Part shown: one piece after another, positions 1 to 64,000 of the stretch
Layout of the letters: each line of letters starts with the position of its first letter
Position numbering within the stretch: position 1 is the stretch's first letter
Source: Octopus vulgaris
Taxonomy: Eukaryota
NCBI GenBank assembly: GCA_951406725.2
Contig: OX597818.1
Location: 20,894,001-20,958,000 of the forward strand
DNA: 64,000 nucleotides
Direction of reading: 5' to 3'
The notes under the pieces: generated by a model
Seen by the model: the letters and a program-made list of their open reading frames with translations, nothing else
Database searches by the model: none
Told to the model about the DNA's origin: nothing
Program-made: the position numbers and the translations under genes

Positions 1-1104
1 CCTAACCTTGACCTAAGGCTCCTTTAATGGAATTTCAACATCAACAACAGGGTATTTTTGGTATGTATGTATGTATGTATGTATGTATGTATGTATGTAT
101 GTATGTATGTATGTATGTATGTGTATGTATGTATGCATGTATGTGCAGATTTGTATGTTTTATTTTATGTCTTCTCATGCACATACTTGCATCTAGGCAT
201 GCTCATATATACTTAAATAATAAACTTCTGAAAAGTTTTACAGATTTTTACAGTTCCAGTGATGGCTTGGATTTGTAGTCTACGAATCAGCTTTCCCCTT
301 CCTGGTTTTGAGAACCTTGTATTTAGGCAGTGTGTTACATATCTCAGTGCCCCATTAATTGTATGTATGTATGTATGTATGTCATTATTCAGTTTTATTT
401 CAAGATTTCTTGCCAATTGAGAAAGAGCCGGTTCCTAACCTAGTCCGAAGGCTCCTTCAATGGAATTTCAACACCATCAACGGGGTATTTGTGCATGTGT
501 GTATATATATGTGTAGTATTTGGAGTCGGTGCATGTGTAGATTTGTATATATGTATGTGTTATATGTGTATATGTATGTATGTATGTATGTTTGCGTATG
601 TATCTTTGGTTTGTCGCCCCCTCCGTTTGACAACCGGTATCGGTTTGTTCACGTCTCCGTAACCTATCAGTTCGGCAAAAGATACCAAAAGGATAAATAG
701 GAAACTTAGAAATAAGTGCTCGACTAAACCTCGCAAGACAGTGCCCCAGCATGGCCGCAGTCAAATGACTGAAACAAGTAAAAGATAAACAAGTTTAGAA
801 GGAAATGTTCCGCAAATATTCCTCGTGTTGAAACGCATGTATGTCTTCTATATCAGCAATATTTGCTACATCTGTCCCAGATAGTCTTACCTATGGATGG
901 CATTTCTTTTATCTTTTACTTGATTCTGTCATTAGGTTGCGGCCATGCTGGGGCACCGCCTCGCAGAATTTTTAGTCGAATGAATGGTCACCGGTACTTT
1001 TTTTTAAGCCTGGTACTTACTCTATCGGTCACTGTTGCCGAACTGCTAAGTTACGAGGGCGTAAACACACTAATACCGACTGTCCAGCGGTAGTGAGGGA
1101 CAAA

Positions 1105-1139
<35 letters not shown>

Positions 1140-1140
1140 T

Positions 1141-1174
<34 letters not shown>

Positions 1175-1647
1175 GAGAGAGAGAGATAGAGAGACAGACA
1201 GACAGACAGAAAGAAAGAAAGAGAGAGACAGAGAGAGAGAGAAGAATAGAAAGATTTATGCATATGCGTATATGTCTACCTTATTTTTTCATATGTATAT
1301 GTGTATGTGTGTGACTCTATACGTTAGCATCTGTGTACGTATGCATGTGTCTATTTATGAATTTAAGTTCCCGTTCTATTTCTCAAATTTCAATCCAACA
1401 GAGATAGTGCCTTACTCCAAAACAGAAACGAATCTCTTTGAAATTTAGCCATCAACTATCCCATTAACAAAACCTCACTCTGATTCTGCCGGTCACTGTC
1501 TTAGTGTACTTACTTCCAACATCTCAAAGGCAATGGAGATAGCCTTTACTAAGATGTCCTGTAACACAATGATTTTCACTTTCCTCCGTAATGATCAGAT
1601 CGTACCCAACCATCTTAAAACGTAATGGATAAACTAAATAAAGCAGT

Positions 1648-1678
<31 letters not shown>

Positions 1679-2357
1679 AGAAAACAAGACGATGTGGTTA
1701 AAGTTGAAAGCCTTTGATTATAAGTCAGCTTAATCAGGTCTGACCAAAGATTGAACAACAACAAACACTAAATCAACTCTAAATCGACACTAAGGTTCGT
1801 TTACATCTTCCTTCTTTCATTAACGACGACTTGCTCTAAGCGACTAACGACTCTTACATCTATGAAGATGAAACACTCCTAACTCTTCCTTAGCATACAA
1901 CACACAGACATCACCCACATGTAGTCTAAATACCTTGTGCTGGGCTGAACAGTCGAGTCACCATCAATACATCGTTCAAAAGGAAAGATTGTCAAAAGAC
2001 AGTCACTGTATAAAACTAGTGAAACAATCTTGATATATCACCCTCTTTAGTTACAAATAGTAGTAGCTAATGGAGGAAGGAAGTAGACGTAAACGAACCT
2101 CTGTTGGTGTGCAATTTGAGAAACAAAACAGAAACATATATTCGTACCCTGATAAAGGTAGCCGGACTTACAGTGATATTTCTATGTGACTGTTTACTGG
2201 TTGCATACCCAAGGCTCTTTGTACATTCCACCTGCTGATTATGAACATTACGATTATTACGAAATTCCGAGTTTCCTGAAACAGCTGTCGAGTTAAGAAA
2301 TTGTGTATTCTCTTCTTGGTGTTCTAAATTTTGTATACTCTGTGTAAATATATTTGC

Positions 2358-2391
<34 letters not shown>

Positions 2392-3515
2392 TTACCTTTA
2401 TGAATATAAGTAGCTATATGTATCTATAGATATCTACATGGCTCAGTGGGTAGAGCGTTGGACTCACAATCATGTGTGTTGTGTTCTTGAGAAAGACACT
2501 TTATTTCACATTGCTCCAGTTGACTCAGCTGTAGAAATGAGTTGTGATGCTACAGGTGCCAAGATGTATTGGTCTTTGCTTTTTCCTTTGACAACATCAG
2601 TGGCACGGAGAGGGGAGACTGGTATGCATGGGCAACTGCTGGTCTTCTACAAACAACTTTGCCCGGAGTTGTGCCTCAGAGGGTCACTTTCAAGGTGCAA
2701 TCCCATGGTCGTTTATGACCGAAAGCTGTCTATACCCTTTACCCTATATATATATATGTACGTGTAAGTATGTATATACATCAAGCCTAATCGTATTTAT
2801 TTGTATCACTATCTCCATATCAGCTTGCCTGGATATCTCTTATAGCCACTCCAGACGTTGTCAACGAAGTCCTGAATAAAGTATTTGAAGTAAAGTTCAA
2901 TTCACTCGAGCACTACTATGTGTTTTCTATACTGTTTTCTATACTGAGCTTTCACCTATACACGCAAGTGCAGATGCTAACATATAAATGAATGATATTA
3001 CAATATCCCTACTCCCTGAACAGGACGCCTGTCATCACAGTGTTAATCATTTACAGCTGAGTGAACTAGGGTAAGTGGAATGAGCTGTTTTTTTCTCAAG
3101 ACCGTCCGGTTCGGGAATCGAAACTACGATCAGAAGGTCGCAAGTGCAAAACCCCTAGCCACTCGGCCACGCGCCTTCACTAATCATAAATGCCATGCAT
3201 TTAAAATAAAAGTTACTAGAAATGCTAACTCTGACGAGTACACCAGCGGTGTATATAGTTTGAGCGTGCTAGGTGGGTGCTACACATTTACAAAATATGG
3301 TAAATTAGTATTTATTATAAAATCAGGTCGTACTTTGCTTTCAGATCATATAATATACACTCAAAAACAAAGATTAAGTTCAAGTAATACAGGTAATTCG
3401 CCGACTTTCTAGATTCTGACAATCCGGAACCTTACGAGCAGGAACTTCTGATTTCTGCACCCGCCATACTAGTTTACAGGTACCTTGCACAAACTAGTAT
3501 CGAGCACGGTATATT

Positions 3516-4127
3516 CCTTTCTACTATAAGCACAAGGCCTGAAATTTGGTGTTGGAGGATAGTCGGTTATATTGACCCAGGCATTCAACTGGTATTTAAT
3601 TTATCGACCCCGAAAGGATGAAAAGCAAACTCGGCCTCGGCGGAATTTGAACGCAGAACGTAACGGCAGACGAAATACTGCGAAGCATTTCGCCCGGCGT
3701 ACTAACGATTCTTAATTCTTTACTGTCCACAAGGGGATACACACAGAGGGAACAAACAAGGACAGACAAACGGATTAAGTCGATTTTATCGACCCCAGTG
3801 CGTAACTGGTACTTATTTAATCGACCCCGAAAGGATGAAAGGCAAAGTCGACCTCGGCGGAATTTGAACTCAGAACGTAGCGGCAGACGAAATACCTATT
3901 TCTTTACTATCCACAAGGGGCTAAACACAGAGAGGACAAACAAGGACAGACAAACGGATTAAGTCGATTATGTCAACCCCAGTGCGTTACTGGTACTTAA
4001 TTTATCGACCCCGAAAGGATGAAAGGCAAAGTCGACCTCGGCGAAATTTGAACTCAGAACGTAACGGCAGACGAAATACGGCTACGCATTTCGCCCGGCG
4101 TGCTAACGTTTCTGCCAGCTCGCCGCC
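3516..4127 (-). mobile_element. Chain of three tRNA-derived SINE units (core gcctttcatcctttcggggtcgataaattaagtaccag)
   Basis: B-box gagttcaaattcc and one head with repeated core+tail units. The core resembles the Meta/MESC SINE domain (from recall). Confidence 0.85.
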
Positions 4128-4869
4128 TCACCGAGCACAGTATATTATTAATAAATTTGTATGATTTATACCAATGTTCAAGTACCCGTTTTTCATTTAA
4201 TTATTTTAAGTAAATTTGATGCTTGCTTAATTTAAGGCGGTGAGCTACTGTAATCGTTAGCACGCTGGGAAAAATGCTTAGCAGCATTTCGTCCGTCTTT
4301 ACGTTCTGAATTCAAATTTCACCAAGGTCGACCTAGTCTTTTATCCTTTCGGGATCGACAAAATAAGCACCGGTTGGCTACTGAAGTCGATGTAATCGAC
4401 TTAACCACCCTTCCCCCGTAATTACAGGCTTTGTGCTAAAATTTGGAACCAATATTTATTTAATTTAGAGTGCGACAACTCTTGACTCGAAAAATTCAGT
4501 AATCCGTAATAGTTGCGGAACTACATATTCTGGAAAGTCAATGTTGTGCCTTTTCACGAATAGAAATACCTTAACGTTTGAATATTTAATTCTTAGAAAT
4601 GATTATACCAGAGTAGTGAAAATGATTAAGCCAGAGTAATGATAACAACCACAATACGCCCCTGAACCTCCGCATACATAACATAGCGAAGACGAGCTTT
4701 CCTCTTTAAGGCGGGAAAATACTTCAGCTTCAGTCAGTTGCTCGTCATCAATATAGACTAAGACTTACAATACATCTGAGACAGAGCTGCTGCAACTACA
4801 CGCTCGTCCTAGACCAGTGTTTTTCAACGGGGTGGGCCTGCGAGGGTTAAAAGAGTAAGGAGCGAAAAA

Positions 4870-5508
4870 AATTGTCGATAAATTAAGTACCAGTTGCACA
4901 CTGGGGTCGATGTAATCGACTTAATACCTATGTCTGTCCTTGTTTGTCCCCTCTGTATGTAGCCACTTGTGGGTAGTAAAGAAATAGGTATTTCGTCTGT
5001 CTTTACGTTCTGAGTTCAAATTCCGCCGAGGTTGACTTTGCTTTTCATCCTTTCGGGGTCGATAAACTAAGTACCAGTTGAGTACTGGGGTAGATCTAAT
5101 CGACTGGCCCCCACTCCCCCAAAATTTCGGGCCTTGTGCCTAGAGAAGAAAAGAATCGTTAGAAAGCCGGGCGAAATGCGTAGCCGTATTTCGTGTGCTT
5201 ATGTTCTGAGTTCAAATTCCGCCAAGGTCGATTTTGCCTTTCATCCTTTCGGGGGTCGATTAAATAAGAATCGACTTAATCCGTCTGTCTGTCCTTGTTT
5301 GTCCCCTCTGTGTGTAGTCCCTTGTGGGTAGTAAAGAAATAGGTGTTTCGTCTGCCGTTACGTTCTGAGTTCAAACTCCGCCGAGGTCGACTTTGCTTTT
5401 CATCCTATCGGGGTCGATAAATTGAGTACCAGTTGAGTACAGAGGTGGATGTAATCGACTGTCTCCCTCCCCAAAATTTCAGGCCTTGTGCCTATAGCAG
5501 AAAGGATC
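4870..5508 (+). mobile_element. Chain of four SINE units, same family
   Basis: Repeated core with alternating tail types. Confidence 0.85.
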
Positions 5509-7474
5509 ATATATAGATAGATATGTGTGTATATATGTATATATGTATGTATACTTACATACATATAGACATATATACATGCACACACATGCACACAAAT
5601 ATGCACTCATACATAGCATAGCCTGCGGTATGTTTAGACATAGATACATATGTATGTGCATACTTGAGTACAAAAAAATGCAGATCTGTGCATGCAATGA
5701 CAGGTATACATACACTTACACTCACACCTACCCATCCAAGACCCCCCGCACACACACACACACATACATGCATATATATACAAACATGAATACAGGCTTA
5801 CGAACTAACATATATACATAATTCATATTGCCTAAATCCCAGTGAAAGAGCCTAGAGCCTTCTTTCTAGGTTAACCAATGGTTCTTTATGAGTGAGAAAT
5901 TTGAAATATAACACTAGAAGCATAAACACACACAGACACACATTTGTTATACCTGTGACTACAGGACTTGTTAGTAATGGAACTGACTGTATGAGTACCA
6001 TTCTTCAAAAAGGTGGCCTTCACAAAAGCAGAAACGACATAGCTAATTAGATAATTACCAGCCAGTAATGTAAATTGCAAAAATATGTAAAATATTCTTG
6101 AGGTTCGGTACACAAAACACATACATAGACATGTGTAGACATACAAACATATCTTTAAACATAATTAATTCAAACATACAAACATGCATACATACATACA
6201 TACATACATACATAGTCATGCACACAAACAAACATACATACATACATACATACAATCATTCAAACATACATATATACATACATACATCCATACATACATA
6301 CATACATACACTTGCACTGAGTCCAAATACTGCACATATACACACATACATCAAAAATATCCTGTTGATATTTTTGAAATTTCGATGAAGGAGCCTTGGA
6401 TCTGGGTTAGAAATCGGATCTTTCTCTATTAGCAAGAAATCTTGAAATAAAACTGAATATTGTCATAATAAACAGTGGCCCAGCAACAAAATTTGCTAAG
6501 GGGTGCAAACCCAGGTCCTAATTTTTTTAATGAAAAATGTGGATTTTTCCAATGTTAACATTAAAACAAATGCAGATATAATAATTTTTATTATTATGAT
6601 GGTCCGCTGAAATGTTCATAATCTGAACAAGACACTCTCAATGGAATGTGACCAAATGAAGTTCATTGACAGTACCAGTACTGATACGATGATTTGGGAT
6701 ACTTGATTGGGCAGTAAAGGAAATTTGTTCCATAGATATCGGTTTCAAATTTTGCCACAAGACCAGCAATTTCAAGGTAGGGGGTAAATCCATTACTTCA
6801 AACCGTGATCAACTGGCTCCTGTCTTATCGATTCCGAAAGGATGAAAAGTAAAGTCGACCTCCACAGTGTTTGAACTCGGAACGTAAAACCTGAAGAAAT
6901 GCTGCAAAGTAATTTGTCCAGCGGGCTAAGGATTCTGCCAGTTCGCCGCTTTCATACAAGCACACAAATAATGGCTTCAAATTCTGCCACAAGGCCAGCG
7001 ATATTAGGAGTGCAATAAGTCGATTAAATTGGCCCCACTCTTCAACTGATATTTATTTTATTGACCTCGAAATAATGAAAGGTAAAGTCGATCTCGGCAA
7101 GATTTGAACTCAAAGCCTTAAGACGAGCGAAATGCCACTGTTTCGCCCGGCGCGCCAGTTCGTCGCATTCTGTTCCAAAGATATTACACCTGCAAACCTT
7201 CTGACGTCAACCGGAAGCTTGCACGGTAATAATGATAGAGACAGGACTAAGAAAATTGACTTACGATCAGCTTTTGATTTAAGACCGTCTTTGAATAGCA
7301 TGGGGAGGGGGTATCGTTCAAACAGAATCAGTTAAACGACAGCAGTAAAAGTCCTTAAAAGTGAAGAGAATACATTACGAGTTTTCTATTGAAGTACACA
7401 CTTCTTTAGGAAATTGGTGAAAACTCAGAGCGACCAGTGATATGAATTTAAACAGCAAAAACGAATATAGATAT

Positions 7475-8177
7475 ATTCTTTTCTACTCTAGGCACAAGGC
7501 CCGAAATTTTGGGGGAGGGAGCCAGTCGATTAGATCGATCCAAGTACGCAGCTGGTACTTAATTTATCGACTCCGAAAGGATGACAGGTAAAGTCGACCT
7601 CAGCGGAATTTGAATTCAGAATGTAAAGACAGACGCGCTAACGTTTCTTATTTCTTTATTGCCTACAAGGGGCTAAACATAGAGGGGACAAACAAGGACA
7701 GACAAAGGAATTAAGTCGATTACATCGACGCCAGTGCGTAACTGGTACTTAATTTATCGACCCCGAAAGGATGAAAGGCAAAGTCAACCTCGGCGAAATT
7801 TGAACTCAGAACGTAACGGCAGACGAAATACCTATTTCTTTACTACCCACAAGGGGCTAAACACAGAGGGGACAAACAAGGACAGACAAAGGGATTAAGT
7901 CGATTATATCGACCTCAGTGCGTAACTGGTACTTATTTAATCGACCCCGAAAGGATGAAAGGCAAAGTCGACCTCGGCAGAATTTGAACTCAGAACTTAA
8001 TGGCGGACGAAATACGGCTTCGCATTTCGCCCAGAGTGCTAACGTTTCTGCCAGCTCGCCGCCTTCGGATATAGATATTCTTTTCTACTCTAGGCACAAT
8101 GCCCGAAATTTGGAGGGAGGGGTCCAGTCGATTAGATAGACCCCGGCGTGCTAACGTTTCTGCCAACTTGCCGCCTT
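7475..8177 (-). mobile_element. Chain of SINE units, same family; flanking cgaatatagatat-like motif occurs three times
   Basis: Three cores plus a partial duplicate. Confidence 0.85.
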
Positions 8178-8427
8178 CGAATATAGATATATTAAATAAA
8201 TACCATACACGTGATTTACACCTACAAACAAAAATACATTCACACGCTCATTCCAATACGCATGAATATTGGGTAGGGGGGACAATCTTGTACAGTAAAA
8301 CAAACTCAAAGGCTGTCTTGTTCTGATCATCATTCTTTGTATTCACTCTTCAAATTTTAAGAAGTTTTTATTGATTTTCATTGTTGCATGTAAGTAATTT
8401 CAAAGAATCTCTATCCATCATAGGAAA

Positions 8428-8813
8428 TCTCTCTCTATATAAACGGCAGTTTGTCTGTGCGTGTTTCTGTGTGTCTGTTTGCTTGTACCCTCACTCTGAC
8501 CACGGCTTTCAACCGATTCTGATGAAACTTGACACACACATAGCCCAATATCATAATTCAAAACTAACGCAGCGAAAATTTTGAAAAGTTCCCCAGTTCT
8601 GAAAAAATTGATAAATTCGACATGGGGTCGAGAATTAAAAAAAAACAAACCACAGACTGTCTAGGGGACGCAACTCAACCTTTTTTTACTCTCAAAAAAA
8701 AATTTACCATCATTTTTCTTCCATTTTTTTGCTATTTTTTGGCTATAACTCTCTAAAAATGCTTTATAGTTATTTCCCTTACAAACCTGAGCAACGCCGG
8801 GCGATACTGCTAG
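8428..8813 (+). mobile_element. Non-autonomous Helitron
   Basis: A|TC...subterminal hairpin cctgagcaacgccggg...CTAG|T. Confidence 0.85.
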
Positions 8814-9710
8814 TATTTATTAACTGTATTACAACATAGTGAAGGCGCACAGCTTAGTGGTTAGGGTATTCGGCTCACGTTCGTAAGGTCTTGAGTTCGA
8901 TTCTCAGCGGTGTGTTGCGTCCTTGAGCAAGATACTTTATTTCCCGCTGTTCCAGTCCACTCAGCAGACAACAATGAGTAGTACCTGTATTTCAATACAC
9001 AACACAGAATGCGCCATATTCAACAGCAATACGCAGTCAGTTATGCTGTAATAACTGGCACTCCATCGATTACAATGACAAGGGTTCCAGTTGATCCGAT
9101 CAATGGAAATTAACGTGCAGGTGGCTGAGCACTCCACAGACATGCATACCCTTAACAGAGCTCTCATGGAGATTCAGCGTGACACAGAATGTGAATTACA
9201 AGTACATCTCATTTTTGGCTGTGTTGTATGATGTATATTATGTGTTGTATTTTGTGTTGTGTGATATTCTTTTGTTATTTGTTTCAGTCATTTGACTGCG
9301 GTCATGCTGGAGCCTTTAGTCGAGCAAATCGCCCCCAGGACTTATTCTTTGTAAGCCTAGTACTTACTCTATCAGTCTCTCAGGCCGAACCGCTAAGTTA
9401 CGGGGACGTAAACACACCAGCATCGGTTGTCAAGCGATGTTGGGGAGGACAAACACAGACACACAAACATACACACACACACATATGTGTATATATATAT
9501 ATATATGAGTAATTGAATGAATTATCTTATTAAGGATAATTCGAAAGATAACCGATACCTGGGTAGCAAATTCACATCAGAAAGAATACGGTTGAAGCTA
9601 CGTCGCTAGGGCATAGACTACGTGTCTTCGTGCGGAAATTTGTATGTTTATTTTAAAATTATAAGTATATGAAAGAATGGAGTTGAACGACTAGTTAACA
9701 AATATCCTTT

Positions 9711-9795
9711 ATTCTCGACATATGTTTCGAAGGCTGCATATTCCTAATTCCGAAGGAATAAGGAGTACATTATGCAGATTTCTCTTCAGGAAAAT
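9711..9795 (-). ncRNA. Type I hammerhead ribozyme motif (canonical core, GUC site)
   Basis: Minus: auuuuc-CUGAAGA-long stem II-GAAA-CAUAUG-UC-gagaau; stem I 6 bp. Confidence 0.75.
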
Positions 9796-11991
9796 CAAGG
9801 AAACTTATGTCGACATCAAAATGCACAAAAAACTTTTAGCTGACTGCTCTCAAGGAGCCCATACATATATGTATGTATATATGTCATTTTATTTGTCCCT
9901 AGAATATCTCTCTCTCACTCTCTCTTCCTCTCTCTCTTTCACTCTCTCTTCCTCTCTCTCTTTCACTCTCTTCCTTACCCTCTGTCTGTCTGCCTAATTA
10001 TCTCTCTGTCTATATATTTTTCAGAATTGCGATATTGGAGACAAATCGCGCCGGAAAAGTTTCTCAAATCCGGAAACCATAGAAAAGTGAGTAAAATATC
10101 TATTGCTGATATCGTTGTTATTATCGTTTTAATACGTTATAAAGGTTAAATAGTTAAGTGACAAATTATCAGAAACATTACAGCGCTGAACTGAATAAAT
10201 TACAGTATGTAATTTCATTATTTACTTCCTAATCTGCCTTTAATTGTTTAACTGACGATAAGATATATATACAACATATATATTGAGATCGGATCCCTCA
10301 GCTATGACAGGGGTTGTCGGCTGGTGCGTCGTTCGCGGAGCCAAAGCGCTGGTGAGACCATAACTATCTCCGGGTCCATCCTTTAAAATAATCACAGTTC
10401 ACGTTTGAACCCCACCGCACACACGCGCGTGCATACCACTCCCGGTTTCGAAAACGGTCTTGTTGCACCTTAGTAAATCTTACTTGGATGCTCTGCCTTT
10501 AAATTACTTCTCTTATTTATAAAACTCTCTTTTTTGTCTCACTGTCAGACGAAGAGTAAGGTCCAAAAATAACGTCAGTTTCTTCACTCTTTCTACATTC
10601 GAAACAGGGATCTGGCCTGAGGTGAACTTCTTCACTTCTCCCCACCAATCTCTGGGGCCTGAAAATGAACAGAGACGCTTACCTTTCTCCCCAGACATAA
10701 GCGAAAAGAAAGAAAATTTGTTTCCTAAGATTTCAGGTTTTAAATACAATATATAGGGTAAAGATCCCCTTCGGTCATGAATAGCCATGGGATTGCACCT
10801 AGAAAGTGACCCTCTGAGGGCACATGTCCGAGCAAGATTGTTTATGGAATATCAGCAGTCGCCCATCCATGCCAGCCTCCTTTCACCACGCCATCGATTT
10901 TATCCAAGCGAAAGACAAAGACCGATACAGCTTGGCACCTGTGACGTCGCAACTCATTTCTATAGCTGAGTGTGAACTGAAGCAACGTGAAATAAAGTGA
11001 CTTACTCAAGAACAAAACATACAGCCCGGTCCGGGAATCGAACTCACTACCTCATGATTGTGAACCCAATATATCAAGGTCTATATAATCCAATGCATTC
11101 TTCCTCTTTTAGGACGGCATGGTTCGATCTGACAATGATAAGTATGTAAACGATCACACAATCAGGTTCGATCTTCTAAACACACTATATTACCTTCTCT
11201 TATTCGAAAAATTTGCTGTTCACTCTGAAATGTGATGATATGCACTATGTCAGTACTCTCAACTCGCGGTCCTGTAAATAAACTCCCATGGCTCTCGTGC
11301 CAAAATTTTCATTAGTGAAATCCAGATTTAGACCAAAGCTTCAAATATTAAGGGTTTCTATAACTAACACAACAGTGAGCATTAAACTTGCTGAGAAAGT
11401 TCAGCCTTAAATATCACATTAAAGTCGTAAGGGTTTCTCAAGCTAACATGACGTTAGACTTAACTAACTTTGTTCATTAAAATTTGTATCATATGTTTTA
11501 CTTGAATCTTCGACATGATTGTTAAATTTAAATCTAGTCCTTCGATCGATAATACACAGTTCAGCATTTGCACGTTTAGTATACGACTTTTACTGAATTA
11601 CCCTCCAAATTTGGCTCTTCCAATTGTTCCTTTAAAAAGTTGGCGACGACTGTTCTGTGTACAATGTCACAAGGATTTTTTTCTCCCCCAATTCAGTCTG
11701 TTTCTATATCATACAAAGTTATTTTTGCTGGTCATGACAAGAATGGGTAAGGAATCTTCATCGTCGTCTTTCGACAGACATGAGTGTGCAGCCTGAAATT
11801 CTACATATTATCTACGAATATGATGCAGGGAATTTCTAGAAGAAAGAAAATACCATTGTAATTGGGAATTGATAACAGCTGTACCATACTCTAGGCACTA
11901 GATAACATCACTGAAAGGGGAAATCCTGCAACCGAGAATTAAACTTAGGTCTCCAAGTTTGATTTTCGGTTTTCAACTGCTTGGAAGATTA

Positions 11992-12533
11992 CCGTAAATT
12001 CTCGAGTATAGTCCACCCTAGAGTATAATACGCAGGGAATTTTTAGGGGGCTGTACCTCTGAAAAACTTAAGCCTTGTATATAATACGCACCCCTTCTCT
12101 AACTTGAGTCAAGGAGGTCTATATAACGTCCTTGGTTTGTAAAAATGTTTACGGTAACGTCCTTGGTTTGTAAAACTGTATACGGTAACGTCCTTTATTA
12201 TTATTGTATACATAACATAATGCAAACGTGTAGCTTTTTTGTGCATTTTGTTTGCAGAAAATAAAGAAATAACAGTAATAACGTTTAATAAATGTTGCTT
12301 ACTGCAAGTTATGGATGATTCTTTTATGACTTCATTGCTTTCAGGCTTAGCTTAAGGTATTTTCGCGCCCGATACCACAAAATGCGTCTGAATAAACATT
12401 GTCGGACAGCAAATAGAGTCTCGAACATTGCTTAGAAAACATTTTTCATTTTTAACCTCGTATATAATACGCACTAGAGATTTTGACCTTTAAATTTTGT
12501 GGGGAAATGCGGATTATACTCGAGGATTTACGG
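11992..12533. mobile_element. Tc1/mariner-pogo-type MITE
   Basis: TA|ccgtaaattctcgagtata ... tatactcgaggatttacgg|TA; internal ~31-bp tandem duplication. Confidence 0.85.
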
Positions 12534-13223
12534 TAATTTGCAAATTTATTTCCCTTACATCTTTAAATCGATTTTGGGGTGTGTGCTAAAGCATTGTTTC
12601 CCCTTAATTACTAATAATTTCACTAGTTGTCTCCCTTGTCCAAGTTTAAATGCTCTCCCTTGAAATTAGCACAATAGGCAAAGCTACGTACACTAACAAC
12701 TCGAAGAAAGTAATTTTCTATATTGTAACGACTGTCATGAAAATCATATAAATGAAATGGCCATCTCAATAACTAATCAATATTGTTCTTTTTTAACACG
12801 GTCAGCTCACAGAATCGTTGGTACGTCGGGCAAAATGCTTTGCAGGATTTTGTCCGTCTTAACGTTCTGAGTTGAAATTCCACCGCCGTCAGCTTTGTCT
12901 CTCATCCTTTCAGGGTCGATAAAATAAGTACCAGTTGAACACTGGGGTCGATCTAATCGACTTACACCCTCCGCTAAAATTGCTGGCCTTGTGCCAAAAT
13001 TTGAAACCAATATTGTTCTTCTTCAGTCATTTAATCGATGTATATTAGTAGTTATACTTGGTGATAGACTATCATATTTTCGTTACATGTTTATTTATAT
13101 TTAATTTTATGGAATTAGTTACAGATTTTCAACGAACTAGGTTCACCATATTTACAATACTGAAAGTGAAAAGGAAGTATATAGGCGGAACAAAAGCCAC
13201 AAAACATGTTGTTCAAAAGCACC

Positions 13224-13270
<47 letters not shown>

Positions 13271-13669
13271 TCTTCTTCTTCTTCTTCTTCTACCACCTTT
13301 CTCCTCCTCTCCCATCCTTCTCCTCTCTCCCCTTCTCTTTCTTCCTATCTCTCTTGTCAACAAAATACTAAGTTCAAAGCATTAGGAAATAGTTCTAATA
13401 GCATACACATTTTAAAATATGTTGTGTACTTTACCAATAAAAGATACCAGTGTTTTCATACAATTTAGCTTTTTTTCTTTCTCTTTTTATCTATTTTATG
13501 TCAAGAAGTAAACTTCTTATAGTTCATTAGTAAACATATTTCCAATATAAATTTTAGAGCCCATAAGTAAACTTATAGAACATAAGAAAATATAGATATC
13601 CTAAATTATAGATCATAAATTAATATATAGATGCCCTCTTGTCATAAACCTTCAACTGTTTCCATGCAA

Positions 13670-14018
13670 ATCATTGCCAGAGCAGCTGACTAATTTCTGT
13701 GCCGGTGGCATGTGTAAAAACATTCGAGAAAGGTTGCCAGTGCCACTGGACTGGCTCCTGTGCATGTGGCACATAAAAAGCACCATTTGAGTGTAGCTGT
13801 TGCCAGTACCACCTGACTGACCCTCGTGCCGGTGGCACATAAAAGCACCCACTACACTCTCGGAGTGGTTGGCATTAGGAAGGGCATCCAGCTGTAGAAA
13901 TTTTGCCAGATCAGACTGGAACCTGCTGCAGTCATCTGGTTCGCCACTCCTCAGTCAAATCGTCCAACCCATGCTAGCATGGAAAGCAGATGTTAAACGA
14001 TGATGATGATGATGATGA
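13670..14018 (+). mobile_element. RTE 3'UTR fragment
   Basis: Homologous to the 15689 element 3'UTR; ends ccaacccatgctagcatggaaa...(gat)n. Confidence 0.8.
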
Positions 14019-15688
14019 TAACCAGACATGTTTTTCATGGAAGACTGGAAACCACTGTGCTTGTATGATGATAATGATGATGATGGTGATGTGATGCTTA
14101 TTTACAATTATTATGTGACTAGAATACACACAAACACACATACAAAAAGACGTATATGCATGCATGCATGTATACATACATACATACATACATACATACA
14201 TACATACATACATACATACATACATACATACATACATACATACATACATACATACAAACAACAAACAGAGACAGACAGACAGGCAGGCAGACAAACAAAC
14301 AACAGACTTCTTTCAATTTCTCTCGACCATATCCACTCACAAGCCTTTAGTCAGCCTGGGGCTAAATAGAAAGCACTTACTCAAGGTGCTGCACAGTGGA
14401 ACTGAACCCAAGACCACGTGGCTGGGAAACAAGCTTCTTAACCACACAACCACGCCTGTACCTCATTATTTTGTTCAAATGTAAATATGTACCACCCAAG
14501 TATTTGAGTCAATATAATTGACAGCTCCTTCTTCCCAAACTGTGTGGTTTCGGATATATATAACAAACCACACAGAAAGGACATGAGCTAAATATCTCTG
14601 AGTTGTGCACAAATCAATGAAAATCTTCTGCACTCATTCATTTAATGTCTGAATAGTGCTGACATGAGATTTTGTCAAACTTTTGTTGTCAGGTGTAGGA
14701 TGGACCTGGCTATCAGTTGAGTCCATTGTGAAGAGTACCTTGTCTTTGTGTCCACCAAGTTTCAGTATGAGCAGCAAGAATACATAGAGACAGCAAACAA
14801 AAAGTGAGGTGGACTCTCCACATCTCATTGAAGTAAGCATAAAACAAAGAACTGATAAAACTATAAGGACCTAAAAGAAGAGGAAGGAAGTTTGAATGTG
14901 TTGATTGAGAAGAATGTAGCCTCTAGTTTTGCAAAACACCCAAATGACAGACTGCTAGTGTAAGTCACATAAGTGGTACAAACTGAAAGGACTATGAGGC
15001 TGATCCATTGGCCTGATAGAACAAATGTGAATGGTTGGTTTTGAAGTGTAATAGCTAATCAAAGATTGTCTTTCAGTAGATGTATCTCAATAGAAAAAAA
15101 GGGGTCTTTTTGGCTATGCATACCAAAACACCATGTGTCTCAAAATGGTTAAAGGGTCATAGGTACCACCCTACCTATTCTAGTGGTATTGATTATATAC
15201 TACCCAGAGCAACTCTTGAGTATGCCATCGCTTGTCCCCTATATAGTCTTATACAGCAGACCCAAAAGTGCCCCACTCCCTTAAAATGTTGCTCCCATAA
15301 AAATTCCACCCAGAATGGACTGCTCCCATCACCCAACCTTTTAGCTATGCTACTGACCTACTCTGACTGGATTGTGAAAAAAAAGAATTTTTAGATAAAC
15401 AAACGAAAAAGAACAATCTTAATTTCATAAAAATGGCTCTGCATTTTTCCTTTTCCATACTTTATTTGCAAAAGCTTTTAATATTTGGTCACATACAACC
15501 AGAACTTTCTGCAATAAGTGGTTTTATAGTCTCATCATTTTAATTAATGACCTATCATAAAATCATCACTCATAACACTCTGCTTATGTTTTATGGAACA
15601 AGACTACAAAACTAAAGCTGCTATAAATGGTTTCTAATTCTGTCGCAAGGCCAGTATATGTATGTATATATATATATATATATATATA

Positions 15689-16642
15689 TCATCATCATCA
15701 TCGTTTAATGTCCGCTTTCCATACTAGCATAGGTTGGACAATTGACTGAGCGCTGGTGAACCAGATGGCTGCACAAGGCCTCAAACTTGATCTGGCAGAG
15801 TTTCTACAGCTGGATGCCCTTCCTAACGCCAACCACTCCGAGAATGTAGTGGGTGCTTTTCCGTGCCAGTCAGGCGGTACTGGCAATGACCTCGCTCAAA
15901 TCCTTTACATATGCCACCGGCACAGGTGCCAGTAAGGCAATACTGGTAACGATCATGCTCGAATGGTGCCTTTTAAGTTCACTGGCACGGAAGCCGGTTA
16001 GCCGCTCTGTCAATGATCACGCTTGTATGGTGCTCTTTGCACCCTGCTAGCACGGACGCCAGTCATCGATTTTGATTTTGATTTTGATTTCACTTGCCTC
16101 AACAGGTCTTCGCAAGCAGATTTTTACTGTACAAAGAAGGAAAAGGTACACATAAGTGGGCTGGTTACGCCCCTGACATAGGCCACGAGGTTATGGTCTC
16201 ATTTGGTTTGCCAGGTCTTCTCATGCACAGCATATTTCCAAAAGTCTCGGTCACTAGTCATTTCCTTGGTGAGGCCTAAAGTTCGAAGGTCATGCTTCAC
16301 CACTTCATCCCAAGTCTTCCTGGGTCTACCTCTTCCACAGGTTTCCTCAACCGCTAGGGTGTGGCACTTTTTCACACAGCTGTCCTCATCCATTCTCGCC
16401 ACATGACCATACCAGTGCAGTTGTCCCTCTTGCACACCTCATCTGATGCTTCTTAGGTCTAACATTTCTCTCAAGGTACTTACACTCTGTCGAGTATGCA
16501 CACTGACATTACACATCCATCGAATCATACTGGCTTCATTCCTTGCAAGCTTACGCATGTCCTCAGCAGCCACAGCCCATGTTTCACTGCCATGTAGCAT
16601 GGCTGTTCATACACATGCGTCATACAGTCTACCTTTTACTCT
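15689..16642 (-). mobile_element. RTE-clade LINE 3' fragment (ORF C-terminus + 3'UTR + (GAT)n tail)
   Basis: MLHGSETW..., LHWYGHVARM, GRGRPRKTWDEVV motifs. Confidence 0.88.
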
Positions 16643-16679
16643 GGTGGTGGTGGTGGTGGTGGTGGTGATGATGATGATG

Positions 16680-17201
16680 AAGCAGTACCAGGTAGTGGCT
16701 CTCGTGGCTTCTGATCTTAACTGATTGGAAGTGTTATCATGTACATTGTTTTGGCCTGATATAAAAGATGGGCTACAGCAAATATTCTGCTTAGTACCAC
16801 AGATTTGCTTGTCAGTTGTTTGACCATAACCAGTTGAGAATGTCCCTTAGTGGCTGACGATATGTGCATCTCTGATCACGAACAGAAGTAGTTGGGGAGC
16901 ATCATAGCCATGTGTTGAAAGGAATTTTGGGGGCTTTGAATAATACATCTTTGGAAACATAGGTATTTTGTTAATCATTCTTAAACAATCCTTATTCAGG
17001 GACTTTTTGAGCAGGATGGAGCCCCACCTGCAAGGTCATGCACTGTTTATCATGATATAAGGTCACCATGTTGCGCACATATGGTTGTGATGCATGTGCC
17101 TGGTGTACCATTATTAGACAAATAGTCATGATGGGTTTATTGGGCATCATATATTTAAGTACCCCAGTGTCATTTTGATGGCATGCACTGTTCTCTCACC
17201 C

Positions 17202-17269
<68 letters not shown>
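16680..17269 (+). mobile_element. Retroposon 3' portion with (AAT)n tail
   Basis: Second copy at ~49910-50163 with the same end. Confidence 0.7.
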
Positions 17270-17270
<1 letters not shown>

Positions 17271-17273
<3 letters not shown>

Positions 17274-17694
17274 CTTTTACTCTTTTACTTGTTTCAGTCA
17301 TTTGACTGTGGCCATGCTGGAGCACCGCCTTTAGTCGAGTAAATTGACCACAGGACTTATTCTTTGTAAGCTTAGTACTTATTCTATTGGTCTCTTTTGC
17401 CGAACTGCTAACTTACGGGGATGTAAACACACCAGCATCAGTTGTCAAGTGATGTTGGGGGGACAAACACAGACACACAAACATATACACACATACATAT
17501 ATATATATGTATATATATATACACACATATACAACAGGGTTCTTTCAGTTTCCGTCTACCAAATCCACTCACAAGGCTTTGGTTGGCCCAAGGCTATAGT
17601 AGAAGACACTTGCCCAAGGTGCCACGCAGTGGGACTGAACCCGGAACCATGTGGTTGGTAAGCAAACTACTTACCACACAGCCACTCCTACGCC
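17271..17694 (-). mobile_element. tRNA-derived SINE (third family; internal microsatellite, (gtaaaaga)n tail)
   Basis: Head ggagtggctgtgtggtaag, caccttgggcaagtgtctt core. Confidence 0.85.
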
Positions 17695-17719
17695 TAATGA
17701 TGATGCTGATGATGATGCT

Positions 17720-17750
<31 letters not shown>

Positions 17751-18449
17751 ACCATAGAAACAGCCAAATCAATGTAATTGACTGCCTACTTCCCTTAAAT
17801 TTCAAGCCTTGTAATTATATAAGAAAAAACTATAATTGCTGCTATTACTGCTACTACTGCTGCTGCTGCTATTGTTGTTGTTGTGGAAGTGGCAGTCATG
17901 GTGGTGGTGGTGGTGGTGGTTACTACTGTTTGTAACTGTTGCTGCTGTTGATGTTGGTGTTGATGTTGTCGTTTTCTTTGTCGCTGTCGTATTGCTGTGC
18001 TCCAGTTCAGTCCTGTCCAGTACATTCTACTGACCCAAACCCCACCTCCTCCATCCACCACCACCACCCACCATAACCACAATCTCCACTAGCCATTCCA
18101 CCTTTCCTGCCGTACTCCCCTCCCCTGCCACGCCCAACTCCAGCTGCTCATGTTCCATCTTGAAGAGAAATATATCAATAATAATAATAATAATACTTAT
18201 AATAATAATAATAATAATAATAATAATTAATAATAATGATGATGATGATGATGATGATGATAACTGTAACAGCCAAAGTTATGAGACTATGTCAATAAGT
18301 CATAGCAAAAATAATGTGTATGTACATAAGGCTGAGTGTGTGTGTTTGTGTGTACACGTATGCATGCATCTGAGTTTATGTGAATGCATGGTCATGATTC
18401 AATGTGATTGTGTGTGTGTGTGAGTGAATGAGTGTGCATGTGTGTACAA

Positions 18450-18489
<40 letters not shown>

Positions 18490-18867
18490 GTGTACATCAG
18501 TTTGTTGACATATTCAAAAATGTTTGCATATATCTGTGTATGTATAAATTTCTGCTTTTGTGTGTGTGTGTGTGTGCATGCATTCACATATATGTATGTA
18601 TTTGTGTGAGGAGTGTTTCAGTGTATATTGCTACGTTTATGAGTTTACGTGTAAGTTTGCTCGGCTATGCTTCTTCATGTATTGCTATGTATGTATGTAT
18701 ACTTCTGTATGTGCTTCTGTGTGTAGGTATCAAAGGTTATGTATGTGTATTATTTAAGTGTATGAGTTTGTATCTATACATATATATATATATATATATA
18801 CCGGAGTAAGCACATAAATGTGAAACAAGGTGGAAAAAAGAGTACACAAATACCAGAGGTAGAGTAA

Positions 18868-19050
18868 TATGCTTTATATAAAAGCAGCAGAAATATAGCA
18901 AAAGCTGTTACTCAGAGTTTCACGTTCGTCGAACAGTTTTGTTAGAAGAAAAATAAAATATTTATTTTAACAAAACCGTCCAACGAACGTGAACGTGAAA
19001 CTCTGAGTAACAGCTTTTGTTAAATTTCTGTTGCTTTTAAATAAAGTATA
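18868..19050. repeat. Inverted repeat (~80-bp arms) with degenerate hammerhead-like motifs
   Basis: ctgttactcagagtttcacg / cgtgaaactctgagtaacag. Confidence 0.88.
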
Positions 19051-19053
19051 TAT

Positions 19054-19127
<74 letters not shown>

Positions 19128-19242
19128 TGATAGATAGCCGGATAGATATAGATATGTACGTATGTGCATATGTATGTGTGTATGTGTATGTGTGGCAGTG
19201 TATCAAGGTATGTATATGTATGTAGATGTGCATGTATGTATA

Positions 19243-19487
19243 CAATAATCTCTCAACTATTGCAGTAGTTGTTACATTCCAAAACTCCCTACAACAGATG
19301 AAAATCCATGAAGTAGAAACAGTATTAATTGTACTGTATATTTTTTTATTATCATTTTTATAATTTGTATATATCCATTTTATTATAAACGTAAAACAAC
19401 ACCACAGAGGAATCGACATAAGCTTGAATAATAAACCGCGATAGGTGAGCTGCAACAGGTGAACCGCGATATGGCGAGGGATTACTG
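19243..19487. mobile_element. Tigger-like MITE
   Basis: TA-flanked imperfect TIRs of the cagtaatccctcg type; second copy at 27366. Confidence 0.75.
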
Positions 19488-20139
19488 TATATGTTTGTGT
19501 GTGTGTGTCTGTGTGTGTCTGTGTGTGTATGTGTGTGTGTGGGTGTTAAGCCATCAGCAGGGAACAAACATCAAACTTGCATGTCCAGGTTTCATTCATA
19601 TCCGGAGTGGGAGAGAGAGAGAAAACTTAAATATCTATAACATCCCTTTCCTTCTCAGTTTGTTCCCTCCCACTCTCACTCTCTTTCCCCATCTCTCTTT
19701 TACAACTCTGGTCCTCCTCTTACTGTCACCTTTTTCTCTCTCTCTCTCGCTCTCCCTCTCTCTTTCTCTCTCTCGCTCTCTCTCACTGTTACTGCATCCA
19801 CTCCAGTTTGGTCCACTGCAGATGACAATAGCAACCAACTGGGATAAACAAAAAGGTAACCATCAAGAGGAGAGACCGATGATACTGTAAGAGAGACCTA
19901 GGAAGACTAAGAGAAAGGGAAACTTAGTAACTAGGAGAAAGAGAGAGAGAGAGAGGGGGGAGAGACAGAAATACAGATTTTAGGGCTTTGCAAGAGATAT
20001 TTCAGGATAGAAAGCAGAAGAGATTAAAAGATTAAGAAAGAACAAGTGAGACAAATACATATATATATACATAAATACATATACATACATCTAAACATAT
20101 ATATATATATATATATATATACATACAGACAGACACACA

Positions 20140-20183
<44 letters not shown>

Positions 20184-20724
20184 CTCAGATGCAGAGACAG
20201 GTAAGGGGGATAGAGAGAAGGGGAGAGAGAGAAAGATGAAGGAATAGAGAAAAGTAGACCAGACGTGAATAAGATAAACAAAAACAAAGAGAGATTAAGA
20301 GAAATGGAAAGACATTTGGCAAGAACAGCAGAAGAGGGCAGAAAATAACAGATGAAACTAGGAGAAACTGAAACAAGTGATTAGAAGAACTAGTAACAAC
20401 AGTAAAAACCAGGAGAGACCAAGAGAAAAAACAGCAAAGACGAAGAGAGAGCAAAGAGAACAGAAAATGTGAGGGGAAACCAAATGAGACCAAAGAAATC
20501 AAGAAAGGCCAGGAAAGGCCAAAACACAAAGAAGTGACTAAGAAAACATAGGGATGATGAGGAGAGAATAAAAAAAGGAACGAAAGAGATTATAAAAAGT
20601 AAAACAAGATCAAATATATTGAAAGGAACTAAAAGAGAGAGAGAGATAGTAAGAAAGAAAGAGAGACCAGTGGTAAGAGCAGAAGGAAACATTCCAGAAC
20701 CTCTGTGGTGTATTTTGCTTTTAG

Positions 20725-20756
20725 GAGATTCTTTGTCCCAAAATCAGGATGACTGG
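20725..20756 (+). CDS. Candidate upstream micro-exon of WDR49-like gene (ATG at 20749)
   Basis: ttttag|GAGATT...ATGACTGG|gtaagt. The phase-2 end joins 34613 in frame (MTG|FDKDLPNKL). Confidence 0.35.
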
Positions 20757-21135
20757 GTAAGTTGTATAATGTTTGATTGTTGTTGATTTAGATGTTGTTG
20801 TTGTTGTTGTTGTAGCTGCTACTTTGTTGTTTATTCTTCATTTTGATGTTTTAGGCGGTTTTATGAAACATGTTGATGAAAAATTCACATGTAACGGTTT
20901 TATAAATATGTGCATGTGTGTATATGTTAATCTAGGTATATCAATGCATATGCATATACATGCATATATATGCTTAGGCAGTAAGTTCAGGCTGGTTATG
21001 CAGTTTAGAAAATTGCCTCAGTCCTTCTGTGTGGCACTTAGAGCAAGTGTCTTCTACTATAACCCCAGGCTGACCAAAGCTTAGCAAGTGGATTTAGTAG
21101 ACTGAAGCCGAAAGAAGCCTATGGCATATGTTTCT

Positions 21136-21446
21136 ACATACATACATACATACATACATACATACATACATACATACATACATACATACATACATACATG
21201 CATGCATGCATACATACATACATACATACATACATGCATGCATGCATGCATGCATACATACATACATACATACATACATACATAAATACATACATAAATA
21301 CATACATACATGCATGCATGCATACATACATACATACGTACATGCATGCATGCATGCATGCATACATACATACATACATACATACATACATAAATAAAAA
21401 AAAACATACATAAATACATACATACATGCATACATACATATAAACA

Positions 21447-21476
<30 letters not shown>
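21136..21476. repeat. (TACA)n/(TGCA)n compound microsatellite
   Basis: Direct inspection. Confidence 0.95.
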
Positions 21477-21481
<5 letters not shown>

Positions 21482-22764
21482 CAGGTTATCCCATAAGTTC
21501 TGCCCGAATTTTGAATAAAGAAAACAAGCGATCAAATGTTATATTTAAATGAAATTTAATCATCAATGTGCTTTCTCTGATTATCTATGTCTTCCTTCCA
21601 TCTATTTACAAGCTTTTTAATCCCATCAATGTAAAACTCTTTTGGTTTCAAAGCCAAGAACTCTGAAATGTCAGTTTTGACCTCCTCCTGGCTTGCAAAA
21701 GTTATGCCCCACAAATGATTCTGTAAACTATGAAACAGATGGTAGTCTGAAGGAGCAAAGTCGGGAGAATAAGGTGGATGAGGAATTTTTTCCCAACCAA
21801 GCTCTTCGATCTTCTGTGATATGATCTTTGCAGTGTGGAGTCGTGTATTGTCCTGATGAAACATCACTCCTTTTCGATTCACTAAAGCAGGTCTTTTTTT
21901 CTTCAAAGCTTGGTTCTAACACTCTAATTGCTGAGAGTAGACTTGAACATTGATTGTTGCATTAGGTGGTAACAATTCAAAGTGAATTACTCCTTTGCAA
22001 TCCCACCAGATAGAGAGAAGAACCTTTCTCCCATGAAGTTCCCTTCTCGGTTGTGGTTGAGCCTTTTCCCTTTTACCAAGCCACTGTTTACGATGTTTAA
22101 CATTTTGATAGATGATCCATTTTACGTCACCAATCACAAGTCTATCCAAAAAGGGTGAAATGAGTTTGGGAGAATGGAGAGAGAAGATGTCAACTCGAGA
22201 TTTGCGGTTGCTTTTGGACCATTCATGAGGTACCCATTTTCCAAGTTTAGGAACCTTTCCAAGTTGTTGAAGATGACAATGAACAGTTGTATGGTTTGAA
22301 CTTAGCTTTGTTGCCAATTCTTCAACTGATAATGCAGGATTTTCTTCAAGTAATGCCTCATGGAGCTTATCATCAAACTCAACTGGATGTCCTATTTGAT
22401 CTTCATCTTCAAGGCTGAAATCTCCACTTCTGAATTTTGCAAACCATCTTCTGCAAGTTCTTTCATTCAAGCATTCTTTCCCATAAATTGAGTGTATGTT
22501 TCAAGTTGCTTCGGCTGCAGAGTTTCCTTTTTTGTACGCATAAAGCATTATGTCCCTCAAATGCTCTTTGGATACTTCCATGTTAGAAAGGGTTTTAATC
22601 AAAGAAATTTTAATTCTATTATTCTGTAAAATAATATTTAATTAGTTTAAATGTACACAAATGCATAAAAATAATTTTTAATTCCATTAGACATTCTAAA
22701 ATACTATTAAATTTCATTCAATTTTAAAAAGGGTAAAATTGAACAGAACTTATGGGATGACCTG
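21482..22764 (-). mobile_element. Near full-length mariner (DD34D) DNA transposon, decayed
   Basis: ~30-bp imperfect TIRs (caggttatcccataagttctg / cagaacttatgggatgacctg), 1283 bp, next to a TA run on the left. Confidence 0.92.
21556..22581 (-). pseudogene. Mariner transposase with stops/frameshifts
   Basis: MEVSKEHLRDIMLY..., RRWFAKFRSG, WVPHE, GDVKW, HQDN, YSPDFAPSDYHLF; split over several ORFs. Confidence 0.9.
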
Positions 22765-23322
22765 TGGGGGAGGTAACAACTTGGGACCAATTCGAATTCA
22801 GCACCAGTTCAAAGAAATCGTCTGCACTTTGCGGCCAACGGAAGGCCTCCCGGTCAATCTCAGGGAAATTGAAGTCCCCCGCAACATACACATATGTGGC
22901 TGTTTTCATGGCAGCCGCCCTGAGGATATCAAAAAGCTGTGCGTCTTGGCGATAATTTGGAGGACGGTAAACGACTCCGAGCAGAAGTGTTGACATGGTC
23001 ATGTGTACATTGCAGAAAAATACCTCCTGCTGAGATTGGTTCAAATCATCACAGGGGATTGCCGATAGACTTGATCGAACATAAATCATCACACCCCCTC
23101 CACGGCGATTAATGCGGTCTTTGCGGAACAGGTTGTAGCCGGCTATGCTGAAAACTCCATCACAGAGTGCAGAGTGTGCCCACGTTTCCGTGACTGTGAT
23201 GAAATCTGGGTTGATACTTTTGACGTAGGAGACAAAAAGATGCACCGTGTTACATAAACTACAGGCATTCAAGGACAGCAGTCTATATCTGGATTTCAGA
23301 TGATGATATACAGGGGATGGCT
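22765..23322 (-). pseudogene. Inverted AP-endonuclease domain of LINE ORF2
   Basis: LLSLNACSL, ITVTETW, RKDR..RRGGGVMIYV, VVYRPP, AGDFNFPEI, QVVTSPT motifs. Confidence 0.88.
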
Positions 23323-23324
23323 GA

Positions 23325-25079
23325 TTTGAACAACGCATTGCAGCTAACCCTGACAGCAAAGGGTTCTGGAAATATGTGCACTCAAAGCAGAGACCCCACT
23401 TTCCTGTTGGTCCCCTTCGCAATCCCCACACAGGACAGATTACTGGCAATCCCGAAGAATGTGCAGAAATCATTGCTGGATGCTATGCCGGCATCTTTAC
23501 TGTCGAAGACCAAAATGTTCCATCATCATCACCACTGACATCGGACTCTATATCTTCTATGCAATTTACACCAGCAATGCTGCAACGCCACCTAAAGAAT
23601 AAATGCAATTATGCCTCTCCTGGTCTCAATGGTGTTACATACCTACTTCTCAAACGCAGTGGGTACTTTCTTCTAAGCCAACTTTCTCTATTCTTCCAAT
23701 TCTGTCTTGACAATGGTGTTACTCCAGAACAGTGGAAAACTGCCAGTGTCATCCCTCTGTTCAAAAAAGGCGACCGCACATCGCCTGTCAACTATCGCCC
23801 CGTCAGTCTTACCAGCTGCATCGCCAAACTGATGGAATCCTGTATCAGAGAAACCCTCTGGAACTTCTGGAAGTCTCACAGCCTCATCCAGCCGTCACAA
23901 TTCGGATTTATTCCTAACTCCAGCTGCTGTAATCAACTCATCGAGTTTCTTGAGGATGTTACCCAAATCACTGATCGCGGATCCTGGGTGGATGTTGTTT
24001 ACCTGGACTTTGCTAAGGCTTTTAACTCTGTGCCACACAAAAGACTTATGGTGAAGCTTTCTGCGTTGGGTGTAAGAGACGAACTCTATAACTGGTTAAA
24101 GTCCTTTATTTTCGGCCGAAAAGAGGTTGTCACAGTTCTAGGACAGCACTCTTCGCCCTATGAGATGACATCTGGTGTGCCGCAGGGATCTGTTCTTGGC
24201 CCCCTTTTATTTGTTGCATATGTTAATGACATAGATGCCAACTTAAAGAATGCCACAGTGCTGAAATATGCAGATGACATCAAGCTGTACCTCGAAATAA
24301 AGAAGTCAAATCCTATACACTATGGATCTCTATTGCAAGTAGACCTGGACACAATGCAGCAGTGGATCATGGACTGGCAACTCAAGCTGGCTGTGGACAA
24401 ATGTACCACCATGCATTTTGGGAGGAGAAACCCAGCGTCCACCTACTCCCTCCACAACACTAGTCTCAAAAAGTCTTCAAGTGAACGTGACCTGGGTGTT
24501 ATTGTCGACAGTGATTTGCGTTGGACAAAACACATCGCCAAAATTGTCAAGAAGGCTGAGGGTGTCTTGGCATCACTCACCAAATCCTTTGTGAGCCGCT
24601 CTCCGGCTATCTATCTGCAGCTTTATATAGCTATGGTAAGACCTCACCTGGAATTTGCATCACCGGTCTGGAACCCCTATCTTGCCCAGGACATCAATCG
24701 TCTGGAAGCTGTTCAGCGACGTGCAACCAAAAGAATACCCTCCATCAGGCATTTGCCATATCCTGAACGCCTTACTTCCCTGGGCATGGACACATTGAAA
24801 CTCCGACGTCTGGCAGCTGACCTGGCAGACACCCACAAAATTATCAACCATCGCACAAACAATAACACTGAGCACCTCTTCAAACTCCACCCATCTAACA
24901 CCCGTGGACATATTTACAAAGTAAGAAAACAGCACAGCTCCCATGACTTCAGGAAACATTTTTTCACGCTGAGAGTTACTGAAGCGTGGAACAAACTGCC
25001 GGCATCGGTTGTTAGTTGTCGGAGCACTGCATCCTTCAAGACTTCCATGCTTCCTGAGATTCGCCAACACTACACTTGA
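23325..25079 (+). CDS. LINE ORF2 reverse transcriptase + C-terminal domain (N-terminally truncated, open to stop)
   Basis: FWKYVHSK, NYRPVSLTS, YLDFAKAF, SGVPQGSVLGPLLF, YADD, TRGH, FFTLRV..WNKLP (CR1-type C-terminus). Confidence 0.9.
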   Translation, partial: FEQRIAANPDSKGFWKYVHSKQRPHFPVGPLRNPHTGQITGNPEECAEIIAGCYAGIFTVEDQNVPSSSPLTSDSISSMQFTPAMLQRHLKNKCNYASPGLNGVTYLLLKRSGYFLLSQLSLFFQFCLDNGVTPEQWKTASVIPLFKKGDRTSPVNYRPVSLTSCIAKLMESCIRETLWNFWKSHSLIQPSQFGFIPNSSCCNQLIEFLEDVTQITDRGSWVDVVYLDFAKAFNSVPHKRLMVKLSALGVRDELYNWLKSFIFGRKEVVTVLGQHSSPYEMTSGVPQGSVLGPLLFVAYVNDIDANLKNATVLKYADDIKLYLEIKKSNPIHYGSLLQVDLDTMQQWIMDWQLKLAVDKCTTMHFGRRNPASTYSLHNTSLKKSSSERDLGVIVDSDLRWTKHIAKIVKKAEGVLASLTKSFVSRSPAIYLQLYIAMVRPHLEFASPVWNPYLAQDINRLEAVQRRATKRIPSIRHLPYPERLTSLGMDTLKLRRLAADLADTHKIINHRTNNNTEHLFKLHPSNTRGHIYKVRKQHSSHDFRKHFFTLRVTEAWNKLPASVVSCRSTASFKTSMLPEIRQHYT

Positions 25080-25202
25080 TTTTCTCCCCTCCATACACAC
25101 ACAAGCATGTTCACTTTCCAGACATTTCTACATTACTGCATGTACTTTATATGCACTTTCTGACAAGTTGTGGTGCACCTGAGCACTGTATACAATAATT
25201 TC

Positions 25203-25234
<32 letters not shown>

Positions 25235-25237
25235 TAA

Positions 25238-25271
<34 letters not shown>

Positions 25272-26067
25272 TTGTGTCTGTATTTCTCACCACCCCCACT
25301 GCTTGACAATAGGTGTTGGTGTGTTTATATCCCTGTGACTTAGCAGTTTGGTGAAAGAGACTGATAGAATTTGAAAAATAAAGTCTTGGATCAATACATT
25401 CAACTAAAAACCCTTCAAGGTGGTACCCCAGCATGGCCGCAGTGAAATGACAGAAACAAATAAAAGATAAAGGATATATACATATAAATATTCTTATAAG
25501 TGTGTGTGTGTGAGTGCATGTATGTGTCTAGATCTGTATGTACATTTGTATCTTTTTGTCTTGACATCACACAATAGTTGCAAGTGATCAGCATCATACA
25601 AGTGTGTTGTCCTTCATTTCCAATCTTCCATGGAAACATGTCTAGCTAAGGGGAAATATTACCTTACTTGAAACAGGTGAGGGTCGGTGACAGCAAGAGC
25701 ATCCAACTGTAGAAAATGTGCCGCAGAGAATTTCATCTGGCTCATGCCGACATGGAAAAATGGGCACTAAAATTATAGATAGATAAATGGGCTGACAGAG
25801 AGACTGACAGCTATGGATATATACATTTGCAGGTTTGATAAGGGCCAATACACAAAACTCTTGGATTTTAACTGACTCTGTAATTTCCACTGATATATAT
25901 GTGTGTATATATACATATATATACATATATATATAAATTATTGACTGCAGTGTTTATTCTGACCATATCGCATGAGGAGCTTTAAGGCGGGCAATTTAAA
26001 CTGGTTGTGTACATACGTGCATATATATGTATGTATATATGTTTGTATATGTAAGTATATCGTATGT

Positions 26068-26110
<43 letters not shown>

Positions 26111-26127
26111 TCATGTGCTATGAGAGT

Positions 26128-26186
26128 ATTCCACTGATGAAGGCAGAGCATCTCTTATGCAAAGCCAGAAATCCAGGATCTCGAAT
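26128..26186 (+). ncRNA. Minimal type I hammerhead-like motif
   Basis: auucca-CUGAUGA-a-ggc..gcau/augc..gcc-a-GAAA-uccagga-UC-ucgaau. Confidence 0.6.
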
Positions 26187-26341
26187 TATCTAGTAATTTT
26201 TTTTTGCTAGTTTATTTTGTCACTGTCTTCTCTCCAAGTGCTATATGAGCATTTAATGTGGTTTTAGAGTCAAGCTTTGACTGCTATTTTCAGCGTAGTG
26301 GTATCTCTTAGATATCCTAAATTATAATTTTGTATATATAT

Positions 26342-26718
26342 ACTCTTTTACTCTCTTTTACTTGTTTCAGTCATTTGACTGCGGCCATGCTGGAGCACCA
26401 CCAAATCGACCACAGGACTTATTCTTTCGGTTGCTTTTGCCAAACCGCTAAATGACGGTGACGTAAACACACCAGCATTGGTTGTCAAGCAATGCTAGGG
26501 AACAAACACAGACACACAAACATACACACATATATATATATTTATACATATATACGACAGGCTTCTTTCAGTTTCCTTCTACCAAATCCACTCACAAGGC
26601 TTTGGTCGGCCCGAAGCTATAGTAGAAGACACTTGCCCAAGATGCCACGCAGTGGGACTGAACCCGGAACTATGTGGTTGGTAAGCAAGCTACTTACCAC
26701 ACAGCCACTCCTGCGCCT
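26342..26718 (-). mobile_element. SINE, third family
   Basis: Same head, core and tail. Confidence 0.85.
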
Positions 26719-27209
26719 ATATGTATATATATCATCATCATCATTTAACATCCGTTGTCCATACTGGCATGGGTTGGATGGTTTGACCAGAGCTGGCAAG
26801 CTGGGGAGCTGCACCAGACTCCAGTCTGATTTGGCTTGGTTTGTATGGCTGGATGCCCTTCCTAATGCTAAACACTTTACAGAGTGTGCTGAGTGTTTTT
26901 ACGTGACACCTCACAGGCACTTTTACATTGTGCCACGTGGGTATTGATACATGACACCACACAGGTGCGTTTAGATGACTCCACACAGGCACTTTTACAA
27001 GTTGCTGCACAGGCACTTTTACATGGCACCTGCACAGGCATTTTTAGGTGGATCCACCACAAGTGCTTTACACCACCAGAAGGATCGGTCTCAACACTTC
27101 TACTGTGGAGTATATACACACACACACATAATCACATTTATTTACAGATATATATACGTTTATGCATATACTTGTTGTTTTATGTTCGTTGATATGTGAC
27201 TGAACATGT

Positions 27210-27248
<39 letters not shown>

Positions 27249-27249
27249 T

Positions 27250-27336
<87 letters not shown>

Positions 27337-27365
27337 CATATCTATATGGGCATGAGTGTGACATA

Positions 27366-27570
27366 TAGTAATCCCTCGACTATCGTGGGTGTTACATTCC
27401 AAAACCTCCCACGGAAATAATTAAAATCTAAAAAATATAAATATCTATTGGCCACAGAAACACACGATATACTGAGGAGTCCATGATATGAATTTACATA
27501 TGGTAGCCAGAAAAATCTGCAATGTACTGAGTGCGCGATAGGTGAACCACGATATGGCAAGGGATTACTG
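27366..27570. mobile_element. Tigger-like MITE
   Basis: tagtaatccctcgactatcg ... cgatatggcaagggattactg|ta. Confidence 0.75.
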
Positions 27571-27614
27571 TACACTCATTCGTCCACTCATACATGCATG
27601 CATATAAGTATAGA

Positions 27615-28246
27615 TATTGATTTCAAATTTTGACACAAGGCCAGCAACTTTAGGAAAATGAGATAAGTCTATTACATTGACCCTAGTACTCAACTGGTAC
27701 TTATTTTTACAACCCTGAAAGTATGAAAGGCAAAGTTGACCCTGGTGGCATTTGAACTCAGAATATAGAGATGGATGCAATGCTGCTAAGCAATTTGCAC
27801 AACGTGCTAACGATTCTTTTCTACTCTAGGGACAAGGCCCAAAATTTTGGGGGAGTGAGCCAGTCGTTTAGATTGCTCCCAGTGCACAAATGGTACTTAT
27901 TTTATCGACCCCGAAAGGATGAAAGACAAAGTCAACCTCGGCGGAATTTGAACTCAGAATGTCAAGACATACGAAATGCCGCTAAGCATTTTGCCTGGTG
28001 TGCTAACGTTTCTTATTTCTTTATTGCTCACAAGGGGCTAAACATAGAGAGGACAAACAAGGACAGACAAAGGAATTAAATCGATTACATCAACCCCAGT
28101 GCGTAACTAGTACTTAATTTATCGACCTCAAAAGGATGAAAGGCAAAGTCGACCTTGGCGGAATTTGAACTCAGAACGTAATGGCAGACGAAATACTGCT
28201 AAGTATTTTGCCCGGCGTGTTAACATTTCTGCCAGTTCACCACCTT
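27615..28246 (-). mobile_element. Chain of three SINE units with three tail types
   Basis: Units joined at gctaacg(a/t)tt|ctt. Confidence 0.82.
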
Positions 28247-28566
28247 TATGAGTGTAAATATTAACAATATTTTTATATATAAATATTTTCCTCTCTCGTG
28301 TTGTTTGCTCTGTCATTCCAGCAAGGAAAGAGAAAAAAAGATTACTGCACTACAGTTTAAGATCTACTTCTTATTACCCTAAGACTTTATGATGAGTCAT
28401 TATTTAATTAGACCTAATAAAAATTATGTTCGATCATTTGGTTATTCATCTACTTTTGTTAGTTTGTTTCTGGTAACACAGGAGAATACACAGACACAGA
28501 CACACATACACACACACACACACATGCACACACAATCATATACATATTTGTGATGATATATAAATG

Positions 28567-28624
<58 letters not shown>

Positions 28625-28627
<3 letters not shown>

Positions 28628-28987
28628 AAAAGCACCATTCAGGCGTGATTGTTACCAGCGTCACCTTACTGCCATGGGAAAAAACATTCGATTGAGGTTG
28701 CCACTGCTGCTGGACTGGCTCCTGTGCAGGTGGCACGTAAAAAACACTATTTGAGCGCAGCCGTTGCCAGTACTGCCTGACTGGCCCTCGTGTCGGTGGC
28801 ACGTAAAAGCACCCACTACACACTCAGAGTGGTTGGCATTAGGAAGGGCATCCAGCTGTAGAAACTCTGCCAGATCAAGATTGGAGCCTGGTGCAGCCAT
28901 CTTGTTCGCCAGTCCTCAGTCAAATCATCCAACCCATGCTAGCATGGAATGTAGACGTTAAACGATGATGATGATGATAATGATGAT
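28625..28987 (+). mobile_element. RTE 3'UTR fragment
   Basis: Same 3'UTR and (GAT)n tail. Confidence 0.8.
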
Positions 28988-29180
28988 ATATATATATACA
29001 CACACACATATACACACACACACTTGCACTCACACTATCATATACATATCATCATCATCATCATCATCGTCATCATCATTTAACATCTACTCTTCATGCT
29101 GGTATATGTATGAATGTATGTGTATATATAAGAAATTGGGATGACAAAGGAATAAACGATTATGTTATGAACTTCCATTG

Positions 29181-29259
29181 GCTTACAGCTGTTTCTGCTA
29201 TAAGGTGCAATGGACTCATAGATCAATGCTTGAGTATCACAATATAGCTTCATCAGAGC
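29181..29259 (-). ncRNA. Minimal type I hammerhead-like motif
   Basis: Minus: gcu-CUGAUGA-a-gcuaua...uauagc-a-GAAA-CAGCUG-UA-agc. Confidence 0.62.
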
Positions 29260-29914
29260 TTCAAACACTTATACACTATATATATATATATGTATATATA
29301 ATCCATATTCAATTAATAAAAGAGGTCTATATGTAATCTTTTATTGTTTATCTTTTTCTCTGATGATATTTTGTTTATATCTTATAAATGCAAATGAAAA
29401 TTTAAGCATAATTTAATGAACACAAATGGAAACAGCTATAAGAAGTAAGAATTAGCAATTTATTAATAAATAACTATCAACTTTCAACTTCTCATTTTTC
29501 TTCTATTAATTGAATACAGATTACATACATAATATATACCTATTGATTTAGGGAAATTTATATTTCTCAAAAATATTAGGTACAGAACCAATGTTTTCTT
29601 GGATGTAATCATCCCTTTAAGAGGTTAATATATCTTCTAATCAACTACATGTATATATATTATATTTATATTTATATTTATACTTATATTTATATTTACT
29701 TGTATTTATATTCTCTTTTTATATATATTCTACTTATTATACAACATTACTCTTTTATGTACACTTTTTTATGTACATTCCTTTATGTACACTGATTTGT
29801 TCTGCTTTTTATATTTAACCCTACAGTCTCTTATGTGGTGGTTTAATAAAGTATTATCTGGTAATTGATATTTGATTTAGATGTATTTCTCCATTTTCTT
29901 ATCTTGTATGTATG

Positions 29915-29960
<46 letters not shown>

Positions 29961-30686
29961 TGTCTGTGTTTGCCTTTCAAGTGCTGTGTTTTTACTGAGA
30001 TCTCCCTTTTAGTAGAAAGAATAGCTATAACTCTTTGACTGCTATTTCTAAATTCGGTGTGTGGTGAGGCAAATCGTTGCTAAACCCTTAATTACTTAGT
30101 ATATATATATATATATATACACACATATATAATCACCATCATCATCTTTAACTATCTACTATGCTGGCATGGACTAGACAGCTTAACACGATCTGACTAG
30201 TTTGAAAACTACTTCATATCTGCTTTGGCATGGCTTCTACAGCTGAAGATCCTTCCTAACACCAACCACTGGGTACTTTTTTCATCACATCAGCCCTAGT
30301 ATCTGGTTATGGAAAATATTACCTTGCTTGGAAACAGGTGATGGTTGGCTGGCGACAAGAAAGGTATCCTGCAAAAGAAAATTTATTTTAACTAAATCTC
30401 TCCAACCCAAATGGGTACGCAAAAGTGAACATTAGATTGATGACAATGACAAGGTGTAATTAAAGAAGAATTAGCTGTTATTTCTAAAGCAAAAAGATCA
30501 AGTGGCCAGAGAGAGGTTGCATTATTGTTTCACGCTATAAGTTATTATTTTGTTGTAGTACCTGGGTATCTATTTACACCTAAGCCCTTTTCTTCATCAA
30601 AAGTTGAAAGATGAAAATATTGGTATCATAGCAACAATAGCATTACACTATACTTCTGTATGTCTTTTCTATACATTATTCCTGTA

Positions 30687-31090
30687 GAGCAGGAGTGGCT
30701 GTGTGGTAAGTAGCTTGCTTATGAACCACATGGTTCCAGGTTCAGTCCCACTGTGTGGCACCTTGGGCAAGTGTCTTCTACTATAGCCTCGGGCCAACCA
30801 AAGCTTGTGAGTGCATTTGGTAGACGGAAACTAAAAGAAGCCCATCGTATATATGTATGTGTGTGTGTGTGTGTATGATTGTGTGTCTGTGTTTGTTCCC
30901 CCAACATCGCTTAACAACCGATGCTGGTGTGTTTACATCCCCGTAACTTCATTTGTGTTCAGCAAAAGAGACTGATAGAATAAGTACTAGGCTTACAAAG
31001 AATAAGTCCTGGGGTCGATTTGCTCAGCTAAAGGCGGTATGGCCACAGTCAAATGACTGAAACAAATGAAAGAGTAAAAGAGTAAAAGAA
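30687..31090 (+). mobile_element. SINE, third family
   Basis: Same head, core and tail. Confidence 0.85.
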
Positions 31091-31164
31091 CACCCTCCTT
31101 CATCATTTGGAGGACCTCGTTTGGTGAAGCTGCAGAATCTGGGTACTCTGAATGGTCTGCTATT

Positions 31165-32200
31165 GTGTTGTGGTACTTACAGCTAGATAGTCTATATATC
31201 ACTGAGGTACCTACTTACAGCTTAGAAGATAGCACTTCACAGCTACAGCTACCTAGATCAAAGTATATTATACTTTAATGTGATACTTATGTACTACTAG
31301 GTGAAGTATACCTCAGTGTGGTACCTTCTTAGAAACCAGTTCACTGTAATTTATTGTGGTAAATACTTAAAGGGAAATGAAACGTACCTTAGTGTGGTGG
31401 CTTCTTAGAACTCAATACATTGTACCTACTAAGAGCCATATATATTTCCACACCATTACACAACATAAGACTAATTCACTCCTACATTACACTCTACTAT
31501 ATAACACTTCACCATATTTCACTACTCTCTTAACCTTTTAGCATTTCAACCGATCATATTCAACCAAAATATTCTACAACTTTTATGTGCAAATCAACCC
31601 TACAATATCATTCTAAAAATTAACAGTAACCACATCAAAATCTCCAAGCTACAAAATAGTACATGATTAATTCAAAACAATGTGAATTAATAAGCACTAT
31701 TTTTGACAGAGTAATCTGAATGCTAAATGGTTATGTATACCTCACTTTGGTACTTATGTATAATTTGCTGTACTGTATCTCACCCTGGGACCTATATACA
31801 GCTAGGCAGACTGTATTTTTACTGTAATACCTACTTACAGCCATGTGAACTGTATATCATTGCATCAACGTTGTATCTGCTTAGAGTTTGGAATAATGAA
31901 TGTCACTGATATACCTACTATACAACTAGGTAGATTGTACTATGGTGTGGTACCTATATACAGTTAGGCAGACTGTAATTTTACTGTGATATCTACTTAC
32001 AACCATGTGGACTGTATATCATTGCATCAATGTTGTATCTGCTTTGAGTTTAGAATAATGAATGTCACAGATATACCTACATATAACTAGGTGGATTGTA
32101 CCATGGTATGTTATCTACATACAACAAGGGGAGCTATGCCACACTGTGGTACCAGCTTACAGCTAAGTGGAACGTGCCTTAGTATGGTACCTACTTAGAG
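31165..32200. repeat. Degenerate minisatellite (gtggtacctacttacagctag motif) with ~160-bp higher-order duplication
   Basis: ~31790-31950 is repeated at ~31951-32110; a MITE interrupts the array. Confidence 0.7.
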
Positions 32201-32204
32201 CTAG

Positions 32205-32596
32205 GAGGCGCAATGGCCCAGTGGTTAGGGCAGCGGACTCGCGGTCATAGGATTGCGGTTTCGATTCCCAGACCGGGCGTTGTGAGTGTTTATTGAGCGA
32301 AAACACCTAAAAGCTCCACGAGGCTCTGGCAGGGGATGGTGGTGATCCCTGCTGTACTCTTTCACCAAAACTTTCTCTCACTCTTACTTCCTGTTTCTGT
32401 TGTACCTGTATTTCAAAGGGGCCGGCCTTGTCACTCTCTGTGTCACGCTGAATATCCCCGAGAACTACGTTAAGGGTGCACGTGTCTGTGGAGAGCTCAG
32501 CCACTTACACGTTAATTTCATGAGCAGGCTGTTCCGTTGATCGGATCAACCGGAACTCTCGTCGTCGTGACCGACGGAGTGCTTCCAACCAACCAG
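32205..32596 (+). mobile_element. Young tRNA-derived SINE (second family) with 11-bp TSD cttagagctag
   Basis: A-box tggcccagtgg, B-box ggtttcgattcc; relatives at ~2438, ~8842, ~35972. Confidence 0.88.
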
Positions 32597-33208
32597 CTTA
32601 GAGCTAGTTAAACTCAACTGTTCAAAGTTCATTTTATTGGTCAGAGACAGAACAGTGTGGTGATGATAGGATGCAAGCTACTAATTTATTTAATTGGGGG
32701 ATCCTCTCAATTAAATCAACCAACCACATTCTCCATGTTAGTATCAAAATTATCAACAAACCAACTAGAGGATATCAAGGAGTTTGCTTGAAATACTAAA
32801 CACAGCAGCCAAATCTCCCTCAAATCATTCAGTACTGCCTTAAAAAAAAAAGAGAAGAAATGATTGGATAATGTTATTCCTGATATACAAAGACAGGTTG
32901 GTTATAGCTATTCTGCCAAGGTCAACTTTGCCTTTCATCCTTTCAGGGTCGATAAATTAAGTACCAGTTATGCACTGGGGTCGATATAATCGACTTAATC
33001 CGTTTGTCTGTCCTTGTTTGTCCCCTCTGTGTTTAGCCCCCTGTGGGTAGTAAAGAAATAGGTTATAGCTGGAATGATTTTACTGATAGGCTTGCTTGAT
33101 CAGGGTTGCCCTGGGGTTATGCAACAATGACAGCTAAAACCCGTTTCATCCCACCTCATCCACCCAACCAGGAACTATGCTATTAGCAACACCATACTTG
33201 TATATGTT

Positions 33209-33222
33209 GTTACCAAGGTAAC
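33209..33222. promoter_or_regulatory. Palindromic RFX X-box-like motif GTTACCAAGGTAAC
   Basis: Close match to GTTRCCATGGYAAC, upstream of a ciliary-family gene; half sites nearby (gttgcc ~33105, tagcaac ~33184). Confidence 0.4.
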
Positions 33223-33539
33223 ACAACACAAGTTTTATTTTTTATTTTTTTTTATTTTTGTCTTTCCTGATAAGTTATCCATTTGTAGTTGGTTTCAATT
33301 TTACAGTCAATCAATCAACACACACAACACATATGTATGTGTATGTATATGCAGAGGTGCATGTGTATGTATGTATGTATGTATGTATGTATGTATGTAT
33401 GTATGTATGCATATATGTACACACACACATATACATACCTATAATACATATGTGTATATACATATACATTATCAATCTTTTCTTCTCCACCTCTTTTTCC
33501 TCTTTCTTCTTTTCCCCCTTTTTTTCCTTCTTCTTCCAG

Positions 33540-33602
33540 TGACCACAATTGAGATCTGTCACACAACACAGAGCCAGCAATCTCTGTCACCCATTAGCTA
33601 TG
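33540..33602 (+). other. Candidate 5' exon ending in ATG
   Basis: Very strong polypyrimidine tract plus cag at 33537-33539. 63 nt ending ATG|gtagat, which could join the 34623 acceptor (M|DLPNKL). The donor is weak. Confidence 0.3.
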
Positions 33603-33787
33603 GTAGATCTTTAATTTCATGTTGTATGTCTCCGTTAATAATGTCAATGTAAAGTGTGTGACAGCAATGTTGCATAAAAAATTTTGATCTTATTCAATGA
33701 TAGTTTTCAGTAAATTTCGCATTGCATGTACAAAGTATTTTTGAAAAAAGATAAAAAATTTATTTACCATGTGATATTATACATACA

Positions 33788-33822
<35 letters not shown>

Positions 33823-33823
<1 letters not shown>

Positions 33824-34247
33824 TCATCATCATCATCATCATCATTGTTTAACGTCCGTTTTCCATGCTAGCATGGGTTGGACGGTTCGACTGAGGTCTG
33901 AGAAGCCAGAAGGCTACGCTAGGCTCCAGTCTGATCTGGCAGTGTTTCTACAGCTGGATGCCCTTCCTAACACCAACCACTCCGAGAGTGTAGAGGGTGC
34001 TTCTTACTTGCCACCTGCACAGGTGCCAGGCGAGGCTGTCAAATGGCCACAATCGGTTGGTGCTTTTTACGTGTCACCAACACGGACGCCAGTCAGGTGG
34101 CACTGGCATCAGCCACATTCAGATGGTGCTTTTTACATACGACCGGTACGGGTATCATAACTACAATTTCCATTTGATTTTTATTTTGATGTTGATGTTG
34201 ATGTACATGACTCAATAGGTCTCCTAAAGCACAGCAGGTCGCCGCCA
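33823..34247 (-). mobile_element. RTE 3'UTR fragment
   Basis: (CAT)n then gtttaacgtccgttttccatgctagc...ctggatgcccttcctaac. Confidence 0.8.
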
Positions 34248-34612
34248 TGATATGATATATATACTCATCATGATGATGATGATATATATACTCCCTCCTT
34301 GCTATTAAAGGCACAAGCACTTTCACACACACATGCACACACAATGATTATTATCATAATTATGATAATGATGATGATGTTTACAATGATAATTATTATC
34401 CTTAATATGATGATGAGTAACTTATACTTTTTCTCTCACTCTTTCTCTTTCTCCCTCTCCCTCTCTCTCCCTCCCCTCCTCCTACTTCTGCCTCCATAAC
34501 CTCTACTACTACTACTGCTAATACTACTATTACCAACACTGCTGCCATCACCTTCACGACAACCACCACCAACTACTACCACTTCCACCACCATCACCAT
34601 CACATATGCAAG

Positions 34613-34868
34613 CTTTGATAAGGACCTGCCAAACAAGCTCCGTCTTGAGGAGAAGATCAAACTACACCACCTGGAGCAACTGATGCAACACTTCCAGTGC
34701 CATAAACCAGATGATATAATATTGCACAAGGACTGTGGTTACTTCACATCTTCCCAGGTGGAGAAACGTAAGCCAGGATGTATGAATCAGCAGGAATTCA
34801 ATGAAGCAATCGCCAAAGTTTTAGGAACTGAAGAATACCGAGACTACATTGAGAAACTATTTACTAAG
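34613..34868 (+). CDS. WDR49: WDR49-like exon (N-terminal EF-hand region); acceptor 34613 or 34623
   Basis: FDKDLPNKLRLEEKIKLHHLEQLMQHF...EYRDYIEKLFTK|gtatgc, phase-0 donor. Confidence 0.8.
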
Positions 34869-35034
34869 GTATGCTTGCTTATTTCCCCTTGTATTATTTT
34901 TACTCTATGTTTTTGTTCATTTTTTTCCCTTATCTTTTTGGGGATATTAACCCTTTAGCATTCAGATTATTATTCTGTCAAATCTAATGTATATTGATTC
35001 ACATTTTCCATCCTTATTGTGGTTTTTGTTTATG

Positions 35035-35071
<37 letters not shown>

Positions 35072-35145
35072 CATCATCATCATCATCATCGCCATCATCA
35101 TCATCATCTTCTTCATCTTCATCATCATCATCTTCATCATCATCG

Positions 35146-35213
<68 letters not shown>

Positions 35214-35254
35214 GTCATTGTCATCATCATCATCATCGTCATCATCATCATCAG

Positions 35255-35299
<45 letters not shown>

Positions 35300-35306
35300 T
35301 TTCATC

Positions 35307-35348
<42 letters not shown>

Positions 35349-35378
35349 GTCATCATCGTCGTCGTCGTCATCATCATC

Positions 35379-35415
<37 letters not shown>

Positions 35416-35539
35416 CCACCACCACCACCACCACCACCATCATCATCATCATTCTCATCACCATCATCATCATCATTCTCATTAGTATCATCATCATCAT
35501 TCTCATCACCACCACCACCATCATTATCATCATCATCAT
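35035..35539. repeat. ~500-bp imperfect (CAT)n/(CAC)n microsatellite
   Basis: Direct inspection. Confidence 0.97.
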
Positions 35540-37385
35540 TTAGAACTACTGGAATCCAATGTTTCAGAATAGTTGTATTCCTGAAAATCTTACCAAAATG
35601 TGAAGTTCTGTAACATGAAAAATATTTTCTTATTGGTTATCATATATCAAAGAAAAAATTAATTTTCATATTACGAAATTCCACTTTATAACAAGATTTT
35701 CAGTAACACAATGATTCTGTAACACTTGTATATTCATCAAATGTATTCTCTTTTTTAATTTTGACACTTTAGCATTTATACGAGCCATATCCTGTTCAAA
35801 TATTTATGTTTCTGTTTTATGTTCGAACAGGCCAGATCCAGCCTCTCAAACTTACCCTGCACTGTCATTCTAAAAATAAACACACCATCAAAATCTTCAA
35901 ACCACGAGATAATGCATACTTAATTCAAAACAATGTAATTAAATAAGCATTACTTTTGATAGAAGATGTAAAGGCACGTGGCTTAGTGGTTAGGGCATTC
36001 GGCTCACGATTGTAAGGTTGTGAGTTCAATTCCCAGCAACATGTTGTGTCCTTGAGCAAGACACTTTATTTCATGTTGCTCCAGTCCACTCAGCTGGCAA
36101 AAATGAGTAGTACCTGTATTTCAAAGGGCTGGCCTTGTCGCACTCTGTGTCACACTGAATCTCCCTGAGAACTACGTTAGGGGTACATGTGTCTGTGGAT
36201 TGCTCAGTCACTTGCTGTTCCGTTGATCGTATCAGCTGGGACCCTCGTCATCGTAACCAACAGAATGCTCGTTTTACTTTTGATAGAGTAACCTGAGTGC
36301 TAAAGGGTTAGTAGTGGTGCAGGTGTCGCTGTGTGGCAAGAGGTTTGCTTCCCATCCTTGTGGTCTGGAGTTCAATCCTACTGCGTGACATCTTGGGCAA
36401 GTGTCTTCTACAATCAACCCAGGTTTACCAAAGCTTTGTAAATAAAAGTAAGTAAGGTAAAGTTACTGTTTTGAGTCATACTGACTCATAAGGGCTACTT
36501 TCCTGGTTTCCATGCCGTATAAGTTCCCCACCTGGATGGGACGCCAATTTGTCACAGAATTACTCAGTTTTGCCAGTTAGGTGGACAAATGAAATGAAGT
36601 GTTTTGCTCAGGAACACAACATGTTGCCTAGTCCAGGAATCAAAACCACAACCTTACAGTAATTAGTTCAACACCCTAACCACTAAACCATGTGCCTCCA
36701 CCCTTGTGAGTGGATTTGGTAGGCAGAAACTGAAAGGTGGTGAGCTGCCAGAAACGTTAGCATGCCAGGCAAAATGCTTAGTGGTATTTCGTCTGCCATT
36801 ACGTTCTGAGTTCAAATTCCGCCGAGGTCGACTTTGCCTTTCATCCTTTCGGGGTCGATAAATTAAGTACCAGTTATGCACTGGGATCGATGTAATCGAC
36901 TTTATCTTCTTGTCTGTCCTTGTTTGTCCCTTCTATGTTTAGCCTCTTGTGGGCAATAAAGAAATAAGAAACTGAAAGAAGCCTGATATATAATGAGTGT
37001 GTGTGTGTGTGTGTGTGTGTTACTGCCTTCTTGCTTCGACTTCATGAGATAGCTGTAAATGTGTGTTACTATCATGCATGCAATATTCTTTGTTTTCAAT
37101 CTTCCATGAAAAACATGTCTGGTCATCAGGAATATTACTTTATGTGAAAACATATGAGGATTGGTAACAAGAAGGGCATCTGGCTGTTGAAAAATCAATT
37201 TAAAGAAAATTCCTTCCAATAGAAAAGTGGATGTTAACTGATGGCAATGCTGATGATGATATGTTAAATGTGATTTGTGTGAGCTGTAGCTGCTATTTCT
37301 GGTAAATCAACCAACCACATAGAAGCTTCTTTATTGGCTCTCTATACCTCTCACTCTCTCTTTCTGTCTGTCTGTTTGTCTCCAG

Positions 37386-37532
37386 CTGGACACCTCCTGC
37401 GATGGCTATGTGGACTGGAATGAGTTCTGTACCTACCTCCTCTTGCTCTACAGAGAAAATGACTACATTCGCACAAAGAAGGAAATACCATTTCTTCAGG
37501 AGCCAAAGATCAGACATGTAGTGCCAAATAGA
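37386..37532 (+). CDS. WDR49: WDR49-like exon (EF-hand loop)
   Basis: tccag|LDTSCDGYVDWNEFCTYLLLLYREND...HVVPNR|gtaagt; 147 nt, phase 0-0. Confidence 0.92.
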
Positions 37533-37688
37533 GTAAGTTATGATGTTGTTGTTATTGTTGCTGGTATTATTGTTGGTGATGTTACCCCTATAATTGCCTT
37601 TGTTATCTATCATTGTTGCTGTTGCTAGTGTTGCTATTGATGTTAATGTTGTTGACGTTGTTATTGTTGCTATTGTTGTTTATGTTAC

Positions 37689-37735
<47 letters not shown>

Positions 37736-37910
37736 GTCATATTGTTAAGGCAGTGAGCTTGTAAGAACTGTTGGCATGCTAGGCAAAATGCTTAACAGTA
37801 TTTCATCCATCTATCTTCACATTCTGAGTTCAAATTCCACTGAGCTCAACTTTGCCTTTCATCCTTTCAGGGTTGATAAAATAAGTACCAGTTGAGTACT
37901 GGGGTCAGTA

Positions 37911-38206
37911 CTCCCATGACTTTCGGAAACATTTTTTCATGCTAAGATTTGCTGAAGCATGGAACAGACTGCCGGCATCAGTTGTTAGTTGTCGGAGCAC
38001 TGCATCCTTCAAAACTTCCATGCTTCCTGAGATTCACCAACACTACACCTGATTTTCCCCCCTCCATACACACGAGAGCATGTATCTGACTCATACACTG
38101 TTCGCTTTCCAGACATTTGTACATTACTGCATATTCTTTATACGCACTTTTTGACAAGTTGTGGTGCACCTGAGCACTGTATACAATAATTTCATTATTA
38201 TTATTA
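37911..38206 (+). mobile_element. 3' fragment of the same CR1 family, inserted inside a SINE
   Basis: Closely similar to 24938-25218 including the ATT tail; the SINE resumes after it. Confidence 0.88.
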
Positions 38207-38427
38207 TTTTTATAATCAACTTACCCCCTCCCTTAAAAGTGTTGTCCTTGTGCCAAAATTTGAAATCAATAATTAGCATCAGGTTTTTCTTATTCTTCTC
38301 TGAGAGGTAAATTTCAGTTCATTAAGAGTGCTTTCCATACATTATTCAGTACATCAGTACTCACTTGAATTATATACATCCATGCCGTAGACCCATTTGA
38401 GATATTTTCTTTAGTACACTTTGTATA

Positions 38428-38650
38428 TAAGGTGGTATCAAAGTGTACCCAAACTAGTTCTGTAGCATGCCAACAGATGGCAGCACATGGTTGCATGTGC
38501 AGTGAGAGCTAACAGTGACCTTGTAAAATTTGTATTTTTTTTTAATCACATGTATGTTGCAGTCTGCAATTTTTGATATGGACAGGAAGTTCGAACGAAG
38601 AGCCAACACGAAATTTTGTGTTAGACTTGGGAAGTTTGCTGCAGAGACAA
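38428..38650 (+). mobile_element. Mariner 5' remnant
   Basis: MDRKFERRANTKFCVRLGKFAAET resembles a mariner transposase N-terminus. Confidence 0.65.
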
Positions 38651-38743
38651 AAATAAATCATCTGAAAGACTCCTTGGGCATTTTCAACTTCTTTTACATA
38701 CATGTATATATGTACACCTACACATATTCTATTTGTTTTGTAG

Positions 38744-38806
38744 CAAGAACCTACCACCAAGATATTGGTAACCGACAGTCCTTGTCGATATATTACAGTT
38801 AGCAAG
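38744..38806 (+). CDS. WDR49: WDR49-like exon
   Basis: tgtag|QEPTTKILVTDSPCRYITVSK|gtaagt; 63 nt, phase 0-0. Confidence 0.88.
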
Positions 38807-38879
38807 GTAAGTTGTATTTTACTCTTACAGTATAATCAATTTTTAGTTAGGCATCATTAAATTTTTTGTATCACCTAAT

Positions 38880-39267
38880 AAGTTAAGTTAAGTTAAGTTA
38901 AGTTAATTTTTTGGCTCAAAAAGCAAAAAGCAAGGCCATGTAGGGGGACATGGAGTTATGTACAGGGAGGATATTCATGCAAAGAGTTCAGGCCATTTCT
39001 GGTCAAGAGAGACTTTGAACCGAGCAGTCGTCGGTATCTTCACTATCTCGTCCGGCAGCTTATTCCACGGATCCACAACCCGGATGGAGAAAGCCCCTCT
39101 CCTTCGATTGAGATGAAATCATCGCAGATAGAGCTTTTCAGAATGACCCTGCAGCCGACGCTCTGGAGCAGGAGTGAAGAACAGCTCTTTCAAGAGGTTA
39201 CACTTTACGCTTATGATGTTGTGAGCGAGAATGAGATCACCACAGCATCGTCGTTTTTCTAGAGAAA
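38880..39267 (-). mobile_element. Second CR1-like LINE 3' fragment with (TTAAC)n tail
   Basis: Minus translation LEKRR..GDLI...RLQGHSEKL...AFSIRVVDPWNKLP. Confidence 0.8.
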
Positions 39268-39548
39268 GTGGGCAAAGAACTCTCTCCATGCTTGCATGAG
39301 TTGGACAAAGATATTACTTGAGACTTTGTTTCATAGCTGGATGCTGTTCTTGATGCTAACCCTTACATGCTTTTCTAGTGCAGGATCACTTCTTTAACGC
39401 AACTTCAAAAGCACAAAGTACCCAGATGATTTGTTGACAGACAAAACTGACAGCAACACTACCCTTTTGCACTGTCATACAAGTGATTACAGATGTAAGC
39501 AGGCATACAGATATACAAACATAGAAATATGCACACACACACACACAC

Positions 39549-39590
<42 letters not shown>

Positions 39591-40629
39591 AAGCATACAG
39601 CCTACACAAGCATGAAAAATAGATGTTAAATGATGATGATGACGATGACAATGACAATAACAATGATGGCAACAATAATGACAACAACGATGATGACCAC
39701 ACACACACACGCACACGCACACACACACACACACACACATCTAAAGAGTTTCCTTCAGTTTCTATCAATGAAATCCACTCACAAGGCTCCGGTTGGCTTA
39801 AGGCTATAGCTTATTTAACTTACTACACAATGGAACTGAACCCAGAATTACATGATTGGGAAGAAAACTTAGGCTGCAAAAGCCAGAACAAATACCACAA
39901 GATAACCCAATCAATCAATTCACCCCTTGCAAATGCCTCTCTGAAATGGAGTACAGTTTTGTTGAAGATTGCGCAAGGAGAACATTGAGGTTCTTCAAGA
40001 ATTAACTTCTACTAAGTTCCTAATTATAGCTAGGAGCTTTTGGAATTCCCATAAAACTTTACGATCTCCCAGGGTTGTCATTGCTTGGTTTGTAGTCTAA
40101 AGTAATGTTCATGAAGTTGACAGTTATTAGGTTAATGGTAATATTTATGTTTAAACAAAATTCTTTGATAATTCCAATTAATTTCTTCATATTTATAGTG
40201 TGGCCATTCATATTGTTTGAGATTGTCAGGCCATTGTAGAAACATGAGCTGTTACAGGACGTGTACTTCTCGAGGTGTCCTGAATAAGTCTAAGATCCAC
40301 AACCCCAGCCCTGTTGCACATCCCCATAGTCATGCCAAGCAGGAAATTACCTTTTTTGACCTATTTGGTGCCATCATGATATAAAAGTGACTTTCCATTG
40401 TGCACCTTTATTTTAATATCATTGTTGTTAATCCTAGTGAATTGCTTCATTTAGTCCAAGGCTTTCAGTTGGATGAATTTCATTATGGAAAGATAAACAT
40501 TTATGATATCAAACTGAGTGAATCTTCAGGCTGCTTTTTTCTCAGTACCACAGAATGAATGATCAGACATGCTCCCTGTTTCTGCAAAACTTTAAGAAAT
40601 GCAAATCTGAATCAAGCTGTTAATGCAAA

Positions 40630-40709
40630 TCTCTCTCTATATAAACGGCAGTTTGTCTGTGTGCATAGGGGACGCAACAAACCCGAGCAACGCTGGGCGA
40701 TACTGCTAG
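40630..40709 (+). mobile_element. 80-bp mini-Helitron, deletion derivative of the 8428 family
   Basis: Same 5' tctctctctatataaacggcagtttgtctgtg and 3' hairpin+CTAG, located between A and T. Confidence 0.85.
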
Positions 40710-41399
40710 TATTCAATATTTACAACATGTTTTAAGTGCTGTATTATTAAGTTTACTTCCCGGTAACTTAGTGGTTTGACATAAAAGACTGATAGAATAA
40801 GTGCTGGTCTTAAAACAAAATAAGTACTTGAGTAAAGCTTCTCAAGGTTGCAACCAATTTTTCTACCCAATAGGGATTTTCAATTCAATATTTAAGCGCT
40901 ATTATTTATAGCTTTTGTGTGCGCTTTGAGATATGCTATTCCAAAGAAGAAATATTTCATGTACTCTTGAAAGTTTATAAAATCCTTATGATGTCAGCAA
41001 TATCATGTTGATTCGCTAGCCTCTGCATGCATTTTTTCTCTCCTTTTTTTTTCTCTCCTTGTTTCTCTCCGTGTTTCTTTTCTGTGTATCTTTCTGTTGA
41101 AGAGCGTAGGCTTGAAACGTAAAAAACTTGTTTTATTTATATTCCTGAGCGCCATACTAATACAATTGTTTGTATGTATTCCACCTGCCTTTGTCTTTTG
41201 TTTATATATATGTATATATATATGTATGTGTGTGTGTGTGTGTGTGTGTGTATGTATTTTCCTTTATCTAGTTATTTAGCTGTATATGCATCATTTATGT
41301 ACTGTATTCCTTCCTTCAATGACTACTGTCTTTAATCTTCATCTTTCACCATCACCCACCCCCACACACACACACACACACAAACATACATTCTCGTAG

Positions 41400-41628
41400 G
41401 AAGGAGCCTTCAGTGTGTGGACACCAAACATGCAGCTTGATCGATCCTATGACATAACAGCCAATGACAAAGTGGAGTCAACTGGTACCAAAAGAAGGTT
41501 TAAGAAATGGGTTACTGATGCCATCTACATGAACAACTGCAACAAAATTGTGGTGGGCACCAGCAGCAGGGAGCTAAGATTTTATGATATCTCCACCAGC
41601 CATTTCTTTGAAGAGTTCCATCTCTTTG
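41400..41628 (+). CDS. WDR49: WDR49-like exon
   Basis: cgtag|EGAFSVWTPNMQL...KWVTDAIYM...ELRFYDIS...FHLF-G|gtaaga; phase 0-1. Confidence 0.92.
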
Positions 41629-42556
41629 GTAAGAACATTTTTTTTATATTCATTTTGTTTTAATCCTATAGAGACAAGACATATAATTGCTTTCAGCACC
41701 CCACAAAAGACCCTAAACTTGGGAAGGAATCTTAATACTTCCATGGTTATATTTTTAGCATCAAATGTATTTCTTCCCAGTAAACCCTAAGGAGCCATTA
41801 ATCTTTGCATTATCATATTTCTAAAGCAATTCCTCACCATAATCCCTAAGAGACTCTTAATGTTTAAGGATCTCAATCATTCTTTGATCTATATTGTAAA
41901 GAAAAGAAATGTCATTCCTCTCAGAAACTTTTGAGGGATCCTTAACTTTTCCATAATTATATTTATCTAATTTTCCCAGTAGATATCAAGGGGTCCTCAA
42001 ATGGAAAATTAACATTTCCATCATACCATTTCTAAGAAATGTAATTCTTCCCAATAGCCTCTCAGGAATCTCAACCCTTCTATGATTATATTTCTGACAA
42101 TTGTACTTCTTCCTTGTAGTTCCTAGGGAAATCTTAAATTCCTTAATTCTTCCATGATTATTTTACCAAGAAAATAATTAACATAGGATAATTATTGTCC
42201 TAAAAACAATACAATACAATAGTAATAATATTCAGTTATCAGGGCATGTTTCAACTGCCTGGGGTCATCCTGGCTGCTGGCAGTATGAATGGCAGGGTAG
42301 TTAGTATACCAGCTATCCTGATATCCCTGAACCATCCCTGAACAGTCAACAGGCAGACTGAGATCAAGAGGAGTGATTAATAAATATGGTGAAGGGTGGG
42401 TGAGGGTTGTAAGAAGCAGTGGGATGAAACTTTTGGTGAGAAGACAGGAGATACGAAGAAGAAATTGAGAGAGGGGAGATGAGCCCTATGTTAACCCTTT
42501 TGATATCAATCTGCCTGAGACTACCCCTGGTTCTATGATATAAACTTCCTGTTTAA

Positions 42557-42961
42557 CCCTTTAGCATTCAAACTGGCCATAATATTTAACCTGTTTTATG
42601 TTGGAACTGACCAAATCCACTTCTCACCTCAACACTATAATGCTAATCTAAAACTAGACAATCACATCATAGAATTCTCTAAACTACAAGAATTATTCAA
42701 AGCAATATAAATAAACAAACATTAAGAACCAGAAACATGCATGTCTTCAGGTTGCTAGTCTTAGCTGGTGGGGGTGCTTGCCTCCCCTTTGCAAATATGA
42801 GGACACAGGAAATGTGTCAAAGCCGACAGGAAGCGTCGATGCTTCCTAGGGCTAAATAGCGGTGGTGTAATTCCCTTTACGGGACTGTCACATTATGTTG
42901 ACATTATGCAACCACTCTAAACAAACATTATATTTGACAAAGTAATTTGAATACTAAAGGG
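42557..42961. mobile_element. piggyBac-like MITE (TTAA TSD) carrying a 193-bp insertion
   Basis: TTAA|ccctttagcattc ... gaatactaaaggg|TTAA; relatives at ~31531-31727 and ~35764-36310. Confidence 0.72.
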
Positions 42962-43527
42962 TTAAACCAATCAAAATTGAAACCTTCCCTTAAAATTCCA
43001 TGTTAGTTTATGTTCCAGATAGCTTAATAATGGCAAAAGCATTTTACTAAATCCTTCTATACTTTGAAAATTAATTGAAACAAAAGCAGGGTATTTCAAT
43101 AGAAATATAATAATGAAAGAACCAAGAAACTTAACTGACCTTATTTGTTAGCTGGTTTATGTTAATACCAAAGGGACTTTTGGATCATCTTATGCATTCA
43201 TTCTTCATCTTCATCATCATCATCTTTATCATCATCATTTAATGTCTGTTGTCTATGCTGGCATGGGTTAGACGATGTGACCAGAGCTGGCAAGCAGGGG
43301 TGTGTGTAATAATACTTACATAGACCATTTTTCATAAAACAAGCAACTGAGAGAAAAATCAGATCTTCCAAAAATGAACAATTTGTTTCTCAAGGATTCC
43401 CAAGTGAAAGAATCATAAAACCAAATGATTAAATCTAATGATTTTTATGTTTTCATCTCACAGAATCTTTGAAATTACAAACAACAAACGAATATATTTT
43501 CATTATAAAAATTTTGTTTTTCTATAG

Positions 43528-43574
43528 GAATGTCTGATGTGCCATATTGCTTTGACTACTGGTATGACAAAGCA
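43528..43574 (+). CDS. WDR49: WDR49-like exon
   Basis: tatag|(G)MSDVPYCFDYWYDKA|gtaagt; 47 nt, phase 1-0. Confidence 0.88.
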
Positions 43575-45127
43575 GTAAGTATTCATATTCTTCACTGTTA
43601 TAGGCTTCAGAAATACTCAGTAATGTGGTGGTGGTGGTGGTGGCGGTGGCAGTGGCGGTGGTGGAAGTGGTGATGGTGAAGTTAGTATTGTCTCGTCCTG
43701 GGCGAACAATTGTTGAATAGACTAACAATTACCTAATATGTGCTTTGGTTGCATTTCCATTTGCCAGAAGTTTTGTAGGAAATGATCCATTAATATGCTT
43801 TTGTTAGCACGCCAGGCGAAATGCGTAGCCGTATTTTGTCTGCCGTTACGTTCTGAGTTCAAATTCCGCCGAGGTCGACTTTGCCTTTCATCCTTTCAGG
43901 GTCAATAAATTAAGTACCAGTTACGCACCGGGGTCGATGTAATCGACTTAATCTGTTTGTCTGTCCTTGTTTGTCCCCTCGGTGTTTAGCTCCTTGTAGG
44001 TAGTAAAGAAATATATTCATGCTCATCATCAGAAATATTTTTAATATTTTGCAGTGTGGTAAGAAATCTGCTTCCCAACCACATGGTTTTGAGTTCAATC
44101 CCCCTGTATGGTAGCTTGGGCAAGTGTCTTCGAAAATAGCCCCAGGCCAACCAAAGCCTTGTGAATGGATTTGGTGGATGGAGACTGAAAGAAGCCTCTG
44201 TGTGTGTGTGTGTGTGTGTGTATGCACACATGTGTGTATGCACATGCATGTGTGTGTATGCACATGCATATGTGTGCACATGTATTACTGTCTCTTTACC
44301 TTGACTTTGCATGGTAGCTATTAAATGAGTATCACTTCCATGCAAGTGGTATCTTTCATTTCCAGTCTTCTAGAAAGCAGGTGAGGGTTAGAGACAGGAA
44401 GAGCATCCCATAGAAAAATCCACTTCAACAAATCCCGTCTGACCCATGCAAGCATGGAAAAGTGGATGTAAAAACTATGGTGATTTATCTCATTGCTCTC
44501 TTTCTTAGAGACAGTGTTGTATATAGTATAATGTTAGTAACAACATCAATCTGTATCAGAAAGTTGTACTTTAATGATGTTTCGAGGAAGCTGCTATTCA
44601 TTTATGTATGTCAGAGAAATTTGACCTAATAGAGATTTTTGATTATCTCTTGCTGGTCCTTTTTATTGTCTCTGTTATCCCATTAGTGTTTTGTAGCTAT
44701 CTCCTGCTTTTTTGGTTAACAAAAGCAAAACTTTCAAAATGAGTATGAGTCTCAGACAGTAGTTCTCAAAGTGGGCAGTAACACCCATACTGGGGGCGGT
44801 GGAAGATCTAGGGGGCGTTGTAGAAAAATGGGGAGATAACGGGGTGACCAAAACGGGGCAATGGATATAAAAACAAAAAAAAACAAAATAGACGATTAAT
44901 TAGGTTAAGTTTTATTTGTGAAATACTGTTGCTTTGAATTTGCTGCAGAAAATGGTCTATGTCTGTGATGATGAGTGGTGGGGAGCACTAGCATCAGTTG
45001 TCAAGCGATGTTGGGGGGGGACAAACACAGACACACAAACATATACACACACATACACACACACATATATATAGCTTTCAGTTTCCATATCCACTCACAA
45101 GGCTTCCTGTCAATATTATCAGCATCC

Positions 45128-45484
45128 AAGGTGGCGAACTGACAGAAACGTTAGCATACCGAGCGAAATGCTTAGAGGTATTTCATCTCTCTTTGTGTTC
45201 TGAGTTCAAATTCTGCTGAGGTCAACTTTGCCTTTCATCCTTTTGGGGTCGATAAATTAAGTACCAGTTACGCACTGGGGTTCGATGTAATCAACTTAAT
45301 CCCTTCGTCTGTCCTTGTTTGTCCCCTCTATGTTTAGCTCCTTGTGGGCAATAAAGAAATAAGAAATGTTAGCACGCCGGGCAAAATGCTTAGCGGTATT
45401 TTGTCTCTCTTTATGTTCTGAGTTCAAATTCCACTGAGGTTGACTTTGCCTTTCATCCTTTCAGGATTAATAAAATAAGTACCA
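45128..45484 (+). mobile_element. SINE dimer, same family
   Basis: Junction aaagaaataag|aaatgttagcacgccggg. Confidence 0.8.
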
Positions 45485-45738
45485 TATTTATATAGATATG
45501 TATTTAAGTATGCATGTGAGTAGCAGAAATAAGTCTTTGAGAATCAGTTTTTAGTTGGACTAAAAAAACCTGGGCATTCACTGGTAGCTTCAATGCTGCT
45601 TGACAGCACTGAGGAGTGGGGATCAATATTATTGAAAGGCACTAAAATCCTTGTTGTTTTCAGTCAACAGCTGATGAAGAAAATGCTCTGTGATGCAAAC
45701 AATATGTAAAATATAAACCATATTTATCTTTCTTGCAG

Positions 45739-45876
45739 AATTTAAACAGTGAATCTTTGTTAGTGTGTGGTTTGGATTCTGGAACTCTTGGATTATTCTA
45801 CTTTAAAAAGCCAGTTACTCAGCTCTTTGAGACCCCTTTTAAAAATGAACCTGGAGCTCTGAAGGTTTTCATACAG
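45739..45876 (+). CDS. WDR49: WDR49-like exon
   Basis: tgcag|NLNSESLLVCGLDSG...ALKVFIQ|gtgagc; 138 nt. Confidence 0.9.
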
Positions 45877-47438
45877 GTGAGCATTCAACTTAATCTTCAT
45901 CATTTTTTTTTTCTCTTCTCCATTTGTTTTACTGTCTTTCTCTTTTTTGGTATTCTTCGATCCCTTGATAGACCAATGATTATCCCTAATCTCTTAGTAC
46001 TTACAAATGGTCTGGGTAATATTTAGACTATCATGTTTAAACCCTTCATGAGACCTTGATTCCAGATAATGTATAAACTTTTGATAATGTCTGGATCCTT
46101 GATGATATCAAAGACCCTTTATAAGGTCTAGTGCCTCTGTAATATCTGTTTTTGATAATGTTAGAACAATATAGAGATAATACAGAGATTCTTGATAAAG
46201 TATTGACATCTATAATAATGAATGCCAAAATGAATTTCTGTGTGTCAGTGTGTCACACTTTGACCTCCTTCTCTCACTATTCAGTGACACTTCTACTATT
46301 CCTCATGATGGGGTGAAAGTAATAGTATACATAGAAACAGTGAGGGCAGTAGCAGATTGACGGTTGTGATGATAATGGAGTGATAGTATGAGCTGCAGTT
46401 GTGATAGAGTGGGAGGGACAGCGATGATGTTGGTGGTGGTGGTAGCTGAGGCAGTCAGGGATGATGGTGATAGTAAGCAATGTGAGGGACATTGGTGATG
46501 GTAGTGCAGGGGAAGGTGGCGAAGTCAAAGGTATTGATGGTGGTGGTGGCACAGGGGAAGGTGGCAAAGTCAAAGATATTGATGGTGGTGGTGTCAAAAG
46601 TCTGAATGGTGTGTATGACAGTTGTGGTAGCAATGATGATGGTACTGGTAATCTTGATGGCTGAAAACATCAACAAAAAGACAGATAGAGAAAGAAAGAG
46701 GTTAGACAGAAAAAAAATTGTACTGACCCCTGAATGGGGAGACAAAAAATGTCGTTTATTTGCAGCTTTGCAATAAGTTCCAAGTTGACAAATTATATCA
46801 TTGTTTTGATGAAAATTATTCATTGCTTGAAAAATATTGGTCAAGTTTAATAAAATTTGATATGTATTCAATGCATGAAGTATCACTGTTGGGCTCAAGG
46901 CCCAATGAAGAGCCCTCCACAGGAGCTAGCTTAAAAGACAATAAGGCAGCTTTTAAGCTAGTTTTTAATAAAAGTAAGATTGTTGATAATATCTAAACCT
47001 GTAATAATATCAAGATCCTTGATAATGTATAAAATCCTTGATAATAAAGAGACCCTTGGTAATGTATAAACCTTGCATATTGTTAAACTCCTTGATAATG
47101 TTTGAAGTTTTGATAATTTCTAAACCTTTGATATTATGGAGATCCTTTGCAGCATAATGACTTTGTAATACCTAAACCTTTGATAATATCACAACTCATG
47201 ACAACTTGATAAACTTATAATCTCATGATAAAGTACAAATGCTTTATAATATATGGTAGTGGTGGTTACTGTAGGGGTGGGTGTGCTGGCGGTGGTTGTG
47301 GGAGCAGCAATATTAAAAATGGTTACAATGAAGATGAAGAAGATCACCATCATTATCATCTTCCTCACCATTATCATTATCATCATTGTCATAACACATT
47401 TCTTCAACAGTGCATTTCCAACTTTCCTTTATTCGCAG

Positions 47439-47630
47439 GATTTGAAATCTCAACATTCCAAGTGGGTGAGATATACCTGTCTACCTGCACTCCACTCCGA
47501 GATGATCCGACAGGTGAAATATCTGCCAGAGAATGGTGCCATCATTTCATCCAGCAGTTGCCCAAACAGTTCTCTGTTGATATCTGACATCAACAGGTTC
47601 AAACAGACCTATGTCTTCAAATCCCCAAAG
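47439..47630 (+). CDS. WDR49: WDR49-like exon
   Basis: cgcag|DLKSQHSKWVRY...HSEMIRQVKYLPEN...YVFKSPK|gttttt; 192 nt. Confidence 0.88.
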
Positions 47631-47678
47631 GTTTTTTGTTTCACTTTTTTAATAATAGTTTTTGACGATTAATATTAA

Positions 47679-47970
47679 GTATTAGTCATAGGGGTGTCCA
47701 CATCTCAGTTGTTGCTTTTCAAGACTTTTCTACAATGCATGCTCCAGCTGTCTTCAGAGGCGTCTTGTGATTCACCTTAATGCCTTACCTCGGATTGAAC
47801 TCAGCACCTCTAGGGGACTGCACTACATTAACTAGTGCCTTTATCCACTATGCTATGCCATAGGTAGTGTCAGAGAGAATTTTTAAGGCTTATAAACCCC
47901 CATTGACGTCTTATGTTGGCTCTGTAGTGAAAAGCAACAACCAAGATGAAGACACTATTCTAACTAATAC
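47679..47970 (-). mobile_element. Short element with 42-bp imperfect terminal inverted repeats and internal Pol III A/B boxes
   Basis: gtattagtc...gttgttgcttttc / gaaaagcaacaac...actaatac; minus-strand TAGCATAGTGG and GAGTTCAATCC. Confidence 0.6.
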
Positions 47971-48203
47971 ATAATATAGATCAATACAAAGCTGACATAA
48001 AATATAAGTGAGATAGGTGCATCATCATCATCATCATCATTTAACATCCACTTTTTCATGCTTGCATAGATCAGATGGAATTCATTGAGGCAGATTTTCT
48101 ACAACTGGATGCTCTTCCTGTTGCCAAACCACACCTGTTTCCAAGCAAAATAATATTTTCCCGAAGCTAGACATGATTTTCATAGAAGACTGGAAATGAA
48201 CAA

Positions 48204-48434
48204 GGCGGCGAGCTGACAGAACCATTAGCACGCTGGGCAAAATGATAAGCTGTATTTCGTCTGCCGTTACGTTCTGAGTTCAAATTCCGCTGAGGTCAAC
48301 TTTGCCTTTCATCCTTTCAGGGTCGATAAATTAAGTACCAGTTACACACTGGGGTCGATATAATTGACTTAATCCCTTTGTCTGACCTTGTTTGTCCCCT
48401 CTATGTTTAGCCCCTTGTGGGCAATAAAGAAATA
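48204..48434 (+). mobile_element. Single full SINE with ~19-bp TSD agaagactggaaatgaaca
   Basis: Direct repeat on both flanks; inserted in an RTE 3' remnant. Confidence 0.88.
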
Positions 48435-51280
48435 AGAAGACTGGAAATGAACAGCCTTATTTACATAATGATGTATGAGTTAAACTAATTAAAACGGTGT
48501 AGATATAAATCGTCATAAATATATAATCTAAAGATGTGGTTAATGGACTGAAAAATTATCATCTTAATAATAACCGTTCCTTTCAGTGTGTCAGCGTTTA
48601 AGAAAGAATCTTTATACTTCTAAACTAAGTGTAGTTTAGAAATATAAAAATTCTTTAATTTTCTCTGAGACTGCATAGTTATGAAATCCAAGAATAAGAC
48701 ACCCGATAACGATTTGAGATCAGACTGTCTATAAATCTCATTGAAATAACGATGAGGTTGATAGACAGGAAAATTATAATCTTAGTGATAGTATGTTATA
48801 CCAGACATTTACACATTCAATATCAGGTTAGTTACGGCACCCTAACCTAACCCAATGCAAATAATGAAAAAAACTCAATGCAAAATTGCTATGATAAGTT
48901 CAGACAGTAATGGAAAATAACTGCGATTGTCAAAAAAGTTCATACTAATCCATACTCTGTTTATTGATATTGAATGGAAAATAATTTTATTTATCATCCA
49001 AAATCGGCAATATGTACAGCTTTACTTTCCTATATAAACTTCACTGAGATCATGTTTAACAGCAGATTAAACTAGCATATCAGCTACTTCTAGTATTGAT
49101 CTACGTAAAACAACATGTCAATAGCCCAAGTTATGTTTGGCAAAGAAAAATAAAAACGAGACACGATTAGTTTTGGACAGAGTAATCTCCCTTGGATATG
49201 GGTTTAAAAAAAAAACTTCCAATAGGTGATTGACAGAAAATATATTTTATTTTATACTTTGAAGCTAAAAAAACAAAAAACAAAGAAAAAACAATCTTAT
49301 CTAATATCAATTCACTGTCATATCCACATGACTGAGCTGAGGTTACACAACAGAATTTATGAATTCTTCTTCATGAATAAGAAAATACTGAATCATAGAG
49401 TCACTAGTCTAACACTGAGCTAAGACACTCACCACTTCTGTTTTCATCAAACATTGATCATGGATATCTATTCAGATCAATATCTATTCGTCATGAAACC
49501 ATGATCTTGTTGTAATATAGACACTATACTACAAATATACATATACCGATTTTTATACTCTTACTTGCAAGAGAATTTTATTGGTTTCAGATTTTGGCAC
49601 AAGGCCAGGGGAGTGTATAAGTCGATTACTTTGACCCCCTGTATTCAACTGGTACTTATTTTATCGACCCCGAAACAATGAAAGGCAAAGTCAACCTTGG
49701 CAGAAATTGAACACAGAACATGAAAATGGATGAAAAGTCATTAAGCATTTTACCTAGAATGCTAACAATTCTGCCAGATCAATGCCTTATTACAAGAGAA
49801 TATCGAGCACTAATGTTTATTGTAAAGCCATAAAGTGACACACCTCATATATAATATTTACTCTCTTAAGTCTTTCAGTCTTTGGACTGTGGCCATGGTG
49901 GGTCACAACCTTCATTCGAATGGGATAGGCTACTCAATCCGAAGAAAATTCTAACTGGGCCCCACTTGCAAGGTCATGTGCTGTTTATCTTGATTATAAA
50001 ATCACCATGTCATGCACATATGGTTGTGATGCATGTGTCTGGTGAATCCTTATCAGACGGTTAGTCATGATGGGTATATTGGGCTTCGTATATTTGTACT
50101 CCAGTGTCACTTTGATGTCATGCACTGCTTCCTCACTCACTCACTCAATAATAATTAATAATAACAAGGCCTGAAATTTTGGGGGAGGGGAGTAGTCAAG
50201 TACATCAACCCCCCCGCCAGAGTTTCACTTGTACTTAATTTATCAAACAATAAAAAACAATATAAATTAAACAAAGTAAAACTCCCAATAGGGGAGACGC
50301 TTTAAAGGTCCTTGTAGAAAACCCCACAAAAGCCATGGATATCAGATCTTTTATTTTTACAGGTGTATACTCAGAATTGTGGAGGCACATGGCCTAGTAA
50401 AAGTTGAACAAATTGATACCAGTAATTACTTTTTACTTTTTATTAAGTCTGGTACTTAATCTACATTTTCACCAAACCACTAAGTAAACAAACCAACCAC
50501 TGTTATCAAGCTGGGCAAGTGTCTTCTACTGTAGTTCCAGGTTAACCAATGTTTTGTGGGTAGATTTGGTAAATAGAAACTGTACAAGCCCCCACCATAC
50601 ATCCATTAATCTATGCTAGCATGAGTTAGACAAATACATATTAATAAAGCAATCTATGTCTACACTTTTTTAGTTAGTTTAACTTATACATCATTAGACA
50701 AACAAGGTGGTTCATTTCTAGTCTTCTATGAAAATTATGTCTAGCTTCGGGAATATATTGCATTACTTGGAATCATATAAAGGTTGACGGCAGGAAGAGC
50801 ATCTGGTCGTTAAACAAATACATATTATTAAGGCAATCTAGATGTCTTTCTGGTCACTAACCTTACCTGAATGGGATTTTAGTCCTATCACTAACCCTAA
50901 CCCAAAGAGATTTTTATTTCTCATGTCTTTGGAAAGAAAGAGCTTTCAGATGATTTGTTGACTGGGAAATGTCATCAAAGAATACCATCCATAGCTCAGC
51001 TTAGTAGAGAATATAATACACACCACACACACACATTAATGCTATATATAAAAATAATCTTTTCTACAATAGGCAAAAGGCCTGAAATTTGTGGGCAGTA
51101 AGTCAATCACATCAACCCCAGTACTTGGCTGGTACTTAATTTATTGACACTGAAAGGATGAAAGGCAAAGTCAACCTCAGTGGAATTTGAAGTTAGAATG
51201 TAAAAATGGGCAAAGTATTGCTAAGCATTTTGCCCAGCATGGGGAAATCTTTAAATGAACACTCTCATATATATATATAT

Positions 51281-51627
51281 AAAAAGCACCATCCATTCGT
51301 GGCCATTGCCAGCCTCGCCTGGCCCCCGTGCCGGTTGCATGTAAAAAGCACCATCCGTTCATGGCCATTGCCAGCCTTGCCTGGCCCCCGTGCCGGTGGC
51401 ACATAAAAAGCACCATCCGATTGTGGCCGTTTGCCAGACTCGTCTGGCACCTGTGCCGGTGGCACATAAAAAGCATCCACTACACTCATGGAGTGGTTGG
51501 CGTTAGGAAGGGCATCCAGCCGTAGAAACATTGCCAGATCAAACTGGGCCTGGTGCAGCCTTCTGGCTTCCCAGACCCCAGTTGAACCGTCCAACCCACG
51601 CTAAACGATGATGATGATGATGATGAT
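51281..51627 (+). mobile_element. RTE 3'UTR fragment with three ~62-bp internal repeats
   Basis: Repeated aaaaagcacc...gtgccggtggcac units, then the conserved 3' end. Confidence 0.8.
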
Positions 51628-51710
51628 ATATATATATATATATATGTATATGTATATCTGTGTGTCTGTGTATGTCTTATTTTATTAATGTTACCCCATC
51701 AAACTTTCAG

Positions 51711-51902
51711 GGAGTTGAATGTTTCGACTACAACAAAAGCATAAACATCCTTGTTAGTGGAAGCGCAAACCACAACGTCCAGTTATGGAACCCTTACATG
51801 ACCAGTAAACCAATTGCAATCCTGCGGGGTCATAATACAGGAGTCATTGCGGTGGCTCTACACAAGGCATTGCTGCAAATTTTCAGTCTTTCACGTGATG
51901 CT
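51711..51902 (+). CDS. WDR49: WDR49-like exon (WD40)
   Basis: ttcag|GVECFDYNKSINILVSGSANHNVQLWNPY...LRGHNTGV...SRDA|gtaagt; 192 nt. Confidence 0.93.
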
Positions 51903-52066
51903 GTAAGTTAGCATTTATATAACATATATACAATTTGTTGATTTTTTTTTCATTTTTATCTCTTTTGTTTTTCTTTAATCCTTTAGCATTTAAACCAGCC
52001 ATATCCAGCCAAAATTTTCTACCTGTTTTATGTGAGTGTATATATGTGTATATATGTGAGTGTATG

Positions 52067-52069
<3 letters not shown>

Positions 52070-52098
<29 letters not shown>

Positions 52099-52159
52099 TG
52101 TATGTATGTATGTATGTATAGCTTCCTAGATAGATAGATAGACAGACAGACAGGCAGGC

Positions 52160-52230
<71 letters not shown>

Positions 52231-52334
52231 TAGATAGATAGATAGATAGATAGACAGATAGATTGATTGATTGATTGATAGATAGATAGATAGATAGATA
52301 GACAGAGACAGGATAGCAGGTAGGCAGGTAGACA

Positions 52335-52370
<36 letters not shown>

Positions 52371-52466
52371 TAGCTTCCTAGAAAGATAGATAGATAGAGA
52401 CAGGATAGCAGGTAGGTAGGTAGACAGGCAGGTAGGCAGACAAGCAGACAGACAGACAGATAGATA
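52070..52466. repeat. Compound (TATG)/(TAGA)/(CAGA)n microsatellite
   Basis: Direct inspection. Confidence 0.93.
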
Positions 52467-52677
52467 GCTAGCTATGTTTGGTTGAGAAGCTTGCTTTTGA
52501 GTGGAAGATGGAAACTGAAGTAAGCCTGTCATATGTATATATGTATGAGTATAAAGCAAAATTTCAAGATGATGATGGTGCACGAGTATTTGTAAATGTT
52601 TGTTTGTGTGTGTATGTGTGTGTATAATGATACATATTGTTTTCCTTATGACATTTTTCTCCAATCTTTTTCCCAAG

Positions 52678-52944
52678 GTCATCAAAGTATGGGACCTGAA
52701 GGAACACACTTGCTTACAAACAATAGCTATGAAATTTCCCAGCAGCATTCATGGCCGTGTACCTGAACACGGACAGTTCCCAATGTGTCTTTTAACTTCT
52801 CCAAACCACAACTGCCTTCTGGTCACCTGCAATGACTACATAGGTCAGCTAAGCCTAGGAAATACAACAAAGAATCAGCTGACCACCCCGGTCACTCATG
52901 ATACTCAGCTTTGCTGTGCACTTTACAACCAATTCTTTAAACAG
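52678..52944 (+). CDS. WDR49: WDR49-like exon (WD40)
   Basis: ccaag|VIKVWDLKEHTCLQT...THDTQLCCALYNQFFKQ|gtttgt; 267 nt. Confidence 0.92.
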
Positions 52945-53161
52945 GTTTGTAATTTTATCAAAATTCAAATATAAAAAATAAAAGAACAGTGAGTTTTTTT
53001 GGGGTTTTTTTGATGTTTAATGTTTAGCAATGAAATTAGTAGAAATGGTATGGAGATAGCCAGAGGTCTATCTATCCTTCACAAACAGAAACTCAGAAAT
53101 TCATCACCCTTTAATGAAAGATTATGTGTAGAACCAGAGACATGTTTGTGTTTCTCTGTGT

Positions 53162-53207
<46 letters not shown>

Positions 53208-54664
53208 GTGTGTGTGCGTGTGTGTGTGTGTGTGATTTTTCAGCATGTCTGGACTGTTTAATTCAGACACTTTTTCTCTTCATCTTTTCTCTCTTCTCAT
53301 CTATCCTTTCTGTAGAAGAGTATAGGCTCAAAATGTTAAACATTTCTTCCAATTTTCCTGAGTATCTCATTGACTAAATTAGTTACACTGGATACTTATA
53401 TTAAGTTACAGCTTTCAGAACACTAACTAGTTGAGTAGCTAATCAAATATGCAAATTAGTTAATGCTATATTAAAATCTCAAGTACATAATCACAAAAAT
53501 AAACCATGTTTGAATAGAATTGTGTTTTATCTGTCAATAGCAACATTTCGTTTCAATAAAATAGTCAATGCCTTGCTAATCACATTTCACAGAAAATTTC
53601 AGTAATGCCAGTAAAAAGCCTGGTTTTGTAGTCAAAATTGTTTAAATAGTTCTCTGAATTTTTTCTTTTCTTTAATTCAACTAAATTTTGGCTGCTTTCT
53701 TTGTGTTTTAGCTGCTAAAACACAAAGAATTTATAAGCAAAATATGCCAGATGGTTCAAACGAATGTTTCTTTATTAAATGAAACTATTTTCGAAAGCTG
53801 CACATGTAACAATGAATACAAAGATCAGGGCTATACCACATGTAAATAGCAGGCAGATCTATTGAATGTAGCACTCAAGAATATGTCATTCTGTATAGAA
53901 GTATTTTTCTATTCAGTGACAGATGATCAGTGTGAATTCTCAATACAGAAAATTAAGCGTTTTTCAAGACAAAAAAAAAACTGATATTTTTTCAAATACT
54001 TTGAAACTTCAGTAAAATATTAAGGAATACATGACCAATGAATATGTGAAAAGGGTGAACCGAACAACTTTATTTAATTTTTTATCTTTCTTTTTGTATC
54101 TCTTACTTGTTTCAGTCTTCAGGCTGTGGCCATACTAGGGCACTGCCTAGAAGAATTTTTAGTTGAATGAATTGACCCTAGAACTTTTTTTTTAAGCCTG
54201 GTACTTATTCTATCGATCTCATTTGCCAAACCACTAAGCTACGGAGTGATGGGGGACACATAGATACAAAGATCTGCACACACACACACACACACATTCG
54301 ATTGGCTTCTTTCAGCTTCCGTCTACCAAATCCACTCACAAGGCTTGGTCAGCAGAGACTATAGTCGAAGAACACTTGCTTGAGGCAAACTTCTTACCAC
54401 ACACCCAGCCCTGAACCTTTTATTTAATCACAACAAATCCCATTTTTAATTTTTTTTTTAAGTATGTGATTTCCACAATGTGCTTAATTTTGCCTGAAGC
54501 AAATTTCAACAGAACCTTTTGATATACGGAGATGTACTTGCATAGCAAGTGATTTGATCTGAGATCGTGTGCTGGAACGAAAACAATTGCAGCGTGGAAG
54601 GTGTTTGTAAGCCATTTAAGAAACATACAAAAGCCGTTTGATTCACTTCAACATTTAAGTTTAA

Positions 54665-54715
54665 TTTGTCAAACTATTTTCGTCACTTTAAGACCGTGAC
54701 CTGTTCACTGACAAA
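54665..54715 (-). ncRNA. Hammerhead-like motif with G3-C8 swapped core
   Basis: Minus: uuuguca-GUGAACA-g-gucac..gugac-GAAA-auag-UU-ugacaaa; 7-bp stem I, 5-bp stem II. Confidence 0.55.
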
Positions 54716-55686
54716 AATCCATGCTGCATCTCGGAGATGCAATAATATTTTGCTATATTGTTATATTTCGGAATGGTCATTTTTTTTTTTTTTTTTATTT
54801 CTTGTCAATGAACTATAAACATTCATAAACATAATATTTTGTTTATATATTATTGAAACAGAAGGTTACTATTGTCAGATGTAATAATTATATTTAAACA
54901 TGGGAAAATATATATCAGTTTATTAAGGAATGTAACCCATCTAGGAATTTGAAAACTGATTATGTCTAATTTAGATGTGCTATGCTTACTATTTCACTCC
55001 TTGTAAGTTTTACATCTAGCAATCTCTGATAATTTTTCATGATATCTTATCACATTTTTGATATCAACTTACCACATTCTCCACATAATAATTAAACTGC
55101 CAGTATTAGGCATGAAAAGAGAAATTTATGAAATATTCTGAATTGAAGTTTCAATATGCTAGACTTCTTCAACATTTCCAAAAAAACAGGATGTATTTAA
55201 TTCCTCAGTTTTTACATAAGGCCACAGATTTGAAGGAGAGGTTTATAGGCAGCTGAAACATCTTCAGTATACAGCTGTTATTTCTTTCTTTTATCATAAA
55301 TTAGGTACAAAGCTTGCTTTCCAACCACATGGTCTAGGATTCAGTCTTGCAGCATAGCATTTATGCAAGGATTTTCTACTATGACCCCAGGCTGCCCAAA
55401 GTGGATTTGTTAGACAGAAGCTGAAAGAAGCCTGACATGTGTAGGTCTATGTATGTATGTTGTTATTTAGTTTTATTTCAGGATTTCAGGTCAATAGAGA
55501 AACAACCGGTTTCTAACCTAGACCCAAGGCTCCAGTACACTCTGTTAAGTGGTTGGAGTTAAGAAGGGCATGAAGCTATAGAAACCAAGCCAAAACAGAC
55601 AACTGGAACCTGATGCAGCTCTCCAGCTTACCAGCTTCAGTCAAACCATTTAACCCATGCCTGCATGGAAAACAGATGTTAAATGG

Positions 55687-55717
<31 letters not shown>

Positions 55718-56136
55718 GGTAGTTGTGGTGGTGGTGGTGGTAGGTGGTGGAGGTGGGGAGTGATGTGTGTGTGTGTATCCTTATCTTGACATCATGTAAT
55801 GGCTGTAAATGAGCATCATATAAATGATTGTTGTTTGTTTCCAGTCTTTCATGGAAAACTTGTTTGGCCATTGGGAAATATTAACTTGCTTGGAAACAGG
55901 ATGCTTTTAGCAGTGGAATCCATGACAATATAATCATTCTGACCAGGTTTTCAGTTTTATCTGCCTTTCACACTTGTCACAGAGGTCCTGAAAATGTGAA
56001 AACAGATATAACTGAAATGAAATTTTATTCCAGAACATAGAGAAAGAAAACTAAATAATGCTCAACATCATATAGACCAGTGTTACTGCATTATAATCCT
56101 ACATAATACTTGTGGAGATGAAGATGGTGAACATAG

Positions 56137-56322
56137 GCATAGCAGTGGCTGTGTGGTAAGTAGTTTGCTCACCAACCACATGGTTTCGGGTTCAGTCCCA
56201 CTGTGTGGCACCTTGGGCAAGTGTCTTCTACTATAGCCTCAGGCCAACCAAAGCCTTGTGAGTGGATTTGCTTGACAGAAACTGAAAGAAGCCCATCGTA
56301 TATATGTATACATATATATATA

Positions 56323-56371
<49 letters not shown>

Positions 56372-56579
56372 TTGTGTGTCTGTGTTTGTCTCCCCAACAT
56401 TGCTTGACAACCGATGCTGGTGTGTTTACGTCCCCATAACTTAGCGGTTTGGCAAAAGAGACTGATAAAATAAGTACTAGGCTTACAAAGAATAAGTCCT
56501 GGAGTCGATTTGCTTGACTAAAGGCGGTGCTCCAGCATGGCTAGTCAAAATGACTGAAACAAGTAAAAGAGTAAAAGAG
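56137..56579 (+). mobile_element. SINE, third family
   Basis: Same head, core and tail. Confidence 0.85.
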
Positions 56580-57009
56580 GCAAAATTGTTAGCACACAGG
56601 TTAAAATGCATAGTCATATTTCATCTGACTTTATATTCTGAGTTCAAACTCCATCAAAGTCGACTTTGCCTTCCATCTTTTTGAGGTCATTAAAATAAGT
56701 ACCAGTTGAGTGATGGGGCTGATGTAATTGATATGACCCCTCCCCAAAAATTTCAAGCCTTTTGCCCAAAGTAGAATGGATAGTTATTATGTGGATGTAA
56801 TCTACAAGAGTCATCTCTTCCTTAGAAATCTGTGGTCTTTTGTCCAATTCAAACATTTTTATATAGCTGAGTACCTTATTTATTGCTGGTATCCTATCAT
56901 TTTACCATCGTTAAATATTGTTTGATTTATTTTTTTTAAATTATTGTAAAATGATGAAACTCTATTCCAAAAAAAATTTTAATTACTAAATTTGATATCT
57001 CCAAAATAG

Positions 57010-57174
57010 GTGGTAACTGGTTGTGATTCATCTACCATTGCTGTCTGGGACATCGAAGCTGGAAGTAAGGCAATTGTTTTTTCCAACGCCCATGGAAATG
57101 AAGAAATCACATGTATGAAGTTTGATGCCACATGGCGTCGCCTTTTGACTGGTGCCAGAAATGGAACAATAAAG
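57010..57174 (+). CDS. WDR49: WDR49-like exon (WD40)
   Basis: aatag|VVTGCDSSTIAVWDIEAG...RRLLTGARNGTIK|gtcaga; 165 nt. Confidence 0.93.
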
Positions 57175-57326
57175 GTCAGAACTACTTACAGTGTTAAATC
57201 TTGAAGTTTCCATTAGTGTCCTGTGTTTAGCCTTGGTTTCATGATTTCTGTGGTTGTCATTATGTTTAAAGCCAGCTCAGTTCATCTCATTATATGCATA
57301 TATGTACATATATGTGTATGTGGAGA

Positions 57327-57372
<46 letters not shown>

Positions 57373-57377
57373 CCTCA

Positions 57378-57770
57378 TTATCATCATCATATAACGTCCA
57401 TCATCCATACTAGCATGGGTTGGACAGTTTCACCTGGCTGGAACGTTGGAAGCCTGCACCAGACTCCAGTCTGATTTGGCATAGTTTTTTATGGCTGGAT
57501 CCCCTTCCTAATGCCAACCACTGCAAGAGTGTAACGGATGCTTTTACATGCCACCAGCACGGCTGCCATTTGCATGACACTGGGTTGTGTTTACGTGCCA
57601 CCAGCATAGATGCCAATTTGCATGACACCGGTATCTGCCATGACTGCAATTTTGCTTGGTTTGATGGGTTTTCTTCTCAAGCATGACATAATGCCAAAGG
57701 TCTCAGTCATCGCCTCTGTGTGGCCCAACATTTGAAAGGTACGCAGCCACTTTTCCTCCATGAGGCCCAA
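57378..57770 (-). mobile_element. RTE 3'UTR fragment (diverged)
   Basis: Same terminal motifs; further copies at ~26731, ~30133, ~43205, ~48020, ~55535. Confidence 0.7.
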
Positions 57771-57788
57771 TATATATATATATATATA

Positions 57789-58577
57789 CAGGGTTGGATA
57801 AAATCATGGAAACTAGCATCATAGCATCATAACTTTGAAATATCTATAAAACCATTAAAAGCTTGTTTAGTTTTATGTTTTTTGATTTATTATTAGTGTT
57901 GCTTAATATGTTTTGCTAAAATTGCTATTTCTTTTCAGATATCATCAGAAAAAGGTAATTAAAATTCATTAAAATGACAAATCTATCGAACTTTCAAAGA
58001 GGTCAAATTGTTGGTGCTCGTATAGCAGGCACTAGCATAACGAAAACAGCTGAAATGTTTGGTGTATCAAGAAGTACTGTCTCGAAAGTAATGACAGCCT
58101 TTGAGAAAGTGGGAAAAACCTCCTTGTCAAAACAAAACTCCAGAAGAAAACCAAAACTTTCAGATAGGGACCTTTGGACTCTTACGCGAATTGTTAGTAA
58201 GGATCACAAAAGTACAGCTCCCAAAATTACTGCAGAGCTTAATGACCACCTCGAGAACCCAGTTTTCACAGTAACTGTTCACCAGGAGCTGCACAAAGCT
58301 AGATTTCACAGAAGGGCTGCAATCAGAAAACCACTACTTTCAAAAACAAACATTGCAAAGAGTTTAGAGTTGAATAAAAATCTACAGAATTGGTCTCTAG
58401 AGCAGTGGAAGAATGTTATTTTCTCGGAGTGTCATCCTTTACCCTATTTCCAATCACCGGCCGAGTATACATGTGGAAACAGCCAAATGAAGCATTTGAC
58501 CCAGACTGCCTTCTTCCAACTATTAAACATGGAGGAGGATCTGTGATGATCTGGGGTGGGGGCTATATCTTGGAAAT
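57789..58577 (+). mobile_element. Tc1-family transposon, 5' half (frameshifted transposase from 57974)
   Basis: ta|cagggttggataaaat left end; LSNFQRGQIVGARIAG HTH, WKNVIFS, KHGGGSVMIWG. Confidence 0.88.
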
Positions 58578-58579
58578 TC

Positions 58580-60342
58580 ACCAAGAAAATGGTTGTTGAA
58601 GGGGGCTACACACCAAAGTAAGTATACAATGTTGATGAAACTGCACTTTTCTGGAAGTGCATGCCTGCTAGAACTTTTATTTCTCAAGAAGAAAAATCAA
58701 CACTTCTAACACTTCTTTTTGGAGGAAATATCAACACTTCTTTTTGGAGGAAATATCTAACACTTCTTTTTGGAGGAAATATCAATGGCGATATGAAATT
58801 AAAGCCCCTATTCGTGTATCATTCAATATGTGAAAAGTTTAATCAACCTCTGATTTGGTGTTCAAATAAGAAGGCACAGATAACCAAACACCTTTTCAAA
58901 GAGTGTTTTACAAATGCCTTTTGTTCTGCCTTAGAAAGAAACAGTGCCAGACATATTTCCAACAAAACGTTGCTTCTTTTAGACAATGCACTGGGCCACC
59001 CATCAAATTTAGATGATCTTACTGATAACATGAGAGTTGAATATATATTCCTAAAAATACAACTTCTTTGCTCCAGCCAATGGATCAAGGTGTGATAGCT
59101 AGTTTCAAAATATATTATCTGAGAAAAACTTTCAAACAACTTATGAAAGCAATTGACAGGGAGGATAAACCTACAATTAGAGATTTCTGGAAGAAATTCA
59201 ACATAACGGATGTTGTGGATAATATAGCTGAATCATAGGATGAAGTGAAACCTTCAACTTTGAATAGTGCTTGGAAAAATATATGACCAGACTGTATTAG
59301 TGACATTACAAGTTTTCCTCAAGTAGAAAGTGTACATAAAATTTGGAAAGATATTGTGACACTTGCAAAAGATGTAGTATTTGAAGAAGTCAAAGCTGAT
59401 GATGTGACTGAGTTGCTAGTGTCCTAGAGAGAAAGTCAATTGAATGAGGGGCTGATGTTGTGAGAAAAAGAACATGCTGAGAATACAGATGATACAATAG
59501 AAGTTCCACCTAAACCACTTAAATTGGTTACAAAATATATTGCTAAAGGTCTTCATGTTTTTGTTGATAATGATCTTAATCTTGAATAAAACATAAAAAT
59601 TACCAGAAGAGTTTACAATAAGTTCAGTTCCTATACCGAGCTGTACAAAGGGATACTGCATCATACAACAAACAACTTTGGAATAGCTCTTTACCCTTCA
59701 AGCTGATGTTTCTTATTTCTTATTTCTCTACTGCCCCCACAAGGGGCTACACACAGAGGGAACAGACAAGAACAGACAAATGGATTAAGTCAATTATATC
59801 AACCCCAGTGCATAGCTGGTACTTATTTAATTGACCCCGAAAAGATGAAAGGCAAAGTCGACCTCGGCGGAATTTGAACTCAGAAGGAGCGGCAGACGAA
59901 ATACCGCTAAGCATTTTGCCTGGCATGCTAATGTTTCTACAAGCTCACCGCCATCACCCCTCGAGCTGATGTTGGTAATAATGAAGTATAAGATAGTATA
60001 TATTGTCCTTCATCCTCCTAGTAATGCTCATTCCACCACCCCTTACACTGTTGTCAATATCTTTTGTGGTAAGAATGTACCCTTGCAATATTACAATTCT
60101 TATTAATTCTCTAACATATTTTTCTTAAAATGCATTTCTGTTTTTATGTATCAATATTGTTATTTTCATGTATGAAGGTAATTTTCTGTTGTTTTCTTGT
60201 ACATTTTTTAATGAAAGAGTCTGTAGGAATGCAATCTTGATAACATGAAAATCAGTAGGAAATTCAATTGTGCATTACGGGATTTTGGGTTACAGTTAGA
60301 TTTTCAGGAATCCATTGCTTCTGTAAAGCAAGAGATTCTTGT
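58580..60342 (+). mobile_element. pogo/Tigger-like transposon 3' part, decayed
   Basis: EGGYTP..VYNVDETALFWKCMPARTFISQEEK, LLLLDNA.GHP, LLQPMDQGVIASFK..Y; right boundary approximate. Confidence 0.8.
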
Positions 60343-60399
60343 ATGTATGTATGTATGTATGTATGTATGTATGTATGTATGTATGTATGTATGTATATA

Positions 60400-60444
<45 letters not shown>

Positions 60445-60449
<5 letters not shown>

Positions 60450-60860
60450 TAATATGTATACAATTATTGTGCCAGTGCACAAGATAAAACTCTGAGTTTC
60501 AGATGCCGAGGTGGAAATGGAACACCACCATCTCTTCAGTTATCCAGCCATCTGTAAAACACTATGAAGAAAAACCGTTATACAATGGGAAATGACAGTG
60601 TTATAGACCACTATTTATACAAAAGCACTAATTCGAATGACCGCTAATTAAGATAAGGTTAAAAGTTCATAGTCATTCGAATTAGCGCTTTTGTATAAAT
60701 AGCGGTCTATAACAGTAATTTCCCTTTGTATAACGGTCTTTTTTCATAGTGTTTTTCAGATGGCCGGATAACTAAACAGATGGTGTTGTGGATTTCACTT
60801 CGGCATCCGAAACTCAGAGTTTTATCTTGGCTACCGAATAATTGTCACATATTATATTTA
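60445..60860. repeat. Long inverted repeat (~190-bp arms, 30-bp spacer)
   Basis: 60445-60641 is an imperfect reverse complement of 60672-60860. Confidence 0.9.
60482..60545 (-). ncRNA. Hammerhead-like motif in the left arm of a palindromic element
   Basis: Minus: ggauaa-CUGAAGA-gaug...cauc-u-GAAA-cucagag-UU-uuaucu. Confidence 0.6.
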
Positions 60861-60951
60861 CAGATAAATTCCTCTATTTACATAATATTGAGATCTTTTT
60901 CTTTCTTTTGTTATCTTACCGTTATTACCAATATATATATATATATATATA

Positions 60952-61498
60952 TCTCTTATTATAAAAGGCAGATTTTATCTGCCTCCCTTTGTAACTTATA
61001 GAAATCTACAATATAGGATTTCTTCAATTACAATTTACCTAGCATTTTTAAGAGTAGAATGCATCGGGTCATGCCAGGTCCAGTTTTTAAAATTTAAACT
61101 CCAATTAAGCAAAATTTACAGAAAACTCACATTCTGGTGTGTATGTCAAATGCTTTTCTTAATGTGGTTTACACCACACGCACACGCACACACACAGTGT
61201 GCAACAAATAAAATGAAAGTAAATAGCGACAGAGTGATTTGAGGAAGACTAAACTGAAAGTATTTAAACCACTACTCAAAAAATAAAAAAACACAGCAAA
61301 CAGAAACAAATAAATACATAACGATTTACTCCTCACACAATTTCTTCAATTAGAGTTTACCTAAGATTTTTCAAAGTACTCCATTCGGTCATGCCATAAT
61401 ATATTTCTTTCAATTTCACCCCCAATTAAGACAAAATTCGAGAAAACTCAATATTTTAACATTTCACTCCGAAAGCATTGATGTACATGTGTGCGTGC

Positions 61499-61533
<35 letters not shown>

Positions 61534-62619
61534 ATGGGTTGTGCGACACAGAAAGTGTGGTGTGTAAGTGAAGTGCTTTTGTTAGTGTGTGTAAAGAGAC
61601 AGACAGAGTGAAAGACAGAAATAACTGAACTTTTTTTATTCACTTTTGTAGTGAGTGACTGAGAGAGAAAAAGAGAGAGAGAGGTTATGTATGTATATAT
61701 GTATGTATGGCTTCAGTGACACACACACACAAAAACACATACCTACGTACACCTAAAGCACGCACACACACACACACACACAAGCGGAGCGCGAACTTCA
61801 AAATTTTGGTAGTATTAATTTGCGAGCGTACTTCTAAGCGCGTAATTGAAAGTTTTCACTATGATATCATCACGTGCGAAAAAATTCGAAGGGTTTTGAA
61901 CAATTGAGATACAGATGTCACGCCTGTATTGAAACCATTGCTAAGCTGCCGTAATTGCTTAATTAAGACTTTGTTTAAATTGAAAGGGGCAAATATGTGA
62001 CGAGGTTGAAAAAAATACCCCAGAAAAAAAATGTACTGATGGTATTTATATAATTCACTACTATTTTGCTACAATGTCATGAAAAAGAAAAAATTTAGGT
62101 ATGTAAATCGAATTCGCCACCCCCTTTTCCCCGTTCGCGTTTGTGTAAAAAAAATTATTATTTAAGTTTTAAAAATTATTTACTGTGTTCAAAAAATATT
62201 AATATTAATTAATTTTCAAGAATTATTTAATTTTATTCTGTAAAATAGTAATTAATTCATTTATCTGTAAATCCGCGAGGTTGTTACTCAGGCACCTAGA
62301 ATGGTAACCTTCAACTAACACTATCTCCTCCGAGACCCTGCGGCGCAAGTTGACCAAAATTGAGAGTATGGTAGAAGAAGGGTTGCTCTTCCTTCCGTAG
62401 AACATAAAATTCAAATCGGACCATGTTAACACCAAAAATTATTTACATCAAAAAGATGCTTTTTTCTATGAAAATCCCTATTTTTTACGATTTTTTCACT
62501 GCTGTGTCGCCACTTTTCGGTGTATTTCGACCAGAAAAATGTTCACAAAATTTTTACTTTTCAAAATTACAATTCCAGCGGGTCGAAACAAACCCGAGCA
62601 ACGCCAGGCGATACTGCTA

Positions 62620-62620
<1 letters not shown>
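60952..62620 (+). mobile_element. 1.67-kb non-autonomous Helitron
   Basis: A|TCTCTTATTATAAAAGGCAG ... acccgagcaacgccaggcgatactgCTAG|T. Confidence 0.78.
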
Positions 62621-62661
<41 letters not shown>

Positions 62662-62796
62662 GATCTCAGACATAATTCCATGTATACTAACAGAAATGTT
62701 CCATACAATACATTTACTACAGCCATCTGATATGTCAATCATTTTATCGTTCTTTACTTTTAATGATGAGAAAAAAAAATATGTCGGTTGTTTCAG

Positions 62797-62949
62797 GTAT
62801 GGAACTTCCAAAATGGACATAACCTACATAAACTGGAACCGGTCGCAGATGCTGATGTCACTGGTCTTTTAGCCCTCAATGACCGTAAAGTTATTCTTGC
62901 TGTTGGCTGGAGTCGTTTAATTACTCTGTACGACGATTCGGATCCAGAC
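62797..62949 (+). CDS. WDR49: WDR49-like exon (WD40)
   Basis: ttcag|VWNFQNGHNLHKLE...ILAVGWSRLITLYDDSDPD|gtaaat; 153 nt. Confidence 0.92.
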
Positions 62950-62986
62950 GTAAATAGAAGTTCTTTTTACTTATATTCATATATTT

Positions 62987-63017
<31 letters not shown>

Positions 63018-63558
63018 TTGTGAATGTACAATCAAAAGTCCAGGGAAAAGAGAAAGTTTATGGTGAATTAATGCAGAACTTACAGCTCTTGTACCCTGAC
63101 TATGAATTCTCATTTGTATCTATCATCATTAGGTTATGTACCTGCAAATCTGCACAAAAACCTTGAAATACTTGGTTTCACAGAGAAAGCAAAAGAAATT
63201 AATGAGGATTCTCCAGATCCAATCTATCAGTGGCACGATGAGGATTTGTGAGACATTCCAAAGATTCTCTATCTGAGATTCTTATGTGACTAGATGCACA
63301 CACTTGGGTGCATGCATCGACAGTTCAACCAACACACCAATTCAACCACATATTTACAAACACCAGCATCTCGCTTAACTCTTTTGCCAACATCCCCTCA
63401 CAAGGCTTTGGTAAGCCCAGAACTATAGTAGAAAACACTTGCCCTAGGTACCATGTAGTGGGACTGAACCTAGAACCTGATTGGAAAGCAAGTTTCTTAA
63501 ACATGCAACCACTCCTGAAATTCCAAACATAAATCTTTCTCATTCTCTTTCTCTCTCT

Positions 63559-63602
<44 letters not shown>

Positions 63603-63605
63603 GTA

Positions 63606-63636
<31 letters not shown>

Positions 63637-63864
63637 TTGTATCTCTCTCTTTCTCTTTCTCACTTTCTCATACACACATACATCCACACACTTTCTCTCA
63701 CACTTACTCACACTCTTTATCACCTAAACTTTACATATTCACTTATTTCTTTTGGTCCACTCTCTCTCTCACTCTCTCCCTCTCTCCCTCTCTCCCTTCT
63801 CTCCCTTCTCTCCCCCCTCTATTCCTCTCTCTCTTTTCTACAGTCTCTTTCTCTTTCTCTACAG

Positions 63865-64000
63865 AATATGTATGTAACTGCAGATTTATCATGGAGAGGT
63901 GGCCAGTTACACAAAGATGACATCTCCGCTATGGACCACTGTCCACCCAACTTGTTGGCAACTGCCAGTTTTGATGGAATTGTATATATTTGGAAACTAG
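63865..64000 (+). CDS. WDR49: WDR49-like exon (WD40), truncated by window end
   Basis: Long CT tract, tacag|NMYVTADLSWRGGQLHKDDISAMDHCPPNLLATASFDGIVYIWKL. Confidence 0.9.

Follow-up and report, generated by a model that had tools for sequence, protein, structure and literature searches.

Eleven hammerhead motifs, each with three helices arranged around the core in type I order, lie in the window (the whole 64-kb stretch of octopus DNA analysed) and belong to eight dispersed repeat families, here A to H. Every motif that the earlier note had reported, about 10 by its own count, is present in that order, as follows, with clade labels assigned by motifs rather than by a tree (PLE, Penelope-like element; pLTR, pseudo-LTR).

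2144-2292, + strand: family G hammerhead, core at 2149-2155, 122 nt between the core halves; decayed (G8A). The family has core CUGAUGA, a 122-nt helix II domain and stem III CAGCUG, and is the 3' end of a Hydra-type PLE.
9483-9862, - strand: 5'-truncated copy of a young Hydra-type PLE of family B, terminating in (TA)n.
9711-9795, - strand: family B hammerhead, intact, with canonical core and stem III CAUAUG.
18905-18936, - strand: family D hammerhead (D-18932), an inverted 5' copy, decayed by C3U and a stem II deletion.
18976-19013, + strand: family D hammerhead (D-18980), G5A in this copy; the subfamily has core CCGACGA (U4C), a GNRA loop II and stem III CUCNGAG.
26128-26186, + strand: family E hammerhead in a host repeat at about 25910-26340, canonical core kept, one stem I mismatch, A opposite A at the base of helix II, stem III UCCAGGA.
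29181-29259, - strand: family F hammerhead in a host repeat at about 29127-29267, canonical core, stem III CAGCUG.
About 41004-41205: solo pLTR of a Neptune-like PLE around A-41094.
41090-41125, + strand: family A hammerhead (A-41094), with the fixed A6U core CUGUNGA and stem III CG.
53306-53341, + strand: older family A hammerhead (A-53310), decayed (G12A).
54532-54741, - strand: 5'-truncated copy of a Nematis-like PLE of family H, with a short 5' inversion and a 3' tail.
54665-54715, - strand: family H hammerhead, with the swapped G3-C8 core GUGAACA at 54708-54702, 7-bp stem I, 5-bp stem II and family stem III AUAU.
60482-60545, - strand: family C hammerhead (C-60539), canonical core, stem III CUCAGAG; inverted arm of a head-to-head pair.
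60766-60827, + strand: family C hammerhead (C-60772), decayed (G5A and G8C); direct arm of the same pair.

The core typical of the family is kept in 6 of the 11 copies (B, C-60539, E, F, A-41094, and H, which has one change in stem III), and has decayed in five (G, D-18932, D-18980, A-53310, and C-60772). A strict descriptor matched three places in the window and none in each of 25 local dinucleotide shuffles, so that the motifs are more frequent than in shuffled sequence, as had been expected; with one core mismatch allowed, there were five matches against a shuffle mean of 0.68. With two core mismatches, the six matches are not above chance (shuffle mean 3.5), and the decayed copies are therefore established by family membership only. 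In a genome sample of 80 x 10 kb (800 kb) taken at fixed steps, a motif scan gave 46 matches against a mean of 10.6 in 10 shuffles, and the eight families gave 44 matches at model coverage of at least 60%, or 1 per 18 kb. The proposed density of one motif per ~6 kb thus holds for the window (11 per 64 kb), which is richer than the average of the genome sample, and not for that sample. No hammerhead family occurs among the 150 listed of 203 Rfam matches in the window, and there were no gathering-level matches in the eight family loci; this silence means that the models miss such variants, and is no evidence against hammerheads.

Within the window, none of the motifs has a PLE ORF attached, and the sole PLE protein match is a decayed RT fragment (40292-40555, - strand). 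The earlier note had stressed the lack of an RT or GIY-YIG ORF; this is correct for the window, but not for longer copies of six of the eight families. Families A, B, C, D, G, and H are the 3' ends (pLTRs) of PLEs, and their longer copies continue unbroken into PLE ORFs with a C-terminal GIY-YIG, upstream of the motif and on the same strand; a GIY-YIG ORF is found in all six and an RT also in five. RT and GIY-YIG ORFs of B occur in loci L086 and L087, while G has an EN remnant only, in L167, L176, L186, and L189. In C and D, the motif stands on both sides of open ORFs of 717 and 727 aa, respectively, with same-sense motifs 2.6-3.4 kb apart in full-length elements; such direct pLTRs were seen for C in L295 and L300 and for D (727-aa PLE ORF) in L290 and L291, and in no other family. 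In the 5' direction, H continues across a low-complexity UTR to an RT and GIY-YIG ORF; H was also considered as a short non-autonomous element on account of its clustered 5' ends, which was rejected because longer copies reach that ORF. Pfam support is weak and below the cut-off (RVT_1, E 0.002-0.05; GIY-YIG, E 0.008), with no match for five full PLE ORFs. A first look gave ~20,000-26,000 candidate PLE proteins, many identical open ORFs were seen, and a protein search for longer homologues of B gave one match. The repeats have fixed 3' ends, nested 5' ends, 5' truncations and inversions, one-sided tails, and (TA)n flanks. Because the longer copies run into PLE ORFs, the window copies of the six families are 5'-truncated PLE insertions (solo pLTR ends).

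By sequence motifs rather than by a tree, B, C, D, and G are assigned to Hydra-type PLEs (DKT, RW, CxCX5C linker, CxxC and CxH, and no CCHH): DKT and RW were found in B, the CxCX5C linker in C, and CxxC and CxH in B, C, and D, with G degenerate. A copy of family A (L381) has the Neptune-type CX2-5CxxC linker and the EN cysteines, with DKG not intact there. The EN region of H in L402 resembles, by eye, the Nematis rows of Fig. S2 in Craig et al. (2021; PMC8557442), and H homologues have DKSG and a C-terminal EN; the position of the EN led to rejection of a Naiad-like RT for this family.

Families E and F are the only ones unlinked to PLEs; no ORF of the same family was found in 25 loci of each and in the longer stretches L215-L217, and they may be non-autonomous. 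Two apparent partners were dismissed: in L135, the EN seen with E is part of a B-related element that has a hammerhead of its own, and in L148, no F motif lies behind the antisense ORF next to F. The earlier note had interpreted the whole set as non-autonomous retrozymes, a view that fails for the six families that are PLE 3' ends. In its full form, by which the motifs would belong to short retrozymes that are non-autonomous and travel as (circular) RNAs of unit length, with PLE proteins supplied in trans, we regard this explanation as highly improbable. It could draw on the lack of an ORF partner for E and F in the loci examined, on the ends of 19 of 20 pattern-picked H copies, which fall no more than 28 nt upstream of the core, and on one U3-A8 family with a four-unit tandem of period ~361 nt. 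However, no tandem array holds a window motif, PLE ORFs adjoin six of the families, H included, and 5' inversions of the PLE type are present in 8 of 20 H copies. Animal non-LTR retrozymes (PMC7229834; bioRxiv 10.64898/2026.07.22.740005) are described in the portions consulted as having type I hammerheads, short non-coding repeats, and kinship to PLE pLTRs; they form tandem units of ~170-400 nt, whereas the motifs of the window are scattered, do not stand in tandem, and are for the most part continuous with PLE ORFs.

Stem III differs between the families and is palindromic in all eight, in line with the self-complementarity first noticed in the window. A stem III hairpin is calculated to be unfavorable (+2.1 to +5.6 kcal/mol), and family A is unable to form one; a stem III homodimer is favorable (-0.2 to -11.1 kcal/mol), although weakly so for A and H (-0.2 kcal/mol in H). 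Stem covariation within families, which had been named as a check, was found in sequences picked by core pattern: across 11 sequences of the B clan, 90.5% of 231 cells are paired (35-51% in slid controls), both sides have changed in 10 of 21 pairs, and the score was reached by none of 500 shuffles, a control that ignores relatedness; across 10 sequences of the A clan, 98% are paired, with both-side changes in one pair. In minimum-energy folds, helices I and II are clean in two of nine motifs (the window H and its relative L191) and roughly so in B, and B alone folds clearly better than its own shuffles (z -2.65); single-strand folding is mostly uninformative here.

The canonical core (CUGANGA / GAAA / UH) is the majority state in B, E, F, G, older C, and the youngest D, and is lacking in A, H, window-type D, and young C, the last of which carries U4C. 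(Three families of the earlier note have fixed non-canonical cores, which went unremarked there.) For H, the G3-C8 swap has 3,586 exact matches in the genome vs. 0 with C3-G8; for A, A6U has 20,106 vs. 290 with A6; U4C has 10,509 vs. 8,790 with U4; and U3-A8 has 13,428. Divergent G3-C8 relatives, with other loops and C or U at N7, account for 14 of the first 100 matches listed, and a generic G3-C8 pattern with a CG stem III occurs at background level (15 vs. 48 in the control). A canonical core for H in an alternative register was rejected, as it needs several mismatches and a G at position 17. No variant of 5% or more was found at positions 3-9 of H or position 6 of A in contigs from four sequencing runs, each labelled as a different organism. 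In the 800-kb sample, the matches by core (shuffle mean in brackets) were 13 canonical (0.2), 10 U4C (0), 9 U3-A8 (1.2), and 7 A6U (0.4), and the core is non-canonical in 22 of 35 credible intact motifs.

Within family A (46 copies, chosen without regard to likeness), the non-CpG ribozyme positions with the lowest majority are N7 (35%) and H17 (76%), the rest of the core being at 90-100%; by hand count, N7 is U in 36, A in 25, C in 21, and G in 18 of the first 100 A6U matches listed. Freedom at N7 and H17 beside a fixed altered core suggests selection on the fold. It could instead be argued that the motif is under no selection in the families concerned, and that their variant cores arose by neutral accident and spread by hitchhiking in a small number of successful master copies; a few masters could have founded each family, uniformity within a family alone proves nothing, and C4 and U4 interconvert readily, U4C being a single transition at a CpG. 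We find this improbable, since two transversions are required to reach G3-C8, which is retained even where subfamilies have diverged and their loops differ; A6U, too, is shared by subfamilies that are unlike at N7, at H17, and in many flanking columns, and U4C appears repeatedly, in three lineages (C, D, and a relative of A).

If the fold is selected, it could be as a signal for protein binding or folding (RNP assembly or choice of the reverse-transcription start), with cleavage dispensable and the variant cores dead but structurally intact. We judge this unlikely, albeit a more serious contender than hitchhiking. For the PLE of Anolis, insertion in vitro is reported not to need hammerhead catalysis, and RNA-seq showed no ends at the cut site (Frangieh et al., 2024; PMC11167929, portions consulted); changes at A6 impair cleavage, A6C having low activity (kobs under 0.1 per min), and U4C has reduced activity in vitro (Perreault et al., 2011; PMC3088659, text); A6U is fixed in A, the most abundant family found; and Naiad PLEs thrive without canonical hammerheads, according to the portions of PMC8557442 consulted. 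Against a pure binding signal, the letters that are kept are those of the catalytic core (G5, G12, A13, A14, the 3-8 pair, U16.1, and non-G at 17), the free letters N7 and H17 are those that a ribozyme leaves free, and a Watson-Crick 3-8 pair is retained in three different forms.

PLE-type hammerheads in many unrelated families, abundant across the genome, as the earlier note had foreseen, have close parallels in print. The minimal hammerheads of PLEs (Cervera and de la Peña, 2014; PMC4209133, in the portions consulted) resemble the present ones in the type I order, the palindromic stem III, the extra base that follows A9, and the U3-A8 variant; there, too, a genome holds many families, the motifs are mostly solo ones derived from truncated PLEs, and inverted pairs lie 100-700 bp apart. 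The consensus core there is CUGANGA, and U3-A8 is the only core change that its text names, whereas G3-C8, A6U, and U4C are here fixed at high copy; several families here also have long helix II domains (54-122 nt), unlike that set, and cephalopods are absent from the part of its supplement that was searched. The association of hammerheads with PLEs is itself already published, including an octopus element, Hydra-1_Obim of Octopus bimaculoides (PMC8557442). In the portions consulted, the Hydra-clade PLEs of that study share with ours the C-terminal EN, DKT, RW, the CxCX5C linker, CxxC and CxH, (TA)n targets, and a canonical hammerhead near the 3' end, and its supplement contains a D-like motif in a coral Hydra element; it describes one octopus Hydra family, with a canonical core, vs. 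many young Hydra-type families here, some with U4C, and the H core string was not found in the searched part of its supplement. PAc (Poseidon of Anolis; PMC11167929, portions consulted) likewise has a pLTR hammerhead, a PLE with C-terminal EN, and a one-sided tail; G3-C8 is there an engineered, partly functional rescue mutant, and here a natural fixed state in at least 3,586 copies. Natural core variants that keep some activity include U3-A8 covariation, U4C (in a viroid), and a change at position 6, as rare single cases, with A6C as the position 6 variant; G3-C8 and A6U are unnamed in the text of that study, which was compared without its figures (PMC3088659). What looks new is the fixation of non-canonical cores in high-copy families. 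A natural G3-C8 core was not found in print, only as a laboratory mutant; figures, Repbase/Dfam, bioRxiv supplements, and Lunse et al. (2017) may already show some of these cores.

Taken together, we consider it likely that these motifs represent type I hammerhead folds located in 3' pseudo-LTRs of 5'-truncated PLEs of several clades. In full-length tandem elements, they would likely act as slow, dimer-forming self-cleavers, probably assisted by protein, and trim the RNA of the element; so relaxed a role would let families fix altered cores. Copies would be made by target-primed reverse transcription, beginning near the 3' end and in most cases halting early, and so the ribozyme-bearing end would come to litter the genome. 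The palindromic stem III would let two same-sense motifs of one element pair; motifs that stand head to head in the window, being on opposite strands, presumably could not pair in this way within one transcript, and most solo copies would be dead relics. Slow cleavage as dimers would accord with the minimal hammerheads of PLEs, which are reported to cleave weakly and only as dimers (PMC4209133, portions consulted), and help from protein with the Anolis PLE hammerhead, which is protein-assisted and in which the C3G/G8C double mutant partly rescues cleavage (PMC11167929, portions consulted). Under such a relaxed role, whole families would be able to fix G3-C8, A6U, U4C, or U3-A8. More tentatively, and with our own expectation leaning somewhat the other way, G3-C8 (in the Nematis-like family, as the first natural case) and A6U (in the Neptune-like family, in tens of thousands of copies) may both still cleave as dimers with the element protein, with most intact hammerheads here non-canonical and invisible to standard descriptors, in which case both ribozyme counts in animal genomes and the PLE clades said to lack hammerheads would have been underestimated.

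For annotation, these results mean that the ends of PLEs account for tens of thousands of short octopus repeats that had been unexplained, and that more than half of the intact motifs of the 800-kb sample would escape a search with CUGANGA only. The 3-8 pair has so far been shown by engineered rescue, and a G3-C8 core from nature would round off the evolutionary evidence for it. PLE hammerheads cleave poorly, and one of them was dispensable in vitro; young, open, multi-copy elements with canonical, U4C, U3-A8, A6U, and G3-C8 cores in a single genome offer a natural test of the need for cleavage.

All 11 hammerhead motifs were found in the window, in type I order (position numbers follow the cited papers); the window has a GC content of 38%, is microsatellite-rich, and lies in an assembly of 2.8 Gb in 227 contigs. 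With 25 local dinucleotide shuffles as the chance control, a strict descriptor gave three matches (9789-, 29256-, and 60539-) vs. none in any shuffle; permitting one core mismatch gave five matches vs. a shuffle mean of 0.68, and two mismatches gave six vs. 3.5. A further descriptor match at 50947 (+) (core CAGAUGA, stem III UGUCA), absent from the earlier note, is within chance expectation. No hammerhead family was among the 150 of 203 Rfam matches listed for the window, and eight family loci gave no Rfam match at the gathering level. Searches of the octopus's own genome, in which each query drew between 162 and 2,548 first-look candidates and 40 of them were scored, placed every window motif inside a dispersed repeat, and the 11 motifs group into eight families (A to H), with the family core kept in six window copies and decayed in five. 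In families E (26141-26167) and F (29196-29249), and in the youngest D copies (loci L290 and L291), helix II has an A facing an A at its base, and hence an extra base on each side; family C has a bulged C ahead of GAAA.

The fold is supported by stem covariation. Among 11 sequences of the B clan, 90.5% of 231 cells pair, and both sides have changed in 10 of 21 pairs; this covariation score was reached by none of 500 shuffles, and slid controls pair at 35-51%. Among 10 sequences of the A clan, 98% pair, with a single double change, in stem I; sequences of both clans were chosen by core pattern. Stem III, previously described as almost always self-complementary, is palindromic in all eight families. 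By computation, its hairpin is unfavorable or impossible and its homodimer favorable (weakly so in A and H), and single-strand folding supports a hammerhead in H and B only.

The earlier note read the motifs as non-autonomous ribozyme retroelements. The motifs and their repeats are real, and the interpretation is borne out in part: against non-autonomy, families A, B, C, D, G, and H reach Penelope-like element (PLE) ORFs or the GIY-YIG endonuclease domain (EN); E and F, for which no ORF partner was found among 25 loci per family plus three longer stretches, may be non-autonomous. Repeat copies have a common 3' end adjoining (TA)n, nested 5' ends, many 5' inversions, and one-sided tails, matching the PLE pattern described in PMC8557442; the window's two close pairs, a D pair at 18.9 kb and a C pair at 60.5-60.8 kb, are head-to-head PLE-type inversions. 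An open 717-aa ORF has a family C motif on either side (L295, L300), as does an open 727-aa ORF with family D motifs (L290, L291), and because many copies have identical scores, the C and D elements are taken to be young. Family B is linked to reverse transcriptase (RT) and GIY-YIG ORFs at L086 and L087. At L381, RT, a Zn-linker, and a GIY-YIG region are followed by a family A motif, and an EN remnant precedes the family G motif in 4 of 25 loci. For family H, a short element was suggested by 19 of 20 pattern-picked copies ending at most 28 nt from the core; this was overruled by overlapping copies (L402, L403, L404) that run from the motif across a low-complexity UTR into an RT whose GIY-YIG domain is C-terminal. 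On motif content, families B, C, D, and G are provisionally classed as Hydra-type, A as Neptune-like, and H as Nematis-like. Pfam matches for the PLE ORFs fall below the cut-off; the one homologue of a partner RT that carries a species name (P0003, labelled Octopus vulgaris) has 54% identity.

Several further elements were observed. A decayed Hydra-type PLE RT fragment (40292-40555, -) is separate from all listed motifs. Loci L281, L283-L287, and L293 hold more young Hydra-type families as full-length 806- and 842-aa PLEs, which carry canonical hammerheads of their own (stem III UGGCCA, CAUAUG, CAAUUG, or CGAUCG); at L281, the hammerhead families upstream and downstream of a single ORF differ. 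The window's H copy is abutted at 54750-54780 by the end of another (TA)n-associated repeat, which at L203:657-900 has an opposite-strand hammerhead-like CUGAUGA...GAAA. A tandem of four U3-A8 hammerheads (G000:C1:8134351-8135463, stem III CGCG, period about 361 nt) fits a non-LTR retrozyme array. Short tandem duplications in the window (3716-4079, 7524-8015, 31786-32123, and 51279-51475; periods 184, 162, and 62 nt) lack a hammerhead by descriptor; that of period 184 is derived from an octopus-type SINE.

Some families have non-canonical cores. The family H core, GUGAACA, sits between stem I of 7 bp and stem II of 5 bp; its 3-8 pair is inverted, and U4, G5, A6, and A9 are canonical. G3 and C8 are retained in 14 divergent relatives with another loop II and N7 = C/U (among the first 100 of 125 matches listed). 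An older G3-C8 subfamily (G000:C7:11647577, C19:24828115, and these 14 relatives) has a 6-bp stem II and variable loops, with a CG stem III in two cases. Family A has a fixed U6 with any base at N7 (U36/A25/C21/G18 in the first 100 matches listed); across 46 copies chosen without regard to likeness, variability at non-CpG ribozyme positions is highest at N7 (35% majority) and H17 (76%), and other core positions stand at 90-100%. Contigs from four runs, labelled as four organisms, have no variant of at least 5% at H positions 3-9 or A position 6, and N7 of family A varies in them. We infer from these patterns that selection may act on a hammerhead-like fold in the variant-core families. U4C occurs in young C, older D, and a relative of A, with U4 in the youngest D elements; because C4 lies in a CpG, the change is easy in both directions.

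Abundance was sampled in 80 10-kb stretches at fixed steps, with 10 shuffles as control and a descriptor whose 3-8 pair could be any Watson-Crick combination and which tolerated a single change, at position 4 or 6. This gave 46 matches (shuffle mean 10.6): canonical 13 (0.2), U4C 10 (0), U3-A8 9 (1.2), A6U 7 (0.4), and others 7. After removal of the 7 others and 4 chance-looking AT-rich U3-A8 singles, 35 remain, 22 with a non-canonical core. Family models in the same 800 kb (at least 60% cover) matched A 18, D 11, B 6, C 5, H 3, E 1, F 0, and G 0 times, about one match per 18 kb; the window, with the previously noted one motif per 6 kb, is therefore above average. Genome-wide exact patterns were not matched to one another, and their counts, which give no fair ratio, were 22,735 for the canonical core with CG stem III (reversed control 2,544); 8,790 for U4 (control 3) and 10,509 for U4C (control 1) in the CUCNGAG clan; 13,428 for U3-A8 (control 230); 20,106 for A6U vs. 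290 for A6; and 3,586 for G3-C8 (control 0). None of the eight genome-wide matches altered at both positions in the H context was C3-G8. About 20 families with at least two distinct intact motifs occur within 1.96 Mb of own-genome sequence.

In the Anolis PLE PAc, the protein was shown to prime reverse transcription close to the 3' terminus of the element RNA, with AT-rich sequences as targets (PMC11167929). Octopus PLEs may prime likewise; where synthesis stopped early or an inversion arose, the end with the ribozyme would remain as a solo copy and decay later. Where an element is full-length or tandem, a pair of same-sense motifs would join by stem III and cleave at a slow rate, probably helped by protein, and so trim the transcript. 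The octopus motifs are likely self-cleavers of this kind, although PAc insertion in vitro was independent of catalysis and PAc RNA-seq was without cut ends (PMC11167929). U4C and a change at position 6 lower hammerhead activity (PMC3088659), and G3-C8 in PAc gave partial rescue (PMC11167929); we propose that such cores can become fixed because cleavage is slow, assisted, or partly dispensable.

Hammerheads of PLE pseudo-LTRs have been published as thousands per genome, in many families, including the U3-A8 variant (PMC4209133), and one Hydra element of Octopus bimaculoides is recorded with a canonical hammerhead (PMC8557442). A 2026 O. vulgaris repeat annotation gives 31 recently active PLE families, its main text being silent on ribozymes (PMC13282606). 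Natural G3-C8 and A6U cores were not found in the literature and supplements searched, where G3-C8 occurs as an engineered variant only and the papers matching A6U deal, by their titles, with other RNAs; an earlier record may exist. The motif swarm is an ordinary outcome of a PLE-rich genome, and its novelty rests on the fixed non-canonical cores, chiefly G3-C8 and A6U.

What the first reader, a model, noticed from the sequence alone, without database searches (positions are those of the whole stretch)
54665..54715. Hammerhead fold with natural G3-C8 compensatory core swap
Seen on the minus strand: perfect 7-bp stem I, 5-bp stem II and GAAA, but the 5' core is GUGAACA instead of CUGANGA. Known: C3 and G8 form a tertiary Watson-Crick pair, and the double swap can retain activity; natural examples are rare and missed by standard searches. 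Stem III is imperfect in this copy. Inference: a repeat family with a selected non-canonical ribozyme.
Basis: partly seen in the sequence, partly recalled or inferred. Interest (0 to 1): 0.7.

Follow-up and report, generated by a model that had tools for sequence, protein, structure and literature searches.

The report
Swapped-core hammerhead in Penelope-like retroelement
A jumping gene with over 5,000 copies in this genome carries the fold of a self-cutting "hammerhead" RNA in which one key base pair is flipped (G3-C8 instead of C3-G8), a swap we found described only from lab-made mutants; it likely cuts weakly at best.

Summary
The motif lies in a 208-bp solo terminal repeat (pLTR plus tail) of a recently active Penelope-like retroelement (RT + GIY-YIG). 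G3-C8 is the family state: 5112 of 5566 genome matches. The family's stem III is the palindrome AAUAUU. Homology is shown by relatives. The sister family (54% protein identity) has C3-G8 at the same place, and six metagenomic relatives have C3-G8 (4) or U3-A8 (2). Positions 3 and 8 pair in 9 of 9 aligned motifs, using three pair types. The tree makes G3-C8 derived. Catalysis is not shown, and there are signs against efficient cutting: 1 of 76 copies starts at the cut site, a G3-U17 wobble is predicted to cover it, about 2% of copies are G3·G8, and the sister's young copies carry A9C. The window copy is decayed. Searches found natural U3-A8 but no natural G3-C8; one key paper was not held. The scan earlier noted an unresolved G3:C8 look-alike behind a PLE in another genome (e1-7353390). 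Verdict: new variant of a known kind.

The parts
54525..54732 (-). Solo pLTR + tail copy of Penelope-like family A (5' end G+AGATGCAGC, 3' end CATCTCCG-TA)
   Evidence: Family boundaries; coordinates; 6 differences from the commonest base in 29 close copies, 5 of them C>T/G>A changes at CpG-type sites
54709..54715 (-). Stem I 5' strand UUUGUCA
   Evidence: Sequence
54701..54708 (-). 5' core G3 U4 G5 A6 A7 C8 A9 plus extra G between 9 and 10.1
   Evidence: the extra nucleotide is a described PLE-hammerhead trait (PMC4209133)
54682..54700 (-). Stem II GUCAC/GUGAC with 9-nt loop (family GUCGC/GCGAC; both CpGs changed in this copy)
54672..54681 (-). G12 A13 A14 A15.1, stem III (AAUAGU here, palindromic AAUAUU in the family), N17 = U at 54672 (predicted cut after it)
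54665..54671 (-). Stem I 3' strand UGACAAA
54525..54615 (-). Start of the element's ORF (ATG at 54615; MAYKHLPRCNC...), including the first 3' end class near 54584 and the ~56-nt tail to 54527
   Evidence: In full copies L152, L153, L164 this frame runs on into the RT ORF; two 3' end classes
54725..54741 (.). 8-bp fold-back of the element's 5' end (TGCATCTC-C-GAGATGCA), likely a stub of the head-to-head inverted arm seen at many loci
   Evidence: self-inverted hit; head-to-head pairs
54755..54783 (-). 29-nt remnant of the pLTR end / ORF start of sister family B, just upstream
   Evidence: 28 of 29 identical, E 5e-8

Best explanation
This is the type I hammerhead of the pseudo-LTR of a Penelope-like retroelement, in which the tertiary 3-8 pair has been flipped from C-G to G-C, and it likely still cuts only slowly, as a dimer or with protein help. 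Shown: the motif sits in the pLTR, 92 nt upstream of the ORF start and about 1 kb downstream of the previous ORF stop, at the same place and with the same architecture as C3-G8 and U3-A8 hammerheads of related elements. Inferred: transcription starts at the A at 54731 and the RNA is capped. A tandem transcript then holds two motifs that can pair through the AAUAUU palindrome to form stem III. Reverse transcription starts inside the RNA at two fixed sites early in the ORF and, from the upstream pLTR, runs through the uncut hammerhead to the cap; this gives solo copies like this one and head-to-head pairs in (TA)n. Inferred: the swap keeps the active-site geometry but lowers the rate, which suits an element whose 5' UTR and RT template would be destroyed by fast cutting. 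The window copy itself is decayed and probably inactive.
For: ORF with YVDD, C-xxx-C-xx-C linker and GIY-YIG (PF01541, E 2.2e-5); 48 of 50 ORF loci hold a pLTR piece; pLTR-tail-ORF junction. Two 3' end classes: 39 of 101 pieces at ref 154-162 and 56 of 101 at 209-225. Sister family B (P0001, 54%) has CUGAUG(C/A)G GUCAC..GUGAC GAAA at the same place; only 57 matches have non-C at position 3, against 4633 matches to a looser family pattern. An old B copy (L372) has stem I GUCA/UGAC and CUGAAGA, differing from A's core only at 3 and 8. Metagenome relatives: C3-G8 in L259, L261, L264, L268; U3-A8 in L258, L260 (6 of 20 loci scanned). Pair 3-8: CG 5, GC 2, UA 2, unpaired 0; whole-structure covariation 0.71 against 0.21 shuffled, 0/500; slid controls 0.05-0.20. 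Tree: A+B sisters 100/99, flanked by C3-G8 and U3-A8 rows. G at -1 in 39 of 58 solo copies and 0 of 38 extended copies. Both stems form with P>0.5 in 65 of 88 copies. The engineered C3G/G8C double mutant of a PLE hammerhead partly restores cleavage, needs protein, and insertion uses uncut RNA (PMC11167929); PLE min-HHRs are weak dimers (PMC4209133).
Against: No cleavage data. 1 of 76 copies anchored downstream of the cut start within 3 nt of it, and 45 of 76 reach the 5' end. G3 is predicted to pair with U17 over the cut site (P 0.67-0.89), like the C3-G17 trap (PMC3884650). About 2% of copies are G3·G8 (42 of the first 100 listed of 305 non-C8), on several backgrounds, with both arms G8 at 5 of 15 two-arm loci, so unpaired templates were likely copied. 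Family B's ORF-linked copies are all A9C (53 of 53), so core damage is tolerated in this clade. The AAUAUU duplex is very weak (-0.2 kcal/mol). The 9-row alignment holds only 8 families, with family A counted twice; L259 and L260 are partly out of register. 14 of 20 related loci gave no motif at a pLTR position (many lack flank).
Confidence: 0.6

Rival explanations
1. It is a hammerhead descendant that no longer cuts; the fold is kept as a structural element (protein binding, RNA dimer contact, or 5' UTR control), and the 3-8 pair is kept for folding or is a frozen accident.
For: Templates are uncut; G3-U17 trap predicted; G3·G8 minority; A9C in young B copies and in L258; HHR mutants do not affect PAc insertion in vitro, and many Naiads lack canonical HHRs (PMC11167929, PMC8557442).
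Against: U4, G5, A6, G12-A14, C11.1 and the extra G are invariant in 9 of 9 aligned motifs while stems and loops turn over. The only two core changes in A are complementary, at exactly the pair known from the active conformation.
Confidence: 0.27
2. It is an efficient, selected ribozyme that routinely processes the element's tandem transcripts into unit-length or circular RNA.
For: Perfect stems I and II and complete remaining core; pair conservation; cut RNAs might simply never be reverse-transcribed, hiding them from the genome record.
Against: No pile-up of 5' ends at the cut; 2-bp AU stem III; the swap is reported as only a partial rescue (PMC8495972, PMC11167929).
Confidence: 0.11
3. It is a chance look-alike amplified by a repeat.
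For: Folding z only -2.0 for this copy; no Rfam hammerhead match.
Against: Same position and architecture in sister and distant PLE families with canonical cores; 0 hits in 100 resampled windows.
Confidence: 0.02

Closest known systems
Type I minimal/dimeric hammerheads in PLE pLTRs (Cervera & de la Pena 2014, PMC4209133; parts 1-2 of 4 read)
   Same: Location in the pLTR, extra nucleotide between 9 and 10.1, G10.1-C11.1, palindromic short helix III, thousands of solo copies, pairs on opposite strands
   Different: G3-C8; that paper reports C3-G8 and one U3-A8 variant (Schistosoma Cercyon). Helix I is longer here (7 bp against 4-5).
PAc (Poseidon of Anolis) pLTR hammerhead and its engineered C3G/G8C double mutant (PMC11167929; passages and first part of main text read)
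   Same: Same swap; internal RT starts giving a tail; uncut RNA as template
   Different: There the swap is a lab mutant; here it is the natural state of over 5,000 copies. The ORF starts 92 nt after G3, not inside stem II; the tail is about 56 nt.
Natural U3-A8 hammerheads (Perreault et al. 2011, PMC3088659; section on core variation read)
   Same: Natural covariation of the 3-8 tertiary pair
   Different: U-A needs two transitions; G-C needs two transversions and inverts purine and pyrimidine
C-terminal EN+ PLEs with a CX2-5CxxC linker and (TA)n preference (Neptune-like; PMC8557442, passages read)
   Same: RT, cysteine linker (CQSNCAVC), C-terminal GIY-YIG, (TA)n targets, inverted 5'-truncated partners, tail
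   Different: Clade not tested against named reference proteins; tail longer than the 30-40 bp described

Membership tests
Hammerhead ribozyme (type I) | Three-way junction with stems I and II and A15.1-U16.1 | tested here: met
   both stems P>0.5 in 65 of 88 family copies, but 0.05/0.09 in the window copy in context
Hammerhead ribozyme (type I) | Literal core C3 U4 G5 A6 N7 G8 A9 | tested here: not met
   G3 and C8 in 5112 of 5566 matches
Hammerhead ribozyme (type I) | Watson-Crick complementarity of positions 3 and 8 | tested here: met
   9 of 9 aligned motifs, three pair types
Hammerhead ribozyme (type I) | U4 G5 A6 A9, G12 A13 A14, NUH cleavage triplet | tested here: met
   U4 71/71, A6 71/71, A9 71/71, N17 U 84/84 among aligned copies
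Hammerhead ribozyme (type I) | Match to an Rfam hammerhead model | tested here: inconclusive
   None among the 150 of 177 rows shown for the window; none in 38 rows for 9 loci that include canonical C3-G8 relatives, so the models miss this architecture
Hammerhead ribozyme (type I) | Site-specific self-cleavage after N17 | not testable with these tools
   Indirect only: no pile-up of copy ends at the site
Hammerhead ribozyme (type I) | Loop I-loop II tertiary contact | not tested
   Not examined
PLE pLTR dimeric hammerhead | Extra nucleotide 9/10.1, G10.1-C11.1, palindromic short stem III | tested here: met
   the palindrome is broken in the window copy only
Penelope-like element, C-terminal EN+ | Single ORF with RT and C-terminal GIY-YIG | tested here: met
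   (in other copies; no ORF body in the window)
Penelope-like element, C-terminal EN+ | pLTR-ORF-pLTR tandem, tail, inverted truncated partners | tested here: met
Penelope-like element, C-terminal EN+ | Clade assignment (Neptune, Nematis, Hydra, Poseidon) by phylogeny with named references | not tested
   The tree held no named references; linker and (TA)n suggest Neptune-like
Non-LTR retrozyme | Non-coding tandem monomers each with a hammerhead, no ORF of their own | tested here: not met
   The unit is the pLTR of a coding element; short tandem arrays occur only occasionally (L009; L166)

The most novel reading that the evidence does not exclude
The first natural G3-C8 hammerhead, active and selected: related Penelope-like families within one genome use three different Watson-Crick pairs at 3-8 (C-G in B, G-C in A, U-A in one full copy of D), and tune self-cleavage down through core changes so that capped, uncut RNA survives as mRNA and RT template. 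Descriptor searches fixed on CUGANGA would then have missed whole classes of PLE ribozymes.
Probability: 0.4. Interest if true: 0.75.

Novelty: new variant of a known kind. Interest (0 to 1): 0.58.

Why it matters
The C3-G8 pair was found by crystallography and supported by engineered swaps; natural covariation in the papers we could read is limited to U3-A8. A G3-C8 family with over 5,000 copies and a C3-G8 sister supplies the missing natural inversion and a ready set of constructs. It also bears on an open question, what hammerheads do for Penelope-like elements: here core changes (G3-C8, A9C, U3-A8) recur in successful lineages and the inserted copies come from uncut RNA, which makes the idea of selected weak cleavage directly testable. 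Practically, searches that demand CUGANGA (as in PMC8557442) cannot see this family.

Tried and rejected
G3·G8 as the ancestral step in family A: not supported, since 0 of the first 100 listed old-background matches (3827 in all) have G8 and 90 are G3-C8; it may be a minor sub-lineage, a remnant or a copying hot spot, unresolved. MITE with terminal inverted repeats (CGGAGATG / CATCTCCG): rejected, because the unit continues into an RT ORF and the 3' TA is element-encoded. An open frame running through the motif: rejected; the ORF starts at 54615. The window's GUCAC/GUGAC as a selected compensatory change: rejected, both are CpG-type transitions also seen singly. Intron ending at AG|ATGCAGC (branch-point-like CTAAC and pyrimidine tract upstream in long copies): left open, no usable read evidence. 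RNA evidence: no RNA holder listed on record; all runs are contigs and cannot show ends. In four runs labelled as four organisms no other letter at 5% or more was listed at positions 3 or 8 (5 rows not shown), a weak hint only. Viral contigs held no relative. Family B 5' ends could not be sampled without bias. Lunse et al. (PLE dimer hammerheads), Przybilski & Hammann 2007 and Martick & Scott 2006 were not held, so their content, supplements included, is unseen. No earlier scan notes for this genome or sequence.

Full report
Observation. The minus strand at 54715-54665 holds a 7-bp stem I, the core G3 U4 G5 A6 A7 C8 A9, one extra G, a 5-bp stem II, GAAA, an imperfect stem III (AAUAGU) and U17. 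The motif is the only hit of a generic scan of the window; a strict descriptor gives 1 real hit and 0 in 100 resampled windows. Rfam shows no hammerhead among the rows displayed and also misses canonical relatives.

Family. The motif lies in a ~208-bp repeat (54732-54525) with 2943 first-look candidates in the genome. A pattern with positions 3, 7, 8 and the extra base free has 5566 matches and 0 for the reversed control. Of these, 5112 are G3-C8, 305 G3 with another base at 8, 16 changed at both, and by subtraction 133 changed at 3 alone; independence predicts about 8.6 doubles. An older background (3827 matches) is also G3-C8 in 90 of the first 100 listed. The family stem III is AAUAUU. The window copy differs from 29 close copies at 6 positions, five C>T/G>A changes and the T>G that breaks the palindrome. 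In its 150-nt context it is predicted to misfold (stem probabilities 0.05 and 0.09), whereas 65 of 88 copies form both stems.

What the repeat is. Among 101 pieces from 70 loci chosen by a downstream anchor, 3' ends fall in two classes about 56 nt apart (39 and 56 pieces). Many loci are head-to-head pairs with one arm of each class, often in (TA)n. Long copies lead upstream through about 1 kb of microsatellite-rich UTR into a GIY-YIG domain and an RT ORF with YVDD and a CQSNCAVC linker; open frames reach 839 and 1025 aa, the latter including a short inverted piece at its start. 48 of 50 ORF loci hold a pLTR piece. In L152, L153 and L164 the pLTR and tail run on into the ORF, which starts at the ATG at window 54615. 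This is the pLTR-ORF-pLTR layout with tail and inverted partners described for Penelope-like elements (PMC8557442; PMC11167929). The closest protein (P0001, 54%) carries a source label from an octopus.

Homology of the motif. P0001 marks a second young family, B, in this genome (56 matches). Its pLTR holds GGACCA CUGAUGC G GUCAC AGGAGU GUGAC GAAA GAACU U UGGCC, and its ORF start aligns by eye with A's. B has 4633 matches to a loose pattern and only 57 with non-C at 3 under a tighter one. Older B copies have A9, often C17, and two have CUGAAGA; L372 has stem I GUCA/UGAC, so its core differs from A's only at 3 and 8. A third family, D, shows UUGAAAAG (U3-A8) in the one copy with a full core (L147). 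Of 76 metagenome loci, 33 were scanned strictly and 20 more loosely: four have C3-G8 and two U3-A8 downstream of the ORF, all with the extra G and a palindromic stem III; 14 of the 20 gave no such motif, many for lack of flank. In a 9-row alignment, 3-8 is CG 5, GC 2, UA 2, never unpaired; 9 of 11 pairs change on both sides; no shuffle reaches the covariation score. Relatedness inflates that control and family A is counted twice. A protein tree of 15 rows joins A and B (100/99) inside a clade with C3-G8 and U3-A8 members and C3-G8 rows outside it (midpoint root), so G3-C8 is most simply derived.

How it likely works. Solo copies have G just before AGATGCAGC in 39 of 58 cases, while 0 of 38 copies that extend upstream do. 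I infer a capped start there; that RTs copy the cap as G is recalled knowledge, and an internal promoter is described for Penelope (PMC2377424, passages). The motif is then in the 5' UTR, and again near the 3' end of a tandem transcript, which would allow the dimer form proposed for PLE hammerheads (PMC4209133). RT starts at two internal sites, as shown for PAc. Of 76 copies anchored downstream of the cut, 45 reach the 5' end and 1 starts within 3 nt of the cut, so templates are uncut. In 4 of 25 head-to-head pairs the arms differ in loop II type, so arms can come from different pLTR copies.

Evidence against efficient cutting. G3 is predicted to pair with U17 (P 0.67-0.89), resembling the C3-G17 trap; a G3-C8 variant was reported as less active with C17 than with G17 (PMC3884650, passages). 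The swap is only a partial rescue (PMC8495972, passage). 42 of the first 100 listed non-C8 copies have G8, about 2% of the family, against 13 G among B's 57 changes at position 3; both arms are G8 at 5 of 15 two-arm loci. All 53 ORF-linked B motifs have C9. The core therefore tolerates damage in successful lineages.

Novelty. Paper searches for C3G/G8C, G3-C8, U3-A8, natural variants and octopus PLE hammerheads returned natural U3-A8 (PMC3088659, section read; PMC4209133) and engineered G3-C8 only. The library lacks most subscription papers, and three relevant papers were not held; the large PLE hammerhead set of Lunse et al. could contain such rows. The scan's note e1-7353390 reports a G3:C8-like motif with an insertion behind a PLE in another genome, unresolved and not checked here.

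Verdict. Real, homologous to known PLE hammerheads, with a derived and apparently undescribed natural inversion of the 3-8 pair; activity untested and probably low; this copy decayed. New variant of a known kind, interest 0.58.

Noticed in passing
L227-L256; G000: Sister PLE family B, about 4600 matches, many intact ORFs up to 1312 aa; its young copies have A9C and U17, while older ones are canonical (A9, often C17). L258 also has C9.
   Followed up: partly
L147:680-715 (-), L143, L024, L205: Third related PLE family (ORF start MTLPRHNRICFNTR) with a U3-A8 core and a 4-nt palindromic stem III; full core seen in one copy only.
   Followed up: partly
G000: G3·G8 copies (about 2% of family A) occur on several subfamily backgrounds; 10 of 15 two-arm loci are discordant. 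Unexplained.
   Followed up: partly
L009, L013, L088, L100 just upstream of AGATGCAGC: Branch-point-like CTAAC, pyrimidine tract and AG directly before the inferred start; could be a 3' splice site or an initiator.
   Followed up: partly
window 54755-54783 (-): 29-nt remnant of family B's pLTR end, 22 nt from the family A copy.
   Followed up: yes
L034, L065, L135, L138, L239: Other canonical CUGANGA+A hammerhead-like motifs with 4-nt palindromic stem III (ACGU), probably further PLE families.
   Followed up: no
window 22724-25079 (+): LINE-type endonuclease and RT frames by their motifs (recalled, no family search).
   Followed up: no
window 21916-22500 (-), 57959-58546 (+), 58622-59095 (+): Frames resembling mariner, Tc1 and pogo-type transposase fragments (recalled).
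   Followed up: no
window 34500-34958 (+): Frame holding a possible host exon (…FDKDLPNKLRLEEKIKL…EKLFTK…), perhaps EF-hand-like; the repeat may lie in an intron.
   Followed up: no
window 3716-4079, 7524-8015, 54130-54400, 56130-56500: SINE-like repeats, some in 184-bp tandem units.
   Followed up: no
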